Assembly: GCA_029717555.1 (NCBI GenBank)
Contig: JAMDHS010000034.1
Location: 124,001-188,000 of the forward strand
DNA length: 64,000 bases
Direction of reading: 5' to 3'
From: Peribolospora baueri
Lineage: Eukaryota
Shown: one piece after another, positions 1 to 64,000 of the stretch
How the letters are laid out: the number at the start of each line of letters is the position of its first letter
How positions within the stretch are numbered: the first letter of the stretch is position 1
The notes under the pieces: model-generated
The model's input: the letters and a program-made list of their open reading frames with translations, nothing else
Databases searched by the model: none
Told to the model about the DNA's origin: nothing
Translations under genes and position numbers: made by a program

Positions 1-3000
1 CTCGGTGGGATGGACGTACTTGTAAAGTTCGTACGGATCCTGAATGCCGGCACTGGCGAACGCGTCCGCTGTCGCGGTGAGGGCCCAGACCCCGCAACGG
101 TCCATCGATTCCACATTGGCCTCTGGAACACCGAGTCGGCGCGCGTCCCAGCCCGTGGGAATGAGGCCGCCGACGAAACGACTCCAAGGTCCAGCCTTGG
201 AGACAAGTACCTCGGCCCCTTCTCGGAGCTGCACAAACTTCGTGCCGCCCTCTTCGAAGATGTCCACCTTATCGCCGTACTTCGCAAGTATCGAGGCCGC
301 GTCGTCCGCCGTAACTTCGACGCGTTCCATCTTGCCGCACAAAGCCACTGCAACACGGTGGAGGGTGGGGTGAGACAGCAAACGAAAGAGCTTGGCTTCA
401 AACGTACATCTGCTGCTTACCTTGATGGAACATCTCCTTCTTCTCAGGATCGTAGCCTCGAAGAAGGCCAGGCTCGAGCTTGCGAATGCCGCAACGTTCC
501 TTGATGGCCTCGCCGAACCGTTTGCCAACGTCTGCGTCGGCGATCGGCTTTCCTGATTCGCGCTCGACCCAGCCTACGTAGTCGGTACCGTCAGCCAGAC
601 GATCGTGGCAGAAGCGAATGTGACCCATCAGGAAGGCGAGCTCGATGTAGCCCTCCATGGAGAAGTCTCCCGAGCTTTCCATCTCCCAGCGTGTGCGCGC
701 AGAGCCCCAGGGGCCAATCTCGGAGTATCCAACGACGACCACCGTCTTTTGCAGATCGACGACGCCTTGAAGATCATGGGCGATGGATCCGTATGCTGGC
801 AAGCGCGGGAAATGATGGTTGAAGTAGCTCCTGGCACGTAGACGACGATCGAATATGGCCGCTTGCGACAGCTCTTTCCCGTCGTTCGAAAGGTCTGCTT
901 CGTCGAGCCAGATGGCTCGCTTGCGTGCAGCCTGGTCGTTTATGCTTTGGCGCAGCGATTTCAATCGGGGGCCCAGGTTGGCGATCGTGTCCATGTTCCC
1001 GCCAAAGTCTGCCCAGACAGGCTCGCGCTTGGTCATGTCGACAACTGCAGGGTGGAACAGACCGAGAAGATTGAAGGCCATTTCCTTGCACGAAAAGGTC
1101 CGGACTCCGTCTTGCATGTTTTCGAACCCAGCGGCGGTGATATTAGTCGCGCTCATCAAGCCGGTGCCTCTCGTCCACCTGGCAAACAAAGGTTAAACGC
1201 CAGAGATAATAGAAGGAGGGCATGAGTGTGGGACAGACGCATATTGCTCGATACGATGTAGCGAAAAAACAAATCCGCACCCAATCACAACTCCGACAAG
1301 CGAAAGGTAGTCTTTCCAACCTTCGCTTTGCCACTTGGACAGCAGCGCCTCCAATCCCAGCTTCGACTCTGCATAGAGCCCGTCTCCGCCAAAGACTCCG
1401 TGGTTCGGTGACAAGGGCAAAAGGACCTGAGCCGGTCGAGTCGTGGAGCCGAGCCTAGCTTTGCACGAAAGCACAGCGCCAAGCAGGCGGACGACGTTCG
1501 TCAACATTGCTCGATGAGCCACTTCGCTCTTATCGTCGATGCCCTCGATTTCGCGACCGTTTTCTGGTATGGCCGCAAATGGAATGACACAGTCCTGGGT
1601 CGAAGGTGACAACAAGAGGCACCTGTCAGTGGGTCGCATTAGGTTGACAAGCAACGACGAGACTGCCTCACTAGGTCGAGGGCTAGCCCTTCCGCAGAAT
1701 AGATCCAGTCAACCAACGCTTGCACGTCCCGTTTCGAGGCTTGGTTGAAGGGCGCTATGACGAGCCTTGACCCTTTCGATCCGTATTGTTTGAACAGGCC
1801 CTCGTAGTAGGATACGCTCTTGGGAGAGTACGACGACGTGGTAACGATGACTTGCGCGCCGGCGCCTAGCAACGGCTTGAGCAGTTCGCTGCCGATGGAG
1901 TTTTGTCCTGCACCGGTAATCAAGATATTTTGATGCTGAAGGCTGATGCCACTCAATGCGATCTCTGCCATGCCCCTGAAGAAGAGCTTGGTCAGTTTGG
2001 CCGCTCCTCCGTCGTGGTGGTGGTGGGGGTCGGCCCACTGGAGGGACATGGCATTGGAAAGAGACGAAGGGGGAAGAGCGGTCAATGAGTACATATATGT
2101 AGGATCGCCACAACGACTTGATTTCTTTCTATCCCTCCGTATAGGCTCGAGCTCACCTTGAGTTGCAACTGAGGCTTCTGCTCCGGTGGAGCACCCTTCG
2201 CATCAGGTGCAAAGTGTACTCGCTTTGACGACGCGCCGGAAACAAGTTTTGTCATCCACTGCAGGGACGAGTTGGAGTTGAGTCGTCGTCTGAGACCGGG
2301 CGAGGGAAGCGGCTGCAGGACGTTGTTCATCTTGGCCGTCGCTCGGTTGTTGTTCGTTTTCGCCTGGCGTCTGAGAGGCGGATTTAGCTCTCGGAGATAA
2401 GCAATGGCAGACTCATCCTTTCTGCGACGCTTCTCGCTATAAACAATGTCGCCCTTGTCCGTAATGTCGATATGCGGCTTGGTGTTGTCGACCTGGGGAA
2501 AGTAAAGAGGGGCAGCGGTGATGGAATGACTCCGTACACGCTCAAAAGCGTCGACAAGCGATGGCTCCAGGTCCGTCCTCGTCGCCAAAATGTGTTCGAT
2601 ATCTTCCTTCAGCGTTGGATGGAGCCTGTTGCGAAGCATCAGAAGCATGTGTTGACGATCCTTGCCCTTGATGCCGGAGGAGCCGGAGGACGTGAGTAAA
2701 CAGAGGTCTTGACGCGCCCAGTTCCAGTACGAGTCGAAGACGCGAGCTTTGGCTGGCGCAAAGACCGAAGCGATGGCTTGTGTATAGTTCTCGCCATGTT
2801 CCTCAGCGACTGCGTCGATCTTGGAAGTCAGATCGGAAATTGTCTCGTCTCTCAGCGCCGTCTCCTTCGCCGCCTTGCTGACATCGCGACCGAGATAGTC
2901 GGCTAAGAGGTCAATCTGCTTCGCGCTCATCTCGTGGTGTTTCCTCTTCATCTCTTCAAAGTCGGCGCTGTTGACAGTTGCTACCTGGCCCGAGCCGGTT

Positions 3001-6000
3001 GCTGTGGCGTCACTAGCTTGGGCCAAGGTGAATCCGGTCTCGTGGGCATACGCTTCGGCAACCTGTGTCAGCCATGCGAGCGCGGCTTCCTCCGAGTCGA
3101 TTCTGGCAGGTGGCTCATGTGAGAGCATGAAGAGCAGGGCAGCGTTGGTCCGCATTGGGCCGAACCCGAACCTGGACGACAGTCGATCCTTGATGGCGCT
3201 GAGACTGAGCTTTGCAGGCATCTTTCGGCTCACGAGACGTCCCAGCTGAGAACTAGAAAATTTGCCCGGCGTTCCGGCGGTGGAAAGGGCTGCAGCGACT
3301 TCGGACAAGTCCTGCTCCTCTGCCCGCTCGGGCAGGCTTCCAAATTCTGCCTCGAGATCGCCAACGATTTCGTTCTGAAGAGTGGACTTGCCGTTCGCCA
3401 GGGCCTTGATTGTGGTGTCCGCAACAATTTCTCCAACGTCCTTCTTCAACTTGATGGCGACGAGAACCCGCAGGTGGTGGATGGCACTTAGACTTTCGTC
3501 AGCGATCGGTGCTGCAGGTGCCAGAGCCGTTTTCTGGATCGCTGGGGCCATTGTGGCGGCTGGAGGGGCCAAAGTCTCCTGAGGGGGTGTCGCCGAAACC
3601 TTTGCGTCGACGGTGGCCTGACCAGACCCTTTTCCGGCTGCAACGTCGGCACCACCGTCCATCGAGTCGGGCGCGCTGTGATAGATGATGGCCTCATCCG
3701 TGCTTTGGCAGAGGAATCGGCGGGACTGGCCTCTGCAGTTATCGCTCTCCTCGAATTTCGCCTTTACTGTGCGGCGAGCCATGTTGCAAAGGATGGGAGA
3801 AGTTCCAACCTCGATGAACGTCTGGCAGTCGTATTTGCGGAGGAGCTGGTCCTGAATCGTCACCCATCTGACGGGCGATGCGATCTGATAAGCGAGCAGC
3901 TCGAGGAAAATCTCGCGGCCAGTCACTTCCTTCCAGTTGGGCGAAGACTCTGGAAGGTGATCCCAGTGGCGCAAAATCTCAGCCAGCTTCGGCGAGCCCG
4001 TCAGGTCGTATCCAAGGGTGACGTATTTTTTGGATACCGCGAAGACTTCGCCGGTCACGCTGGGGAGATACCTGCCCTCTGTTCAAGCCGAAAGGAGCTC
4101 GTCAGATTCTGTGCTCACAGGTGAAATCCTCTCTGACTTACCCAACTGTCCGAGCTTGAATTGGTCTGCGGGGAGGTGCTTGCTCAAGAAGTTGCGGAAA
4201 GGCTCCACGCCAGGCAACATGTGTCTGGAGTGGAACGGCATTTCGATGCCTGCTAAATGGATGGTCTGCTCGGTGGGGAAATAGAAAGATATCACGACTC
4301 AGATTGAGCTGCTGGAAGCCAACCGAAGAGAAGCAAAAACGCAGCTGTAATAGACAATGCTCACCGCCTTGCCGTTCGTCGGCGCAATCCAGCCTTCGTC
4401 CTTCGTAGCCTCAACAATACTGTCCCATGCGGCCTGGCAAATTCCCTGATATAGGGAGTTGTCCTTCGCGTCGTATTTGCTGAGCTCATCGAGAGCGTCC
4501 CCCATGGCTTGCAGAGCTGTGATGTGACCGGCCGCAACGTACTGAACAGGCAAGACGACAAAAAGTGAAACGAAAGATAAGCGCAAAATTTTGCTATCAA
4601 ATTGTCGCGATCACACTCACTTGCTGATCCTCGACGTTGAAGTTGACCAGCTGGCAGAGTTGTCCGGAAATTTCCGATATGTGCTTCACCACTTCCGCCA
4701 AATGCTGCTCCCTGAAACCTGGAGCGACACGACTCGGGTTGACGGCACACATCCCGAATGGAGAACGACGACGTTCGTCGCGGACGAGCCCTCGCTGCAT
4801 GAGCAGACCACGGTAATACACGATGTCCAGGAGGGCTGACAAAGGAACAACCCTGGCTACGCATGCAACTGTAGGCCAAGAGCGGACAATTCGTTGATTC
4901 AGCGAAATGTCACGAAGAGACTAGAGTAGGCGTACTTACGAGCTGCGAATTCGCCCAACGAGTGTCCACTGAACATGAGGTCGGGGTGCACCAATTGTCT
5001 CTCCATCATGTCCTCCCATGAGGCACATGCGAAGGTGACGAGGGCGAGCTGGGCGAACTGAGTCAGGAACAAGAGGCCTTCTGGAGAGGAGAAGGAGAGT
5101 TCCGTTGTCCGATTCGTGATGTCCGGAAACAGGCGAACCTTGTGTGACCTGCTGCTTTCCTCGTCGTACACTTCGCAAGTCATCCGAAGATAACGTCGGC
5201 GGAGAGCGTCGCCCTTCATGCCACGGAAATAGATGGTTTTCTCCTTGGGGTTGTTGCGCACAACGTCGTGTAGAGAAAACCCGTACCTCTGCACGCAGTG
5301 GTGGTCGGCAGCATCCCACACGGCACGAGCGGCGGGAGAAGTCTTGTATTGTTCTTGACCCATGCCCTTGGATTGCGAGCCTTGACCGGTAAAGACGTAA
5401 GCGGTCCTCGTGGCACGGACAGTTGCCGAGCCACGAATGACGGGAGACCCTTCCTTATTAACACCTTCGACGGTGATAACTTTGCTACCTGAACGCATGC
5501 CGACGTGTTTGACCTCAAACGACAACTCTTGAGAGGGGAACACCATGTCCAGGAAATCGCATTGAAAGCTGAAAAGAGGGCGGGCGTCGATGGGCATGAG
5601 GACGCCATCCTGAATGAATGAAGGAAGGAGCGGAGCCTGTTACGATATCGCTCACCTTGAAATGTCCTCCGTGGAGTTGCCTGTAGCCACCTTCCTTACA
5701 ACATCCGCCGCGACAGCGTTGGTGAGCATGCCGTGGGTCAAAAGCCCGTTCAAGCCAACGAATGCTGCAAAGTAAGGGTTGAGGTGGATCGGATTTGTGT
5801 CACCAGAGCAATCAGCGTAGGGCTCGTTCGAAGCTGGCATTGTGAAGCGGACAGGGCTGGTGTTGAGAGCGTACGGCCCTTTAATGAGCTCGGCGTCCGT
5901 CCCGACGAGATTACCATGCTTGTCCAGGTACACTGCGACCGGGTCCTTCCCGTTGGGCGCCGTGGACTCATATAGAATACTGCCCACTTTGTGACGTTGA

Positions 6001-9000
6001 CCAGTGCTGGAGATGCGGCTCACTTCGCCAGTGTAGCGAAGGGAGGCCTCGCGGCCTCCTTCGTCAAAAGTCCGGTAGCGGTCGACTTCAAAGAACAGAG
6101 GCACGCGGTCGGACAGATGCCGTTCTGAGCTGTCGGCCCACTGAATCCACTTTTTGGCCCGCAAGACGGCTTCTTGCTCCACAGTCGCCGGGTGAACCTT
6201 GTATGTCGTTCCCACGACTCGCTCAAAGCACGTGCCATGGTCGCGAAACTTTCCGCGGAAGAGGAACGTCGAAGTCACCTGCATGACCTCCTCGGCTCCG
6301 CAAGAAACCTTGCATTCAACTGTAACGGTCTTGCCGGCTGGCACGATCATGACGGCTCCGAGCCATGCCCGGGAGGTAACCTTGTCGCCGACTCGGATCG
6401 GCTTGGCTCCAGGAAAAGTCTTCGTTTTGTTCGCCAGGTGGACGAGGTTCAGCAGATCACCGTCGCCGTCGTAGCTAAGCAGAGTACGAGCGATGGCCTG
6501 AGGAACAAGATAACAGAAAGTTCAGTGAGGAGGGCTGTTCCAATATCACTGGATAGCCACCGTGGTGGATGGGACTCACCTTCCAACCCAGCACAATACC
6601 ATACCCGAAACCAACCCGCACACTTCCTTCCTCGAAAAGGTCTTGGGCAATGGCAGAGCCTCCCATGATGTCCCAAGCGTGGTACAAGGCTTCGTGGGTG
6701 ACGTAGGTGTCCATCTGGGACTCCTCCCGCACCCGAAGCGCTTCGGCCTCTTCCTCGTCGGGGGAGCCCATACACCAGAGTTGCCAGTAGAAATCCCTGA
6801 TTCGCTCGTCACGGCCACCCATCTCCTCAAAGATCGGTGCCCAAGGCTCTTCAGGACGGTGGATATAAAAGAGGGGGAGCGCCAAGGGCTTGCCACGAAC
6901 TGTTTCATAGAGCAGCGTGCTGATCTTCTTGCTCTCGTTGCTGTAGGCGATGTCGACCACGAGCGTGCTTTCGGCCTCGGGTCGCAACCTGCCGAAGAGC
7001 TGCACTCTCACCGCGGGCCCATCCGAACGCTCCAGACGCACCGTCTGTCCAGGTCGAGGAACGAAAAGACGAGCGATGGAGTTGGGAACATGGTGTCGAC
7101 CCTGAACAATCGTCGGCGATGTGATGAGATCACAAAACCATGCTGAACCTCGTTCTTTGCGCAGAGCTTTGACCCAATCCTGGGTGAGCGGTTCCCACTT
7201 GGCCAGAGCCGCATCCGGTGATGTCGGAACCGGAGCAGCAAGGACAGCTGGGTCAACGTTGATCAGACGGCCGACTCCGGCGGTTAGGCCTCCCGTCATT
7301 CCATCTAGAATGGACTTGCTTGTCTCGTTCGCCTTGGTGGAGAAGGCTGCCGCTACGGGACCATGCAGAATGCACACACGTTGAGGATCCTGGCCAGGTA
7401 CCGAGTCAATGTTCTCCGATTGCCAAAGCGAGTCCTAGGGATAGAAGAGAAAGAGGCCAACGCAGTTCAGACTCTACCAATCATGCCGTAGCAAACGATC
7501 CCGATGACCCTCACCTTTTTGAAGTACATCTCAAAGTTCTCGTCGAGAACTGGCACAAACGGCACCGGCTTGTAGCCCCGGTTGCGGCAAAGTTGGAGGA
7601 ACCACGCCCTGTCCTCGACGAGGAGCATCTCGTCCTTGCTTCGTGGGAAATGCTCGCCGAAGAAAGTGTCGAGGAACTCGAACGGACGATCGAGCTGGTC
7701 CAGCGAAGAGAGGACCGACGTGTACTCTTCATCTGCCTCCTGGTGCTCCAGGCGCCTAAAGCGCTCTTCGATTCGGTGGAGGATAACGGCCATGAACCGG
7801 CGCCAGGACCCGTCGATCCACCGAGAGTCACTCTCCCGGAAACAAAGTTCGACGAAGCGGTAGGCCAGATCGCCATAGGTAATATCCAGGAGATCTCCGC
7901 ATGCGCCGCCGTTCTGAATTTTTGGGAACCACACCTAACGTAGACAACCCAGGGTGGAGAATCCAAATCCGTGAGCTCCAGTCCTTGGATTCACGTCCGC
8001 TCGTGGGACCACGACAACAAAGGTAAGGCTCACTCACCTTTTGATGATCAGCATTGAGCTTCTGAATGACGTACTGCTTGTGTCGTTCCAGCCAATCGGC
8101 ACGTGGCTTGCCCCGCGGCAAGCTGAATAGGCGCTCGTCGAGTTCGCGCCAGAAGAGGACGGCTCGGGTGGCAAGCTTATGGATCGGCTCTCCGAATTCG
8201 GAAGTGACGGTGATGATGCCGCCGACAGGACGCGAGTAAGTCTCCTCCCACTCGGTGTCCGTGCAACCGGAAGCGGCAACGATGAGGTCCTTGACGGAAT
8301 CGCTCGTTTCGGCCTCGAGGGCGACCATCATTCGACTAGCGAGCAGCACGCCATCAACAGGCATGGGCGGCATCTCGTACGACGTCGACCAATCTCCCGT
8401 GAACCAGGGAATGGCCTCCTCCGCCCGACCGAAACCGCCGCCCACAACGAGGTGGATGTTGGGGCAGCTGCGAATGGAGCCATACGCGCGGATCAGCGGA
8501 TCGTGCATGTCTTCGTAGCTGTGGTGACCTCCGGCGCGGCCGCCGGTCCACTGTAAAATGATCGGGAAACGCGGCCTCGACTTGGCGATCTCGACGACCT
8601 GGCGAAGGGCGGAAAGCGTCCCAGGCTTGAAGCCAACATGCTTCAAACCCGCCGCCTCGAGCGAGTCGATGATCTCGGCGGCTTTGGCGGGCGCTGGAAC
8701 TCCGCCAGCAACCGTGAAGCCCTCTAGCGGATAGCCTTCCCGCTTCATCGCCAGCCATTCCTCCAGTTGCGGACCGAAATGACGGGGGCTGAGGTAAAGC
8801 GAGTTGAGCGTCAAGGCGAGGCCCGGTCGGATGAGCGAGCAAATCTTGTCCACCTTGCGGCGAAGCTGGTGTCGAGTGTAGTGCCCACCCCCGGCGAGCT
8901 CGATGTGGTACCCCGCGTTGAGGACAGCGGCCATGAGGCGCGCGCTAACCGTCGTCGGTGTCATGCCAGCAACCATCACGGGCGGTTTGTGCAAGAGTTT

Positions 9001-11083
9001 GGAGAAGCCCGTGCTGATGGTGGGTTTCCCTGCCGCCGAGTCTCCAATGATCTCTGGACCGACGATCTCCGGCCCGAACGCGGTCTTCCAGTCCACCTGC
9101 CTGCGCACCTGCGACGGGTGGTACACCCAGGGGCCCAACGGCGTGGCGTTCAACTTCTCGCCCACGATCACCACGCGTACAGCTGTTCCCTCGAGGTTCC
9201 GCGCAGTCACGGCACCAATGCCCGAGGAGATACCAGCGCCAAAGTCGAGTGCGTGGCTCACGCCCTTGTCAGCAAACGCTGCCTTGGTGCACGCCAGCCA
9301 GTCGACGGGCGTCGTCAGGACCTGGGTTGCTAGCAGCCGCGCAAGACCGCCCTCCTCGACCTTAACATTTCGAAGATCGGAACCTGCATGGGTGGGGCAC
9401 GCCCATTGGGTACGAGACGTACAGGGCAGCCGGTCAATATCACAGGCGGAGAATCCATTCTGGTCATGAGAATCCACGCCACAATTTCCACGTGTCTCTT
9501 TACTCACCGTCTACGTTGTCATATACGGGAATGCCCAAGTCGCTCGCCTGCCACAGATCGTCCTCTTCTAGGTCCCAATGAATGACTTTGTCTACGCACT
9601 CGTACAGGTGAGGGTTGTGAAATGGTACTGTAATGGGGAGGAAGCGCACGGTAATGTTGTGATACTTGCGCTTGGAGAACGGGACACGCGACTCGTCCGT
9701 GTCCTTTGTCCAACGGACAGCGCGAAGGACCTTGACGAGGCTGTAGTTGACCACGGCCGAGCCGGTGACGACGAGGCCCGTTATTCCGTTGACCAAGCTG
9801 ATGTGGAGCCGGGTGGAGGCTGCAAAATGCCTGTTGACGATGTCGACGTGCTTCTGCAGTTGTTTGCGCTTCAGGCCGCCGACGAAAAGCATGGGCGAAG
9901 GCCGCCCCTCGCCGCCCTCAACACAGTCCTCGACGACATTGGACGGTACGCTGGGAGGAGGTGACGTTTCGTGGGCTCGAAGGCTGAGGTAGAAGAGTAG
10001 CCGAAGAGCCTTGATCGAGTTAGAGGTGTATGATGCGGCGTCAGACGAGGCGGAGATAGCCACGGCGGTGACAACTCCCTGTGAGTGGCCAATTGCGCTG
10101 CGGAACAAGCCCCGCAGCGCGCCAGGCTCGACACCGACGACGCGGCAAGTGACGAGGTACTGGGAGAGCTGCGTCAGACCGATGAGGACGGCAGCGACAG
10201 GCACGGTGGCCAGGTACTCTGACGGGGGGCGGGGCGTCGTTCCGAGCAGCCAGGAGACCGGGTCGAGCCCGTACGACCGATGTGCCGAGATGAGGCCGTC
10301 CTGGCGCGCCCTGGCAACCCAAAGGTTGAGGACGCTGGACATCTGCGCGATGAACGGCTGGAGGAAGCACCGGTAGGCATCGAACATGGCCTGAAGCTCA
10401 TCAAAGTACACCAGGTTAGTCCCTTGGCCACCGAACATGGCCACCAGGCCTACCTGGCCATCGGCAGCCGCCTGGAAAAGAGCGGATTTGGGCGGCTCGG
10501 GAAGAATCGGTGCGTTGGGCATCGCTTGGCGCGAGGTCTCCAGCGATTCATAGTAAGATCGAAGGATTTGCGTCGAGTTCTCCGACCTCGCGGCGAGGGC
10601 ATGGATGCTGAGCTTGGGGGCGACGAGGTAGGTTTGATGAAAGTGCTGGAGAGCGATGCGCAGGAGCTGCGCGATCAGATCGGCCAGGCTGGCCGTCGCG
10701 TCCTCTCTATTGTGGTCGTCGTCGGCAACCCTGTCCTGCCACCTTCTGGCGATAAAGTGGAGAAAAGCGCAGGCCAAGTCAGCCTCGCTCCGGATCTCGT
10801 CGGAGCGCAATCCGCCGAGCGAGTTCTTCGCCTGCCCCTGGCCTTCGTGCGCTTCGCCAGCCGCCTCTCCCCCGCGCCCTCCCTGGTCGTCACTCAATCG
10901 GCTGACGGGATGGATGAGCTCGTATTCGAAGTCGTCACGCAGCGCTTGGGCGAGGCTCCACAGTACGGGGGCCAGGGATCCCAGGGGAACGGCCAGCCTA
11001 AGCGGCAGCTCGTTGTGACGGACGAGCAGCGAGTGCTGCTGAGAGAGAGCATGGCCAGCATGCATGCGGACGGAATTCTTCAT
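1..11083 (-). CDS. Single-chain (beta+alpha fused) fungal type I fatty acid synthase, multi-exon, 3' end outside window (AT-ER-DH-MPT-ACP-KR-KS...)
   Basis: Minus-strand exons carry FAS motifs in canonical order: AT FGGQG/GHSQG (~10085), [11 protein letters not shown] and GGRAGGHHS (~8530), [10 protein letters not shown] (~5800), MPT FTGQGSQ and GHSLGEF (~4960), alpha-type N-terminal [14 protein letters not shown] in frame after the beta C-terminus (~3900), [11 protein letters not shown] (~3385), [12 protein letters not shown] and [27 protein letters not shown] (~720). Start ATG at 11083 is a best guess. Confidence 0.95.
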
Positions 11084-11969
11084 GGCCGATTGGGAAAGTG
11101 TAATTGGGAGAGAGCGGACCAAGAGGAAACAACTGAGTATGAAAGAATGGTGGCGGTACTGAGCAGTGCTGGAAGGGATGGCAAAAGGAAAGAAGGAGAA
11201 GGTGTGGATAGAGAGTGAGCGAGCGACCACGTCGAAGATTAAATCAGCGGCGACGGCGAATGGCATAGCAACGGCGACTGCCGTAGGGTAAGGTCTATGG
11301 ACACAAGGACAGTGTGAATGCGATGGTATCCAGCCTTGCTCCTGACACCGCGCATACTTTCACTCCGTACCTGAAGTGAGAGTAGTGCGCCGGTCCGCGC
11401 TGAGCCGGTATGATTCTGTCCAAGATGAAGCGACCCATGAAGTCGGCCGTAGTAAGGCAGACAGAGATAGCCATGCGGGGGCGCACCGTCACTATGGCCC
11501 ACGCCATCGACACGGGCGCACCGCCTATCAGCCGGATGTGCCATACGCTGATAGAACGACATGGCCGGTCCGATACGGGGCATGGAGGTGGCGGCGAAGT
11601 AGGAGCGTGGCGCGGCGGAGGGACGTCGTGAACCCGGAGTGAACTGCGGCACTCATCCGCAGTAATATTACTCCGGGGACGTCGATCATATTACAGAGTA
11701 GGGTTAGGAGGACGCGACTGCGGCATCCGTCGATCGCTGATCATCGCCCAGTGCCTCGCCCTTACTGAAGTCACCGCCGCAACCTCCAAGGTAAGTATAT
11801 ACTGTGCATACATGACAAACACACTCGTTCCATCAGCAGGCACAGCTGACGCGGCGCCAACGCCTTGGATGCCAACGTCTGGACGCTCCCATCCACGTGG
11901 GCGGCGAAAGCGTCCGCGAGCGCGGCCCGTCGTTCGCCGTCAAGTAGCGAGGCTTGGAGCTCGAGTGAA

Positions 11970-13565
11970 CCCGTAACTTGACTCGGGAGTACATGAGAAT
12001 TCCCTCCTGACAATCACACTCGTTTTATGAGCCGTCACAGCTCACGCGGAACCAACTCCTGGACTCTGGCGCTCTGTTGATCAGTAGTGGATCGTGAATT
12101 TTGACTCGGGAATCGCCCACGGTTGGACTCTGTCGATGAGCCGTAACAGCCCAGGAAGCACCGATACCTGAACATGTCCATCCACGTGTGCGGTGCAAGC
12201 GTCGGCGACAAGGCCAGTTGTTCGCTGTCGGCAAGAAGAAGGAATTGACTAACAGGCGAGCAGAAGCAGAACAGGAAAATTGACCTGGGAGTGTCATGAC
12301 AAGCAGGCTCGGTACCGTTATCTCACGCGGCACCCGCGCCCTGGGCCGCCTCTCTACCACATCGGTGGCGCAACCGTCGGGGACAAGCCTTGGCGCCCCC
12401 CTCCTCGGGTCGGTCGTGGCAGGAAAAATGGGAGGCTTGACCTACAAGCGGGCACGATCCCATCGGGAACAATGACTCGGTAATGCGTGGGGGAACTAGT
12501 AAATTTACTCCTCAAGCCGCAACCTCAACGGCATACACGATAATCAGCCTCGTTCAATATGCCATTATAGCTCACGCAGCACTAACGCCCTTTTCACTTG
12601 AATCCACGTGCGGTGGAGGTGCCGGCGGCGCGGAAAGCGTCTGCGGCACCGCCCGTTTTTTTTGTCATCGGTAAGAAGACAGGGCTAGCCAAGACATTGG
12701 CTCGGGAATGCGTTAGGAAACCAGAAGATAATCAGGTTTCTTCGATATACCGTTGCAGCTTACGCGGCACCAGCGCCCTGGACGTCTTTAATGATGTGGT
12801 TGGTCCAGCATTGGCGGTGTGGCTAGTCGCGTCGGTAAGATGTCAAGGCTGGCAGGAACTCTTGACTCCGCGTCTGCGGTGCGGCCAGTCAATCATCGCC
12901 GGTAAGGAGACAAGATTTGGCCAAGACATGACTCCGTAATGCATTAGGAAATTAGTAGGACACACGACTATCAGACCCTTGTGACGAAGCTTACGCGGCC
13001 CCAGCGCCTTATATCTTTATTCCTTTGGGTTGTGTAACCATCTGTGGCGGGGCCAGTCGCTCGTCGTCGGTAAGATACAAGGCTGGCCAGCAATCGAACA
13101 CGAACAGATTGGGACCATTAACTCCGGAGTGCATTAAGGCACTAGTAAGTTCCTCCTAGAGCCACAACCTCAGCAGAATATATGATAATCAGCCTTTTTC
13201 AATAAGCAGCCACAACTCACGCGGACCCAACGTCCTTTCCACCTCAATCCACGTGCGGCGAAGGTTCCGGCGGTGCGGCAAATATATGCAGCGTAGCCCG
13301 TCTTCTCTCATCGGGAAGACGGCGGGGAAGGCCAAGACATTGACTCCGGAATGCATTAGGAAACTAGAAGGAAACAAGATAATCAGATTTTGTCGATATA
13401 CGGTCGTAACACACGGCGCACCGGCGCCCTTTCCACCACGATCCACTTGCGATGAAGGCGCCGGCAGCGCGGCCCGTCATACGTGGTCAATGCAAAGGCA
13501 GGGCTGAACAAGGCCTTGACTCCGGACTGCATTTAGGAAACGAGAAGGTTACAAGATAATCAGGC
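11970..13565. repeat. Degenerate tandem repeat array, ~190-230 bp units, in the FAS/FSH1 divergent intergenic region
   Basis: Core TGACTC(C/G)G(G/T)AATGCATTAGGAAAC...GATAATCAG recurs at ~12473, 12698, 12929, 13119, 13341 and 13516, with weaker copies at ~11979, 12102 and 12281. Units at 12473 and 13119 share the insert ACTAGTAA..TCCT..AGCC(G/A)CAACCTCA. Confidence 0.8.
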
Positions 13566-13654
13566 TTCTTTGTAAATGAGATTTTCCTCGTGCACTCTCT
13601 CATGCACTCCCGAGTATTGTCCGTGGCGCTCGGGTAAGCATTGAGAACGGAGAT

Positions 13655-13930
13655 TTTGTATGATGGGCTGGTGCCGGGTGAGCGGATGCGATGACTGCTA
13701 CGAGAATAGCTCAGACTCAGCGCTGAATTTTTAGCAGTTCATGGACCTCGCGTAGGCATCGGGAACGGAGTCGTCATATGGGGCTGACGCCGGGTGAACG
13801 CCCGCGAAGATTTCCACGAGAATAGCGCAACCTCAGCGCGGTCTCTAACAGGCCATGGGCCTCGTCTGAGCACCAGAGTCATATCGATGGCGCTGGCGCC
13901 GGGTGAAGGGTGAGCCACTGCGAGGATAGA
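13655..13930. repeat. Second degenerate tandem array, ~3 units of ~112 bp
   Basis: ATGG..CTG..GCCGGGTGA...GAG(A/G)ATAG recurs at ~13663, 13778 and 13887. The first two units also share CTCAGCGC...CATGG.CCTCG. Confidence 0.65.
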
Positions 13931-13973
13931 GATATCTGAGTGCGCCCGTTCCTCTGGCTCTGCTCAAGAAAGG

Positions 13974-13981
13974 TATATAAA
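13974..13981 (+). promoter_or_regulatory. Putative TATA box upstream of the FSH1-like gene
   Basis: TATATAAA ~400 bp upstream of the ATG at 14372, followed by a pyrimidine-rich leader. Confidence 0.4.
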
Positions 13982-14371
13982 GAGGAGGTCAAGCTATTCC
14001 CCAACCCTGGAACTACATCTCTCCCTGCCCAACTCTCCTACGCTTGACTGCATTCTGAGGTTGTCTTTGACAGACACATCTTTCATAGAAACCCTTCGAC
14101 GGTGAGCGGTTTGGTTGTCCTTGGTTTTGCCGTCCTCGCCTTCCTCTGATAAATCACTTCGTGTCACTGACGCTTCCTTTCCTGTACTATCTTCTAGAGA
14201 CATAAGAGACCCAGGCTTGGTCCCTGCTCTAAACTATTACTCAAGGTCATCTTTGAAAGAAACCTCCATCGCAGTGAGTTTTTTGTCAGCCTTGGTCTAG
14301 CTTTCCTCGCGTCACTCCAGTAAAACATTTCGACTCACTTACTTTCCTTTCTCACACTCCTCCTGAGAAAG

Positions 14372-15485
14372 ATGACTGTCATTCACCAAGGAACGGGCAA
14401 GATCCGCATCCTCTGCCTCCACGGTAAAGGTACCAACGCGGCGGTAAGGACATATTTATTGGCCCGAATATGCCTGTCGTCCATTGGGCTTTAGCTGACT
14501 TCCTTTTGATGTCCATTCACAGATCATGCGCAGTCAAACTAGTACGCTTGGCCGACGTTGCCTTTCCGTATTTGCACCTACTCGCTTCCTGCGGGGGCTG
14601 ACCCTCGGTCTGTCTTTACCCTTACTGTCATCTAGGACCTTTTGCCTCCCGGCTCTCATCCCTGTGCGAGTTCGTGTACGTGGACGCCCCGCTCCCCAGC
14701 GCACCGTACCCCGGCGCGGACCAGTTCTTCGATGGTCCGTTCTACTCCTGGTATGACGCTGCGAGCATGACCAGCCTCCGCAAGGCCGAGGAGCGTGTGC
14801 TCGAGATTGCTGAGCTTCTCGGGCCCTTCGACGGTGAGCACCGCAACGTGCTTGAGCAGTTTGGGGTGGGATGGTGGACGGCCACCCAGGCACCGGCGTG
14901 CTAAGCTGACATATGCGCCTTTTTTATTGCCGCGGCGGGTACTGCCGTCCTCCCTTCTTCATCTTCCCCCTACCCCCTCCACAAGGCATCATGGGCTTCT
15001 CGCAAGGATGCGCTCTTGCGTCCGTGATCGCTAAGAAGCACTGCAATCCTAAGAACCGCATCGGTGGGCGTCAACCGTTCAAATTCGCCATCTTCCTTTG
15101 CGGCGGCATTCCAATGGGCATGAATGCCAAGGAAATCACCTCCTGGGGTTCCGACTCGGACTCGGGCCGTACGTCGCCCAACTCGGACGTCGACTCGGAG
15201 TCCAGCGTCGCGCCGGCGCGGATCAGGCGCGGTCGCGCGAGGAGCGGAAGTGTTGCTGCGAAACTCGGCTGGAAGCAGCGGTCGGCGCTGATCGACATCC
15301 CGACGGTACACGTAGTGGGCAAGCATGACTCGATCATAGAGCGCAGCCTGGAGCTGTACCGGTCGTGCAACCCGGCGCAGGCTCAACTGTACGAGCACAG
15401 TGCTGGTCACTCGATCCCTAGGACGACGCTCACTACCAAGGCGATCGAGAAGATGATCCGCAAGACTATTGAGACGATGATCTGA
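14372..15485 (+). CDS. FSH1/DUF341 (LovG-like) serine hydrolase, multi-exon
   Basis: MTVIHQGTGKIRILCLHGKGTNAA N-terminal motif, EFVYVDAP, nucleophile GIMGFSQG (~14994), HVVGKHD acid and HSAGHSIP base; GT-AG introns join the ORF pieces. Confidence 0.9.
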
Positions 15486-15894
15486 GGTGATGATGATCCA
15501 CACCGAAAGGCTCCTTCTTGTATCTCGCATCTCTCTCTCTCTCTTCTCTCTCTCTTATCCTACGCTTCGTCCTTCAGAATAGCTGGCCATAATTTTTCGT
15601 GTCTCGGAGGAAGATCACGTCTACTCGCGCCGGTAGCTGTAGGATATGAACCCCCGAGGCACTACGCCACCACAGTTGCGCTTCTACTTCATTCCTTCCA
15701 CTGCGCCATTCCTTTCTATAGTTCTCCAAAGGCATTCATCTGTGGCTGGGAGCATAACAAGTAAGATTAACACATCCTAGCAATGTAACATTGTGCTGTG
15801 GACGAACTGCAGCGTGCGTCGGCATCGTCGAAAGGCCAGGTCTCGCACTCGCTTGGGGGCCCAACGAGGCGAGGGCGGCGAACTGGCTGCCATC

Positions 15895-16064
15895 GGAAAG
15901 GGCAAAACGGCGAAGAGAGCGAAGGATGGACTGAACATAAAAACACCAGCCAAGAAAAGGTGTAATTCGCGGCGAATTCTTGGATTACACCTTTCTTACA
16001 CCTTTCTTGGCTGGTGTTTTTACGTTCAGTCCATCCTCCGTTCTCTTCGCCGTTTTGTCCTTTC
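15895..16064. repeat. ~70 bp imperfect inverted repeat (hairpin)
   Basis: 15895-15965 GGAAAGGGCAAAACGGCGAAGAGAGCGAAGGATGGACTGAACATAAAAACACCAGCCAAGAAAAGGTGTAA is the reverse complement, with a few mismatches, of ~15996-16064. Confidence 0.85.
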
Positions 16065-16379
16065 GTCCACCTCTCCCGGCCGTTGCCATCCCTTCTGACA
16101 TCTTTGCCACCTTCACCTTGCTCTCATTCCCTTCATCCTCCTCTGCATAGTCCTCTTCGCCGTCTTCAGCCTCATCCTCCCATTCATCCACCTCCTCCCC
16201 CTCCTCCTCACCATCATCGAGCAATTCTTCAGCACGGCAGCCGCCTCCATCTCTGCCCAAAGTTGACGGACACGTTCGGCGGCGATCCTTAATTTGACTG
16301 TAAGACTCGGAGTCTGTGAGGTCTCCGTGTCTGGTGGGGCATTGCATGCTATTGGTCGACGAGTAGGTCCGAAAATCAG

Positions 16380-17460
16380 GCCGGCTTTAGGGAGGACATG
16401 GAGAACCTCCTGAGGCTGATACCAGTTGGACGTGTAGTCCTTCTTGGACAAGCGTAGCTTTAGCGCACCGCACAAACCGTTGCTCGTACGAGCTCTTCTC
16501 TTTGCTTGCAGAGCATGATGGCGCAGGATCTCTTGTGTACCTCTTGCTCCCTCCAACCAGAGCTCTTCCCAAAACAGGCGAAGACAAAAGCAATTGCGTC
16601 ATTTCTCCGCCATTTCCGTCATCGTGGCATCAATCCGGCTTACATGCACACCGACAAGGACCGGGCAGAGATCATCGCTTGCAGGGTTGTTTTTTTTTGC
16701 CGTGATGCCAACTTTTGTCCCTCTTTCTCTGCGAGAAGGAACTCCGTAGTCGTCACAGGTTGCGACCTCTTTTGTGTCCTTACAACACTTGATGATCTCT
16801 GGACAAGCCCAGGCAAGTGCATCGGCCCCTGCAACCTCTACATCAAGCAACTCGGCCTTTGGTGATGCCACCACCAGCTGTCGTGCTGCCTCCATTGATC
16901 CGCTCTTCAGGCCCTCAACTTGCCACTGCTTCCGTGACCTCACCATCCACCGAAAAGCACTTGGGCCTTTGAAGCTGTCGCCAACAAGTCCTTCCCTGCC
17001 TTCTCTCCTTCCTTCCGCAAGTGATCATATAGCTGGAGCGGCGTCAGGTCGAGATTGCTGAAAATGTACTCCTTTTCGGTAGTTCGGATGGTCCTGTCGT
17101 CATAGGTATGTTCATGGTGGCGATGTCGGATCTTCAGAATGCCAAACTGCTTCTCAATGTTGATGTTGATGTTAAGTTTGCCATGGCATCGGACAAAGGC
17201 TTGTCGTGTGTTCGTCACGCGTTTGAGCTCATCTTCCGGTAGAAGCCGCTTATGCTTGCCTTGATACTGGATAAGACTGATTCCAAGTACCAGACATGTC
17301 TAAAAACCGCATTGGTCGAGTCAGAAAACACTTACATCCACCTGAAGCCGGACTCCTTCCATAGACACGATGTAATGTGGTCCGCAATAACCTTATTCCT
17401 CTCGCTTGGAGGGACATGGGGAGCAAGGGCTAGCTCACTAGGAGAAAGCTGAATCTTGAC
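16380..17460. mobile_element. Degenerate DNA-transposon relic (possibly MULE-like), fragmented
   Basis: + strand fragment KTKAIASFLRHFRHRGINPAYMHTDKDRAEIIAC resembles the TDKD region of fungal MULE-type transposases; broken ORFs on both strands; lower GC than the cluster genes. Confidence 0.45.
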
Positions 17461-18015
17461 ATGGGATCCGGATTGGTCATTTTTGAAATGTCGAGTCTTG
17501 CGTACGAGGACCAGGAAGTCATGGAGCATGAAATGGCGAAGATGTCGGAAAGACGTCCCTTTATCCCAGTTTTCGTCAAAAAAACCTTCGAGATGACTAC
17601 TATGCGGAATGCAACAACCATCGGCAATTTTTTGTCCCTCAAGGACAAAGATCCGATACGGACCGACTTCAAGAAGTTTCTCGAGGAGCTTGTCAAGAAT
17701 CTCGGTGACCCCGACAGGGCTTCCAGCGCCATCCGCCAGCTGCAGACGCTCCGGCAGAAGGGTTCAGTGGCTTCCTACGCCACTCAGTTCCAACAGTTAA
17801 GCGCACACATCGACTGGAACGACAGTGTGTTGAGGTACCTGTTCTACAAGAACCTCAAGCCGGCGACGCAGGACTCCCTGGCTTTGTCGGCCGAGAAGCC
17901 GACGGACCTTAATAAACTGATTGACCTGGCCATCCGGCTCGACAACAGGAACTATGCCTTCGGCAGAACCTGTTGCCTTCCATGGTCTCAAAGACGAAGG
18001 ATGTGTAGGTATTGA
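17461..18015 (+). mobile_element. Ty3/Gypsy retrotransposon gag remnant (Retrotrans_gag-like), truncated
   Basis: FKKFLEELVKNLGDPDRASSAIRQLQTLRQKGSVASYATQFQQLSAHIDWNDSVLRYLFYKNLKPATQDSL...DLNKLIDLAIRLDNR matches the gag capsid pattern (LxQxGSVxxY..F; FYxGL); no pol follows. Confidence 0.8.
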
Positions 18016-18964
18016 AGTAATGCAGAAGGGAAAGGAGAGTGGTCGGAGGAACACAGGATGCCGCTCGGGAAAGCAACTCGTGGCATCACGTGCAACGTAA
18101 CCCTAACCAGTTTATCCACTTTCTGACGGGTGGGCTGCGTTTCGTAATCCACTCCACCCCTCCCTCCCTCCGTGCGCGCCGTTGCCAGGAGTCAACTCAT
18201 CTCGCCCACTGTCTGTCCAGCGCCTACACACATCCGCCTCTCTGAGCGGGCCGATTTCTGACACGTCTCCCTCTCTCTTGCCTCCTCGCCGCCGCCGCAG
18301 CGCGCGCCCTTCTTTGTGCGAGGCGGCGACCGGAGTGATCTCACTCGGGGTTACTTACTGCCAACGTGGTGCTCGCGTGCGCCCGCGTCGTCTCAAGTCT
18401 CTCTGCGATGGTGATTGCGTCTGCGAGGATGTCCTGCTCCGAAAGGGGAAGCCTACCTGGCGCACAGCACAGCACATCCAACACGGCCGTGCGCAACCGC
18501 TCGCCTGGTCTTAGCGAGCCAGCGGGAGCAAGGGAAAGAAAGGGACCGAGCATGTTCGGGGACAAGACAGGCCGACACCACAGTTGACACCGTTGACCAT
18601 CACCATGTATGCGCGACCACTCGGGCACCCTGCGATAGACAGCGCAGCCGCGGGCATCTCTGCTTCCTCACCTCACTCTGGCTCCTCTCCTCTAGCCCGC
18701 ATGTACACGCCGTCAGAAGGAGCGCTCCTGCGTAAAACAGACGGATCGCTTGACCACCTCGTCCTCAAAATAAGAGTGTCGTCCGAAGCCTCCTTGGCCC
18801 CTCCTCTGAATCCCTAATCCATCGCCCCTCTTTTCTTTCCCTGCTCTCGAAGACAGCCACCGGTCCTTTTACGAGCTCCTCTTATTCCTCGATCCGTCCC
18901 CTCGGTCAGCACGATCCAACAGACAGTTTAATTGGGCACGCCCTTCTTCCGTCTCTCTTCCGCC

Positions 18965-21900
18965 ATGACAGCTCAGAAGCGAGTCGTCGTCACGCTCTCC
19001 TCAGTGGGATTCGACTATGTTCCCCTCCTCACCGCACTCTTCGACTTGGTCGACCAGCTTCATGCGTCCAGCAGGCTTGGACGTCCGTCTGCTGGACCGG
19101 ACGTGGCCGCCTCGGGTTCCGCCAGCTTGGTCGGGCCTTTCCTCGAGACAGTGTTCCACAAACTTGTGCAGGACATAGAGTCCATCGAACACGACATCTC
19201 CCTCGGAAGCGCAGATCCGGCGCCCTGGTCGCCGCGAGGGCGGTACGGTGACCTTCTATCGCTCGCCAAGGAGGAGCGTTCCCGCGGGTTCACTAGCTCT
19301 GCCCTTTGCGGCGCCATCTTCTGCACAGCCCAAATGGCAAACTACCTCGCCTACGCTGCCGACTACCACCAGTATGTCGTCGTCGCACCCTCCTCCAACG
19401 ACTCTACCCTCAAGCCCGGCATCGTCGCCGGCTTTTGTGGCGGCATGCTGCCGGCGTACGCCATCGCCCAGTCGGAGGATGTGAACGAGCTATTCGAGAA
19501 CGGCGTTCGCATCGCCCGCATGGCCTTTTGGATGGGCCTCCAGAGCGATCGCACAGCTGCTCGGTTGAAGGCCACGGGCGTTTGGCGCGATTATTCCAAG
19601 GAGCCCGAGAGCTGGTGCTTAGCCCTCAACGGCTGGGACCTGGGTGAAGCCCAGTCATTCATCGACCGATTTAACGCAAAAGTGAGCGACCAATGGACGC
19701 AAACGCATTTTCTTTCCCCTTTGGGTACTCACGTGTCATCCACCTTTCTGCTCTTCTTCTTCTAGCGGTCTGATGCTTCTGCCAAGGTGTTCATCTCGGC
19801 CGTGTCGGGACCTCGTGTGATCTCCATCGTAGGCATCCCCAGCTCGCTCTCGGCCTTGCAGCTCGTATTTTCCCGGGATGCGGACGAGGCAATGCGAAAG
19901 GACCCGAAGAACAACGCTGTCAGGCGCACGTTCAGGGTGCCCATCTATACCCCTTATCACTCCGATGCTCTCCTCCGCCAAGGAGCAGACGATTTCCTCC
20001 GCTCGATCTCCACTCTGGGACTGGCCGGGCACCCCGGCGATGGCTCGGTACAAGTCGCAGATGACCCAGTGCTCCGAGCGATCGTGTACTCGACCATTGA
20101 CGGCAGAAGGATCGCACCTACGGACGACCCAAAGGCCCAGGTGCCGGCTCGTCTGACCCCGAAGGACGTCGCCGAAATGATCTGCTGCAACCCCTCCCGC
20201 TGGGACCTCGTCGTCGAGTCCATCGTCCGCGACGCTGCGCACGACCAAGCCGCGTCGACCGGACAACCTCCCACGCTAACGGTGCTCAATCTCGGTCCCG
20301 GTGGCCGTCTCGGCCAAACCGTGTGCAAGGCGCTAACCAAAGGCGGAGTCGCTTGCGAGCTCGTAGATCTCGAGGCCGCCACTTTGGCTTCCTGCCGCAG
20401 GAAGCTGGACTCGGCCTTCGACTCTGCCAGAGCGTCCACTGCTGCCGACGAGATCGCCATAGTCGCCCAGGCATGTCGGTTCCCTGGCGGTGCAGACACC
20501 CCCGAAGGCTTCTGGAATTGGATTTCTAGTACCCAGACGTTCTTTGAAAAAGTGAGTGTAATCGTCGACACGAAAACGTGAACGCGCCGTCGAGGTCGTC
20601 TCGCTGTCGTCCGTCGCGTTTGGCTGATATCACACCTGCTCTCGCTTATTCCTCGTCTCCTCCAGTTCCCGAAAGACCGCTTCGTCATCGACGATTACAC
20701 TCACGATGCACGGCCAGGTCAAGCGAACACCTTGGACGAGAGGTGCACGTATGGCAGTTTCATTCGTAACATTGACCGATTCGACCCTCGCTTCTTCGCG
20801 CTTAGCCCCCGCGAGGCCGAACAGACTGGTGCGTGATGCCTTGACGCTGCAGGGGGTTGGGTCGACATCTCGAAACCCATCTCATTTGGCTGTCTACCAT
20901 CCTGTCGGTCGTCCGCCTCTACTCAAATATGAATGTCCGTAGATCCTCAACACCGCTTGCTCACGATGGCCGCGTATGAGGCCATGGAAGCGGCCGGATA
21001 CATGCCCGACAAAACCAAGACGTTCATGCGCGATCGCATTGGCACGTACGTGGGTTCTGCACAGGACGACTATCGTGACAACGCCTCGAACGACCTCGGC
21101 GCCTTCATCATCACGGGCAACGCGCGCGCCTTCATGCCCGGACGCATCTCGTTCCTTAACAAGTGGATCGGTCCCTCGGCTTCAGTGGATACGGGCGAGA
21201 TGAGCTCTCTCACTGCCATCGAGACGGCCTGCGACGCCCTACAGGCGTTCAAGTGCGACACTGCTCTCGTTGGAGGCGTCGCGATCTACACTTCGCCGGC
21301 CATGTGGGTCGGCTTGGACAAGGCCGGCCTCCTAGCCCACTCCGGGCCTGCCCAGCCTGCACCCTTCGACGGCAAGGCTGCGGGCTACGTCCGCGGCGAA
21401 GGCATCGGCGTCTTGGTGCTCAAGCGTCTCTCTGACGCCCTCGCAGAGGGTGACAACATTCTCGCCATCATCCCTGCCATTGCTTCCAACTTTGCTGAAA
21501 CTCACTGGCGCTCCCCCTACGGCGAGTTGTCGGTCGAGCGCGACGCCCTGCAGGAGCGACAGACCGTTGCCAGGGAGCAGTTGCTTCGTCGGGTGTTGGC
21601 GGAGGCCAGGGTGCCGCCAGAGCAGGTCTCGTACGTCGAGTGCCACGCCAGCAACTCTGCGCAGGACGAGGCCACCGAGCTCGAGGCGGTGCGCAGGGTC
21701 TTCGACGAGGCGCGAAGCGAGGGATACATCTGGCTCGGCTCGGTCAAGGATCACCTTGGAAATGCGGAAGCGGTAAGCGTTCTTATTTGTCTATTGGCGC
21801 CCCATCGTCATTTCTCGCTTCTCACCCCGTTTCCATTCAACTCTTTCTGTAACTGCGGCGGGTCCTCAGGCCTCCGGAATGGCATCTATCTTTAAAGCGA

Positions 21901-24900
21901 TTCAGATGCTCAAGCATCGAAGCATCCCCCCAGAGGCCACACAGCGTTCCACGCCCAATGACGTCCTCGCAAAGTTCAAGAATGTCAAATTGAACGACAC
22001 TGGCAAACCCGTCCAATGGCCTGCCGAAGACGACAGGGCGACTTTAGTTATTAACAACTATAGCTTTGGCGTGAGTTCCGGCTCCTCCTTGTTCTCATAC
22101 CTTTACAGGCTCCTTGCAGGGCGACAGGAGTTGAAGAGATCGTGTTCGACCTTTCGATGCTTTTCACGTTCGATTTTTTCAGGGAGGCAACACGTCTATG
22201 CTCTTGAAGGCTTGGTCCCAGCCCGAAATCCCTGTCGTCGAGGATCCTCGCAAGCATCATGTGGTCATCGTCTCGGCCAAGACCAAGGGCTCCCTCCAGC
22301 GGCAGAAGGAACGGTGGATCGACTTCCTGACTAGGGAGATGACTGTGCCGGACGGACCGCCTTTCTCTTTGGCCGACGTCAGCTATACCACGACAGCACG
22401 ACGCAACACCACTTACCAGCACAGGGTCTCCTTCGTCACCGACTCCCTGTCCAAATGCATAGAGAGCCTCAAGTCAGCCAACGCCGTGCTGGCCCCTTCC
22501 GCTTCGAAGAAACCCAAGGTGGCGTTCTTCTTCTCGGGCCAAGGGAGCCAATATCCTGGCATGGCCCGCCTACTCGCCAGCGACTCTAGCGCTTTCCGCC
22601 AACTTCTCGAGACGTGCGATGGCATCGTCAAGTCTTTCGGCCGGCCCGGATTCTTGGACGCCATCCTTCCTGATGACCAGGGACAGGCTGCACCTCTTAC
22701 CGACGAAACGACCCAGACGGCCATCTTTTCGATCCAATATTCCCTCGCCAAAACGCTCGAGTCCTGGGGGGTCGTGCCAACGCTTGTCGCTGGGCATAGC
22801 CTCGGTGAATACGCCGCCATGGCCGTGTCTGGGGTGCTCAGTCTTCGCGACGCCTTGTTCCTCGTCTCCACCCGTGCGCATCTGCTCGTGACGCTTTGCA
22901 AGCCCGGCACGGCAGGCATGCTCGCCGTTGCCGCTGACTCGGCTTCTTGCAAGCGCTACATTCGGGACGCCGGCGTGGCGGTCGGCAGCGCATCGGAGCC
23001 GGGTTGTGAGATTGCGTGCGAGAACGCTCCGGAAAGCACGGTTGTTTCTGGTCCCAAGGAGGCCGTCACCAAGCTTGCCGCTCATATCAAGCAAGCTGGA
23101 AGCCATCGTTGCACCCTTCTCGAGGTTGCCTTTGCATTCCATTCGGCTTCAGTACAGCCCATCGTTGAACCTCTTCGTCAGGCGGCTCAAAAGGTCCAGT
23201 TCAACGCGCCCGGGGTGCCGATCCTGTCCAATGTCACGGGCGACTTCGTGACCAAAGCTGGCACGTTCGGGAGCGACTACCTTTGTCTGCATAGCCGCAA
23301 CACCGTCCGTTTCGCTCAAGGCCTGAGTTCGGTCTTCAATATGGCAAGAGAGGTGAAGAAGAACGGGATGACTACCGAGTTGAACATTGGACTTGAAATC
23401 GGCCCTCACCCGATCGTCCTGCCCATGGTCAAGGAAAGCGTCGGCAAGGCCGATCTGGGCGCGTCGAAGGGCCTGCTAGGGACTCTGTTGCCGACGCTGC
23501 GCAAACAGACGGACGACTGGGCGACCTTGTCGGGCACGTTGAGCTCGATATACCAGGCCGGGGTGCCGGTCGACTGGTTCGAATTCCAGCGTGGCTTCGG
23601 TCGCCGCCGACTCGTCACCCTGCCCAGCTATCCGTTCGAATCCGAGCGGTATTGGATGGACTTTCGGGATCGTGGGATGATCGACGTGGGCGCTGAAGTA
23701 CTCGTCGGGCAGGCCAACGGCGTCGACGAAGACGAGGAATCGGAGGTGGACGACGAGGAGGGTGAAGAGGATGAGTTGGAGGAGGACGAGCAAGATCCCT
23801 CGGTTCTCCCCCCGGCTGAACACACCTTCCTGCGCGCTTTGGACATGGAGTACGTGAATGACGGTGCGGGCGCAACGTGTCTCTTTGAAGTGGTCCCTGG
23901 GCCCGAGCTCGAAGTTTTGGTCCGAGGCCACAGGGTGGGCAACATGGCCCTCGTACCGGCGGCCTTGAGCGGCGAGCTTCTCTTCCAAGGCGCACACTAC
24001 ACGCTCAGGCACTGCGTCGACGAAGCGGCCGTTGCGGACTCGCCGCTGGAAATCAGCAACCTGCACATCACGGGCCCGCTCGTCTGGGGGGACAAGGAGG
24101 CGGGCGACGAGGCGCCGCGGGTGTTGGTTCGCTGTGTCGCCGACATCCAAGCTCGTGTGGTGTCATGCATGCTGTCGTCCGAGTCTGGCAAGCCTAGGGC
24201 CGACGGGACTCGGCCCACTTCTCTGCACGCGACTTGCAGCGTCGCTTTTGGCGATCTTTCTGTTTGGAAGCGCCAATGGGCGGCCGTGGAACCGCTGGTG
24301 CTACCGCAAGCGGCGCGACTGGAGTCTGACGGGGAGGACGTGGAGGTCTTGCGCACCGAGCTGGCCTACGAGCTTTTCTCCAAGGTGGTGTCCTACGACA
24401 CGGCTTACTGGGCCATGGACGACGTCCGGATGACGCCGACGTTTGGCCTTTGCACTGCCAGATTGGGAGGCAAGCACGGACACAACCCAGGAGGAGCGGT
24501 GGGAGGGCGGTACGTGTTCAACCCGCTCACGATGGACGGTACGAGTCAACTGCCGGGCCTGATGGCCAACGTGCTTACGCAAGACGCTGACGACGAGCAC
24601 GTCTACATATCCGAGTCGTGCGGCAACGCTCAATTCGGTCCGCGCGTGCTCGAAGCGGAACGGCGGGGAGAGGCGCTGAAAGTGTTGTCGACGCTGCGTG
24701 AAGCTCACACGGACACGGAAAAGTTTGTGATCGGCGACTGCTATATCCTGGGTCCGGATGACGACGACGAGGGGGGCAAGGCGGGGGGCGACAAGGTTGC
24801 GGGGCAGAGGATCGTAGGCACGGTCACGGGCTGCAAGTTTAAGCTCTTCCCGACACGAGGCCTTCACGCTGTGCTGAAGCAGACGCTCACTGCCCGGCGG

Positions 24901-24909
24901 ACGGCGTAG
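18965..24909 (+). CDS. Non-reducing PKS 'A': SAT-KS0(inactive)-AT-PT, with no ACP or TE
   Basis: SAT GFCGG (19430-19444) and PYH (19958). KS fold with DTGEMSS in place of DTACSSS (Glu 21197-21199), ECHASNS and HLGNAEA. AT FSGQGSQ, GHSLG (22792-22806) and AFHS (23134-23145). PT GHRV (His 23929) and MDGTSQ (Asp 24535). Stop TAG at 24907-24909 directly after the PT. Introns at ~19682-19765, 20552-20665, ~20830-20942, ~21773-21869 and ~22071-22182. Confidence 0.92.
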
Positions 24910-25874
24910 AGGCAGGGAGAGGAGGCCGGGCGGGGCGACGTAGATGTTTCCCATTTGCCTTTTTGGTTTCACTTTTCGATATATTTTGGCTCGTGATTGA
25001 ACACACGCTTCTCTTTCTGATACGATGCCCGGCGGTCGAATAATATACGGCTATGGTTCGCCATCCTTATTTCCTCGCTCGCAAGCAAGGCACGCAACGA
25101 GGCGTGGTCCCGCGTCGCCCTGGCGTCCGTCCCATCGAATGAGCAGCAGCGCACTTGAAAACGCGCGTGCTTGCGAGAACACCGTGTCTTTGCACATGTT
25201 CCTAACCTCTCAAATGGATCATCATCATCGCAGATCTGTATCGTCCGCACGCCATCGCCATCGCCATCGCCGTCGCCGTCGTCGTCGTACTCCGCTCGCT
25301 CTGCGTCGGCCCGTGCGTCTGAGCGCGTGTCTGTGCGCATCACTCCGCAGCATCTGGCCGCAGCACCCCACGTGAGTTACTCTGGCCCGCTTCGTTCCGC
25401 TGCTGGGCGTGGTTTGGTCGTTCTTTACGCTGTGCCGTCTGGTAGTGAGTGAGCACCGCCATGGAACAGGACATGACGTGGTAAAGCTGCTCAGCGCTCA
25501 TCAAACACGCCCAGCAACGCCCGGTGGAGACGGCTGGCTGACCGCCCCTCGGTAGACGTGACCAGCGAGCGCCCCGCTGCCCAGCGGACCCTGACCCTGG
25601 CCAATCGACGACCCTTGTCTCCTGCGACTTTACATCAACCCCGTCGTCCTGCGTCCGGTCGGGGACGGAGCGACGGCGCACACGTTCGGCGGAGATGGAT
25701 CGGACTGACGTGGCCATCTCACGCAGCTCTCTACTCGGCACCCACCGGACAAAAGGGTTAAATACGCCACTTTTCGATGCCCTGTTCACCGTCTTGTCTC
25801 CCCATCCCTCATCTCTCTCACACACAAGCCTTCATCTTCATACCTCGCAGCGTCTCCACCCACTCCCAATCAAC

Positions 25875-26368
25875 ATGCCCGTCCTCAGCTACCGTGAGTC
25901 GCGGCCGCTGGCTCGACGGTGGACGGATCACTTGATCCTTGCTCGTCTTTTCCTTTTCTTACCGTCTTCATTCCTTCCTTTCCTCCTTCAGTCCTCTTCA
26001 AGTACAAGCCCGGCACCTCGGCCGAGACTATCAAAGAGTTCGCCCAGCGCAGCCAGGCCCTCCAGACCGCCGTCGCCAGTGACATCAACGTCATCTCCAT
26101 CCACGCCGGCCCTCTCCTCCCCCTCCCTGCCAACCTCGAGCGCGGCTGGCAGGCGGCCCAGGCCGCGACGTTTGCGAGCAATGACGATCTCGTCAAGTTT
26201 GCCAAGGACCCCGCGCACGAGGAGTGAGTCCGGTGTCTTTTGAATGTCAAGTGAGAATGGCTTTTTTACCTCTCCTCCACCTCGCTTTCCTCCTCCTCCG
26301 ACAACAGGCTCAAGAAGGCCCACGCCGTCCACGTCGAGGACTTTATCGCCAGCCAGATCGAGTACTAA
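25875..26368 (+). CDS. Dabb (stress-responsive alpha/beta barrel) protein, candidate polyketide cyclase, 3 exons
   Basis: Spliced product MPVLSY-LVLFKYKPGTSAETIKEF...GWQAAQAATFASNDDLVKFAKDPAHE-ELKKAHAVHVEDFIASQIEY*, with the Dabb hallmarks VLFKxK and F.S...L..(Y/F)..(H/D)PAH. Confidence 0.85.
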
Positions 26369-26487
26369 CTAGGTGGACGGGGACCGACGAGGCTGGCCGA
26401 TTCGTAATATCGGATACCCGCACATCTTCATTCATGTTTCCACCTAGCTCCCGTTTCCAAACGTCATCCTTTTCATCAAAGTCACGT

Positions 26488-26725
26488 GTTGGCATGCCTC
26501 TTCTCCAATCGGATCCCATTCGACCGCTCGAGCTGCTTGCTTGCGCGGGAGAGGAGGGTCTGAAATGATTAGATGTATAAGACGTGCTGTGCAATCCCCA
26601 TTCAATCATTCCCCCGTCTACTCGCCGTGTTGGCATGCCTCCTTTTCCAATGCGGCTCCCATCGACCGCTCGAGTTTGTCCGCTCGAGCTTGCTTCGAGA
26701 GGAGGGTCCGAAATGACTAGATGTA
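26488..26725. repeat. Imperfect direct duplication of ~95 bp downstream of the Dabb gene
   Basis: GTTGGCATGCCTC...CCAAT.CGG.TCCCAT.CGACCGCTCGAG...GAGGAGGGTC.GAAATGA.TAGATGTAT occurs at ~26488 and ~26628. Confidence 0.75.
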
Positions 26726-27303
26726 TTACGACGTACGACATGCCGTGCAATACCTGGGTATTCAACCGTTCCCCCATCTCCTGCCACGCATCGCATCTCT
26801 CTCGGCGAGGTGATGATGATGGATGGATGGGCCAGTCGGAGTCGACTCGAGTCGAGTCCGGCACGCGTGGGCGGTTCTGCCTATATTCCTCTCGAGACAC
26901 GAAGAGCCAGCAGAGCCGCGGACTGCGTTGCGTAGCATGTGTCCTCTCTCCTCTCCTCTCCTCTCCTCTCCGGCCGTTTGTGTTGCCCCATTCAACCGAA
27001 GTCTTTCGATCGCTCGCTCGGACGTGAACGAACGAACGAACGAACGAACGGGATGCTCGCCGATGACCCGCTCTACTCGCTCAATTTCCAATCATCATCC
27101 AGGCGAATGCGAAGATTCCACATCGGCCGAGACGCACATTGCGTTGCGCTGCGGAGGGAGTGATAGGATAAGAGCCAACGGTGGTGGTGATTTATGAAGA
27201 CGGAGTGGCCGTCTATGGAAAGAAAGAAAGCGAATGAACAGCGGGGCTACGGGCGTATAAAAAAGACACGTACTAAAAACAGATAATAAAGACAAATCCC
27301 CCG

Positions 27304-29156
27304 TCACGCCTCGTCGTCCAACACCGCCAACCCCTCCACCACATTCTCCCTCGCCCACTCGTCCATTCCTGGCACCTTGTATCCGTACCACGAGTCATAC
27401 GTGCCCGCGTTCCTTCCCCACAGGGCAAACTTCATAATCCACTTGATCAAAAAGAACGCCACGGGCCCCTTGTCTTTCTTCGACGCTCCGCGCTTGTTCG
27501 CCTCCGTTAGGATCATCTCCGCCCGCGGCGAGCGCGCTTCTGTGAACGCCTTTAGCGCCGGTTCCAGGTCGGCCACGGTGGGGATTGACGAGACCTTTTC
27601 CACCGTTGGAGTCATTGTTTGGACGAGCGGGCGCAAAAGGTAGGCCAAGTAGGCTGCGTCTTCGAGCGCCATCGAAGCGCCCTGTCCGGCATGTGGAGGC
27701 GTAGCTGAAGGACGTCGTAATGCGGCGGAAAGCAAGGAGCGTCAAGGAGTGAGGTCCGGGACGCAAGAAGACGGCGAGACATACCATGCGCGGCGTCGCC
27801 GATGAGAACCATACGCTTCGAGTGCCACTTGTCCAAGTTCTGCACCTGATACACCGGTAAGAGCTGAGATATACCGTTGGCGTCCGCCGCCTGGATGACC
27901 TCGGCGATGGGCGTCGGCCTGATGAAAACAAAAGCGAAAAAGAAAAGCAAATGAGAGGGCAGATCACCAATGAAGACCACAGGGATGCCAGCGGCGGCGA
28001 ATTTCTGCAGATGATGAGCAGTCAAAGCCCCCCTAGACGTCCATTCGCAAAGACAAACGGCTTACCAGCTTCCGCAGCGCTCCTTGACCTCGGCCATGGC
28101 CTGCTCGTGCGACATTCGGCGCCACTCGTCCTTTTCTCTTTCAGAGCTCGAATAGTTCGCCGCCCTATCGACACGTTAGAAGAGTAGAGGACGGGACGCG
28201 GCGATGCGAACGAGGTAAGGAAAGCTTTCGGCGCCAATTGTTCCTTTTCCCCATCTCTGCACTCACCACGCAAACCGTTTTCCAGCTGATCCGATGCGGG
28301 CGAGGCCAAAAAAGCCAGAACGGCCGTGGGTGATGCGGAAAGGGCAATGATCGTTGACGTAATCCTTGATGCATGGCACTTGAGCAACGTCCATGATGCC
28401 GATCACGCTGACCAAACCTTCGAAGACGGGATGGGGTGGAGCTACCCCTGCGGCTTCGGCGATGCTGGTGGGCGGGGAAGGGTATGGGTTAGGAAGGAAC
28501 TGAAACTGAGAAAGTGGCGTGCCCGCACTCACCTCTTCCGGACGACGCTCCAGATGCCGTCCGCACCGACGACGAAATCGGCCCGGTCCTCTTCCAGCTG
28601 TCCGTTCGTGCGCCAGGTGATCGTGACCCCCTCGTCGTCCTCGACGAGGTCTTCGACTTTGACTGACCAATGCACAGCAATCTTCCGACGTTCCACCTCA
28701 TCCAGGAGCAGGTCGAAGAGGGCCCGTCGCGTGACCATGCCCGTGGGCTGGCCGTGGCGCTCCTTATTACCGAGCCGAGCCTGACCGATGTAAAAATCGG
28801 TGTAATCGAGCATGTCCAACGTGCGGATTTCCGAGATTTCGTTGTCCTTGGCGAACAGCTTTTGGGCGAGCCCCAACGAGTGGATCACCTCGACTCCGTT
28901 GGGCGCAAGAAGGAACGGACCGCCTTTGGGAATCTCTTCGCGTGAGCCGCGCGACTCGAGCACGCTCACAGAGCAGCCGAGACGGGTAAGGAAAACGGCG
29001 GCGGCGCACTGTCAGAGGGCAAAGAGAGCAAGGTGTAAGGAAGTGAGCAACGGTGGTCCTGTCTTCGCGTCCCTTCAAGCGCCGTCCTACTGCCACCTTC
29101 AGTCCACTCACCCCGCCGATGCCAGCGCCGACGACGACGACTTTCATGGGAGCCAT
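27304..29156 (-). CDS. FAD-dependent monooxygenase (group A, FAD_binding_3), multi-exon
   Basis: VVVVGAGIGG Rossmann motif, VVGADGIWS (DG motif), LIGDAAH...PHAGQGASMALEDA (GD motif). Confidence 0.92.
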
Positions 29157-30147
29157 TCCTTTCGAGGCTAGGTTACGAATGCCGGGGATGAATTGGTAGG
29201 CAATACGGGAGAAGGAAGTGAGTAGGGTGGGAGGTCAGTTGGGTACGTCTGAATCGACGGGGCCGTCAGTGATCCTGTGGTTTTGTATGTGCTAGGAGCC
29301 GATGAGGAGCGAGCGAGGGCGCGGGCCCTGAGCAAGGAATGGCGCAGGCGAGCGACGCGGTAAGGGCGCCGCCGCGGTACGGAGTTGGAGTTGTGCCATG
29401 GTAAGCGAATGCGTGTGCAACGGCGGCGAGCGAGGCGATGTGAGTCTGGAAGACGAGACGAGAGGACTGGTCTGCGACAATCGACGAGAGGAACTGAGTG
29501 AAGTGACCTTGGTGGTTGCTGCGGCAAGGAACGGCGCGCTGGTTTCCCGTGAGGATCAATCAAGTCCCGTCGAGTCGGAGTAAAAGTAAAGCAACTCTGC
29601 GACCGGCTCGGCCGTGTCAGCGCGGAGGCGAGCCGAGTCCGGTCCTCCTTCCCCCTCCATCCCTCGCCTCCCTCCCCGTCTTCGTCATCCCCCGTCGATG
29701 CCAGCGCAGTCGTCTTTCCGCATTCCAGAGAACCCGACGCTAGACGACTCTACGACTGCGTCGAGCAGGGCACACGTATCACACTTTCACGTGCCCCCGT
29801 TAGCAAGAGACGGACACAGTAGAGATGCGAGCCGAATAAGACACAGAAGGGGGATGGATAGGTGGCGTAGGGCCCTTCTTCGATTGCAGCAGAAAATTAG
29901 ACCGCCGTCTGGGCCAGCCCAGATCCCGTACACAGAGAATCGGCAAAGGCACGCGGGGAAGTGGGGCGAAGCAATAAGAATGAAAGGACGGTCGCGATGA
30001 GAATGAAAGGAAGGTCGTGAGAAAAAAACGAATGGAGTGTCCGATGGCCCCGAAGCATCTATCGGTCTCGATTCCCCTTTGCGCGTCTAGAGGGGATCCA
30101 CGAGCAAGCCAAGCGAGGATTAAAAGTCGAGTCCCAAACCTGGACGC

Positions 30148-32714
30148 TCAGCCCCGGAAGGGGAACCGCTTGCGGAGGCTCTCGCCGTAGAGAACGACGT
30201 AGATGCTGAACGGCAGGCCGGCAAGAGCCGCAAAGCCGAGGACGGTGTTGCCCCAGCCAAAGCCGAGGGTGATGTACAGCCGCTCGCCGAAGAGCGGGAA
30301 CGCGGCGCCGACGGCGGATCGGCAAAGAACCGAGACGGCGACGGCCGATGCCGAGAAGGGGATGAGAGCATCTACGAGGTAAATCTGGGCGCACTGGAAG
30401 ACCAAGACGACGCCGACGCCCATGACGAACGAGCCCATCAAGGGGACGAACCAGAAGGTCTTGGCCTGGGCCGCCCAGCCGAACCAGAACAGTCCGACAG
30501 CCATGAGGACCATGCCGACGTTGATCAGAGGCAGACGGTACTCGGGCTTGCCCCTGAACGGCTTCTTCTTGGCTGCCACCACGTGTGGCGGCACACCTGC
30601 CTCGAGCTCGGCGATCCGCATCCTGTTGAGATCCCTGGCAGTGAGGTGGGCGTACAGCTTGTTCTGCGCGATCCCGTTGGCGATCGCTGCGATGAAGCAG
30701 CCCAGGCCCATGCCGAGGAACGTAAGTCCGCTGATACCGGGCGACCAGCCGTAGTTGGGCAGACTCGGGTGTGCCGCCGAGGCCTGGAACAGGAGCGGGA
30801 ACGTGGTGAACGCCAGATAGACGAGACCATAGATGTAGGCTTGGTAGAGAGCTGTGCGAACGGAGGACATGTGGACAACAAAGAGATATGTATGAGCGAG
30901 CGTGCTGCGAAGAGCGCTGTGAGCGAGATGCTAAATCGTCGGAAGCGTGATCGAAGCCACTTACAGAAGATGCAAACGATAGGGCTGGTGAAGAAGAGTT
31001 TGACGGGACGCCTGATGGCGAGCTTGACCTTGGGCGCAAGCTCCTTGAGCTTCTGCGTCGTGCGCCACCCGTCGACCGTCTCTCCGCGGAGCGTTCGCTC
31101 GGCCGCCTGAAGGCGGTCGAACTTGGCTTGCTTGAGGAAGGGTGCGTAGGACTCGCTAAGGGTGAAGACCATGATGGCGCCGATCACCCCCGATCCAATG
31201 GTCAGAACCCAGAGAGTCCAACGCCAGCCCGTGCGTTCCACGATCCAAGCACCGATCACGTTACCGAGAATGGGGCCGAGGAGAGGGCCCAACGAGTACA
31301 TGGAAGCGGCCTTGCCGCGCTCCTTGGGCTCGAACAGGTCACCGATAGTGGACGAACCGAGCGAGGGCCCAGTAGAGCCGCTGATGCCGGCAAAAAAACG
31401 AAGGATGCACATGTTCGTCGTGTTGCCGGCCAGGGCGCTGGCGACGTTGAAAGCGAGGTATACGACGGCGCTGATCACGTACACCTTGTAGCGGCCGATG
31501 ACCTCGCTGAGGGGGGCAAGGATGAAGGGGCCGAGGCCGAGGCCGAAGACGTAGAGCGAGACGGGCAGCATCTGGACAGTGGTGTTGGAGATGTTGAAGT
31601 CGTGCGCCATCTCGTAGGTAGCAGGGACGATGATGGACGAGCCGAGGGGGGCAAGGAAACCGATGCAGGAGATGACGAAGACATTGAGCCACTTCCGGTC
31701 GTTCGGCCACATAAGCGGATTCTCGTTCTTCTCCAGCTCGACCTTGTCCAGGAACTCCGGCGCAAAGGGGATCGGCGTCTTCTCGTCGTTGATGGCACAG
31801 CTTTCCGTCTCCTTGTGCACGTTGTACGACACCGGCCCATGCTTGCGGTGGTCGTATACCCCAGCATCCTTCTGGAACGGCAATTGGCTCAGCTGTGGGC
31901 CATATTTGACGGCATGCTCGTACGCGGTTGACGCCGTGCGAAGAGACGACATGCTCTGCTTGTGCTGGGGCTCGTATTTGTGCGGGTGCTCGGACGAGAC
32001 GGGCGTGGTGCTGCCCGACGGGACCGAGCTGGCGCAACCGGACTGGTTGTAGCGGGCCGTCGACGCCGAATCGGACCAAGGGCCGACGCTGGAGCGCGGT
32101 GACGATTCAGAAGGGCGAAGGACTTCGGCGGGCTCAACATCAATGAACAGCGGCTTGACGGAGCTGCGGGATGGACGAACGGGGGGCTCGTTGGAGTACG
32201 ACCCGCGGTCCACGGTCGACACGCCGCGGGAGATGGAGCCGGAGCGGGAACCGGAGCGGGAGCGGGAGGGGTTGCGGGGGGGGCGAACGGGCTCACTAGA
32301 GTACGATACAGTCTCCGCGTCAGAAACGCGGCGAGAGGGGCGACCGCGTTCGTTAAAGTACGACACCGGATCCGCGGTGATAAGAGCGCGGGACGGGCGA
32401 CTGGGCTCGCGTTCACTGGCGTACGACACGGGCTCCGCGGCGAAAAAAGCGCGGGGAGGGTAGCCCGGGTCGCTGGAGTACGAGCGGTGCTCCGCGTTGG
32501 AAATGCCGTGAGAGCGGCGGCTGGTGTCGTCGGTGTACGACAAGGGCTCCGCGGTGAAAGGACCGTGGTAACGACCGGTATCGTTGGAGTACGAGACGGG
32601 CTCCGCGGTGTAGAGAATGCGGGAGGGGCGGTAAGATGCGGGTTCTGCTCTAAAAGGACCGCGGGTGCGACCGGGGTCATTGGCCGTCGCCCTATGCTGC
32701 GGGTTGTAAGACAT
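30148..32714 (-). CDS. MFS transporter, DHA1 drug:H+ antiporter family, with a long repetitive N-terminal extension
   Basis: ENPLMWPNDRKW, GPFILAPLSEVIGR, LRFFAG, IGDLFEPKERG, GPLLGPILG, PEYRL and multiple hydrophobic segments; one intron near 30870-30960. Confidence 0.93.
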
Positions 32715-34309
32715 ATTGGTGAGGAGGTTGATGATTCTAAAACAAGAAAAGTAGAAAAACCATGAAGGAGCCGAATATAAGGAAAATGAGCTTTGCCCGA
32801 GAAATCAGGACACTTTCTATGCGAGACGCCAGGCACACTCACATGTGACGTGAAGTAGGTTGGATTGGGTGGGACTAGAGAGAGATGTCGGACCCTGAAA
32901 GGCGACAAGAACCAGCGTCCAGCTTTGAACGGGAGAAGAAAGCAAAGGACCAAGGGTGACTATATTGCGAGATGAGCGAAGTGGGCAGGTGACTGGGGTC
33001 GTCGGTCTCGGCTCGGCTTGTCTTTCTCGACCAGGGAGAGGAGGCAGGAAGGAGGGAGGGCAAGGGTAAGAGGAGACGGGGGGTAGGGAAGACGCATCTC
33101 GGAAACGGGGATGCTCCGAAGGCACTGGTATTTGAATCATTCGACGACTCTGCCTCGACTCTGCCTCGACTCGGACTCGACTCGGACTCGACCCAAGGCC
33201 CGACGTGGTCGAGGTGAGGGTGTAAGTTTAGACGAACGCGACGCGGACCGTGCACGGACTCTTACTGCGTACCGCCGACTCGGTCCGCCATAGCCCCGCA
33301 TTTGTCCGTCCCTGGCCGAGCTTCTCCGCCTCCAGCCGCCATCACTGCCGTCGGTGACGCCGCGTTCCTCTTACTCCGTCTCGCATGCCACCATTCTCCA
33401 GCCGGCGAGTCCATGCGTACATGGCGCACGCAAATAGAAAGGCAGCACTGTCCACGGCCATCCTGACCCTGAGCTCGTACAGTTGGGAGCAGATGATCAG
33501 CATTTTCGACGCCAATCCGCGCGATCGCGGATCGCAGAGTGATCCGTTATCTCCTTGTTTGTTCGCAGCCTCTTCCGACCCCGAGTGTTCCTTGCGATAG
33601 ATAGATGATGGTCATACCCGTCATCCATCACCATTTGCAGCAAAACCGCAGCGGGGCAGAACTGTTTACTCTCGATCTGCGCCGCCGGGGCAGCGCTTCC
33701 GACTGACACAACGCCCGAGCAGGATAGCTCACTCCGACCACGGGAGCGGATGAGAGAGCGCAGCATCGAAGCACCGAAGGAACCGAGCAAGATATCACCT
33801 TCTCGCCTCGCCGCGCCTTGTCGTACCCAATTGGGACTCTGTGTAACAGTGAGGCGTGCGTTCTATGGGCGCTCGATTTGTAACCCGGCGCTCACGCGGC
33901 CTCCCAGGTCGAACTCCCAGGCCAGCCCAAGGCCTCGCGAGGTCAGTCCTCAAGCATATAAGGGACGAGGGCCTGGGCCAATTTTCGGGGACCCTCGTTC
34001 TTCGCATTCACTTCCATACTCAACCCAGTTTACCGCCTGAGCCACGCAACGTCCATCCAGCCTTCCGACATCGTCTCCGTCCTCTTTTCGTCGCCCATTC
34101 TTGTTCTTCCTCAGGTGAGAACTCATGCACATCGTTGTTGTGATGGGCGGACGAAGGGCATGTCGATCGCTTTAACATGCTTTCTTATCCCGCTTTTCCA
34201 CCTATTAACCTCCGGTCCCGTCTCGTATCGCACGTCTCTCCCCTCTCTCTTGTCGCTCTGCGGCCCATCCGTCCCGCAACATCACACGGAACCACACCAG
34301 AAACGCAAT

Positions 34310-34735
34310 ATGGCCACCATCGGTAGCAAGCCCGCCGCGCGCAGCCCAGAGCAGCTCGAGGCAAACAAGGACCTAATCCGACGATTCTACCACAAATTCG
34401 GCGTGTTGCACGACTTCACCGGTGCAGACGAGTTTCTGTCAGCCGATTACAAGTCGTTCCGCGGGAACGGCATGATCAACGATAGGGACAAGTGGCTCAT
34501 GGTCCTTCAGAAGGGCATCGCTACCAAGATGCCCAACTTCAAAGCCGAGCTCCTCCGCGAGGTCGCTGAGGGAGATTACGTTTGGGTGCTCGGGCGGATC
34601 ACCGGTTCGAGCGAGTGTCCTGAGGGAAACATCACGCTGAGCGTCGATATCTATCGCTTTGGGGAGGATGGTAAGATCGTCGAGCACTGGGACGTCCAAC
34701 AGTGGGTCGATCCCAGCGTGGAGCACGCCAAGTGA
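34310..34735 (+). CDS. SnoaL-like / NTF2-like protein (candidate polyketide cyclase)
   Basis: 141 aa: NKDLIRRFY...VAEGDYVWV...VDIYRFGEDGKIVEHWDV, the typical SnoaL C-terminal signature. Confidence 0.88.
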   Translation: MATIGSKPAARSPEQLEANKDLIRRFYHKFGVLHDFTGADEFLSADYKSFRGNGMINDRDKWLMVLQKGIATKMPNFKAELLREVAEGDYVWVLGRITGSSECPEGNITLSVDIYRFGEDGKIVEHWDVQQWVDPSVEHAK

Positions 34736-35581
34736 GGAAAAACGGGATGGGTGGAGCGGTATCGGTCCCGGTCCTCTGGTTACAGGTTTTCCATTCCGAA
34801 GAAGGGCATGAAGAGGGGCGACTCGGTCGCGACAAGAAACGAAGGTGGCTACCATACCACTACGGATCCGGAGACATGGCGATCGCTAGTGCTCTTGTGC
34901 AGAACCAGTATGCTCGATGTCTGGGACGGGAATGCGGTGCCATTGATAGACGGCCTCTGCCTCCTGTCTACTGTGCGCAAGACTGAATCTATGACCTCCA
35001 GATCGTTCCTTCGTATTGTACCTTCATGTCATGATGAATGGCTTCCGGTTGCCATGTTATCAGCGACTGGGCGAGCGAAACTGTCGGACAAACGACGAGT
35101 AAGCATGTGCTCAGCCGGGTCCGCAGCCGATGCGATTCCTCTTGGACGCATCGCCCGTCAGCATCCGTTCCTCCGCCCCGCGCCCTGCCGTCGTGCGTCC
35201 AATTCAATTCGCCCGGCTGCTTCCGCGCCGCCGCGACACAGCTGGAAACTCAAAACTCGTTTCGTTTCGCGTCGCGTCGTGTCCCAGCGTTTCTGTGTGC
35301 TTTGCGAGAGCAATAGGACGCATTTCGACAGGAGCCATGTCAATGGATGCAATGCAACTGTGCTAGAGAGCGAGAGTGTACATGGATGGGGGTGCGCATC
35401 ATGCGTCCGCCAGGGTCTCGAGAATGGCAGCCCATCTTCATGCGTATATCTAGATCAGCGATCGACCGACGAGCAGGCGGATGGGGACGAAGGAATGATT
35501 ACATCCAAGTAAATGTGAAAGAGCGACCTGCTCGTCCGGAGCAAGAGGGACCCATCGTGAAGGACGACGTGAGAGGAACAA

Positions 35582-36222
35582 CTAGCGAGCCATTTGGACC
35601 GCGAGGTCGTACACGCCAACGAAGAAGCAGATGGCGCTAAGGTAGATGCGGGCGCGGTGCCTCGAGTCCCAGAGACGGATGAGGTTGGTTACGTTGACCT
35701 CGTCTATGTACCTCTCGTTCTCCTTTTTGAGCTCATTCTTGAGCCGGAACACGCTCGGAAATATGAAGGCGACCGTCAGAGGGATCATGGCGACCATGGC
35801 CCCGCCGGCGACCCAGAGTGCCAACCGGCTGTTCCACCCGCCTGCGGAGACGCGCGGATCAATCCATCCGGCGTAGAAGTATCCCAGCGCGCCCACCCAG
35901 CCGATTGGCATCCACCGCTTCACCGAGAGGTCGAAGTTGTCGTTCCACAGCTGTACGCGCTGCCGCGGGGTGAGGCCCTTGCAGCGGAGGATCATAGGGA
36001 CGATCACGGTCGACGTAGAGATCGTCAATCCTACGGCAAACAGAGTAAAGACAGTGCGACGTCAATAACGTCAGCATACGTAAGAAGAACAAGATATTGT
36101 AGAGACACGGTGAGCGAGAGAGACAGGGGGAGCGACTCACCGAACCAGGCCCCGCTGCCTGCAATTCCGATGGCGCGAGCCAGCTCGGGCCGGGACAGGC
36201 CGACGCAATCCGTGATGGACAT
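35582..36222 (-). CDS. DUF1772 / anthrone-oxygenase-like membrane protein, 2 exons
   Basis: Exon 1 MSITDCVGLSRPELARAIGIAGSGAWF; exon 2 GLTISTSTVIVPMIL...QLW...MIPLTVAFIFPSVFRL...LIRLWDSRHRARIYL. The hydrophobic helices and the terminal W...H..R motif fit DUF1772. Confidence 0.72.
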
Positions 36223-37129
36223 GGTGAGCAAGAAGATAAAAAGAAGGGGAGGCAGGGCGCTGTCGAGTTGGATAGGTGAGGGTTGTTCGCAGCTAGTTGC
36301 GCGTCAGAATTACGATGGTGATGACCTAGAAGTGGGTGATATGTGAGCCACATCGAGCGCCGCCAACTTATACCTTGCCTCGTACCGTCCGTCCTCACAA
36401 GATAGCTTCCTTCTTACTACGCCCACACGCTCATCTATCTCACTCCACTCTATCTCACTCCACTCGGACCTCTGACGCCGGCAGCCATCGCTATCCAGCG
36501 TGGCCGGTCGCCCGACTCTCTCGCCGGACCTGGGCGTCCAGGACGGCCTCGCATCGAGTGCGCAGGCCCAGTCGAGCGGACCGAGTCCAGCGTTGTACGA
36601 ACGCATGTTTACCGTGGCCCTCCCTCCGCTCCTTCCATCTGCCCGGCGCCGAGGAGGCCCGCGTGAACCCCGAGTGAAGTGCCGACGGCGCACGGGCCGC
36701 TTGTGCGGCAGGCAAGAATCATGTTATGTCACGTGCCTCCCCCCGGCGCACTCATGGCGCGTGGGTACGCCATCATAGCCGGGAGACAATACTCGGAGAC
36801 GATGGGCACGCAGCTCTTCTTACTCCGTGGAACCCGGCACTCATCTCGCAAACAGCCCTCGCTCCAATCCCTCCGCTCTATGGCGCATTCTATACTGCAC
36901 AGTGCATACCGTTCGCCATGGTGTATCAACTATGGCTCGATAAAAACCGGACGGCCGTCGGGGCTTCATTGACGGGCCCCTTACCTTTCCGTCTCCTTCC
37001 TATCTCCTTGATCCTGCCCTCTTTATATCTGCCTCCTCTCAACTTGGCTGGATACAGCTTATAGACTCTTCACTACCTTACCCCCGTCAATCCAGTGAAT
37101 CGCTCGCTGGACGAGTTTTCGAGCCCCCA

Positions 37130-40100
37130 ATGACCGGCCACGATGACGAAGCGTGCCATGCAGCACTTCCGGCCTTGCGCGACTTCTTCATCTTCTCTTC
37201 AGATTTCAACTCGGTCGATGGTTTTGCCATGCTTCAAGAGCGGTGCTGCGATCCCACCTCCGCGCCCGGCAGCGGCGACGCCCTCGCGCTGCTCTTCTCC
37301 CGTACTTGGTCCGCCCTGCAGGAAGAGTGTCGGCGCTCCTCCGCCAACCTCTCCGGCCTCGGACTGGAGCCTCTCCCGGTCGAGCTCGCTGAGCTCTTCC
37401 AGCTCATCTTGTCCAAGGGTACGTTCCGAGCACAAGAGCTGGCTAAACTAGTATTTGGTCTGGCCTTGCAGACCATCGTCCAAGTCGGCCGGTATGTCTT
37501 GCATTTGCTCGGCGCCCGCGCCGCCCTCCGACCTCGTCAGCCGGGCCCCGCCCACCAGATGCCCACCATCCCGAACCCGTACTTTGCAGGCGTCGGGTTG
37601 GGATTCTTGGCCAGCGTCGTTGCCGCCTCCAGTACCGCCGACCTCGGCCACGACTTTGTAGGCGAAATCGTGGACAACGCCGTCCATGCTGTCCGCTTGG
37701 CTTTCCGCGTCGGTCGAGCGAGTGCGGCACGCGAATCTCGAGAGGGATCCGACTCCGTCGGAAGGGCCTTCGCTTTCCTGAGTATGGAAAGTGCTGACGC
37801 TGCACAGGTGAAGGCGCTTTGTGACGAATTTACCAAGTCTGATGTGAGTCCTAAGGTCCTACGTCGAGGCAGGCAAGATTCCGTCCGCGATCTTGGCGCT
37901 TGTCCCTCTCCTAATCATACCTCTGTTTATCTCGGCGATCAGGCAACCTCTCGGTTGGCCATTTTGGTCAGCCAGAGCTCCCTTAAAGTTCTCGTCGTTC
38001 ATGGGACTCATTTGGACTTGCAGCGGCTCCAAGCAGAGCTACAATCTCGTGGATGCAGGGCGCAGATGGATGCCTACCCTATGCCGTTCTACTCCTCGCC
38101 CATCAGCCAGGAATACGTTTTCTCTGCGATGCTTGATGAGGAGCGGAACGCCTCCCCCGCCTCTGCGAATGTTCGATTCCAGCTCAAGTACCCAGTCGCA
38201 TCGCTCGTTTCGGGTCGCCGCCTCGCACCCGGCACCGCCTTGGACGCATCTGCTGTCCTTGCCTTCGGGCTCGGTTCAGAATTGTCTGCTTTGACGTGGG
38301 ACGAAGGACTCCTTGAGCTTGCCAAGCTCGAGGAGAACCCGCTTAGGAGCCTCATGATCGGTCACGGCGCCAACAACAAGGGCAAGTACGACGCGCTCTT
38401 GGAGCACGTCTTGGATACCGTCAAGAGCGTGCATCCCCACGCCGAGCATTTCCCTGCGCCGGCGATTTTGTCTCTAAACAACCCCGTCGCTGAGGGCCTT
38501 TGCAGTCCCGACTTTGCCTCCATCCTTCGCCCAACCCCGGCCGAAAGTGTGGCCATTGTAGGCATGTCCTGCCGGCTGCCGGAGGCCAACAGCCCAAATG
38601 AGTTCTGGGACATGCTTATGAAGGGAGTCGATGCCTGCAGAGAGGTGAGGGTTGTTTCCGGAAATTGGAGCTGCCAGACGTGAGGAGCTTGCCGTTGTTA
38701 ATGTTTCCATTTCTGAATCAGGTCCCCGGCCATCTGTACGATATCAATATGTATTACGACCCTCAAGGCGCCGCTCGCAATCGCATGGGAGCCAGGCACG
38801 GCAACTGGTTTGACGGCATCGTTCCCCTCTTCGATCCGGAATTCTTTGGCATCAGCGACGAACAGGCGCTCCACATGGACCCGCAGCAGCGCATGGCCAT
38901 GTTGGTCGCATTCGAGGCTTTAGAACAAGCTGGTTTCGCACCTGAGATCGCTGACAGCGCCTGGGACCGCGAGTCGACGGGTGTCTTTGTCGCCGCCACC
39001 TGCGACGATTACCGTGAAAACCTGATGTCGAACATTACCCAGCACTACCTAGAGGGCAACTACCGCCAGTTCCTTGCTCAGCGGCTCTCTCGTCACTTTG
39101 GTTTCTCGGGGCCCGCGCACACGCTCGATACCGCCTGCAACGCGTCCTTTGTCGCTCTCGATGCGGCCTGCACCCAACTCGTCCGTCGCAAGTGCTCGGC
39201 AGCTCTCGTGGGTGGCGTCAGCGTCCTGACCCAACCTCAGGTGTCTGTCGGTCTCGACAAGGCGTACTTTCTGAGCCGTACCGGCCAGTGCAAAACGTTC
39301 GATGAAGGAGCGGACGGGTATTCCAGGAGCGATGCGGTGTCATTCATCGTTATCAAAAGGCTCGAAGACGCCATTGCCCACAATGACAACATATTGGGCA
39401 CCATCATCGGCATTGGAACGAACCACAGGCGAGTTCATGACGGAGCCTTCGACATTCAGCATAAGACACGTGAGCATTGATCGCTGACCGCCTCGTCTTT
39501 CACCACTCGACTCGTGCTCTGGTATCATACAGCGGCGAATCTCACTCGATCACCCATCCGCACGCCCCGGCCCAGCAGGCCCTGATGACATCGGTCCTGC
39601 GGTCGGCCAATGTCCAACCCTGGCAGGTTGGCGTGGTCGAGGCTCACGGCACCGGCACCCAAGCAGGTGACTGGAACGAGCTTACTGCCATCAGAGGCAC
39701 CTTCGTGGAACCTGGCCGTGACCAGGACAACATGATTGCGGTCACGTCGTCCAAGGCGAACATCGGACACAGCGAAGGCGTAAGCATATCATCCACCATG
39801 ACTCTTGCATTTCCTATGAGCGAGCCCCAGGATCCAAACTGATGTCCCATGCTCTTGCTTCCATCAGGCTTCGGGACTGGGTGCGCTAATCAAGTTGTTG
39901 CTCATGGTCAAGCACAACACGGTACCTCCTCACATCGGCATCCGCACCAGGCTCAACCCCCGTCTCGAGCACCTTCTCAAGGACAGGATCGTGGTCGCCA
40001 CGAATGGGCCCATTGAACTGCCCCGCCCCAAGGGGCAGGAAGAGTGTTATACCTGCGTCAACAACTTTGGCGCGGCTGGAGGTAACACTAGCTTAATCCT

Positions 40101-43100
40101 CCGCGAACATATTGCTGAGCCCAGGACGACAAGCAGCTCCACCGTCACACGTCATCTCGTCATCGTCAGCGGTCAGACCACCACTGCCCTCGAACGCAAC
40201 GTCCGCAACATGATCGACTACGTAAAGGCCGAGGGAGACAGGCTTTCTTTGCCCGATCTGAGCTACACCACCATGGCGCGACGGGCGCATTTTAAATACC
40301 GCAAGGCTTGCCTTGTTTCTTCGGCCGCAGAGCTGTGCGAGGCCCTGGAGACCACCGCAGTCGTGGAGCGTACAAAGAACAACTCGCAGTCGCAGGTCGG
40401 CCTTGTTTTCCCGTCCTTTACCGCCTCTGCTGCTACGGTGTTGGATGCCGGCAGGGCACTGTTCCGTGCTTTTCCCACGTTCCGCCACTACGTGCAGGTT
40501 TGCGATAGCGTTCTCCAGGGTCTCTGGCAGCCGGGCGTTCTGGACGCGTTCGGCGAGGGAAAGGCTAGCACGGAGGAGGTGATCGTCGGTTTCGTCATTC
40601 AGTATGCCCTCTTCGCGACACTCGAGGACTGGGGCGTTCCTATCCACACGGTCACCGGGGCGGGCCATGGCCAACTGTTGGCCATCGTGGCGTCCAAGGC
40701 GTCTACTGTCGAGGACGCCCTCGCGATTTTGATTGCGGCTCGCGACGTCGACTCGACAGCTTTGGAGCAAGCGGTGTCTCGCATCAACACATCCGTATCC
40801 AAGCGCGAGCTGATCTCTTCTAGCTGGTGCTCTGTTGACGGGACGCTTTCGGCTGCCGCCATCGCAGAGACTTTCAACAAGGACGGCCAGGGAACCGTCC
40901 CGGACATCAAATTGCCCGCCGGCATAACGTGGTGGTCGATGGGCGGCCAAGGCCTGGCTCACGTCATCCCTGGTACGACGTCTCTGCTAAATGCAGGGGA
41001 CACAACGGTTTCTGTTTTGGAAGCTTTGCGAATGGCGTTGCTGGCGACTTTGCCTGTGCGCTGGAACGCGGTGCAGGCAGAGCTGAACCCTGGAGCAAGG
41101 TTGTCCCCGTTGGCCTCCTATGCATGGGACTACGGCAGCTTCTTCGTCCCATACGCGGATAGGGCGCTTGTTCTGCCTTCGTGGTCCGACAACCCCAAGA
41201 GAGCTCAAGTCGGCAAGCCGAGTCGTGTGAAACCTCGCCGTGCTCCGAAAGCGAGAAAGCTGCAGTCTCGCAAGACGGGCATCCGCAAGGCTGCCCGGGT
41301 TAGTCCCGTTCTGGGCTTGGTTTCTACTCGGGGCAGCTCTCTGGTCTTCGATCTCGACCTGAAGACGGAAGTTGTCGAGCAAAACTTCACGGCGTCATTC
41401 CGGGAAAAGCGATACCTCATGGCAGCAGAACTCTTCACTGCCATGGCCGTCGAAGCGCTACAGTTCCGTCACGCTTCCGATGAGCACAGACCCGGCGTCG
41501 ACGTGCACGGTCTGGAGGTTCTTCAACCCGTAGCGCTTGACAAAGCCAGCGGCTTCTTGCGGCTTGAACTAGCCCCGCTCCGCGATGGCTGGCACGAGTG
41601 CACTTTTTCAGAGGTCAGCGGGGAGGAAGCGTTTGTTTGTGGCCACTGCTCTGTCCGGACGGCGTCTTCTTCTGACTTCAAGGAGAGCTGGGAGCCTCTG
41701 GTCGCCCTGGTTAAGGGACAGTTGGTGAACCTCCGAAATGGAGCAGGCAACGGTAGCAAAATGGGGGCCACCCTTTTGTACCGTTTCTTGTCCAAAGTTG
41801 TGACGTACCCGGCATCTGTGAGTGCGCGCCCGTTCTTCGCGGCCTCTTGATCTCGACTTTCTGCTCACCATCTTCTTCTCATGCCCGAACAGGCTCGAAT
41901 GCTCAAGTCGATGAGCTTCTCGGTCAACCGGAAGTCAGCATTGGCTTCTCTACAAGCTTCTGCGCAAGATCACAGCTGGCAGCGCAAGCAAGGAACGGCG
42001 GTCGTGCCCGCTTCGGCCATCCTGGGCGTTGGGCAAGCCCTGACTGTGCTCGCCAATCCCACGGCCTCTTCGAGAGACGACGCGCTTTACCAGCTAACGT
42101 CCATGTCTATGCAGGTATCCGAAGCTCTCAGCGTAGCTATGAGCAAGGACAGGAAGGTCGAGATTGTCGCAGCCATGTCCGAGCATCGCTCCGAGGGCGG
42201 CGTTGAGACTGTGTCTAGCGCCTACTTTGTGGACGCCCAGGATGGGACCATCTATGGCGCTCTGCGAGACGTTCTCTTCAAGCCGATCCAGAATCAAGCA
42301 GGGCCGTCTCGCACCACAAAGGCTTTGCTGCCACGCGTTACTCCTGCGGCCAAGGTCAGCTCCCCCCAGACACCCCTCGCCGCCGACAAGGTGTCCTCTG
42401 GTCTGGTTCTCACGCAGACGCAGTCTTCAACCAAAACCGCCTCGCCACCTCCGGTCTTGGATGCGGAGCCAGTAAAGGCCTCGCCGTCCGTTGACAAGCT
42501 TCTGGCGACTATGCAAGACATCATCGCCACGGAGACGGGTGTTGGCATCGAGGAGCTCTCATCTGGAAGCTTTGCCGACTTCGGAGTTGACTCTCTCATG
42601 TCTCTTGCCATCCTGGGACGCATGCGAGAGATTGCGCCGTTTGAGCTGCCCGGGTCACTGTTCATTGACTGCGAGACGTGGCAGGATCTTGAAGACTACC
42701 TCAAGGAACAACTGCCTTCGAGCAGCGTGGAAGCCACTACCGTCTCCAGCTCGCCGTCGGCTTCGCCCGCCTCGTCCTCGGCCGAAACCCTCTCTACTGC
42801 CGCCACTAGTGCAGGGAACGACGTAGTTCCTTCACAATCCTCCAGCCCGTCGGCTGCAAGCGTTTCCGAATGCATGGGTACGATCGCGGAGGTGATCTCT
42901 TCGGAGACTGGCGTCGACCAAGCAGACCTCGCTGGCTCAGCTTTCGCGGATGTGGGCATCGACTCTCTCATGTCTTTGGCATTGCTCGGTCGTTTGCGCG
43001 AGCTTCTTCCATTCGAGCTACCAGGCTCTCTGTTCATCGACTGTGAGACGATGGACGACCTCGAGGAGTTTGTGGTCAAGCAAGTCGCCGACCAACCTCC

Positions 43101-44085
43101 AAGCGCCGCAATCACAACTCCCGAAGCTGAGAGCAAACCTGCCCCTTCTGCGTCGGCCACGCATCCTTCCTCCATCGAAGTCGAGCGTGTGCTCGAATCC
43201 CCAGGTCGCGCTCTCTTGCTTGGAGGTTCGAAGGACTCGACCCATACCCAGCCTCTCTTCCTCCTTCCGGACGGTTCCGGCACCTCGGCCGTCTATCAGC
43301 ATCTGCCAAAGATGGATCGTATCGTATACGGACTCAACAGTCCCTTCCTTCTCAAAAATGTTGGACCGTGGACGAAGGGTGTGCCGGAGATAGCGGCCCA
43401 TTACATTGCTCAGATCCGAGCCAGACAACCGCACGGACCGTACTTGCTTGGAGGTGAGCTCGCATTGGAGCCTTGCAAAAAGCCCGGGTCATCGGTCATC
43501 GCGCCACGTCGTGTGCCCTTGGCTGACCCATCTGTCATCTTATGTCTTCACTTAGGTTGGAGCTTCGGCGGTGTCGTCAGCTACGAGATCGTCCGCCAGC
43601 TGGCCTGCGACTCCGAAGTAGTCAAGGGCCTCATTTTGCTCGACGCTCCCTGCCCCAGGAACCTGCCGCCCCTGCCGCACACGATCATCGATTGGGCCAC
43701 CGAGTCGGGCGCGCTGAATGGGCTCGGGATCAAGAAGTTCAGCCCGGAAATGATTTCCCACTTCCGTGCAGCCATCCAGACCTTGTCCGACTACGATCCA
43801 CCGAGTCTGTCGCCGGACATGGCGGCAAAGACGAAGGTCGTCCTCATTACGGCCGTGGAGGGCGTGGGGGCGGACCCGAACGAGGTGGTCAACACCAACG
43901 AGACAGTCTCCTGGCTCATGCACAGCCGGGCTGGTCTCGGCGCGAACGGCTGGGAGCGTCTGCTGGGCAGAGGCAACGTCCGGGTCGAAGAGATTGGCGG
44001 TAACCACTTTACGATGATGAACCAACCTTACATCGGCGAGTGGTCGAGCGCTATCAGGCGCATCATGGATGACTGGTGCATCTAG
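37130..44085 (+). CDS. Non-reducing PKS 'B': SAT0-KS-AT0-PT0-ACP-ACP-TE
   Basis: KS triad intact: DTACNAS (Cys 39136), EAHGTGTQAGD (His 39645), KANIGHSEG (His 39768). ACPs GVDSLMS (Ser 42592) and GIDSLMS (Ser 42964). TE PLFLLPDGSG, G|WSFGG (Ser 43561) and GNHFTMM. SAT motif is GVGLG (37589-37603), AT motif is GAGHG (40657-40671), and the PT region lacks the His and Asp motifs. Multi-exon. Confidence 0.92.
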
Positions 44086-44389
44086 GTCGGCTTTCTCGTG
44101 TTATGTACCTCTGAGTGGTTTGCTTCTTTTCCATTCTTTTAATGTTACGCACCGTTCGCTCGGAGAATGAAGTCGGCGTGTCTAAAATCGCGTCACAGTC
44201 ATGTCTACCCGTTCCAGAAGGACCATGAAAGCCGCATTTGTCAGTCACGCATGCATCACAAGTGTGGGGCGTATATGTCAAGCGGAACAGAACGAGCGTT
44301 TTGGCAGGAGACAGACGAGGTCGAACGAAAAAACACCGTCGTCCTTTCTCTCCTTTGGCAGTGTCTTGTCGGCCGTCGGAGCGGGCCGA

Positions 44390-45050
44390 GTGGAGTTTCG
44401 AGGGCGGCCATGAATAGGTCGGCGTACACAGGAGCGCAACTCGTACCCATGGCGGTGCCTTTACATTGACGATATGTCTTGTCGTCAAAGCAGACGTACT
44501 TATTTGTTAATACCTCAAAGAGCAGGTCCGTGATGAGTTCACGTCGCTCATAGGAATAACTCGATCTGCGAGGATATCTTGTATCATGTCAACCCCTTCA
44601 TCAAGGGGGACGTTGGGGTACACCGATTCCACGTCGCCCACGATAAGTCAGATAGTTCTGCCCTTCGGAAGCTGGCTGTTCAGTGCCATGACTTCGAATT
44701 CTGATAAACGTTCGTTACCAAACCTTATTAGTCGTACGACGTGGAGAAATTTAGCTAAATTCCTCACGGATTCCAATAATCCTAACCCGCCGCACGTCAA
44801 CACCGACGCGCCACGTTCCTGCGACAAGCCAGGCACGTGAGTGAAAATATTTTCACTCCTGTCTTGGCCGCCCACTTGTAACGGTAACGGTGTGAGTGAC
44901 CTGATCACCCTGGCCACGTGGCCGACCCCGTGGGAAATCGCCTGTACCGTAGTCATCTCCCCGTCGGCCGGGTGCTCGTCTTGTAGGAAGCACCTTTTGC
45001 ATATACCTTATCTTGTTACACCACTGTCGCGGGCGTACAAAAGGGAAACG
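44390..45050 (-). mobile_element. Degenerate reverse-transcriptase fragment, Penelope-like retroelement
   Basis: Minus strand: LIVGDVESVYPNVPLDEGL (RT motif A type, ~44590-44645) and NKYVCFDDKTYRQCKGTAMGTSCAPVYADLFMAALE (motif B', ~44398-44505), interrupted by stops; GxAMGxxxAP is typical of PLE RTs. Confidence 0.75.
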
Positions 45051-45096
45051 CTGGCCTGATGAGTTGAAAGACGAAACAGCAAGCTTCTGTCGCAGC
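45050..45096 (+). ncRNA. Putative minimal type I hammerhead ribozyme
   Basis: GCUGGC-CUGAUGA-GUU(GAAA)GAC-GAAA-CAG(CAAGCUU)CUG-UC^-GCAGC: conserved core CUGAUGA/GAAA, 3-bp stem II, stem III ACAG/CUGU, GUC cleavage triplet ending at 45091; stem I is imperfect. Confidence 0.65.
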
Positions 45097-45301
45097 AACC
45101 CTGTTCTCGACGACTCAACAAGACGGCCGTAAAGACACCGCCCTCGTTGATCAAACCCTAACCTGACTGGTCTCAGACTGGTCTCAAGACTGGGGGGTTA
45201 GGGTGTGAACAACGAGGGCGGAGTCTTTGTAGCCGTCTTGTTGAGTCGTACAGGGTTGCCGGGACAGAAGCTTGCTGTTTCTTCTTTCGACTCATCAGGC
45301 C
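45053..45301. repeat. ~110 bp inverted repeat (pLTR-like) with central telomere-like AACCCTAACC/GGTTAGGGT ends
   Basis: 45053-45162 GGCCTGATGAGTTGAAAGACGAAACAGCAAGCTTCTGTC...CCCTCGTTGATCAAACCCTAACC is the reverse complement, with mismatches, of ~45196-45301. The spacer holds GACTGGTCTCA twice. Confidence 0.9.
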
Positions 45302-45634
45302 GGTAGGTCTCCATCACCTTCCTCCCTCTTCGACAACCGCCCGTCCCCCTCTCCCCCTCTCCCTCTCTTTACAAGCACTTCGAACGACCAACCAGCTTGA
45401 TTAACACTCAAAGGTACCTATCTAAATGACTACGCGGGCCGTGCCTACTGATGGTAAGCCGGCTGGCTCTGGGATGATGGATGGGGTCAGTCGCGGCGAT
45501 GTAGCGAGCGCAGTCTGACCGCGCTGCGGGTTAGGGCAGTAGCTAAGCGGGGGTGTGGGCAACGAAGCGAGGCAAAGGGGTAGCGAGACGTGATGTGATT
45601 TCTGCGGCTCGGGCTGGGCTGGTTGGACGCGATG

Positions 45635-47358
45635 TTACGCCGCAGCGACGTTCGCCGACCTGCCATGCTGCTGCTGCTGCTGCTGAGACGGAGAAGACTC
45701 CACGCCATTATCCTTGTAAACGACACCAGTGGGCCTAGGCCCAAAACCAGCCCATCCAAAAGCAAACTTGGAGAACTGAAGCGCGCTCATCCGTTGTCCC
45801 GTCGCTTCATCGTACTTGGGCATCCCTTGGACGCGAGAGTAGTGTTGGATGTTGTGGATGCGTTCGAGACGGAGGTGTTGGAACGCGGATAGCTTTGCGG
45901 AGATGGACTGATCCGAGGTGGGCTCGTTGTCCAGTTTGTCGTTGAAGACGTAGTGGAGCGCTGCGGCGTCCTCGAGAGACGTCGAACCGCCTTGGCCCAT
46001 GTCTAGGAGGTGGAAGTACGAGGTCAGTTTCAAGCTGACCTCAGCGGCCCCCGGATGGGAAAAAAAAAAGACCCGACGTTCGCGGTATACTTACGAGGTA
46101 GCATAGCATGAGCAGCGTCGCCAACGATGACCGCTTTTCCCTTTGTCCACGTCTGGAGGGCGTCTACGTCGCGAAGCTGCCAGACGGTAACATCCTGAGC
46201 GTAGCTGTGGAGGGGGATGGGCAAAGGAGAAAGAGCGAGCGAGGAGTAAGAGGATGGATGCAAGGAAGAAAAGTCAGAAGGATGGACTGCACACCTGAGG
46301 AAGCGCCTGACGTAGGGAGCAAACGTCTTGTAGTCCTCGAGCACAGCTTCCGGAGTCGATGGCTGGCTCCAAGATCCGCCCCAGAGGCGAACGCCGTCGG
46401 GACAAGGGCCGGGCTGGTTAGTGGGATCGAAATCGGGAAAGATGGCAACGACGTTGATGTATTCGAGGTCGCGGCACGGATAGGTGACCAACCGACGGTC
46501 TTGGCCGACCCAGACGACCATGCCGGCTTTGGATTTATCGGTCAAAAAGCAGAGATCGGGATCGTGGACGAGACGAGAGGTGGGGATGAGGAAGCGGTAA
46601 GCGGCCTGCTCGGCGGGCATGGTGGAAGCTTGCGAGTGGACGTTGCCGAGGATGGCGTCGCGCACGACGGAGCGAATGCCGTCGGCGCCGACGATCAGGT
46701 CTCCCTTCCACGTCCTTCCGTCTTCGCTGCGAACGACTCCTTGCTCCACGTCGACGCTTGTGACCTTGACCGAAGTGAGCACCTCGGCGGGCAGGCCGCG
46801 CTCGGCAGCGCTGTCTTGGCAAGTGGCGGCACGCAAGAGGTCGAAGTGAAGGTCAGCGCGGTGGGTGAGGAGCCACGGGTCGCCGAACATGACGCGCGCG
46901 TTGACGGGGTTCTCCAGCATCGGCCCTCCGTCGTGCGTCAGTTGAAGGACCTAAGAGGGAAGGAGGAAGAAGATGAGCCAGCGCGGAGGGAAGATAGGCT
47001 CGCGACACGACACCTACCCTGGTCACCTCAACACCCCGCAGCTTGGAGCGGTCCAAGCCAAGAAGGTCCATGAATCGGGTCGCGTTGGGCTTGAGCTGGA
47101 TCGCGGCGCCGATCTCGCCGAGCTTGGAGGAGCGCTCCAAGACCTGTGCGGTGGGAGAGACATGGGTCAACAAAGAGCGCGCGGCGGACAGCCGGGAAGA
47201 GGAGAGGTGAGTGAGCGAGCACTCACGACGATCTCGCGACCGGGCGCTCGGAGAGCCGAGGCGACTGCGAGGCCGGCGATGCCACCACCGCAGACGATGA
47301 TGCGCATTGGAGAAGGAGAAGGAGAAGGAGAAGGAGAAGGAGAAGGGTTAGAGGTCAT
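45635..47358 (-). CDS. FAD-dependent monooxygenase (salicylate hydroxylase-like), multi-exon
   Basis: RIIVCGGGIAGL, EIGAAIQLKPNA, HRADLH, LIVGADGIRS, VIVGDAAHAML, GQGGSTSLEDA. N-terminal (SP)n tract comes from a GAAGGA microsatellite; an alternative start is at 47307. Confidence 0.92.
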
Positions 47359-48232
47359 GTCTGGGCGGTGCAAAGGGACGGCGGCACGTTTCTCAAAGTC
47401 GAGGGAGAGTGGAAGGGGGGACGTGATTTGGACTAAAAAAAGGGCGACCGATGCCGACCGGGGCTATGATATAAAAAGGGGCCGAGCGCGGGCTGGAAGC
47501 ATGGAAGTATGGTGTTTGGGTGTTGTCCGGGGGCGAGCGGAGGCGATGACAGCCATTGGAGGCACTGCCTGCTCTAAGGAGGAGAAGAGGCACGACCTGG
47601 AGTAAATCCGGACGACGTGCGGCGGTGGCCTGTGCTGGTCCGCGCCGGCGTCGGCGTCGGCTTGAGGAACTGGAGTGGGACAGAAGTAAGTGTGGTAGCG
47701 TAACTCGGGGAAAAGCAGGCAGCTGGTGCGCTCCGGAGGTGCACACAAGAGGCTGCGGAGGCGTCGTCTCGTCGCCGTCGCCTTAGCCGTCGCCGCTTTA
47801 CGCACGGTGCACCTGTTCACTCGGGGTAGAAGGGCGGGTGCGATAGATGGATGAATGGATGTCGCCGCGATCGTTCCGAGTTATAGAAAGGCAGGCAGAT
47901 CAAAATAGCGCGTTGCAGGCAGGCGATCGTCGTCGCGCCCAAGTAACTACTACTAGCTTGTCGCTGGTCGGGGACGGACACTGCGTAAGGTCGACGTCGT
48001 CCGTGCGCAGGAGGAGCGATGATGGGCGCGTCCGGGCATGGGCGAAGCGAAAGCGAGGGCGAGGTCGAGGTGGTCTCGCTCGGCGGTGCTCCTTCCTGCC
48101 TGGCAAACCCATCTCATTGTTGGCCGAGGTGATTCCATAGATATAAAGAGCGGGGTACATGGGTCACCTTCGCTCGGGTAGAACACAAGAACATCCCTCT
48201 GTCTCCGTCTGCATGCATACCTTCCCGCCCCA

Positions 48233-50025
48233 ATGATGATGATCAGATCCACGACGACGACGACATCGCGCAGGACGTGGACCGACGACGAGGACGCCAA
48301 GCTGGCCAAGGCCGTCAAATTCGGTGAGCAGCTAGCTTCCGTGTGGCGGCCCAGCCCGGCCCGGGCCACAGGAAATTAAATACAAAAACTCTCCTTCCTT
48401 CCCCCTTCCCAGTCCAAGGTCGCTCCAGCTCGCCCATCAAGTGGAGCATCGTCGCCACTCACGTACCCGGGAGGACGAACAAGGAGTGCCGGAAGCGGTG
48501 GCACAGCAAAGTGGCCTGCAAAGTCCGCAAGGGAGCATGGGATCCTGATGAGGACGAACAGCTGCTCAAGGCCGTGCGCTTGTATGGATGCAAGTGGTCT
48601 TCGGTGGCCAAGCACGTCGGGACGCGCACTGGCGACCGTGAGCATCCATCCACATCGCATCGCCGCCGTCTTGCACGCCGTCCATGTCTCTAATGGATGG
48701 CCTTTCTCTCTCTCCAGAATGTGGCAAACGCTGGACAGACGCGCTGAACCCCAACATCAACCGCCGTCCCTGGACGGAGGAGGAGGTGGGTACGCTGGGC
48801 GGGCAGCCAGCCGCTGCGGATGCGAATAGTGAAGTGACCAACGCGATACTCTCCCCCTCTTCGCCTTGTCGCCGACAGGACGCTCGCCTGCTCGACGCGG
48901 TAGCCACCCGAGGCTCCGTCTGGTCCCAAATCGTCGCTGACTTTCCAGGCCGCACCGGCCTGTCAGCTAAGAACAGGTATGACCACCTACGACGGGCCAT
49001 CAAGTCCGGCAAGAAGCGCAAACTTTCGTCCCACCGCGTGGCCGAGGTTCGGGACGTGGAGGCGGAGGTCGACATGGGCCCCTCCAGCTGGTCCTCGTGG
49101 AGCTCGTCAGGCTCGCCGTTTCCATCTTCCGGCGCCGGCTCGTCACCGGCTAGCGTGTCTCCTAGATCGCATCCCTCTTCCCTTTCCCAAGCCTTCCAGC
49201 AGAGCTACCGAGACGGCATGCGTGCTGCGCACTCTCGCTCCAATAGCAGCACCAGCGATTCGACGACGACGACGACGACGACGGAGGCCAGCTCGACAAC
49301 GACGCACGACCTCGTCGGCAACTGCGCCACGCTCTCTCCCGCCCTCCTCGCCATAGCCGAGACTCTCCTCCTACCATTCTCCCCTTCTATTTCCCATTGC
49401 AGTCTGATGATCGACCCGCCGGCGGGAAGTACCCTCAGCACTGCTCCCACCTCCCAGCCCTCCTCGCGCCCTCCTTCTCCCTCTCCCTCGACCTCCTTCC
49501 GCTCAAGCCCAATCGCCCCGCCCGCATCGTTGATCACGGAGCGAGGCGTCGTCGGCCCAGGTTGCTCGTTCTGGCGCCCAAGGGACAGGGACACGGGGAA
49601 GGAAGGCACGATCTGCGGAGGTGTTTTGCCGACGTCGACGTCGACGTCGATGTCGTTGATCTCCCGGGACGAGCCCTGCGCACCGTGGGTGACGCAGGAG
49701 ACGACGAGGTGAGGAAACGGCAACGAGGAGGACAGCCGGCCGGGGTTTGTCTGTCGCTACGCCAGCCAACCAAACTCATCCTCCCGTATTGTTTTCTCTC
49801 TTCCTGCCGTGCCATGCCGCGCCATCCAGCTGGTCCAAATTACCGTTCATATACGACGATTCACACGATCTAACTCTACCGTGGTGCAAACCGGACGCAG
49901 AGACGGAAGCGGAGGCAGTGGCGGTGGCGGTGACAGATCACCGTCGATATTGGCGCCCCGGAATGTCAGAAGCGCAATTGCTGTGGCAGGACGATTGTGT
50001 GCGGTCGCTGCTCGGATACGAGTGA
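48233..50025 (+). CDS. Three-repeat Myb transcription factor (probable cluster regulator), multi-exon
   Basis: Repeats WTDDEDAKL...KWSIVATHVPGRTNKECRKRW, KGAWDPDEDEQLL...KWSSVAKHVGTRTGDQCGKRW and RRPWTEEEDARLL...WSQIVADFPGRTGLSAKNRY, followed by a Ser/Thr/Pro-rich tail. The last exon is uncertain. Confidence 0.9.
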
Positions 50026-51261
50026 TGTGACGTGACTGGACCGGACGGACCACGCGGGCGGGCGCGTGGGTGAGCATGATCACCATCGTATGTATGGGCG
50101 ACGACGGATGGCGGGGGTCATGGTCAAGTGAGCGTTTATCCGACGTCGGGGTGCCCCTGTGCGACGCGGTGGCTCGTCGACAATCGGCTGTCTGTCGTCC
50201 GAGTCGACCAGCCCAGCACAGCACGGAGTAATTGGCCGACGAGAGGCGGTGTGCGGCAAGGGGCGAGGAGAAGGGGCGAGGAGGAAGGGATGGTAGTGGT
50301 GATATTTTTAGAAGGGAACCCGACTGGTTATGCACGAGCACGCTGCCGGCCAGCATGCAAGCTATCATAATTATAATCTCCTTATGACGTTCTTATGACG
50401 TCTCCATCTCGCTTTGCTTTCCTTTGTTCTAGGCGCGGAATACTCATGCAGACCGAGAATGTAGCCGTATCTATATTAATGAATCCTCCCCAAACCACGT
50501 GCTCCCGCCGCCGCTAGTCGAGGGAAGGCAGATAGAAGCGCTCCGCCGATTGCCGGCGCCGGCACATGTCCGTCCCTTCTTCTCTCCGACGCACCATCAT
50601 CATCATCCATTCGTCTCCGTCGGACCATACACCTGCCCAGCAGCCATTGCTTGTCCGGTCGGGACACACGGCTCGGCAGGCCGATCAGATATGGATGCAC
50701 GTGGACAGACTCCAACGACACGTTCGCCTTCTACGTCTGTTGTAGAGTTGGATTAGGGTTAATTTAAAGAATCGTGGTTGCAGAAATCGGCCGATTCGTA
50801 TTTCCCGAACAGCGCCAATGAAAATCCTGTTTGCTAGGTCCGCGTATATAAGAAGTCGTAGTGAGAGAGTGGAAAAAAAAGGGTAGAGAAGGGATGAAGG
50901 AAGGAGACGATGTGGAGGACCGCGACGAGTAGAGCGGATGAGTCCAGATCCGCAGCAATACCAGCGATCTGTTGGAAGAATCGCATTTCTGAACTGGTCG
51001 AATTTCTACATGAAGTCAAATTGTTGGGTTAAGTAAACCAACTCTTGCCGGTTGCCGTGAGCAGTTTCTTGAAGATCGCAATCTCCGTGGCCGTGAAGAG
51101 GAGATGGATGCACGTTCACGTTCGTACAGAGCGACGACCGGTCACGTACAGTGACAGTCTCTGTTGCCAGCGCCAGTGCGTCATCCAATTCGACAAAAGG
51201 AAAGAGCGGTGGGGATCGAGTCTACATCCATCTAACAACGTCCATGAGCTCTCGCTCTCGT

Positions 51262-54200
51262 TCAGCCGAAAACGTCGGTAGCCAACCTCTCCGCCTCCAC
51301 CTTGGTCATCCATTCCTTGAGCTCCTCCTCGCTCGTCGCCCCGCCCTTCGCCTCATCCGCCCAGACCCGGATGCGCAGGATCGTCTCCCGGACGCCCTGC
51401 GCCAGCTTGGCAGCCGAGCCGCAAACAAAGAGCTTGGCCCCGGCTTTGAAGAGCTCGACGAGCTCGGCGCGGTCGAGCCAGAGGCGATTCTGCGCATACT
51501 TGCACCCTTTCGCCCGCTCGTCGTCACTCCGGCTGAATGCATACCTTACCTCCACCACGCCCGCCTTTTGCCACGCTTCCAGCTCGTCCCCGTACATCAT
51601 GTCCGTCTCCGGGCTCCGGCACCCGTAAATGAGAACCGCCGGCGCAAGCTGCCGGCCGCCGCGAACGAGTTCGGCACGCTCCTGGACAAAGCCATGGAAG
51701 GGAGCGATGCCGGTACCGGCGCAGATCATGATCACCGGCGTACCCGTGTCTTCCGGTAAGTGGAACCTCACGTTCGAAGGTCGCACCGCCACGCGTACGT
51801 GGACGCCCGGCTCTAGCTGGCGGATGTAGTTCGAGCAGACGCCCTTGTAGAGCCCTTGGCCGGACAGAGCGGCGTCCTCGATGATGCCCACGCTGATCGA
51901 GCACTCGTGCGGGTTCACCAGAGGCGACGACGAGATGCTGTACTGGCGTACGCGCAACGGCGGCAGGAGCGCGAGAAAGACGGACAAGGGAAGGTCCACG
52001 GAAGAGAAGCGTTCCAAAACGTCCAGCGCCGACATGCGCTTCCTGCTCACCGCCACGGCGAATGCCTCCGCGTCCGACGCCAGCGTCTTCAGCTCCTTCT
52101 TCTCCTTCTCGTCCTTGGCGTGCACGACGTACTGCCCAAGAGCTTTGCGGGTGATTGGCTGAGCGAGCTCAACGTACCCTCCCAGCAGGTCGGTGATCGA
52201 GATGGGAACATCGGCGGGTAACGGAGTCGTCTTGCTCGGTCGGATCGTCAGCTCGGCGTCAGCGCCCATGTTGAAGCGCTTGAGCACTCGGTGGACATAC
52301 TCGGGTGGGTTGATGGGAAGAATGGCGAGGTAGTCTGTGATCATCCGGTCCCGATGCGGCCGGAATGACGACGACGACGACGACAAGTCAGCTACTGTCT
52401 GGGACTAGACCAAGACACGCTCCATATCACTCACCGCCCGCGCGATAGCCGACGTCTTCAGGCAGGGCGAATCGGACCTCCCTAGCCTCAGGACCCGCCT
52501 TCGTGAGCAGGCGGTTCCCCAGCACCTTGGCCGTTGAGAGATCGTGCTGCTTCAGCGTCGTCGCTCGCGTGCCCAGCGAGTTTAACACAACATCCAGCCC
52601 GACCGGTGCCTCGTCCCCGGCCACGGCCATCTGTCCAAAGGCGGCAGTGACCTTTGGCCAGAACAGGTCGAGCCAGTTGTCAAAGTCGGCGAACATGTCG
52701 TCTCCGCCGGCGTCGGCGGAGCCGCGCTCTACCAGGCGCTCGGCGCCGTGCTTGGCGAGCTGCTCGTCGATCAGTGTCGGCACGCGCTGGAACGTCGCCG
52801 CCCAGTCGCGGTGGCCGGCGCCCATGACGGCATACTTGGTCGACAACAACGACACGTCGAGCTGGTCGCGCCTCAACCACTCGACGAAACGGGCAGCGTT
52901 GTCGGCCGGTTGGCCTTCGAACGACGCGGCGACGATGACCACCGGTCCGTCCGAGAACGCCTGACCCATGAGGTTGTCCAGCGGCTCGATCGTCGGGTTG
53001 AAACCATGAGCTGGGGCGCCTTCGGCGATCTTCTGAGCAAAGTGGTCGCACGTGCCTGTGTTGCCACCGGAGAAGATGTGCATGCGCGTCTTGCCGCCCG
53101 CGTCACGCTCCTGCTCCTGGCGGGCCGCGCCGGCTTGCTCGTCCTCAGAGCTGGTCGAGACGGTGCCGCCTCCGGCGCCGTCGTAGGGTTTGAAGCCTTT
53201 GCGCTGCGTCGCATACATGGTCAAACCTTTTGGCTCTGATGACCGGAGTCAAGTCGAGAAGAGATCAGAGGAGGGCGCAGAGGTCGGAAGAGGATGTTAA
53301 CAAAGGCTAAACTCACTGATCGTAAGGGTTTGCTTGATCTGCAGCTCCGCGCTCGGGTTCTGCAAAGTCAAGTCGAACTCTTGGAAGACGCGCGCCAGAG
53401 CCAAGGTGGCCTCTTGCATTGCGAAGCCCCGTCCGATGCAGGCCCTTGCGGTACAAAATGACGACGGTGAGGAAGAAGTGTCAAAATCGACGGTCGTGAC
53501 ATCGTCAAAGAGCGAACATAAAGAAAAATCACCTTGGCCCGTTTCCGAAAGGCTTCCAGCTATTGGGCGGAAGATTCTCAAAGCCACCGTCGAGCATGCG
53601 CGACGGGTTGAACTCTTCCGGGTCCTTCCACACCGCCGGGTCGCGATGGGCAACGTAGGAAACGATCAGGAGCGAGTCATCCTTGGTGACTGCATAACGA
53701 CCGCCATCGATGGTCGTCTCGTCCTCTTTGCAATGCACGCTGAATGCGACCGCGGTCGGCGTGAGGCGGAGGGCCTCCTTGAGCACGGCATCGACAAACT
53801 TGAGCTTTGGCAAATGTTGAAGCGTGATAGGCCCCTTTCCACATACTTCATCCACTTCTGCCTGGAGGCGCAGATAGTCGTGCGGGTTCTTGCAAAGGTA
53901 ATAGGTAGCGAAGGACAAAAGACCGCTCGTCGTTTCTGTGAGAAGGGAGCAGCACGTGAGCCTTGATCCGTGCGGGCCAGACTCTCGGCATGACCTCGAC
54001 GGCTTCCTCCCACTATACACGCACCATGTCCAGCAATGAGAAAAGCTGTGCAGAAACGCAATAGGTAATCGTAGTGAATCCGATGATCTCCACTCCGTCG
54101 GAGCGCGCCCGCTTCCGCATGAAGGAGGACAACATGGGCCTTCCAACTCACTAATCATCTGGTAACGGATGTTTTCGTCCGAAAGCTTGGCGCCCGTCTG

Positions 54201-55523
54201 CTTGTCCTGGCCTTCGAGCATGGCTGACAAGAGATCCTTTCGACCGCCAGGATGAGTTTTCCGCTGAGAGACAATGTTGTCTGCGATCTGTGCGTGTGGA
54301 GGCGGGAGAAAAGGACGTATCCGTCATCAGCCTTGGCCGTAGCCCCGGCTTGGACGCATCTCTCGTTCCTTCGCTCATGCCAGACCAAAGCGTACCTTGA
54401 ACATCAGATTGCGCGACTCGCTCTCCTTGGGCTCCAACCACGAGTTGAGAAATTGAGGACGGTTTGAGCGTGTACCTGCGGCAAGGAGCCGTTCGACCAT
54501 GGCAGTGACGAAAGGGTGCTGCTCGTCGTGGCTGAGGGATGGGAAAAAAGGGTATGAACCGATGGATTGTTGTAAGGTTCGGCAGCAGGGAGAGACAAGC
54601 CAGACATATGGACAGGGCAGATAACGTTCTTGCCGTTGGGACGCTCACAAGAACGAGTTGAAACGGTAACCCATGGCGCAGAGGGCGATGGAGTCGAGGG
54701 CGAGACGAGTGTATTGGTCGACGGGGTCGATGGGCTCTTGAGGGCCGTGAAGACGCCAGCGAAGCATCATCTGGCTGACCACTTCCTGCATGCCGCCGAA
54801 CATGTCGTGCAGGGCGAGGGGCGAAAAGGCAGGTACGAGAATTCGGTGGGCAAGGGCCCAGTTTGGCTCATCATTGAAGGCGGTGAAGAGCTAGCGGGGG
54901 AGGGAAGGGGATGAGGGTGTGGCGAGGGAAAGGCAAGTGAGCGGTCGTTGCGCTAGGCGTCTCGAAGCCGACGCCGGGCGAGCGACGGGAACGGGGAGAC
55001 ATGCGGTGAATACGGACTGACCCCATCGCCAGCAACATCTCGAATCTCGGCAAGCCCACCGCCGACATGTTTCTCGAACCGCGTCGTATCACACAACTCG
55101 TTGACGATCTTTTGACTGTAGATAAAGACGGTGCGTGGGCGAGGGAAAGGTTAAAAAGGAAAGAAGGCGGGGATGAGGAGCACAGGCGAGAGAAGAGCGG
55201 CTTCAGAGTCAGTGCACGCACCTGGTGCAGACGATGACGCGACGTCCAGGAAGATTGAGCTGTAAAGGGCGAGGGGAAGGAAAGAAACAAGCAAAAAGGG
55301 CAGGTAAAGGTTGAGCGCTGACACTGGGTGCCGGTCGGTAGCCTTGCTTCTGCCGGCCGTCCTCTGCCTCTTTGATTGACCGCCACGCACGCACCCTGTA
55401 TATCGGTCCGTGTAATTTAGCCAACCTGGCCAGGCCGAGGACAGGGATATCTGTGTCCAAGTCGGTGATGTTGCCCAAAAAGGGCAAGCCCTTAGGTCCC
55501 GGTATCTCGGACAAGGGAGTCAT
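51262..55523 (-). CDS. Self-sufficient cytochrome P450/NADPH-P450 reductase fusion (CYP505/P450foxy/BM3-like) #1
   Basis: IPGPKGLPFLGN, AGH-ETT, ExxR (EALR), heme PFGNGPR-ACIG, FMN GGNTGTC and ASFEGQPADNA, FAD RQYSISSS and GVCS, NADPH AGTGIAPF, C-terminus ATDVFG*. Confidence 0.93.
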
Positions 55524-56285
55524 GGCCGCACAGGTCGAGGGATAGGTCTTTTTCGGTAGTTCGCTGACGGACGCAGGACGAAGGGGTGGTAGATATGGCG
55601 GCGACGGCGACAGGGGAAAAAAGTAGGGACGACGGAGGAGGCGCGTTCGTGGAGGGCTGGTTGTTGGTCGGTTCCCCGTCGTCCACGGGGAGGCCAGACA
55701 CCGACATGTTATAAGCCCATCGGTTTGATCTTCCTGCCCAAGCTATGTTGCGCCGACGCCATATCTCCTTCAGCCCGGCGTTGTCTTCCGATTCAGTTGG
55801 CGCCCGTCGATCTGTTGGGGCGCGAAGAAGTGGAGTGGAGACCGGGGCGTCGAGCCGAGCGAGATGAGATGTCTATCATGTCTCGCCAGCTGCATCCAGG
55901 CGGCCGCGGGACCCGATCACAACGAATAGGCTCGGGAGCGAATCGCGGCGGCCCAGCGCCGGTTTATCCAGGGAACACCAGATTCCTCCGGATCTCTAAA
56001 TACTTGGCGGGCGGATCCAAGTGGCGCTCACGCCCCGGAGGGTCTGATCTGCGGAACTTAGCAGCGGTGAGCGCGTGTTTCATCTTCTCGCATCCTCCTC
56101 TCTTCCCTCTCACCAACCTTCCCCGTCTCGGCTCGGCCACGCTCTCCCAACACGGTCAAGGCTGATGGCATTTTCCGGGAAAATCACGTCCAGCGGCTAT
56201 CAGGAAAGAGGCAACGCCAAACCCTCCAAGGACAAGGGTAACGCGAACAGAAAAAGGAGAAAGAGAAGCGCATCCGTCGCCGTCT

Positions 56286-59200
56286 TCAACCCCAGACGTC
56301 CTCATTGTATCGGTTCTGCTCGATGAGGTGCGACATCCACTGCTCGCCCGTCTTTTGCGAGCGCCCTCCGATTTGGCCCGCGATTTTGGTGATGGTCCTG
56401 CACAGTGCACCGAGGGCGACGTGAAAGCGTCAAAGCGTTGCTGAGACAGACACCCTCGCCGATCGCAAGCATTCGCGCCGCTCCACCGCGGACACTTCTG
56501 TCCACTCACTCTTTCACGTCCTTCGCCATTCCGCTCGCAGAGCCGCATACGTAAAAGGAAACAGTCTTCCTGAGCTTCCAGAGCTCCAAGCTATGCGCCA
56601 TGATCGCATGCTGCACGTATTTCTGGGGAGCGCCCGTCCTCTACGAGGACGACATCGAGTCAAAGGGATGCGAGGATCAGAGGGAGTCCCAAGCTCGTTG
56701 AGTTGTGGCGCACACGTACCGAGAAAGTCACGTAGAGCTGCGTCGTGAACAAGAGCGAAGATGGTCAGCGTCAAAACTCTCGCGAAAGACGGCCTCCCCG
56801 AAGAGGAAACCTGCCCCGACACTCACCAGGTCGAGCGCGCCGGCGGCCAAGTATTCGTGGAGACGCTCCTTATAGATAAAGTCATGCTCGTTCCTACAGC
56901 CAAAGAACAAGATCGTCGTGCTGGAACCACCCATCTTCGTGGACTTGAAACCCAGCTTATGCCGATGTTCGAGAAAGCCAAGGAACGGCGCTATGCCCGT
57001 TCCAGCGCAGACCATGGTCAGAGGCCTCGACGGGTCCTCTGGAGGTGAAAAAGAGCTTTGGACGCTTTTTACAGCGATGCGGACCAGGCTTCCCTCAGCA
57101 CATCGACCTAGGAAACCGCTCGCCTGGCCGGGGAAGATGCGCTGCCCGTCTTCCGATTTGGTGGCCACGACGCCAACACAGATGGTGACCGAGTTGGGCC
57201 GGACCAGGGGAGAAGAGGAGATCGAGTATCGTCGCGGTTGCATCGCTTGAACTGACGCGCAGCCGACAACGTCCGGAGGTGTGAACACCACGCCATCAGC
57301 TGAGAAACAGGCGAGCGAAATTGAAATGCAACTCACGAGCGACGAGGAGGTCGCCGAGCGAAAGTTCACGGACAGCAAAGTGTCGAAGGACCTCCAGCAC
57401 GGTCCGGTACTACGATCGTGTAAAGCGAAGCATGGTACGACGAGGCATCAGAAAAGATGTGCTCACGACCGTCACGACCGCGAAACGTCCAAATTCACGA
57501 GGCGAGTACACCCCGTTTTACCTTTTTGAGAAACGCCTCGCGACAGGCTACGCTCTCCGGGCTAGACACGTCTCCCTCGGCCGCCACACGAAGCACCTCA
57601 TATTCTTGAGGGTGGGATTGGCGCAGGCGAGCCGCGAGGGCCGAAAGCAGTGATCGTGGCGGTGGCGACAACAGGTCGACATAGTACGTAAGAGCCGCTG
57701 CGGTGGGCGGTTCGAGGGCGAAGAACCTGTCAGCTCTCATCGAAGATGGAAATCCAAACTCCATTCACCTTGGACCGTGCAGGGCTCCTTTATGACAGAG
57801 GCGAGCGAGCGGGGAGGAGCTCCCTTGCTGCTCTCGACTCTGAAGGCAGCACTGGGCGCCAGACCGAGCTTGATGGCGACCTCTGTGCGGTTGAAAAGAG
57901 AACGTGTGAGAACTATCGTGACCAGGAGCAGTTCGAGGCGCTCGCGTGCCATACCTTCAGCGATGGTGGGGTCGTTCTGAGGATACACCTCGAGATGGTC
58001 GCCTACGGCATAAGTCATTCCTTCGGGCAGCCCGATTTCAATGTGCAGCGTACTCCTCCCACTCTTGGTAATGTCTTGGAGCTCATCCAATTTGATGATC
58101 TTGCCGTTGACCTTACCATTCGTCTGATGGACGGCCGTGGCGTATGCTTCTTCGTCCGGCGAAATGAACGAGACCTCGGCACTGGCGGCCGAGCTGGCGA
58201 CACCTAGGACGAGCGATTCGGAGGATGTGTTGATGCCGAATTGCTCGTATAAGAAGGAAAGAAAGCGGGTACTCCAGCCGCGCCAATGTCCCTCCAAGTC
58301 ATCGTTGGCGTCCCCGATGCCCTTTTCAAAGTAACGCCGACCTCCAAGAGACTCCAACAAAGAGTCGATCCGTACAGGGAACTCTTGATATGTGCGCTAC
58401 CAAACGAATCAGGGGGCGGGGTGGGAAAATGTTACCGGTACGATTTCGAACATTGCTTCTTAACGGGACGAAAATAAGCTGACCCACCCATTGACTGTTA
58501 CCGGCGCCGAAAACCGTGTAGTTCCTGTACAGATAAGGAAAAAAAGCGAGAGATGAAATTAGATCGAAAAGAGCCATGCTTCAACGAGGCGAGCAGAATG
58601 CTCACATTCCAGCGAACGTGTCGCGTTCACCCTGTTTGTCACTCAGAAAAGCGCTGAAGGCTTCTGCCTAGGATAATGGAAGCAAAGAAAAAAAAAGCCC
58701 GAACCCGTTGTAAATAGTCATCCACGCAACGGCCCGGATCATGCGACTGAGAACGTACGTTATCTGGCGGCGTTCCATTGTTCGTAGACGTGACGATTGC
58801 CAGCAACGGCTTCATGTCGGCATCGGCCTCCGCTTGACTCGCCGCTCTGAGACGGTTGAGGCCATCATTGAGCAAGAAGTGATCGAGAGAGTCTGTGATG
58901 ACGTCCTTGAACCCGAGCCTGCCAAGCATGGCGGTGAGGTCATGGGCAAAGTCTTCGCAAGTGCCCGTGAAGCTGCCATAAAGGACACAAACTAGGGGCA
59001 GCTTGACATCCTCCTTCACTGCCACAGGTTCCCAGGCGGGTGTGCCGGGCAGGGGAGAAGTGGGATGGGAGGGCAAGGTGCCCGCAACGGTCGGAGCAGG
59101 AAGCTTTACGCGGCGTTCGACGCGCACCCGGTAGTTCAATGGACGAGTGGTGAGGCCTTGACTGTTGTACTTGACCGCATCGGGAGTTAAGGGGACGAAA

Positions 59201-61636
59201 TGGTAGCGGGCGAGCAAGAGGGGCAAGACGATCCTCATTTCCTGCACGGTGAATTCGCGGCCGATACAACCACGCATGCCCGTGGAAAAAGGGAGCCAAG
59301 CGTACGGATGACGAATCTTTGTCGCCTCTGGGGCGAAACGATCCGGGTCGAACCGGTGCGGATTCGGCCTAGAGGGCGATAGGAGTGAAGGACGGGTGCA
59401 CGGCAGAGCATGCTTGCTGTCAGCGCAAGGGCTTGAAGAGAAAAGTGAACGGGTCTTCCAGCACGTACCAAATCTTGGGGTTGTAATGCAGCGCGTCGAG
59501 GGACACCAAGAATCGATCACCCTTTCGGATGCTGTAGCTCTTTTCGGACGAGGGAATGATGGCGTCCCGGATACACAACTTGGAGAACGCCGCAGCGGGG
59601 GGATACATGCGAAGTGTCTCGAAGATAGTTTGTTCCATGTAAGGCATCTTCTTGAGTTGTTCAAAGGTCACTTCGGTTGACTCGGCGCTGAGGCCGGCGT
59701 CGACGAGTTCCTGCAAAAGTTTGCGCTCTACGCTGGGGTTACGGGAGACCAAATAGAAGAACCAGGACATTGTGCTCGCCGTCGTTTCATGGCCAGCCTA
59801 GGTTGCAAAACGCGAGACGGATCAGCACAGTGCACCGCGTCCATAACCTGTGGAGGGCAGGAGAGTGAACGGCACATGTCGAGTACGGAAAGATGCCTCA
59901 CGATAAGGAAGGTAATGCAATTGTCGCGGATTGCAATGTCGGACATCTTCGCGTCCGTGGCCGGATCGACGTTGTTGAGCATGAACTACGTGTTCGAATT
60001 AGCGCGTAGGGAGAGTGGGCACGAGTCTGGGTAAAATCATTCCGTCGAAAAAGCCCGTCCTCCTCGAACGTCTGGATACGGAGAGAACGAACCTGGAGTA
60101 GATCAGCGCGTTTTCCGGCCTCGGGGTCCTTCTTCCTGTGAGCGAGCACCTCGGCGACGAGCTGTTGCTGGTAACTGATGCTTTCGTCGAGCCGGGCGGT
60201 GCCATGCCACCATCGTGTCAAGCTGGACTGCCGCGACATGGCGAGACACTCGTCAAGGGTGTAGGACATCTCTTGAACAAAGCGGTGAGGAGGCGCCTGA
60301 ACATCGTTGGGATCCTAGATGGAGAGTGGTTGACGGAAATAAAAGAGTCGGAACCGCTATGCATAGGTGTGGGGAAGAAAAGCGGCAAAGACGCACGAGC
60401 ATGCCAAAATCGAAACCGAATCCACACTTTGCGATCGTCTGCAGAGCGATCTGGGTCATGAACTGCGAGATTTCGCATGGCTCTCGGGTGTCAGCAAAGA
60501 CGTCGAAGACGCGGGTCGCGGCCATGGCGACGTGGGACATATCTTGACCGTAAGAACGGATGGCCTTGGCTGAGAATGCCTTGAAGATGACACCAAAGAC
60601 AACGGGAGATTGAAAATAGGAGGATGTTTAAGTGTCGGTGAGAGTGAAACCTCTCTCCCATCGCGAAAGAGGCGGGGATGTATGCAAGCGCAGGCTTCAG
60701 AAGGGTTAGACATACCGGCATGAGCAACTTGTGCGCGAGCTTCCATACCGGGTCAGTCGTGCTTGTCGTGAACAGTCCTTCACCGGCAAGGAGCTTGATG
60801 TCGCCAAGAATTCCCGATGAGCGGTCGTTAAGCTCGACACGCTTCGTCTGGAGGAGAGACGGGGGCAAGCGTGAAAAGGGAGGAGGCGGACAGGAAGAAA
60901 GGTTCAGTAGTGCGCTGATTCGCCTCGCCGACATGGACTGTTCGCGAGGTGTAAGGGGAGTAAGATAGAAGAAAGTAAGGGTACGCACGAAGAAAGGGGA
61001 CTCGTTTGCGATGGTCTGAATACAATCGGGATCATTGGTGTAGTAGACGACGCTGTTGCCCGGAAAGGTGATCTGCGGAGGACATGAATCGAGTGGACCG
61101 GGGGGGGGGGGGGGGGGGGGGGGGGGAGGGGGGGGGGGGGTGGTGAGGTGAGATGTGCAGAAGCGGGCAGGCGATGCAAGGTGATCGAGGATGGGCTCAC
61201 CTTCATCACCGGACCGTATTGATCGAAAAGCTTGCGGACGCTGTCTTTGGGATCGGGACCGGTAATGTCGGGCAGGTTTCCGATAAAGGCTCTTGGCGCC
61301 GGACCTGGTGCGAGAGCACGCAAAGTCGCCCAGGGCAGGCGGTGAGCGCGCGCCGAGGGACACGTACGGAAACGCCGGCTCACCAGGAATCTCCTCGACG
61401 ATGTCCTTTGTGGCCTTGCAACGGAGCCACTTGGCGCGTTGCAACCCGTCGTTGTCCTTAACGTCGTCGCCGGAGTCGCCGTCAACGAGGGCAAGGCTGT
61501 GAGTGCCGCCGACAAAGCCCATCTTTGCTGCCGCGGCATCGCGGAAGGACTCGAAGGAGAGGGCGGCGTCGAAGGGGACGGCGACGGAGGAGAGTACGTC
61601 CTGGTCGGGCGGGAGGACGGCGATCGGCCTGGCCAT
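56286..61636 (-). CDS. Self-sufficient cytochrome P450/reductase fusion #2 with an extra ~80 aa N-terminal domain
   Basis: IPGEPAFP-FIGNL, LAGEGLFT, AGHETT, ETLR, heme PFSTGMRGCIG, FMN YGSFTGTCED and TSTNNGTPPDN, PRRYSISSS, AGTGIAPF, KYVQH, FYVCG; last exon ends RYNEDVWG* (TGA, reverse complement at 56286-56288). Confidence 0.9.
61100..61140. repeat. ~40 nt poly-G tract inside an intron of P450 #2
   Basis: Run of G with a single A interruption. Confidence 0.9.
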
Positions 61637-64000
61637 GGCGGGTGGGGGCCGAGTGAGGGCGGGGGGTTGGCAAAGAGGAGAAGGGTGCCGCAGACGAAGG
61701 AAGGGTTAGCTAGGAGACGGAGACGAGGAGGTTAGCTATTCTTATGCTCGGCGCGAGGGAGCGGCGAGTGGAATGCGAACGAGGAGGAGGCCGTCGTCGG
61801 GCGAGGGCGAGGTGACGAGGTGACCTTTTAAAGGGTTCGGGCGACCGATGTGAGTGAATGCGCTGTGTCAGTGTCTGTGCCTGCTATTGCTTCTGCGTCT
61901 GCTGTGCTTAACCATGAGCGCTTCCTTGCCCGCCGGTGACCGACGCGGTGCCGCTTATTATTAGCTCGCCGCCTAGCGTTCAATTATCCCATGTGCCTCC
62001 CACCGCGTCCCCGCCGCCCACTGTAATCCTCCGCACCATCCGCCTAACGCCGCCTCTCCTTCCATTGTCCCCCGGTACCGCCGCCTACACCCGTCTCACC
62101 TCCCGATTGCCCGCCTCGGCCCCGAGGCGGAAAGTCGACGACGCCCGACGGCGACGCAGCCGGTGGCGTCCGGAGTGGTTATGCACCTGGACATCACGTG
62201 CGCAAGCTACTTACCGCAGCAGAGATGATCGTTGGTCATGTGTCTCGACGCATCCCGCCGATCATCCGCCCTTCCTTATCGGCACATCCGCCACCGCAAT
62301 CCGCCAGCTGCCAGGTGAACGGCCGACCCCCGCCTGGCACAGCATCGTGTCGGAAAGACTGGCGCAGGGGGACTGAGCTTGCTGTTGGAAGGCCCCCCCG
62401 TATTCTACCGCCATCATGGTCACATCCCTACGCCCTCGACCCCCACCGCCTCTTTCCCGCCCACCTCGATAGGTAAAGAGCCAGGCCGGCGGCATGGCAA
62501 AAAGTTGACTTTTCCACCTTTGCTTCATCGGGCCAGGACGTGGCCTTTTTCCTGTCGTCCAACGGCCTGCGCATCACTCAAAACCAGGCCGCGATCCAGT
62601 CCAAATATTATAACACTTCCACCTGCGCCACCCTTACCGCCGCCAAGAACATCTGCAAAGTCGACTGAAGGATCGACGGCCACCGCGTTCTGCTCCGACA
62701 AGCCTGTAACACAATTGCCGTGGCTCGTAACATACATCCAGTCCGCCTCCATGAGCGGAGACATGAAACGGACGATACGGTGCATCCGTGTGAGGAAGGC
62801 TCAGCGTCAGTTCAATTCTGAGTACTGCCTCCAACCAATCATATCATTCCAGCCATCTTTCGGCGGGTAGAACGCGATCGTCGTCACCAGGTTAAATTGC
62901 CTCGGACGAGCAGAACGTGCTCTAAGCAGCAAGATCCCGCCGATCGCTAACCGTCATAGAGGCGCTGGACGAGGTGGAACCACGTTGTCGACGTCTTCTA
63001 TCGCGTACGTGCCGATAGCCCGAGCCGCGACGACTCCTCGGCCCCGTCCTTCTCTCGCGCCTCAATCCCTTTCCAACGTCTCCATGGCGGGTGTTTTGTT
63101 CTTGTCGCTGGTCGCGACGAACACGGGACTGTTGACGTCTGTCAAATAGGGGTGCGAGAGCGCGACAGGGCCGCCGCGACAGTATGCGCGTCCCTGGCGT
63201 GGGCGGGACGTGACAAGTTGCAATCGGCAACCTTGACCGTTTCCATCATTTTAAATTGTGTCACGCAACGCCGTCCTTTCCTTCATCCACCGATCTCGTG
63301 AAATAATACTATGTCCGTCCCTCCCGTCACCCATCCTCGGTCCCCGCTGGCTGTGATCATGTATCGACACGTTGCGTCCACCACTGCGGCGGATGTGTAG
63401 AAAAAGAGAGACGGAAGCGGGTGTCAGACAATAATTGTGTCCGAGGGGACGGCGCGAAAGACCAACAAAAACGCACGGATTTGCGATATCGCGCCACCAT
63501 GATGACCGGCGACGATGCGGAATGGTACGGCGGCTTTCGAGTTGGGCTCCGTGTTCCACAATCGGACATTGTCATACGAACCACTGTCGTTCAAGCCGAC
63601 ACAGTCAGCAGATGATGGGGACCGGACGATACGACCTCCATCAGGACCGGTGGGCTCACCTCAACAGATGCTTCCCATCCGGCATCGCTCGCACGCAGCT
63701 CACCGGCCCGCTTCCGCCGGGCAGCTTGTACTGCCTCTGCAACCTCGGGTTGCCCATCCTTCTTGGCACTTCGAGGCCCGACGCGGAGTACTCCGACCCT
63801 CCATCCGCATCAGCTGCGCCAGTCATTCGAAGATCCCACTCATCTATCAATTCGTTGCGTCGGCCGACGTAGATCGAAGTCCCTGTTGCAGACCAACATG
63901 CCTGGAGGAACCGAAATCATGAGTCGTCAAAAGCTCGCGAACGGACGGGTTGTTCCAGATTCTGCGCTCACCGAAGCGCACCACGGCGGCGTCCTCTCTG

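Follow-up and report, generated by a model that had tools for sequence, protein, structure and literature searches.

Iterative fungal PKSs are regarded as homodimers in which every domain is carried on one chain. The norsolorinic acid synthase system (aflatoxin/sterigmatocystin) comprises PksA, the dedicated FAS HexA/HexB and the anthrone oxidase HypC. In type II PKSs, the KS-alpha/KS-beta pair combines a live KS with a conserved KS homologue from which the catalytic Cys is absent; CLFs are small, discrete proteins, typically with Gln at the Cys position. Bacterial trans-AT PKSs, which are modular, retain condensation-incompetent KS0 domains and receive the AT from a separate polypeptide; their KS0 usually retains the Cys and loses the His of HGTGT.

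The concept of a two-protein NR-PKS is not new and was preceded by Pks3 and Pks4 of Ustilago maydis, a precedent to which the first-pass annotation of the present locus had pointed and that does exist: according to the accessible text of the preprint, neither pks3 nor pks4 alone gave a product, and their co-expression was needed for the formation of orsellinic acid (bioRxiv 10.1101/2019.12.28.889758). The same text describes Pks3 as devoid of an AT and proposes that this activity is provided in trans by Pks4, which has no ACP (bioRxiv 10.1101/2019.12.28.889758); the two proteins are termed “heterodimers” in the accessible part of a review (PMC10098057). Pks3 (UMAG_04105) and Pks4 (UMAG_04097) are encoded in a melanin cluster under mtf1 control (Reyes-Fernandez et al.), for which pks5, aox1, vbs1, omt1, pmo1, cyp4, deh1 and “putative transcription factors” are listed as well, as far as the accessible text goes (bioRxiv 10.1101/2019.12.28.889758); the Myb regulator that the annotation ascribes to U. 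maydis did not come up in that text. The analysis given there is at the level of domains, and none of the terms “cysteine”, “active site” and “inactive” appears in the preprint (bioRxiv 10.1101/2019.12.28.889758).

The window analysed here is a stretch of 64,000 nt from Peribolospora baueri contig JAMDHS010000034.1 (GCA_029717555.1), to whose positions all coordinates refer. Two NR-PKS genes had been annotated on its + strand, and both were found at their assigned places, each with six exons, when gene models were built from splice consensus and orthologue alignment. PKS-A (18965–24909, 1807 aa; exons 18965–19681, 19766–20551, 20666–20828, 20943–21772, 21870–22070 and 22183–24909) has the domain order SAT-KS0-AT-PT (Pfam SAT, ketoacyl-synt and Acyl_transf_1) and contains five introns of 84–114 nt, all of the GT-AG type. 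PKS-B (37130–44085, 2169 aa; exons 37130–38644, 38722–39428, 39533–39779, 39868–41817, 41893–43453 and 43556–44085) is composed, by Pfam and gene model, of a SAT vestige, a KS, an AT vestige, a PT vestige, two ACPs and a TE; its five introns (75–104 nt) include one of the GC-AG type, situated inside the KS (39429–39532). The single stop in each spliced frame is the terminal one, and the two genes are separated by 12 kb. A retrotransposon gag remnant was observed 1 kb upstream of PKS-A.

The domains of both proteins, all on the + strand, are described in the following together with the fate of their catalytic residues. The SAT of PKS-A (18965–20368) keeps its Cys (GFCGG, 19430–19444) and His (TPYHS, 19949–19963) and gives an hhalign value of 99.9% against canonical SAT; the dyad (GFCGG plus PYH) is conserved in the orthologues P0001 (Tilletia horrida) and P0002 (Violaceomyces palustris), with which PKS-A aligns end to end. 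The malonyl acyltransferase (AT, 22501–23475; Pfam Acyl_transf_1, E=4e-46) has intact GHSLG (22792–22806) and AFHS (23134–23145) motifs, and the PT (23836–24906; 99.9% against canonical PT, hhalign) keeps both its His (GHRVG, 23926–23940) and its Asp (MDGTSQ, 24532–24549). The C terminus of PKS-A coincides exactly with the end of the PT, and neither an ACP nor a TE follows. The annotation had likewise listed both as absent from PKS-A. No PP-binding or Thioesterase Pfam match was obtained for the 88 six-frame open reading frames of at least 70 aa between 24304 and 37061.

The ketosynthase of PKS-A (KS0, 20444–22200), a region interrupted by four introns, is by its residues catalytically dead. 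The active-site motif reads DTGEMSS (21188–21208), with Cys replaced by Glu; CHASNS (21641–21658) and LGNAE (21755–21769) follow, the second His being replaced by Asn in the latter. Upon alignment of the KS0 exon to a PKS ketosynthase of solved structure, the Glu was found opposite the Cys and the Asn of GNAE opposite the second His; the structures 8cg4 (PksA) and 6fij (CTB1) are among the matches to this exon. A search with the KS0 exon for representative proteins was uninformative, the 150 matches listed all being proteins of 4061–7920 aa with 4–6 matched KS stretches each. KS0 is strongly conserved, and is in fact the best conserved domain of PKS-A: identity is 55% between the window protein and P0001 or P0002, and 60% between P0001 and P0002, compared with 49–51% and 59%, respectively, for the live AT. 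Among the four A-type proteins (window, P0001, P0002 and P0396), the Cys position is occupied by Glu in three and by Asp in one, and the second His is Asn (GNAE) in all four.

The KS of PKS-B (38540–40113) is intact (DTACNAS, 39127–39147; HGTGT, 39645–39659; GHSEG, 39765–39779) and shows 59–63% identity with its orthologues. It is accompanied by two ACPs (42484–43083; GVDSL, 42583–42597, and GIDSL, 42955–42969; two Pfam PP-binding stretches) and by a TE of the thioesterase/Claisen cyclase type (43201–44082; Pfam Thioesterase), which is interrupted by the intron 43454–43555, contains Ser, Asp and His in GWSFG, LLDAP and GNHFT, respectively, and is 57–58% identical to the orthologous domains. 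The remaining three domains are vestigial. In the SAT vestige (37130–38539; Pfam SAT, E=1.4e-8; 96.7% against canonical SAT, E=4e-10, 184 columns, hhalign), GxCxG is replaced by GVGLG (37589–37603) and the His motif by MPFYS (38081–38095). In the AT vestige (40399–41268), GAGHG (40657–40671) takes the place of GHSLG and the His motif is gone; this region has no AT match in Pfam and reaches 96.1% against canonical AT in hhalign over only 98 columns (positions 13–115 of 326). The PT vestige (41269–42303), which spans the intron 41818–41892 with its in-frame stop at 41848, has lost the catalytic His and Asp (96.3% against canonical PT, E=1.8e-9, 228 columns, hhalign). Each region of the two proteins gave 96–100% against the matching canonical NR-PKS domain, with cross-domain controls at 39% or below. 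The annotation had considered PKS-B to be without AT and PT, which is correct for the motifs, but degenerate remnants of both domains persist.

The loss of catalytic residues from four domains, together with the gag remnant, might suggest that both genes are pseudogene remnants of two once-complete NR-PKSs in a non-functional cluster. Several observations argue against decay of this kind. The ten introns have consensus splice sites, internal stops number 0, and the frames are open far beyond chance, as the annotation had claimed for the dead domains: the chance probability of an open frame is 9e-7 for KS0, 2e-6 for the PKS-B SAT vestige and 2e-9 for the PKS-B AT and PT vestiges, and 0/5000 shuffles stayed open for each of the three. 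The two alternative frames of the dead regions contain 5–17 stops, and GC3 in these regions (0.67–0.73) is the same as in the live domains. The same substitutions are seen again in distant genera, and the remaining domains are 47–63% identical to those of the orthologues. Relative to the window, the contigs of a sister organism carry 539 substitutions and 108 indels. Scoring covered the AT region of PKS-A and showed an excess of synonymous changes there, 25 of the 40 substitutions listed for 22455–23762 (AT and just beyond) being synonymous. PKS-A is demonstrably under purifying selection. We regard it as extremely improbable that the two genes are pseudogenes.

The further assertion that the dead domains have been retained for structural reasons, rather than decaying, holds for KS0 (55–60% identity) but not for the vestiges of PKS-B, for which identity with the orthologues is 24–27% (AT, with deletions in the orthologues) and 15–23% (PT). 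The SAT vestige is missing from all three orthologue gene models (P0121, P0124 and P0127), which begin exactly at the KS. Since the SAT, AT and PT vestiges of PKS-B are poorly conserved or deleted, little can be read from them on whether the quaternary architecture is fixed.

No catalytic motif is intact in both proteins and none is missing from both, and in six functions the two complement each other exactly: PKS-A lacks the KS Cys, ACP and TE, and PKS-B lacks the SAT Cys, the AT Ser and His, and the PT His and Asp. Neither polypeptide carries all catalytic residues of a single-chain NR-PKS; combined, the two hold one intact copy of every NR-PKS function. In an alignment of 18 rows (A-type and B-type proteins plus 11 reference NR-PKSs of neither type), the motifs quoted in the first-pass annotation were all recovered and fall in the catalytic columns. 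The reciprocal split reported there is real and recurs in 4/4 A-type and 4/4 B-type proteins. The B-type proteins (window, P0121, P0124 and P0127) have DTACNAS, HGTGT and GHSE in four of four and the AT motifs in none, with at least one ACP and a complete TE triad in each; the KS Cys/His/His and the AT GHSLG are both present in all 11 reference proteins.

The pair is clustered in three lineages, namely in the window, in T. horrida (same contig, locus tags 5 apart, in 3/4 assemblies) and in V. palustris (one 26-kb contig, accessions 4 apart). In a KS tree, the A clade and the B clade are each fully supported, with the window copy as the first branch in both, and this similar branching fits co-inheritance. 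An exclusive clade of A and B ketosynthases was rejected by an AU test (p=0.0033; this clade was chosen for testing with the tree already in view, and A lies on a long branch). The SAT and PT vestiges of PKS-B gave 96–97% against generic NR-PKS profiles and 6–15% against the SAT and PT of PKS-A, the A profile consisting of 3 rows. By tree and profiles, PKS-A and PKS-B are not close paralogues; the KS tree, the AU test and the profile comparison led us to reject a scenario in which one gene was recently duplicated in tandem and the copies then underwent reciprocal loss. KS0 and the KS of PKS-B are not sister lineages, so a shared ancestral homodimer interface cannot be assumed.

The neighbourhood of the pair was characterised at the Pfam level. 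A fused fungal type I FAS (1–11359, − strand) extends past the window start (Pfam FAS_N, SAT/AT, Fas1 helical, FAS_meander, MaoC, Acyl_transf_1, Fas_alpha_ACP and FAS_I_H); below 2085, KR-like and KS-like stretches were seen by eye, with no Pfam match there. Between PKS-A and PKS-B lie an anthrone oxygenase-like open reading frame of 159 aa (35585–36061, − strand; Pfam Anthrone_oxy, E=3e-7, 30.9 bits, cutoff 27.3) and one for a SnoaL-like polyketide cyclase (33962–34732, + strand; Pfam SnoaL_2, E=2e-8). The cluster also contains genes for Dabb proteins, FAD mono-oxygenases and P450-reductase fusions, and a Myb-domain gene is located at 48328–49709. As expected of a FAS-primed NR-PKS, a dedicated FAS in the cluster coincides with a SAT Cys-His dyad in PKS-A, and the clustered FAS is the likely source of a fatty-acyl starter. 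These neighbours suggest a pathway with a fatty-acyl starter and an anthrone product, which would be oxidised by the putative anthrone oxygenase of the cluster.

The clustered FAS, with acyltransferases and an ACP of its own, also raises the question of whether the two PKSs belong to separate pathways or have separate partners. The FAS MPT, or a different AT, could for instance load PKS-B, PKS-A could work with a carrier encoded elsewhere, and the complementarity would be coincidental. Basidiomycete NR-PKSs are able to function without a SAT (PMC10401856). Co-clustering of PKS-A and PKS-B in three lineages, the similar branching of their clades, the exactness of the complement and the lack of a further ACP or TE reading frame between the genes all count against this explanation, which we consider very improbable.

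Compared by domain description, PKS-B resembles U. maydis Pks3 (AT missing, carrier and TE present) and PKS-A resembles Pks4 (AT present, ACP missing): PKS-B has ACPs and a TE without a functional AT, and PKS-A has an AT without an ACP. In both organisms the pair is clustered and each protein is individually an incomplete protein of the NR-PKS type. The clusters differ in content, with the FAS, anthrone oxygenase, SnoaL, Dabb, FAD mono-oxygenase and P450-reductase genes of the window in place of the U. maydis set, which makes orsellinic acid an improbable product here. Proteins of U. maydis were not among the matches listed (120 per search, from candidate lists of at most about 8000) in the PKS homologue searches, which is weak evidence of absence. 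Like the PksA system, the window combines in one cluster an NR-PKS whose SAT has the Cys-His dyad, a dedicated FAS and a putative gene of the anthrone oxygenase family; it differs in that all domains of PksA are on one chain, which forms a homodimer, whereas the synthase of the window is split over two chains. With the KS/CLF pair it shares a conserved KS homologue without the catalytic Cys as the putative partner of a live KS. The Gln associated with decarboxylative priming is replaced by Glu or Asp, however, and KS0 is embedded in an 1800-aa SAT-KS0-AT-PT chain. Unlike the KS0 of trans-AT PKSs, that of the window has the Cys itself replaced, and it belongs to an iterative system in a fungus. 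In type I FAS of fungi, the catalytic domains of one synthase are likewise distributed over two polypeptides (alpha and beta); both this FAS and the trans-AT PKSs are invoked in the U. maydis preprint. The FAS subunits contain no dead duplicate domains, whereas PKS-A and PKS-B both carry vestiges of the partner's functions.

We consider it probable that PKS-A and PKS-B are two subunits of one NR-PKS, with KS0 most likely paired with the live KS. PKS-B would provide the sole condensing site (KS Cys-His-His), both carriers and the releasing TE; PKS-A would load the starter (SAT Cys-His) as well as malonyl (AT Ser-His) and would control cyclisation (PT His-Asp). KS0 would most likely replace one KS of the usual homodimer and pair with the live KS of PKS-B, by which means the ACPs of PKS-B could reach the SAT, AT and PT of PKS-A, and the resulting enzyme would be the type I equivalent of a KS/CLF pair. 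Functional interdependence of the two proteins and a physical KS:KS0 heterodimer of PKS-A with PKS-B are both inferences, the former by analogy with Pks3 and Pks4.

Interdependence might also be achieved without such a heterodimer, if A2 and B2 homodimers met transiently and PKS-A acted as a trans loader and cyclase on the ACPs of PKS-B, in the manner of trans-AT enzymes. The different lineages of KS0 and KS are compatible with this arrangement, and the conservation of KS0 fits a scaffold for an A2 homodimer equally well. A dead KS kept merely for dimerisation, on the other hand, would not have to surpass all other domains of PKS-A in conservation, and although the core of the PKS-B AT has decayed, the KS-AT linker and the conserved post-AT linker motif (SYAWD...VPY, 41116–41154) have stayed, which suggests that the canonical KS-centred architecture still matters. 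Two separate homodimers are accordingly judged unlikely, if a good deal less so than separate pathways.

A more far-reaching version of the heterodimer proposal, which we consider rather less likely than not, is that an iterative type I PKS is built around a KS:KS0 heterodimer that is both conserved and obligate, a true type I equivalent of KS/CLF. KS0, with an acidic residue at the Cys position in all four known members, would have taken on a function apart from catalysis. It could gauge chain length, dock the ACP or hold a SAT/AT/PT platform, which would explain why KS0 is the best conserved part of PKS-A. The pair would then have been assembled from two NR-PKS lineages, and not by a recent duplication, before the Tilletia and Violaceomyces lineages split, and the locus would encode a basidiomycete pathway to an aromatic polyketide that is primed by a FAS.

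In the searchable literature, a dead KS described at residue level in a fungal NR-PKS partner, its conservation, and a cluster context like the present one (dedicated FAS, anthrone oxygenase, SnoaL and P450-reductase fusions) were not found; on dead-KS partners of this kind, only the U. maydis work and PMC10401856 (SAT-less basidiomycete NR-PKSs) were retrieved, and the Pks4 KS may be treated in the AEM 2021 version of the former. Genome mining in which PKS genes are scored singly would call PKS-A and PKS-B defective or mis-assign their product. The U. maydis precedent shows such pairs to be productive, and with the present locus the type is now known from further smut-related fungi and from a different cluster, associated with a FAS. 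The pair offers a natural system for studying what a KS dimer contributes beyond catalysis, how the carrier domains of one subunit gain access to partner domains on the other, and how megasynthases grow mutually dependent.

Gene models were inferred by combining splice consensus with alignments to the closest database matches. The window is fungal in appearance (G+C content about 59%, short introns), and Pfam searches on stop-to-stop ORFs located two NR-PKS-like genes, both on the forward strand: PKS-A (18965–24909, six exons, 1807 aa) and PKS-B (37130–44085, six exons, 2169 aa), referred to below as A and B. Their ten introns measure 75–114 nt each; nine are of the GT-AG type, and the single GC-AG intron (39429–39532, donor GCGAGT) lies within the ketosynthase (KS) of B, its spliced junction exactly matching the peptide GTNHSGESHSITHPHAP of the orthologues. 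The apparent breaks in the two genes are in-frame stops at 19763 and 41848, both of which are intronic.

The spliced proteins were aligned with 16 database proteins, 11 of them ordinary NR-PKSs, every one of which carries the canonical KS and AT residues. Residue by residue, this alignment bore out the reciprocal split between A and B claimed in the first-pass annotation. The catalytic residues of A are present in the SAT (Cys and His; GFCGG, PYH), in the AT (Ser, Arg and His; GHSLG, TRA, AFHS) and in the PT (His and Asp; GHRVG, MDGTSQ). Its KS reads DTGEMSS/CHASNS/GNAE, the catalytic Cys being replaced by Glu and the second His by Asn; this dead ketosynthase is termed KS0. When the KS exon of A was searched against solved structures, the Glu fell opposite the Cys, and the Asn of GNAE opposite the second His, of PKS ketosynthases. 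The A chain ends directly after the PT, and no carrier or thioesterase coding potential was detected by Pfam in the 88 ORFs (≥70 aa) between its stop and B. B has the KS motifs DTACNAS/HGTGT/GHSEG, two ACPs (GVDSL and GIDSL) and a TE in which Ser, Asp and His are all present; its SAT Cys motif position reads GVGLG, its AT Ser motif position reads GAGHG, and the AT His motif and both catalytic residues of the PT are missing.

Orthologues were searched for with the last exon of A and the vestigial exon of B as queries. Among the matches listed, the best came for both queries from the same two fungi, namely Tilletia horrida (A-type OC842_000385, P0001, 1757 aa; B-type OC835_002947, P0121, 1661 aa) and Violaceomyces palustris (A-type PWN49474, P0002, 1798 aa; B-type PWN49478, P0124, 1535 aa), P-numbers denoting matched database proteins; two further assembly proteins are an A-type fragment (P0396) and a B-type protein (P0127). 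Glu or Asp at the KS Cys position together with GNAE was found in all four A-type proteins, and ACP and TE are missing from all three that are complete. The four B-type proteins all lack the AT motifs; each has an intact KS triad, one or more ACPs and a complete TE. The locus tags of the pair are five apart on one contig in three of the four Tilletia horrida assemblies, the fourth being fragmented, and the Violaceomyces palustris accessions are four apart on a single 26-kb contig. A sister organism, about 2.5–2.8% divergent, is represented by contigs that are colinear from the 3′ half of A through B; the substitutions listed, 40 in number, all lie in A around the AT domain, and 25 of them are synonymous. 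In the same contigs, a depth of 481 at 25068–25734, just downstream of PKS-A, compared with about 77 in neighbouring bins (roughly sixfold), together with many loose ends at 25250–25287, indicates a repeated or low-complexity element.

The dead regions (the N-terminal 470 residues of B, its 610-residue AT/PT region, and KS0 of A) are open in frame throughout. The composition-based chance of an open frame is 2e-6 for the B N-terminus, 2e-9 for B AT/PT and 9e-7 for KS0; 0 of 5000 shuffles stayed open for each region, and the two alternative frames of each contain 5–17 stops. GC3 in these regions is 0.67–0.73 versus a GC2 of 0.44–0.51, and the live domains behave alike. In profile comparisons, the B N-terminus matched the canonical SAT profile (96.7%, E 4e-10, 184 columns), the middle of B the PT profile (96.3%, E 1.8e-9, 228 columns), and the region after the KS–AT linker the first third only of the AT profile (96.1%, E 3e-9, 98 of 326 columns), the cross-domain control comparisons giving at most 39%. 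By these matches, the ancestor of B was a complete SAT-KS-AT-PT-ACP-ACP-TE synthase.

Identities between the window proteins and the orthologues were determined per domain. For A these are 55% (KS0), 49–51% (AT), 41–47% (PT) and 39–43% (SAT), and KS0, at 60% between P0001 and P0002, is its most conserved domain. For B they are 59–63% (KS), 57–58% (TE) and 47–58% (ACP2), followed by 24–27%, with deletions, for the AT vestige and 15–23% for the PT vestige; the SAT vestige is missing from the three orthologue models, which start at the KS. The first-pass view that dead domains had been retained rather than left to decay thus holds for KS0 but is mostly incorrect for the vestiges of B, which look like tolerated, shrinking spacers. 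B does retain the KS–AT linker (Pfam CurL-like_PKS_C) and the post-AT linker motif SYAWD..VPY.DRALV.PSWSD, and has undergone less reduction than the other three B-type proteins.

In a quick-search LG+G4 tree of the KS, comprising 47 rows, the A clade and the B clade were each fully supported, with a Pseudozyma flocculosa PKS as sister of B (SH-aLRT 97) and A on a long stem outside the remaining fungal NR-PKS KSs. An exclusive A+B clade was rejected by the AU test (p 0.0033), with the qualifications that this grouping was defined once the tree had been inspected and that it involves a long branch. The SAT and PT vestiges of B match generic NR-PKS profiles, and score 6% and 15%, respectively, against the SAT and PT of A, whose profile comprises 3 rows only. 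On these two grounds, an origin of A and B as recent duplicates with complementary losses was ruled out; the sequences point either to two different NR-PKS lineages that turned interdependent or to a very old duplication.

A fused beta-alpha fungal type I FAS gene (1–11359, reverse strand) runs past the window start. Its Pfam domains reach only down to FAS_I_H (2085–4082); below 2085, visual inspection of other frames shows KR-like and KS-like peptide stretches, which means that the gene runs on across introns. The 7.5 kb from FAS to PKS-A fall to 52–55% G+C without a long ORF and hold an FSH1-type serine hydrolase ORF (14910–15482, forward) and, about 1 kb upstream of PKS-A, a retrotransposon gag remnant (17434–18012, forward). 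Beside and between the PKS genes lie genes for a Dabb barrel protein (25898–26224, forward), two FAD-binding mono-oxygenases (28532–29011 and 46033–46950, both reverse), an MFS transporter (30528–32804, reverse), a SnoaL-like cyclase (33962–34732, forward) and an anthrone oxygenase-like ORF (35585–36061, reverse). A candidate regulator of the cluster is a Myb-domain gene (48328–49709, forward; two Myb repeats with an intron between) situated 4 kb downstream of PKS-B. Two putative self-sufficient P450–reductase fusions (51265–54867 and 56731–59797, both reverse; p450, flavodoxin, FAD_binding_1 and NAD_binding_1) resemble the fatty-acid hydroxylase type; an alkyl side chain is their possible substrate. 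The Cys-His SAT of A and the clustered FAS and tailoring genes suggest, by analogy, a fatty-acyl-primed anthrone or anthraquinone as product, a route known from the norsolorinic acid system.

The simplest reading is that A and B are one synthase of two chains. A would load both the starter and the extender and would template the cyclisation, having no capacity to condense or carry, and B would condense, carry and release, having none to load or template. Functional interdependence is judged probable, given that the complementarity is conserved and the genes are clustered, and in view of the experiment on Ustilago maydis. According to a preprint on that experiment, deletion of pks3 or pks4 in the melanin cluster abolishes all products, either gene singly gives none, co-expression yields orsellinic acid, and Pks3, which has no AT, is proposed to borrow that of Pks4 (bioRxiv 10.1101/2019.12.28.889758). 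The interdependent precedent named in the first-pass annotation is thus real, and the pair is termed ‘heterodimers’ in a 2023 review (PMC10098057). For the present pair, a KS:KS0 heterodimer core is modestly preferred, because constraint in A is strongest on KS0 and because the linkers from which the KS-centred platform is built persist in B; A2 and B2 homodimers acting in trans would account for the same complementarity and are modestly less favoured. The first-pass observation is confirmed and its interpretation supported in part: the locus encodes a genuine split NR-PKS of two genes, conserved (four A-type and four B-type proteins) and clustered in the window, T. horrida and V. palustris, without the retention of B's vestiges.

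The two-subunit NR-PKS concept is therefore already in print. In the preprint, the U. maydis PKSs are analysed no further than Pfam domains, and none of the terms ‘cysteine’, ‘active site’ and ‘inactive’ occurs (bioRxiv 10.1101/2019.12.28.889758); the melanin cluster differs in content from that of the window and was found in none of 15 other Ustilaginaceae (2026 survey). In the literature searched, which covered the U. maydis work as a preprint, nothing was found that describes a fungal NR-PKS with a conserved, dead KS as partner. The pair adds the dead KS at residue level with its strong conservation, vestigial domains that document the route of reduction, and the FAS-associated setting of a split NR-PKS. 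Incompleteness extends to P0049 (Pseudozyma flocculosa PFL1_03751, 1947 aa), the outgroup nearest to the B-type KS, which is KS-AT-PT-TE with no PP-binding domain by Pfam and no Cys in the column of the SAT motif. Among smut-related fungi, incomplete PKSs that require a partner may be commoner, a similar remark having been made on U. maydis pks1/pks2 (PMC13208730).

Follow-up and report, generated by a model that had tools for sequence, protein, structure and literature searches.

Introduction

Fungal iterative PKSs are regarded as one-chain homodimers, and genome mining tends to drop genes that lack domains as broken. In bacterial type II KS-CLF systems, as in the pair described here, the gene of a live KS is accompanied by that of a dead paralog which lacks the active-site Cys and is presumed to pair with it; in the CLF (chain-length factor) the active-site residue is replaced by Gln. 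Modular PKSs use docking domains, which are short and partly charge-coded and pair the correct polypeptides; these are terminal, folded elements that link successive modules. In the aflatoxin pathway, finally, an NR-PKS occurs together with a FAS and an anthrone oxygenase.

Fungal PKSs whose domains are divided over two genes have been reported in U. maydis. According to that report, Pks3 (UMAG_04105) and Pks4 (UMAG_04097) are encoded by NR-PKS-like genes of one cluster, few genes apart, and orsellinic acid is made only when an AT-less and an ACP-less PKS are co-expressed, neither working alone; the authors suggest an AT acting in trans for Pks3/Pks4, and liken the system to the two-subunit fungal FAS (bioRxiv 10.1101/2019.12.28.889758). 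UM04105 is likewise given as lacking an AT by Koczyk et al. (2015).

We describe here two genes, PKS-A and PKS-B, which share a strand and are separated by 12 kb in a stretch of 64,000 nucleotides from Peribolospora baueri (the window; all coordinates refer to its + strand). As with Pks3/Pks4, one cluster holds a PKS without AT (PKS-B) and one without ACP (PKS-A), a likeness of domain content and clustering.

Results

PKS-A and PKS-B complement each other in their domains

PKS-A (18965-24909) encodes SAT, an impaired KS, AT, a linker and PT, is interrupted by several short introns, and has Pfam matches for SAT, KS and Acyl_transf_1. A tblastn search with the Tilletia horrida ortholog P0004 spans 18956-24888. 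No Pfam match to PP-binding or Thioesterase was found in PKS-A, and the gene stops directly after PT, without ACP or TE, at an end point common to 5 of 5 orthologs. The SAT, AT and PT motifs are intact. The AT active site reads GHSLGE (22792-22809; Acyl_transf_1, E 4.3e-46), and 28 of the 39 substitutions listed against a close relative over 22558-23643 (run X3) fall at third codon positions. The catalytic His (GHRVGN) and the Asp motif (MDGTSQL) bound the PT core at 23926-24552, both columns being invariant in alignment A1, and AF2 gives this domain a confident fold (residues 566-906). Among solved structures, the closest relative of the stretch from AT to PT is norsolorinic acid synthase PksA (PDB 8cg4, E 2.8e-75), which, unlike PKS-A/PKS-B, carries all its domains on a single chain. 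In the KS, Glu stands in place of the catalytic Cys (VDTGEMSSL, 21185-21211) and Asn in place of the second catalytic His (HLGNAE, 21752-21769), losses common to all A-family orthologs. Despite this broken triad the KS fold is kept (Pfam E 1.4e-41), as in a KS/CLF-type partner.

PKS-B (36944-44085, start not fixed) has Pfam matches and consists of a SAT relic, a live KS, an AT relic, a linker, a PT relic, two ACPs and TE; it has several introns, in one of which falls the in-frame stop at 41848-41850. A tblastn search with P0124 spans 38543-44055. The Cys-His-His triad of fungal NR-PKSs, broken in PKS-A, is complete here: the Cys (LDTACNASF, 39124-39150) and the two catalytic His (39639-39659 and 39756-39776) are kept, as they are in B-family orthologs. 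Conversely, the malonyl acyltransferase motif GHSxG, present in PKS-A, is absent from PKS-B, where GAGHGQL (40657-40677) stands instead of GHSLGE and the catalytic Ser is gone; no Pfam match to Acyl_transf_1 was obtained at E <= 0.01. The SAT Cys is gone too. The PT relic (41299-42450) shares homology with the PT of the relative P0330 (BLASTP E 3e-13); it lacks the catalytic His (TASFREKRY, 41389-41415) and gave no Pfam or hhalign signal for PT. Protein-atlas features of the Violaceomyces palustris ortholog of PKS-B point to a PKS dehydratase (score 0.94), which we mention as a lead only. Two ACP serine motifs, GVDSLMSL and GIDSLMSL, follow (42583-42978, two Pfam PP-binding stretches).

A full set of PT with its His, ACP and release domain is thus found only in PKS-A and PKS-B combined. 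Judging from the sequences, it is very likely, because their domain losses are complementary, that the two proteins work as one enzyme.

Oppositely charged tracts follow the AT

The post-AT motif of PKS-A, LPSYPFESERYWMDFRDR (23620-23673), is kept in 6 of 6 rows of alignment A1. Behind it, in the open frame 22135-24909, lies an acidic tract, DEDEESEVDDEEGEEDELEEDEQD (23725-23796), with 19 D/E in 24 residues. The post-AT motif of PKS-B, LASYAWDYGSFFVPYADR...SWSDNP (41110-41196; quoted earlier as 41110-41163), is kept in 6 of 6 rows of alignment A2, and is followed in the open frame 39820-41850 by a basic tract, KRAQVGKPSRVKPRRAPKARKLQSRKTGIRKAAR (41197-41298), with 15 K/R in 34 residues and no D/E. 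The 60 residues that come behind the post-AT motif carry a net charge of -21 in PKS-A and +14 in PKS-B. The original prediction proved exact for both tracts in coordinates, letters, residue counts and place after the motif. It had also put both before a PT. This holds in full for PKS-A, with a PT bearing its catalytic His downstream (GHRVGN, 23926-23943); in PKS-B the downstream region does have PT homology, but it is the relic without that His.

Chance composition gave nothing comparable. When each ORF was shuffled 5000 times, the best windows contained 13 D/E for PKS-A (19 in the real sequence) and 13 K/R for PKS-B (15 in the real sequence), and in neither case did any of the 5000 shuffles reach the real value. 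The window has 25 ORF pieces with Pfam support, and across these the second-highest counts were 9 for D/E and 12 for K/R. In the AF2 model of PKS-A, the acidic tract belongs to a low-confidence segment (residues 491-556) between the confidently folded AT and PT, and has pLDDT below 50 and no secondary structure. The PKS-B model was poor all through (mean pLDDT 45.9) and uninformative on the basic tract, which aligns with the K-rich linker of P0330 from Botryobasidium botryosum. Whereas a docking domain would be a terminal, folded, helical element, the present tracts are internal, predicted to be unstructured, and occupy corresponding places in two subunits that are paralogs.

Linker charge follows the state of the KS in related pairs

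Related pairs were found in T. horrida, V. palustris and B. botryosum. In T. horrida and V. palustris a single contig carries the PKS-A/PKS-B type of arrangement, and the same probably holds for P0275/P0251. A second type of pair, with consecutive accessions on one contig, is represented by P0277/P0276 of T. horrida and P0278/P0330 of B. botryosum; from the names given by the source, our guess is that P0276/P0277 are counterparts of U. maydis pks2/pks1. The adjacent pairs of pks1/pks2 type of Ustilaginomycotina and the pair KDQ18307/KDQ18306 of B. botryosum have the same two KS lineages as PKS-A/PKS-B and obey its charge rule, with an acidic linker on the KS-impaired subunit and a basic one on the KS-intact subunit. 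They differ in how the domains are split, the KS-impaired subunit lacking AT and carrying ACP-ACP-TE, and the AT residing on the KS-intact subunit. A KS tree was built from 31 rows; in it, all 7 KS-impaired rows formed one clade (support 100/99), behind which long-branch attraction could partly lie, and 6 KS-intact partners formed another (support 96/98).

Net charge was counted over the 60 residues following the post-AT motif, ortholog linkers being taken from predicted gene models. An acidic linker was present in 8 of 12 KS-impaired subunits (-21, -7, -1, 0, -3, +3, -14, -15, -15, -12, -11, -11), and a basic one in 4 of 9 KS-intact partners (+14, +7, -2, +1, +1, -5, +3, +12, +10). None of 46 complete NR-PKSs had an acidic or basic linker of this kind, their values ranging from -6 to +3. 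When 200 proteins were scanned less strictly, an absolute net charge of at least 6 was seen in 20 rows, of which a single one (P0330) came from the 153 rows with both AT and ACP motifs. The sign of the linker tracks the KS state, not which subunit retains AT or ACP, and the charge is retained even though the linkers are unalignable between species.

For the six same-contig pairs, adjacency being deduced for 3 of them from accessions that are consecutive or contigs of equal length, the values (KS-impaired/KS-intact) were -21/+14, -7/+7, -14/+3, -15/+10, -1/-2 and +3/-5. The two charges of a pair are anticorrelated (Spearman -0.94, 6 of 720 permutations being equally low, with kinship not corrected for). 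Because each sign may have arisen once, such rank tests overstate independence. The polarity expected in orthologous pairs was largely recovered: 4 of the 6 pairs are strongly opposite, 5 of 6 are opposite in sign, and the sign tracks the two lineages. The exception is the V. palustris pair, which is near neutral. Four unpaired members of the A or B family also have linker charges between -3 and +1. A strong charge must therefore be dispensable, and the proposal of an electrostatic docking pair is partly supported, in that the polarity is largely kept and single-chain NR-PKSs lack the tracts, but not as an indispensable device.

Discussion

Split PKS pairs are already known genetically in U. 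maydis. As to the charged-linker rule, the original prediction knew of no described example in fungal PKSs, and we did not find one in the open-access literature either; the U. maydis account, in its accessible parts, mentions neither a dead KS nor charged linkers. Since related pairs elsewhere show the same charge pattern, it is probable that the tracts assist these unlike proteins in finding each other. The wider proposal, that PKS-A and PKS-B are subunits of one NR-PKS belonging to an old two-gene system, and are drawn together by their charged tracts, we hold to be about evenly balanced between right and wrong. The KS-impaired lineage would then resemble a chain-length factor, and the live KS is retained by the other lineage; taking both genes together, each catalytic activity survives in one of the two subunits only. 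The tracts are inserts, predicted to be flexible, at one equivalent place, at the exit of the chain from the KS-AT body towards PT. Their most likely function would be an electrostatic attraction between unlike subunits, presumably through contact of the tracts. Such an attraction would hasten mixed assembly and bias towards it, most simply towards a heterodimer of dead and live KS, like charges would disfavour the pairing of identical subunits, and product formation might be affected as well.

Could the tracts be missing from the mature proteins, as in-frame introns or artefacts of the gene models? PKS-B does contain a genuine in-frame, stop-free intron of 102 nt within TE (GTGAGC...CTGAC...TTAG, 43454-43555), where its orthologs have GGWSFGG and lack the additional 34 residues, so that an open frame by itself is no proof of coding. 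Taking this intron as a positive control, we scanned both tracts and found 101 in-frame GT..AG candidates for each. No CTRAY branch site occurred in any of the 101 at either tract, although the same scan recovers true introns. Candidates with a GTRNGY donor numbered 10 in PKS-A and 7 in PKS-B, all beginning at 23686 or 41056, and those from 41056 would remove the conserved post-AT motif. Annotated orthologs moreover have charged tracts in the equivalent place, and we consider this explanation extremely improbable. That the tracts are coding and yet functionless, being neutral inserts of low complexity within a linker that evolves fast, is improbable to a lesser degree. Linker length and sequence are indeed highly variable, a charge bias is absent from several members of the family, and a similar GAN-rich stretch exists on another contig of the same genome. 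Neutral inserts would hardly be expected, however, to keep a consistent sign over two deep lineages, to be absent from 46 complete NR-PKSs, or to have charges that co-vary within pairs; in addition, no tandem repeat was found at the DNA level at either tract, codons are mixed, and the basic tract is no simple repeat.

Two other explanations grant the tracts a function of another kind. ACP surfaces are acidic, and the target of the tracts may be the carrier domain instead of one another, the basic linker drawing the ACP to the live KS and the acidic linker repelling it from the dead one. In every strongly charged case the sign does match the KS state, whichever subunit has AT or ACP. Complete NR-PKSs should nevertheless profit equally from a basic linker, yet none of the 46 reaches +5 or more; steering alone does not require that charges co-vary within a pair; and the ACP must still reach the SAT, AT and PT of the acidic PKS-A. 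We regard such steering as unlikely, with some chance of being correct. Alternatively, the tracts may attract each other across separate homodimers (A2 with B2), or within a less tight co-assembly driven by charge, and form no 1:1 heterodimer of dead and live KS. KS domains of type I PKSs are homodimeric in solved structures, among them 8cg4 (norsolorinic acid synthase) and 6fij (CTB1), the nearest relatives of known structure that the search gave, and oppositely charged disordered tracts can bind partners without a fixed interface. Against this, each pair has exactly one live copy of each activity, and a folded dead KS has been kept over a long time, as its Pfam match and its clade in the KS tree indicate; both features fit a mixed dimer with the dead KS as structural partner, and we judge this alternative to be unlikely, slightly more so than steering.

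Returning to the mixed dimer, the fungal pairs differ from bacterial KS-CLF in that their KS domains lie inside megasynthases of roughly 1700 to 2300 residues whose heterodimer is presumed, and in that the dead KS has Glu or Asp at the active site, or has lost the second His, instead of having the Gln of the CLF. We tentatively suggest, as a reading with somewhat less than an even chance, that they form an old, undescribed class of obligately heterodimeric iterative fungal PKSs, made of a dead-KS, CLF-like subunit and a live-KS subunit, with every other domain decayed in one of the two, and with the disordered post-AT linkers, acidic on the former and basic on the latter, serving as an electrostatic zipper to enforce the mixed dimer.

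The gene cluster of PKS-A and PKS-B also has a dedicated FAS and an anthrone oxygenase. In combining these with an NR-PKS it resembles the aflatoxin pathway, and their presence suggests a product other than that of U. maydis Pks3/Pks4.

If these are true two-subunit enzymes, 'incomplete' PKS genes of basidiomycetes would become interpretable, and could be expressed as pairs, the charge rule telling the subunits apart. They would offer a natural example of duplication followed by complementary domain decay inside a dimer, and in engineering, chosen megasynthase subunits could be forced together by transplanting such a short pair of charged linkers.

Domain state of the PKS-A and PKS-B genes

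Both genes were characterised by Pfam searches on ORF pieces and by reading of the active sites. PKS-A (18965-24909, + strand) encodes a SAT with GFCGG, a KS that matches the fold (Pfam E 1.4e-41) and reads VDTGEMSSL, with Cys replaced by Glu, and HLGNAE, with the second His replaced by Asn, an AT with GHSLGE (Pfam E 4.3e-46), and a PT in which both the His and Asp motifs are found. A stop codon lies immediately 3' of the PT, followed by the gene of a Dabb protein. In PKS-B (about 36944-44085, + strand), the KS is intact (DTACNAS, HGTGT, NIGH), no Pfam match to an AT was obtained, GAGHGQL standing at the position of GHSLGE, and the 3' part consists of the linker, about 400 residues in which Pfam recognises no PT, a pair of ACPs and a TE. 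The motif and domain readings of the two genes are thus complementary: for every activity, one gene, and one only, has the live copy.

The original prediction placed both linkers before a PT. This is correct for PKS-A, and has to be amended for PKS-B, where the stretch 3' of the linker can be aligned to the PT of P0330 from B. botryosum (tblastn E 4e-25 over 41008-42726; BLASTP E 3e-13) and has lost the catalytic PT His. A comparison of the PKS-A PT with the alignment of PKS-B orthologs (the B family) by hhalign gave no similarity (probability 0.13), and Pfam at E up to 1 found a PT in none of four B-family proteins and two window pieces. A language-model search for look-alikes of the V. palustris PKS-B ortholog pointed to PKS dehydratase domains, which we take as a lead only.

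Upstream of its KS, the PKS-B ORF has about 530 residues (36944-38548, + strand) with a weak SAT match (E 1.4e-8) whose Cys is lost (GVGLG). The orthologs of T. horrida and V. palustris, as annotated, and P0128, another B-family protein, begin at the KS. This N-terminal part may be in a less eroded state than in the orthologs; alternatively, their gene models may be truncated.

Contigs of sequencing run X3, from a close relative (about 97% identity), cover the locus with at least 484 substitutions and at least 80 indels relative to the window. Among the substitutions listed in 22558-23643, 28 of 39 fall at third codon positions; PKS-A is under purifying selection.

The charged tracts and their coding status

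Translation of the + strand gives the acidic tract of PKS-A (19 D/E in 24 aa, 23725-23796) in an open frame spanning 22135-24909, and the basic tract of PKS-B (15 K/R in 34 aa, no D/E, 41197-41298) in an open frame spanning 39820-41850, in agreement with the peptides, coordinates and counts initially proposed. The conserved post-AT motif lies at 23620-23673 (+) in PKS-A and at 41110-41163 (+) in PKS-B, where SWSDNP follows up to 41196; the tracts start 17 and 11 residues after the motif itself, respectively. When each ORF was shuffled 5000 times, the best stretch contained at most 13 D/E, versus 19 observed, and at most 13 K/R, versus 15 observed, while the runners-up among the 25 Pfam-supported ORF pieces of the window had 9 D/E and 12 K/R. 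The composition of the tracts is well beyond chance expectation. No repeat was reported over either tract by Tandem Repeats Finder, and codon usage inside them is mixed. Part of the acidic tract (23742-23790) is matched, with 8 mismatches, by another 15-kb contig of the same assembly (run X1), so that at least one further GAN-rich acidic-coding stretch exists elsewhere in the P. baueri genome. A nuclear-localisation-like reading of the basic tract was set aside as implausible for a PKS.

An open frame alone is not sufficient evidence for an exon, because the TE of PKS-B holds an in-frame, stop-free intron of 102 nt (43454-43555, + strand): a plain ORF reading inserts there 34 false residues, absent from the orthologs. 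All in-frame GT..AG intervals of 36 to 400 nt overlapping a tract by at least 30 nt were scanned, giving 101 candidates per tract. A CTRAY branch site at a distance of 8 to 45 nt from the downstream AG is missing from all 101, for both tracts. A GTRNGY donor is found in 10 candidates for PKS-A and 7 for PKS-B, all beginning at 23686 or 41056, and introns starting at 41056 would remove the conserved post-AT motif of PKS-B. As a positive control, a similar scan finds the introns that broken frames or orthologs call for (20552-20665, 39470-39532, 39780-39867 and 43454-43555). Charged tracts are also present at the same place in annotated orthologs. The possibility that either tract is intronic, left open by the original prediction, thus appears improbable on these signals.

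Orthologous pairs and KS lineages

With the AT-PT part of PKS-A as query, T. horrida P0004 (43% identity) and V. palustris P0005 (41%) were recovered, both with SAT, KS and AT and with no carrier or TE domain. The linker-plus-PT part retrieved only four proteins library-wide at E ≤1e-30 (P0004, P0273, P0274 and P0275). PKS-B queries retrieved T. horrida P0124 and V. palustris P0127, plus P0128, P0244 and P0251. All A-family proteins (the orthologs of PKS-A) end just past the PT and have the KS Cys replaced by Glu or Asp; in all members of the B family, the KS triad is retained, the AT is missing and SY.WD..YVPY.DRALV.PSWSDNP is shared. Partners lie on one contig in T. horrida (OC835_002942 and OC835_002947) and on one 26-kb contig in V. 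palustris (PWN49474 and PWN49478); P0275 and P0251, for both of which a longest contig of 50202 bases is listed, were counted as same-contig partners. Two pairs of another type, P0276/P0277 (T. horrida) and P0330/P0278 (B. botryosum), have consecutive accession numbers and share a contig.

A maximum-likelihood tree was built on 31 KS regions hand-picked from the fetched set (7 KS-impaired, 6 KS-intact partners, 18 complete NR-PKSs), leaving out P0130 and P0131, for which the motif cut failed, P0273 to P0275, P0279 and the window's own intron-split KSs. The KS-impaired rows form one clade (ultrafast bootstrap/SH-aLRT 100/99), whose support could be inflated by the faster evolution of dead KS domains, and the KS-intact partners form another (96/98). 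P0385, from the chytrid Geranomyces michiganensis, outside Dikarya, is an NR-PKS with an impaired KS, no AT and an acidic linker, and groups with the basidiomycete KS-impaired clade. A regex screen of the fetched proteins for more KS-impaired members gave none new, most flags being false matches, and a metagenome scan with the KS-impaired alignment gave 121 pattern matches and a single confirmed locus, of 1419 bases, which stops short of the linker.

Linker charge and KS state

In a looser screen, linker net charge was scored in all fetched proteins with the post-AT motif. Twenty rows had a net charge of 6 or more, of either sign; just one (P0330) came from the 153 rows with both AT and ACP motifs, the other 19 being without one or the other. 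Strongly acidic linkers outside the A family were found in T. horrida P0277, Thecaphora frezii P0282, B. botryosum P0278, V. palustris P0321, G. michiganensis P0385, and in P0279 and P0286. The second catalytic KS His is missing in all six that could be aligned (P0286 was not), and the Cys as well in two; all seven lack the Ser of the AT GHSxG and keep ACP motifs and TE. Strongly basic linkers were found in B. botryosum P0330 and Pseudozyma flocculosa P0063, and a mildly basic one (+3 to +5) in T. horrida P0276, all three with intact KS triad and AT.

A uniform measure was applied to all proteins: net charge over a 60-residue stretch whose start lies 11 residues downstream of the motif's first residue. 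The 12 KS-impaired subunits scored -21, -7, -1, 0, -3, +3, -14, -15, -15, -12, -11 and -11 (8 of 12 at -7 or below), and the 9 KS-intact partners +14, +7, -2, +1, +1, -5, +3, +12 and +10 (4 of 9 at +7 or above), a difference with a Mann-Whitney p of 0.0009, uncorrected for ancestry. None of 46 complete NR-PKSs was strongly charged (range -6 to +3). The sign of the charge tracks KS state irrespective of which subunit holds the AT or ACP: the AT resides on the acidic subunit in window-type pairs, and on the basic subunit in the other type. For the six pairs (impaired/intact: -21/+14 in the window, -7/+7, -14/+3, -15/+10, -1/-2 and +3/-5), the Spearman coefficient is -0.94, a value equally low in 6 of 720 permutations. 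Conservation of polarity in orthologous pairs is thus largely upheld. The near-neutral V. palustris pair (-1/-2) shows that the charges can be lost.

Genes around the pair

A fused fungal type I fatty acid synthase (1-11359, - strand) extends past the window start, with Pfam domains FAS_N, SAT-like AT, helical, meander, MaoC dehydratase, Acyl_transf_1, alpha-subunit ACP and FAS_I_H. Next to an NR-PKS whose SAT is live, such a synthase points to a fatty-acyl starter unit, a likeness to the norsolorinic acid pathway, which is hexanoyl-primed. A SnoaL-like cyclase (33962-34732, +) and an anthrone oxygenase (35582-36061, -) lie between the PKS genes, and two FAD monooxygenases (27304-29011 and 45635-47347, both -) between and beside them; this set fits a product of anthrone or anthraquinone type. 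Two sets of P450, flavodoxin and FAD/NAD-binding pieces (51265-54323 and 56731-59667, both -) look like tandem self-sufficient P450-reductase fusion genes, and the Myb-type DNA-binding protein gene adjoining the cluster (48328-49709, +) encodes a candidate pathway regulator. A retrotransposon gag fragment (17434-18012, +; Pfam Retrotrans_gag, E 1.6e-7) lies just 5' of PKS-A. Just downstream of PKS-A, 25156-25819 is a multi-copy or simple-repeat element, with a summed contig depth about 4 times that of its flanks in both runs (about 500 versus about 115 and 77), and with many loose ends and a strand-switch joint at 25250-25288.

Split PKSs and the proposed role of the linkers

A split PKS pair is already known from U. 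maydis (bioRxiv 10.1101/2019.12.28.889758): production of orsellinic acid needs AT-less Pks3 as well as ACP-less Pks4, the two together suffice, and the authors suggest a split PKS system. UM04105 had been put aside as lacking an AT in a 2015 phylogenomic study (Koczyk et al. 2015), and, according to a 2026 survey, pks1 and pks2 may be a single functional system. As the original prediction had stated for charged docking linkers, no description of a charged-linker or heterodimeric fungal NR-PKS was found in the open-access literature, where PMC10401856 was checked by terms; nor did the accessible texts mention a dead-KS subunit lineage or charged linkers.

When the AT-to-PT part of PKS-A was modelled with AF2, AT and PT folded with confidence, and residues 491-556, including the tract (531-554), had pLDDT below 50 and no secondary structure. 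The PKS-B model (676 aa, 6-row alignment) has a mean pLDDT of 45.9, is below 50 from residue 436 onward, and gives no information on the basic tract or the PT relic. Among solved structures, norsolorinic acid synthase (8cg4) is the nearest relative. In KS-AT didomain and fatty acid synthase structures, the post-AT linker returns along the KS and exits near the dimer axis; by analogy, the two linkers of a dimer would be close together.

The original prediction read the linkers as an electrostatic docking pair favouring the A:B heterodimer over homodimers. This interpretation is partly supported: the comparison across species speaks for linker charge having a function tied to the pair, and docking would be one such function. 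As the main rival, the tracts would steer the ACP, which is acidic, to the KS that is live. The most economical account of PKS-A and PKS-B is that the gene of an ancestral homodimeric NR-PKS was duplicated, that its copies began to pair with each other as a mixed dimer, and that each domain then decayed in one copy. Under this duplication account, opposite charges at the place where both chains exit the KS-AT body would tip assembly in favour of mixed dimers.
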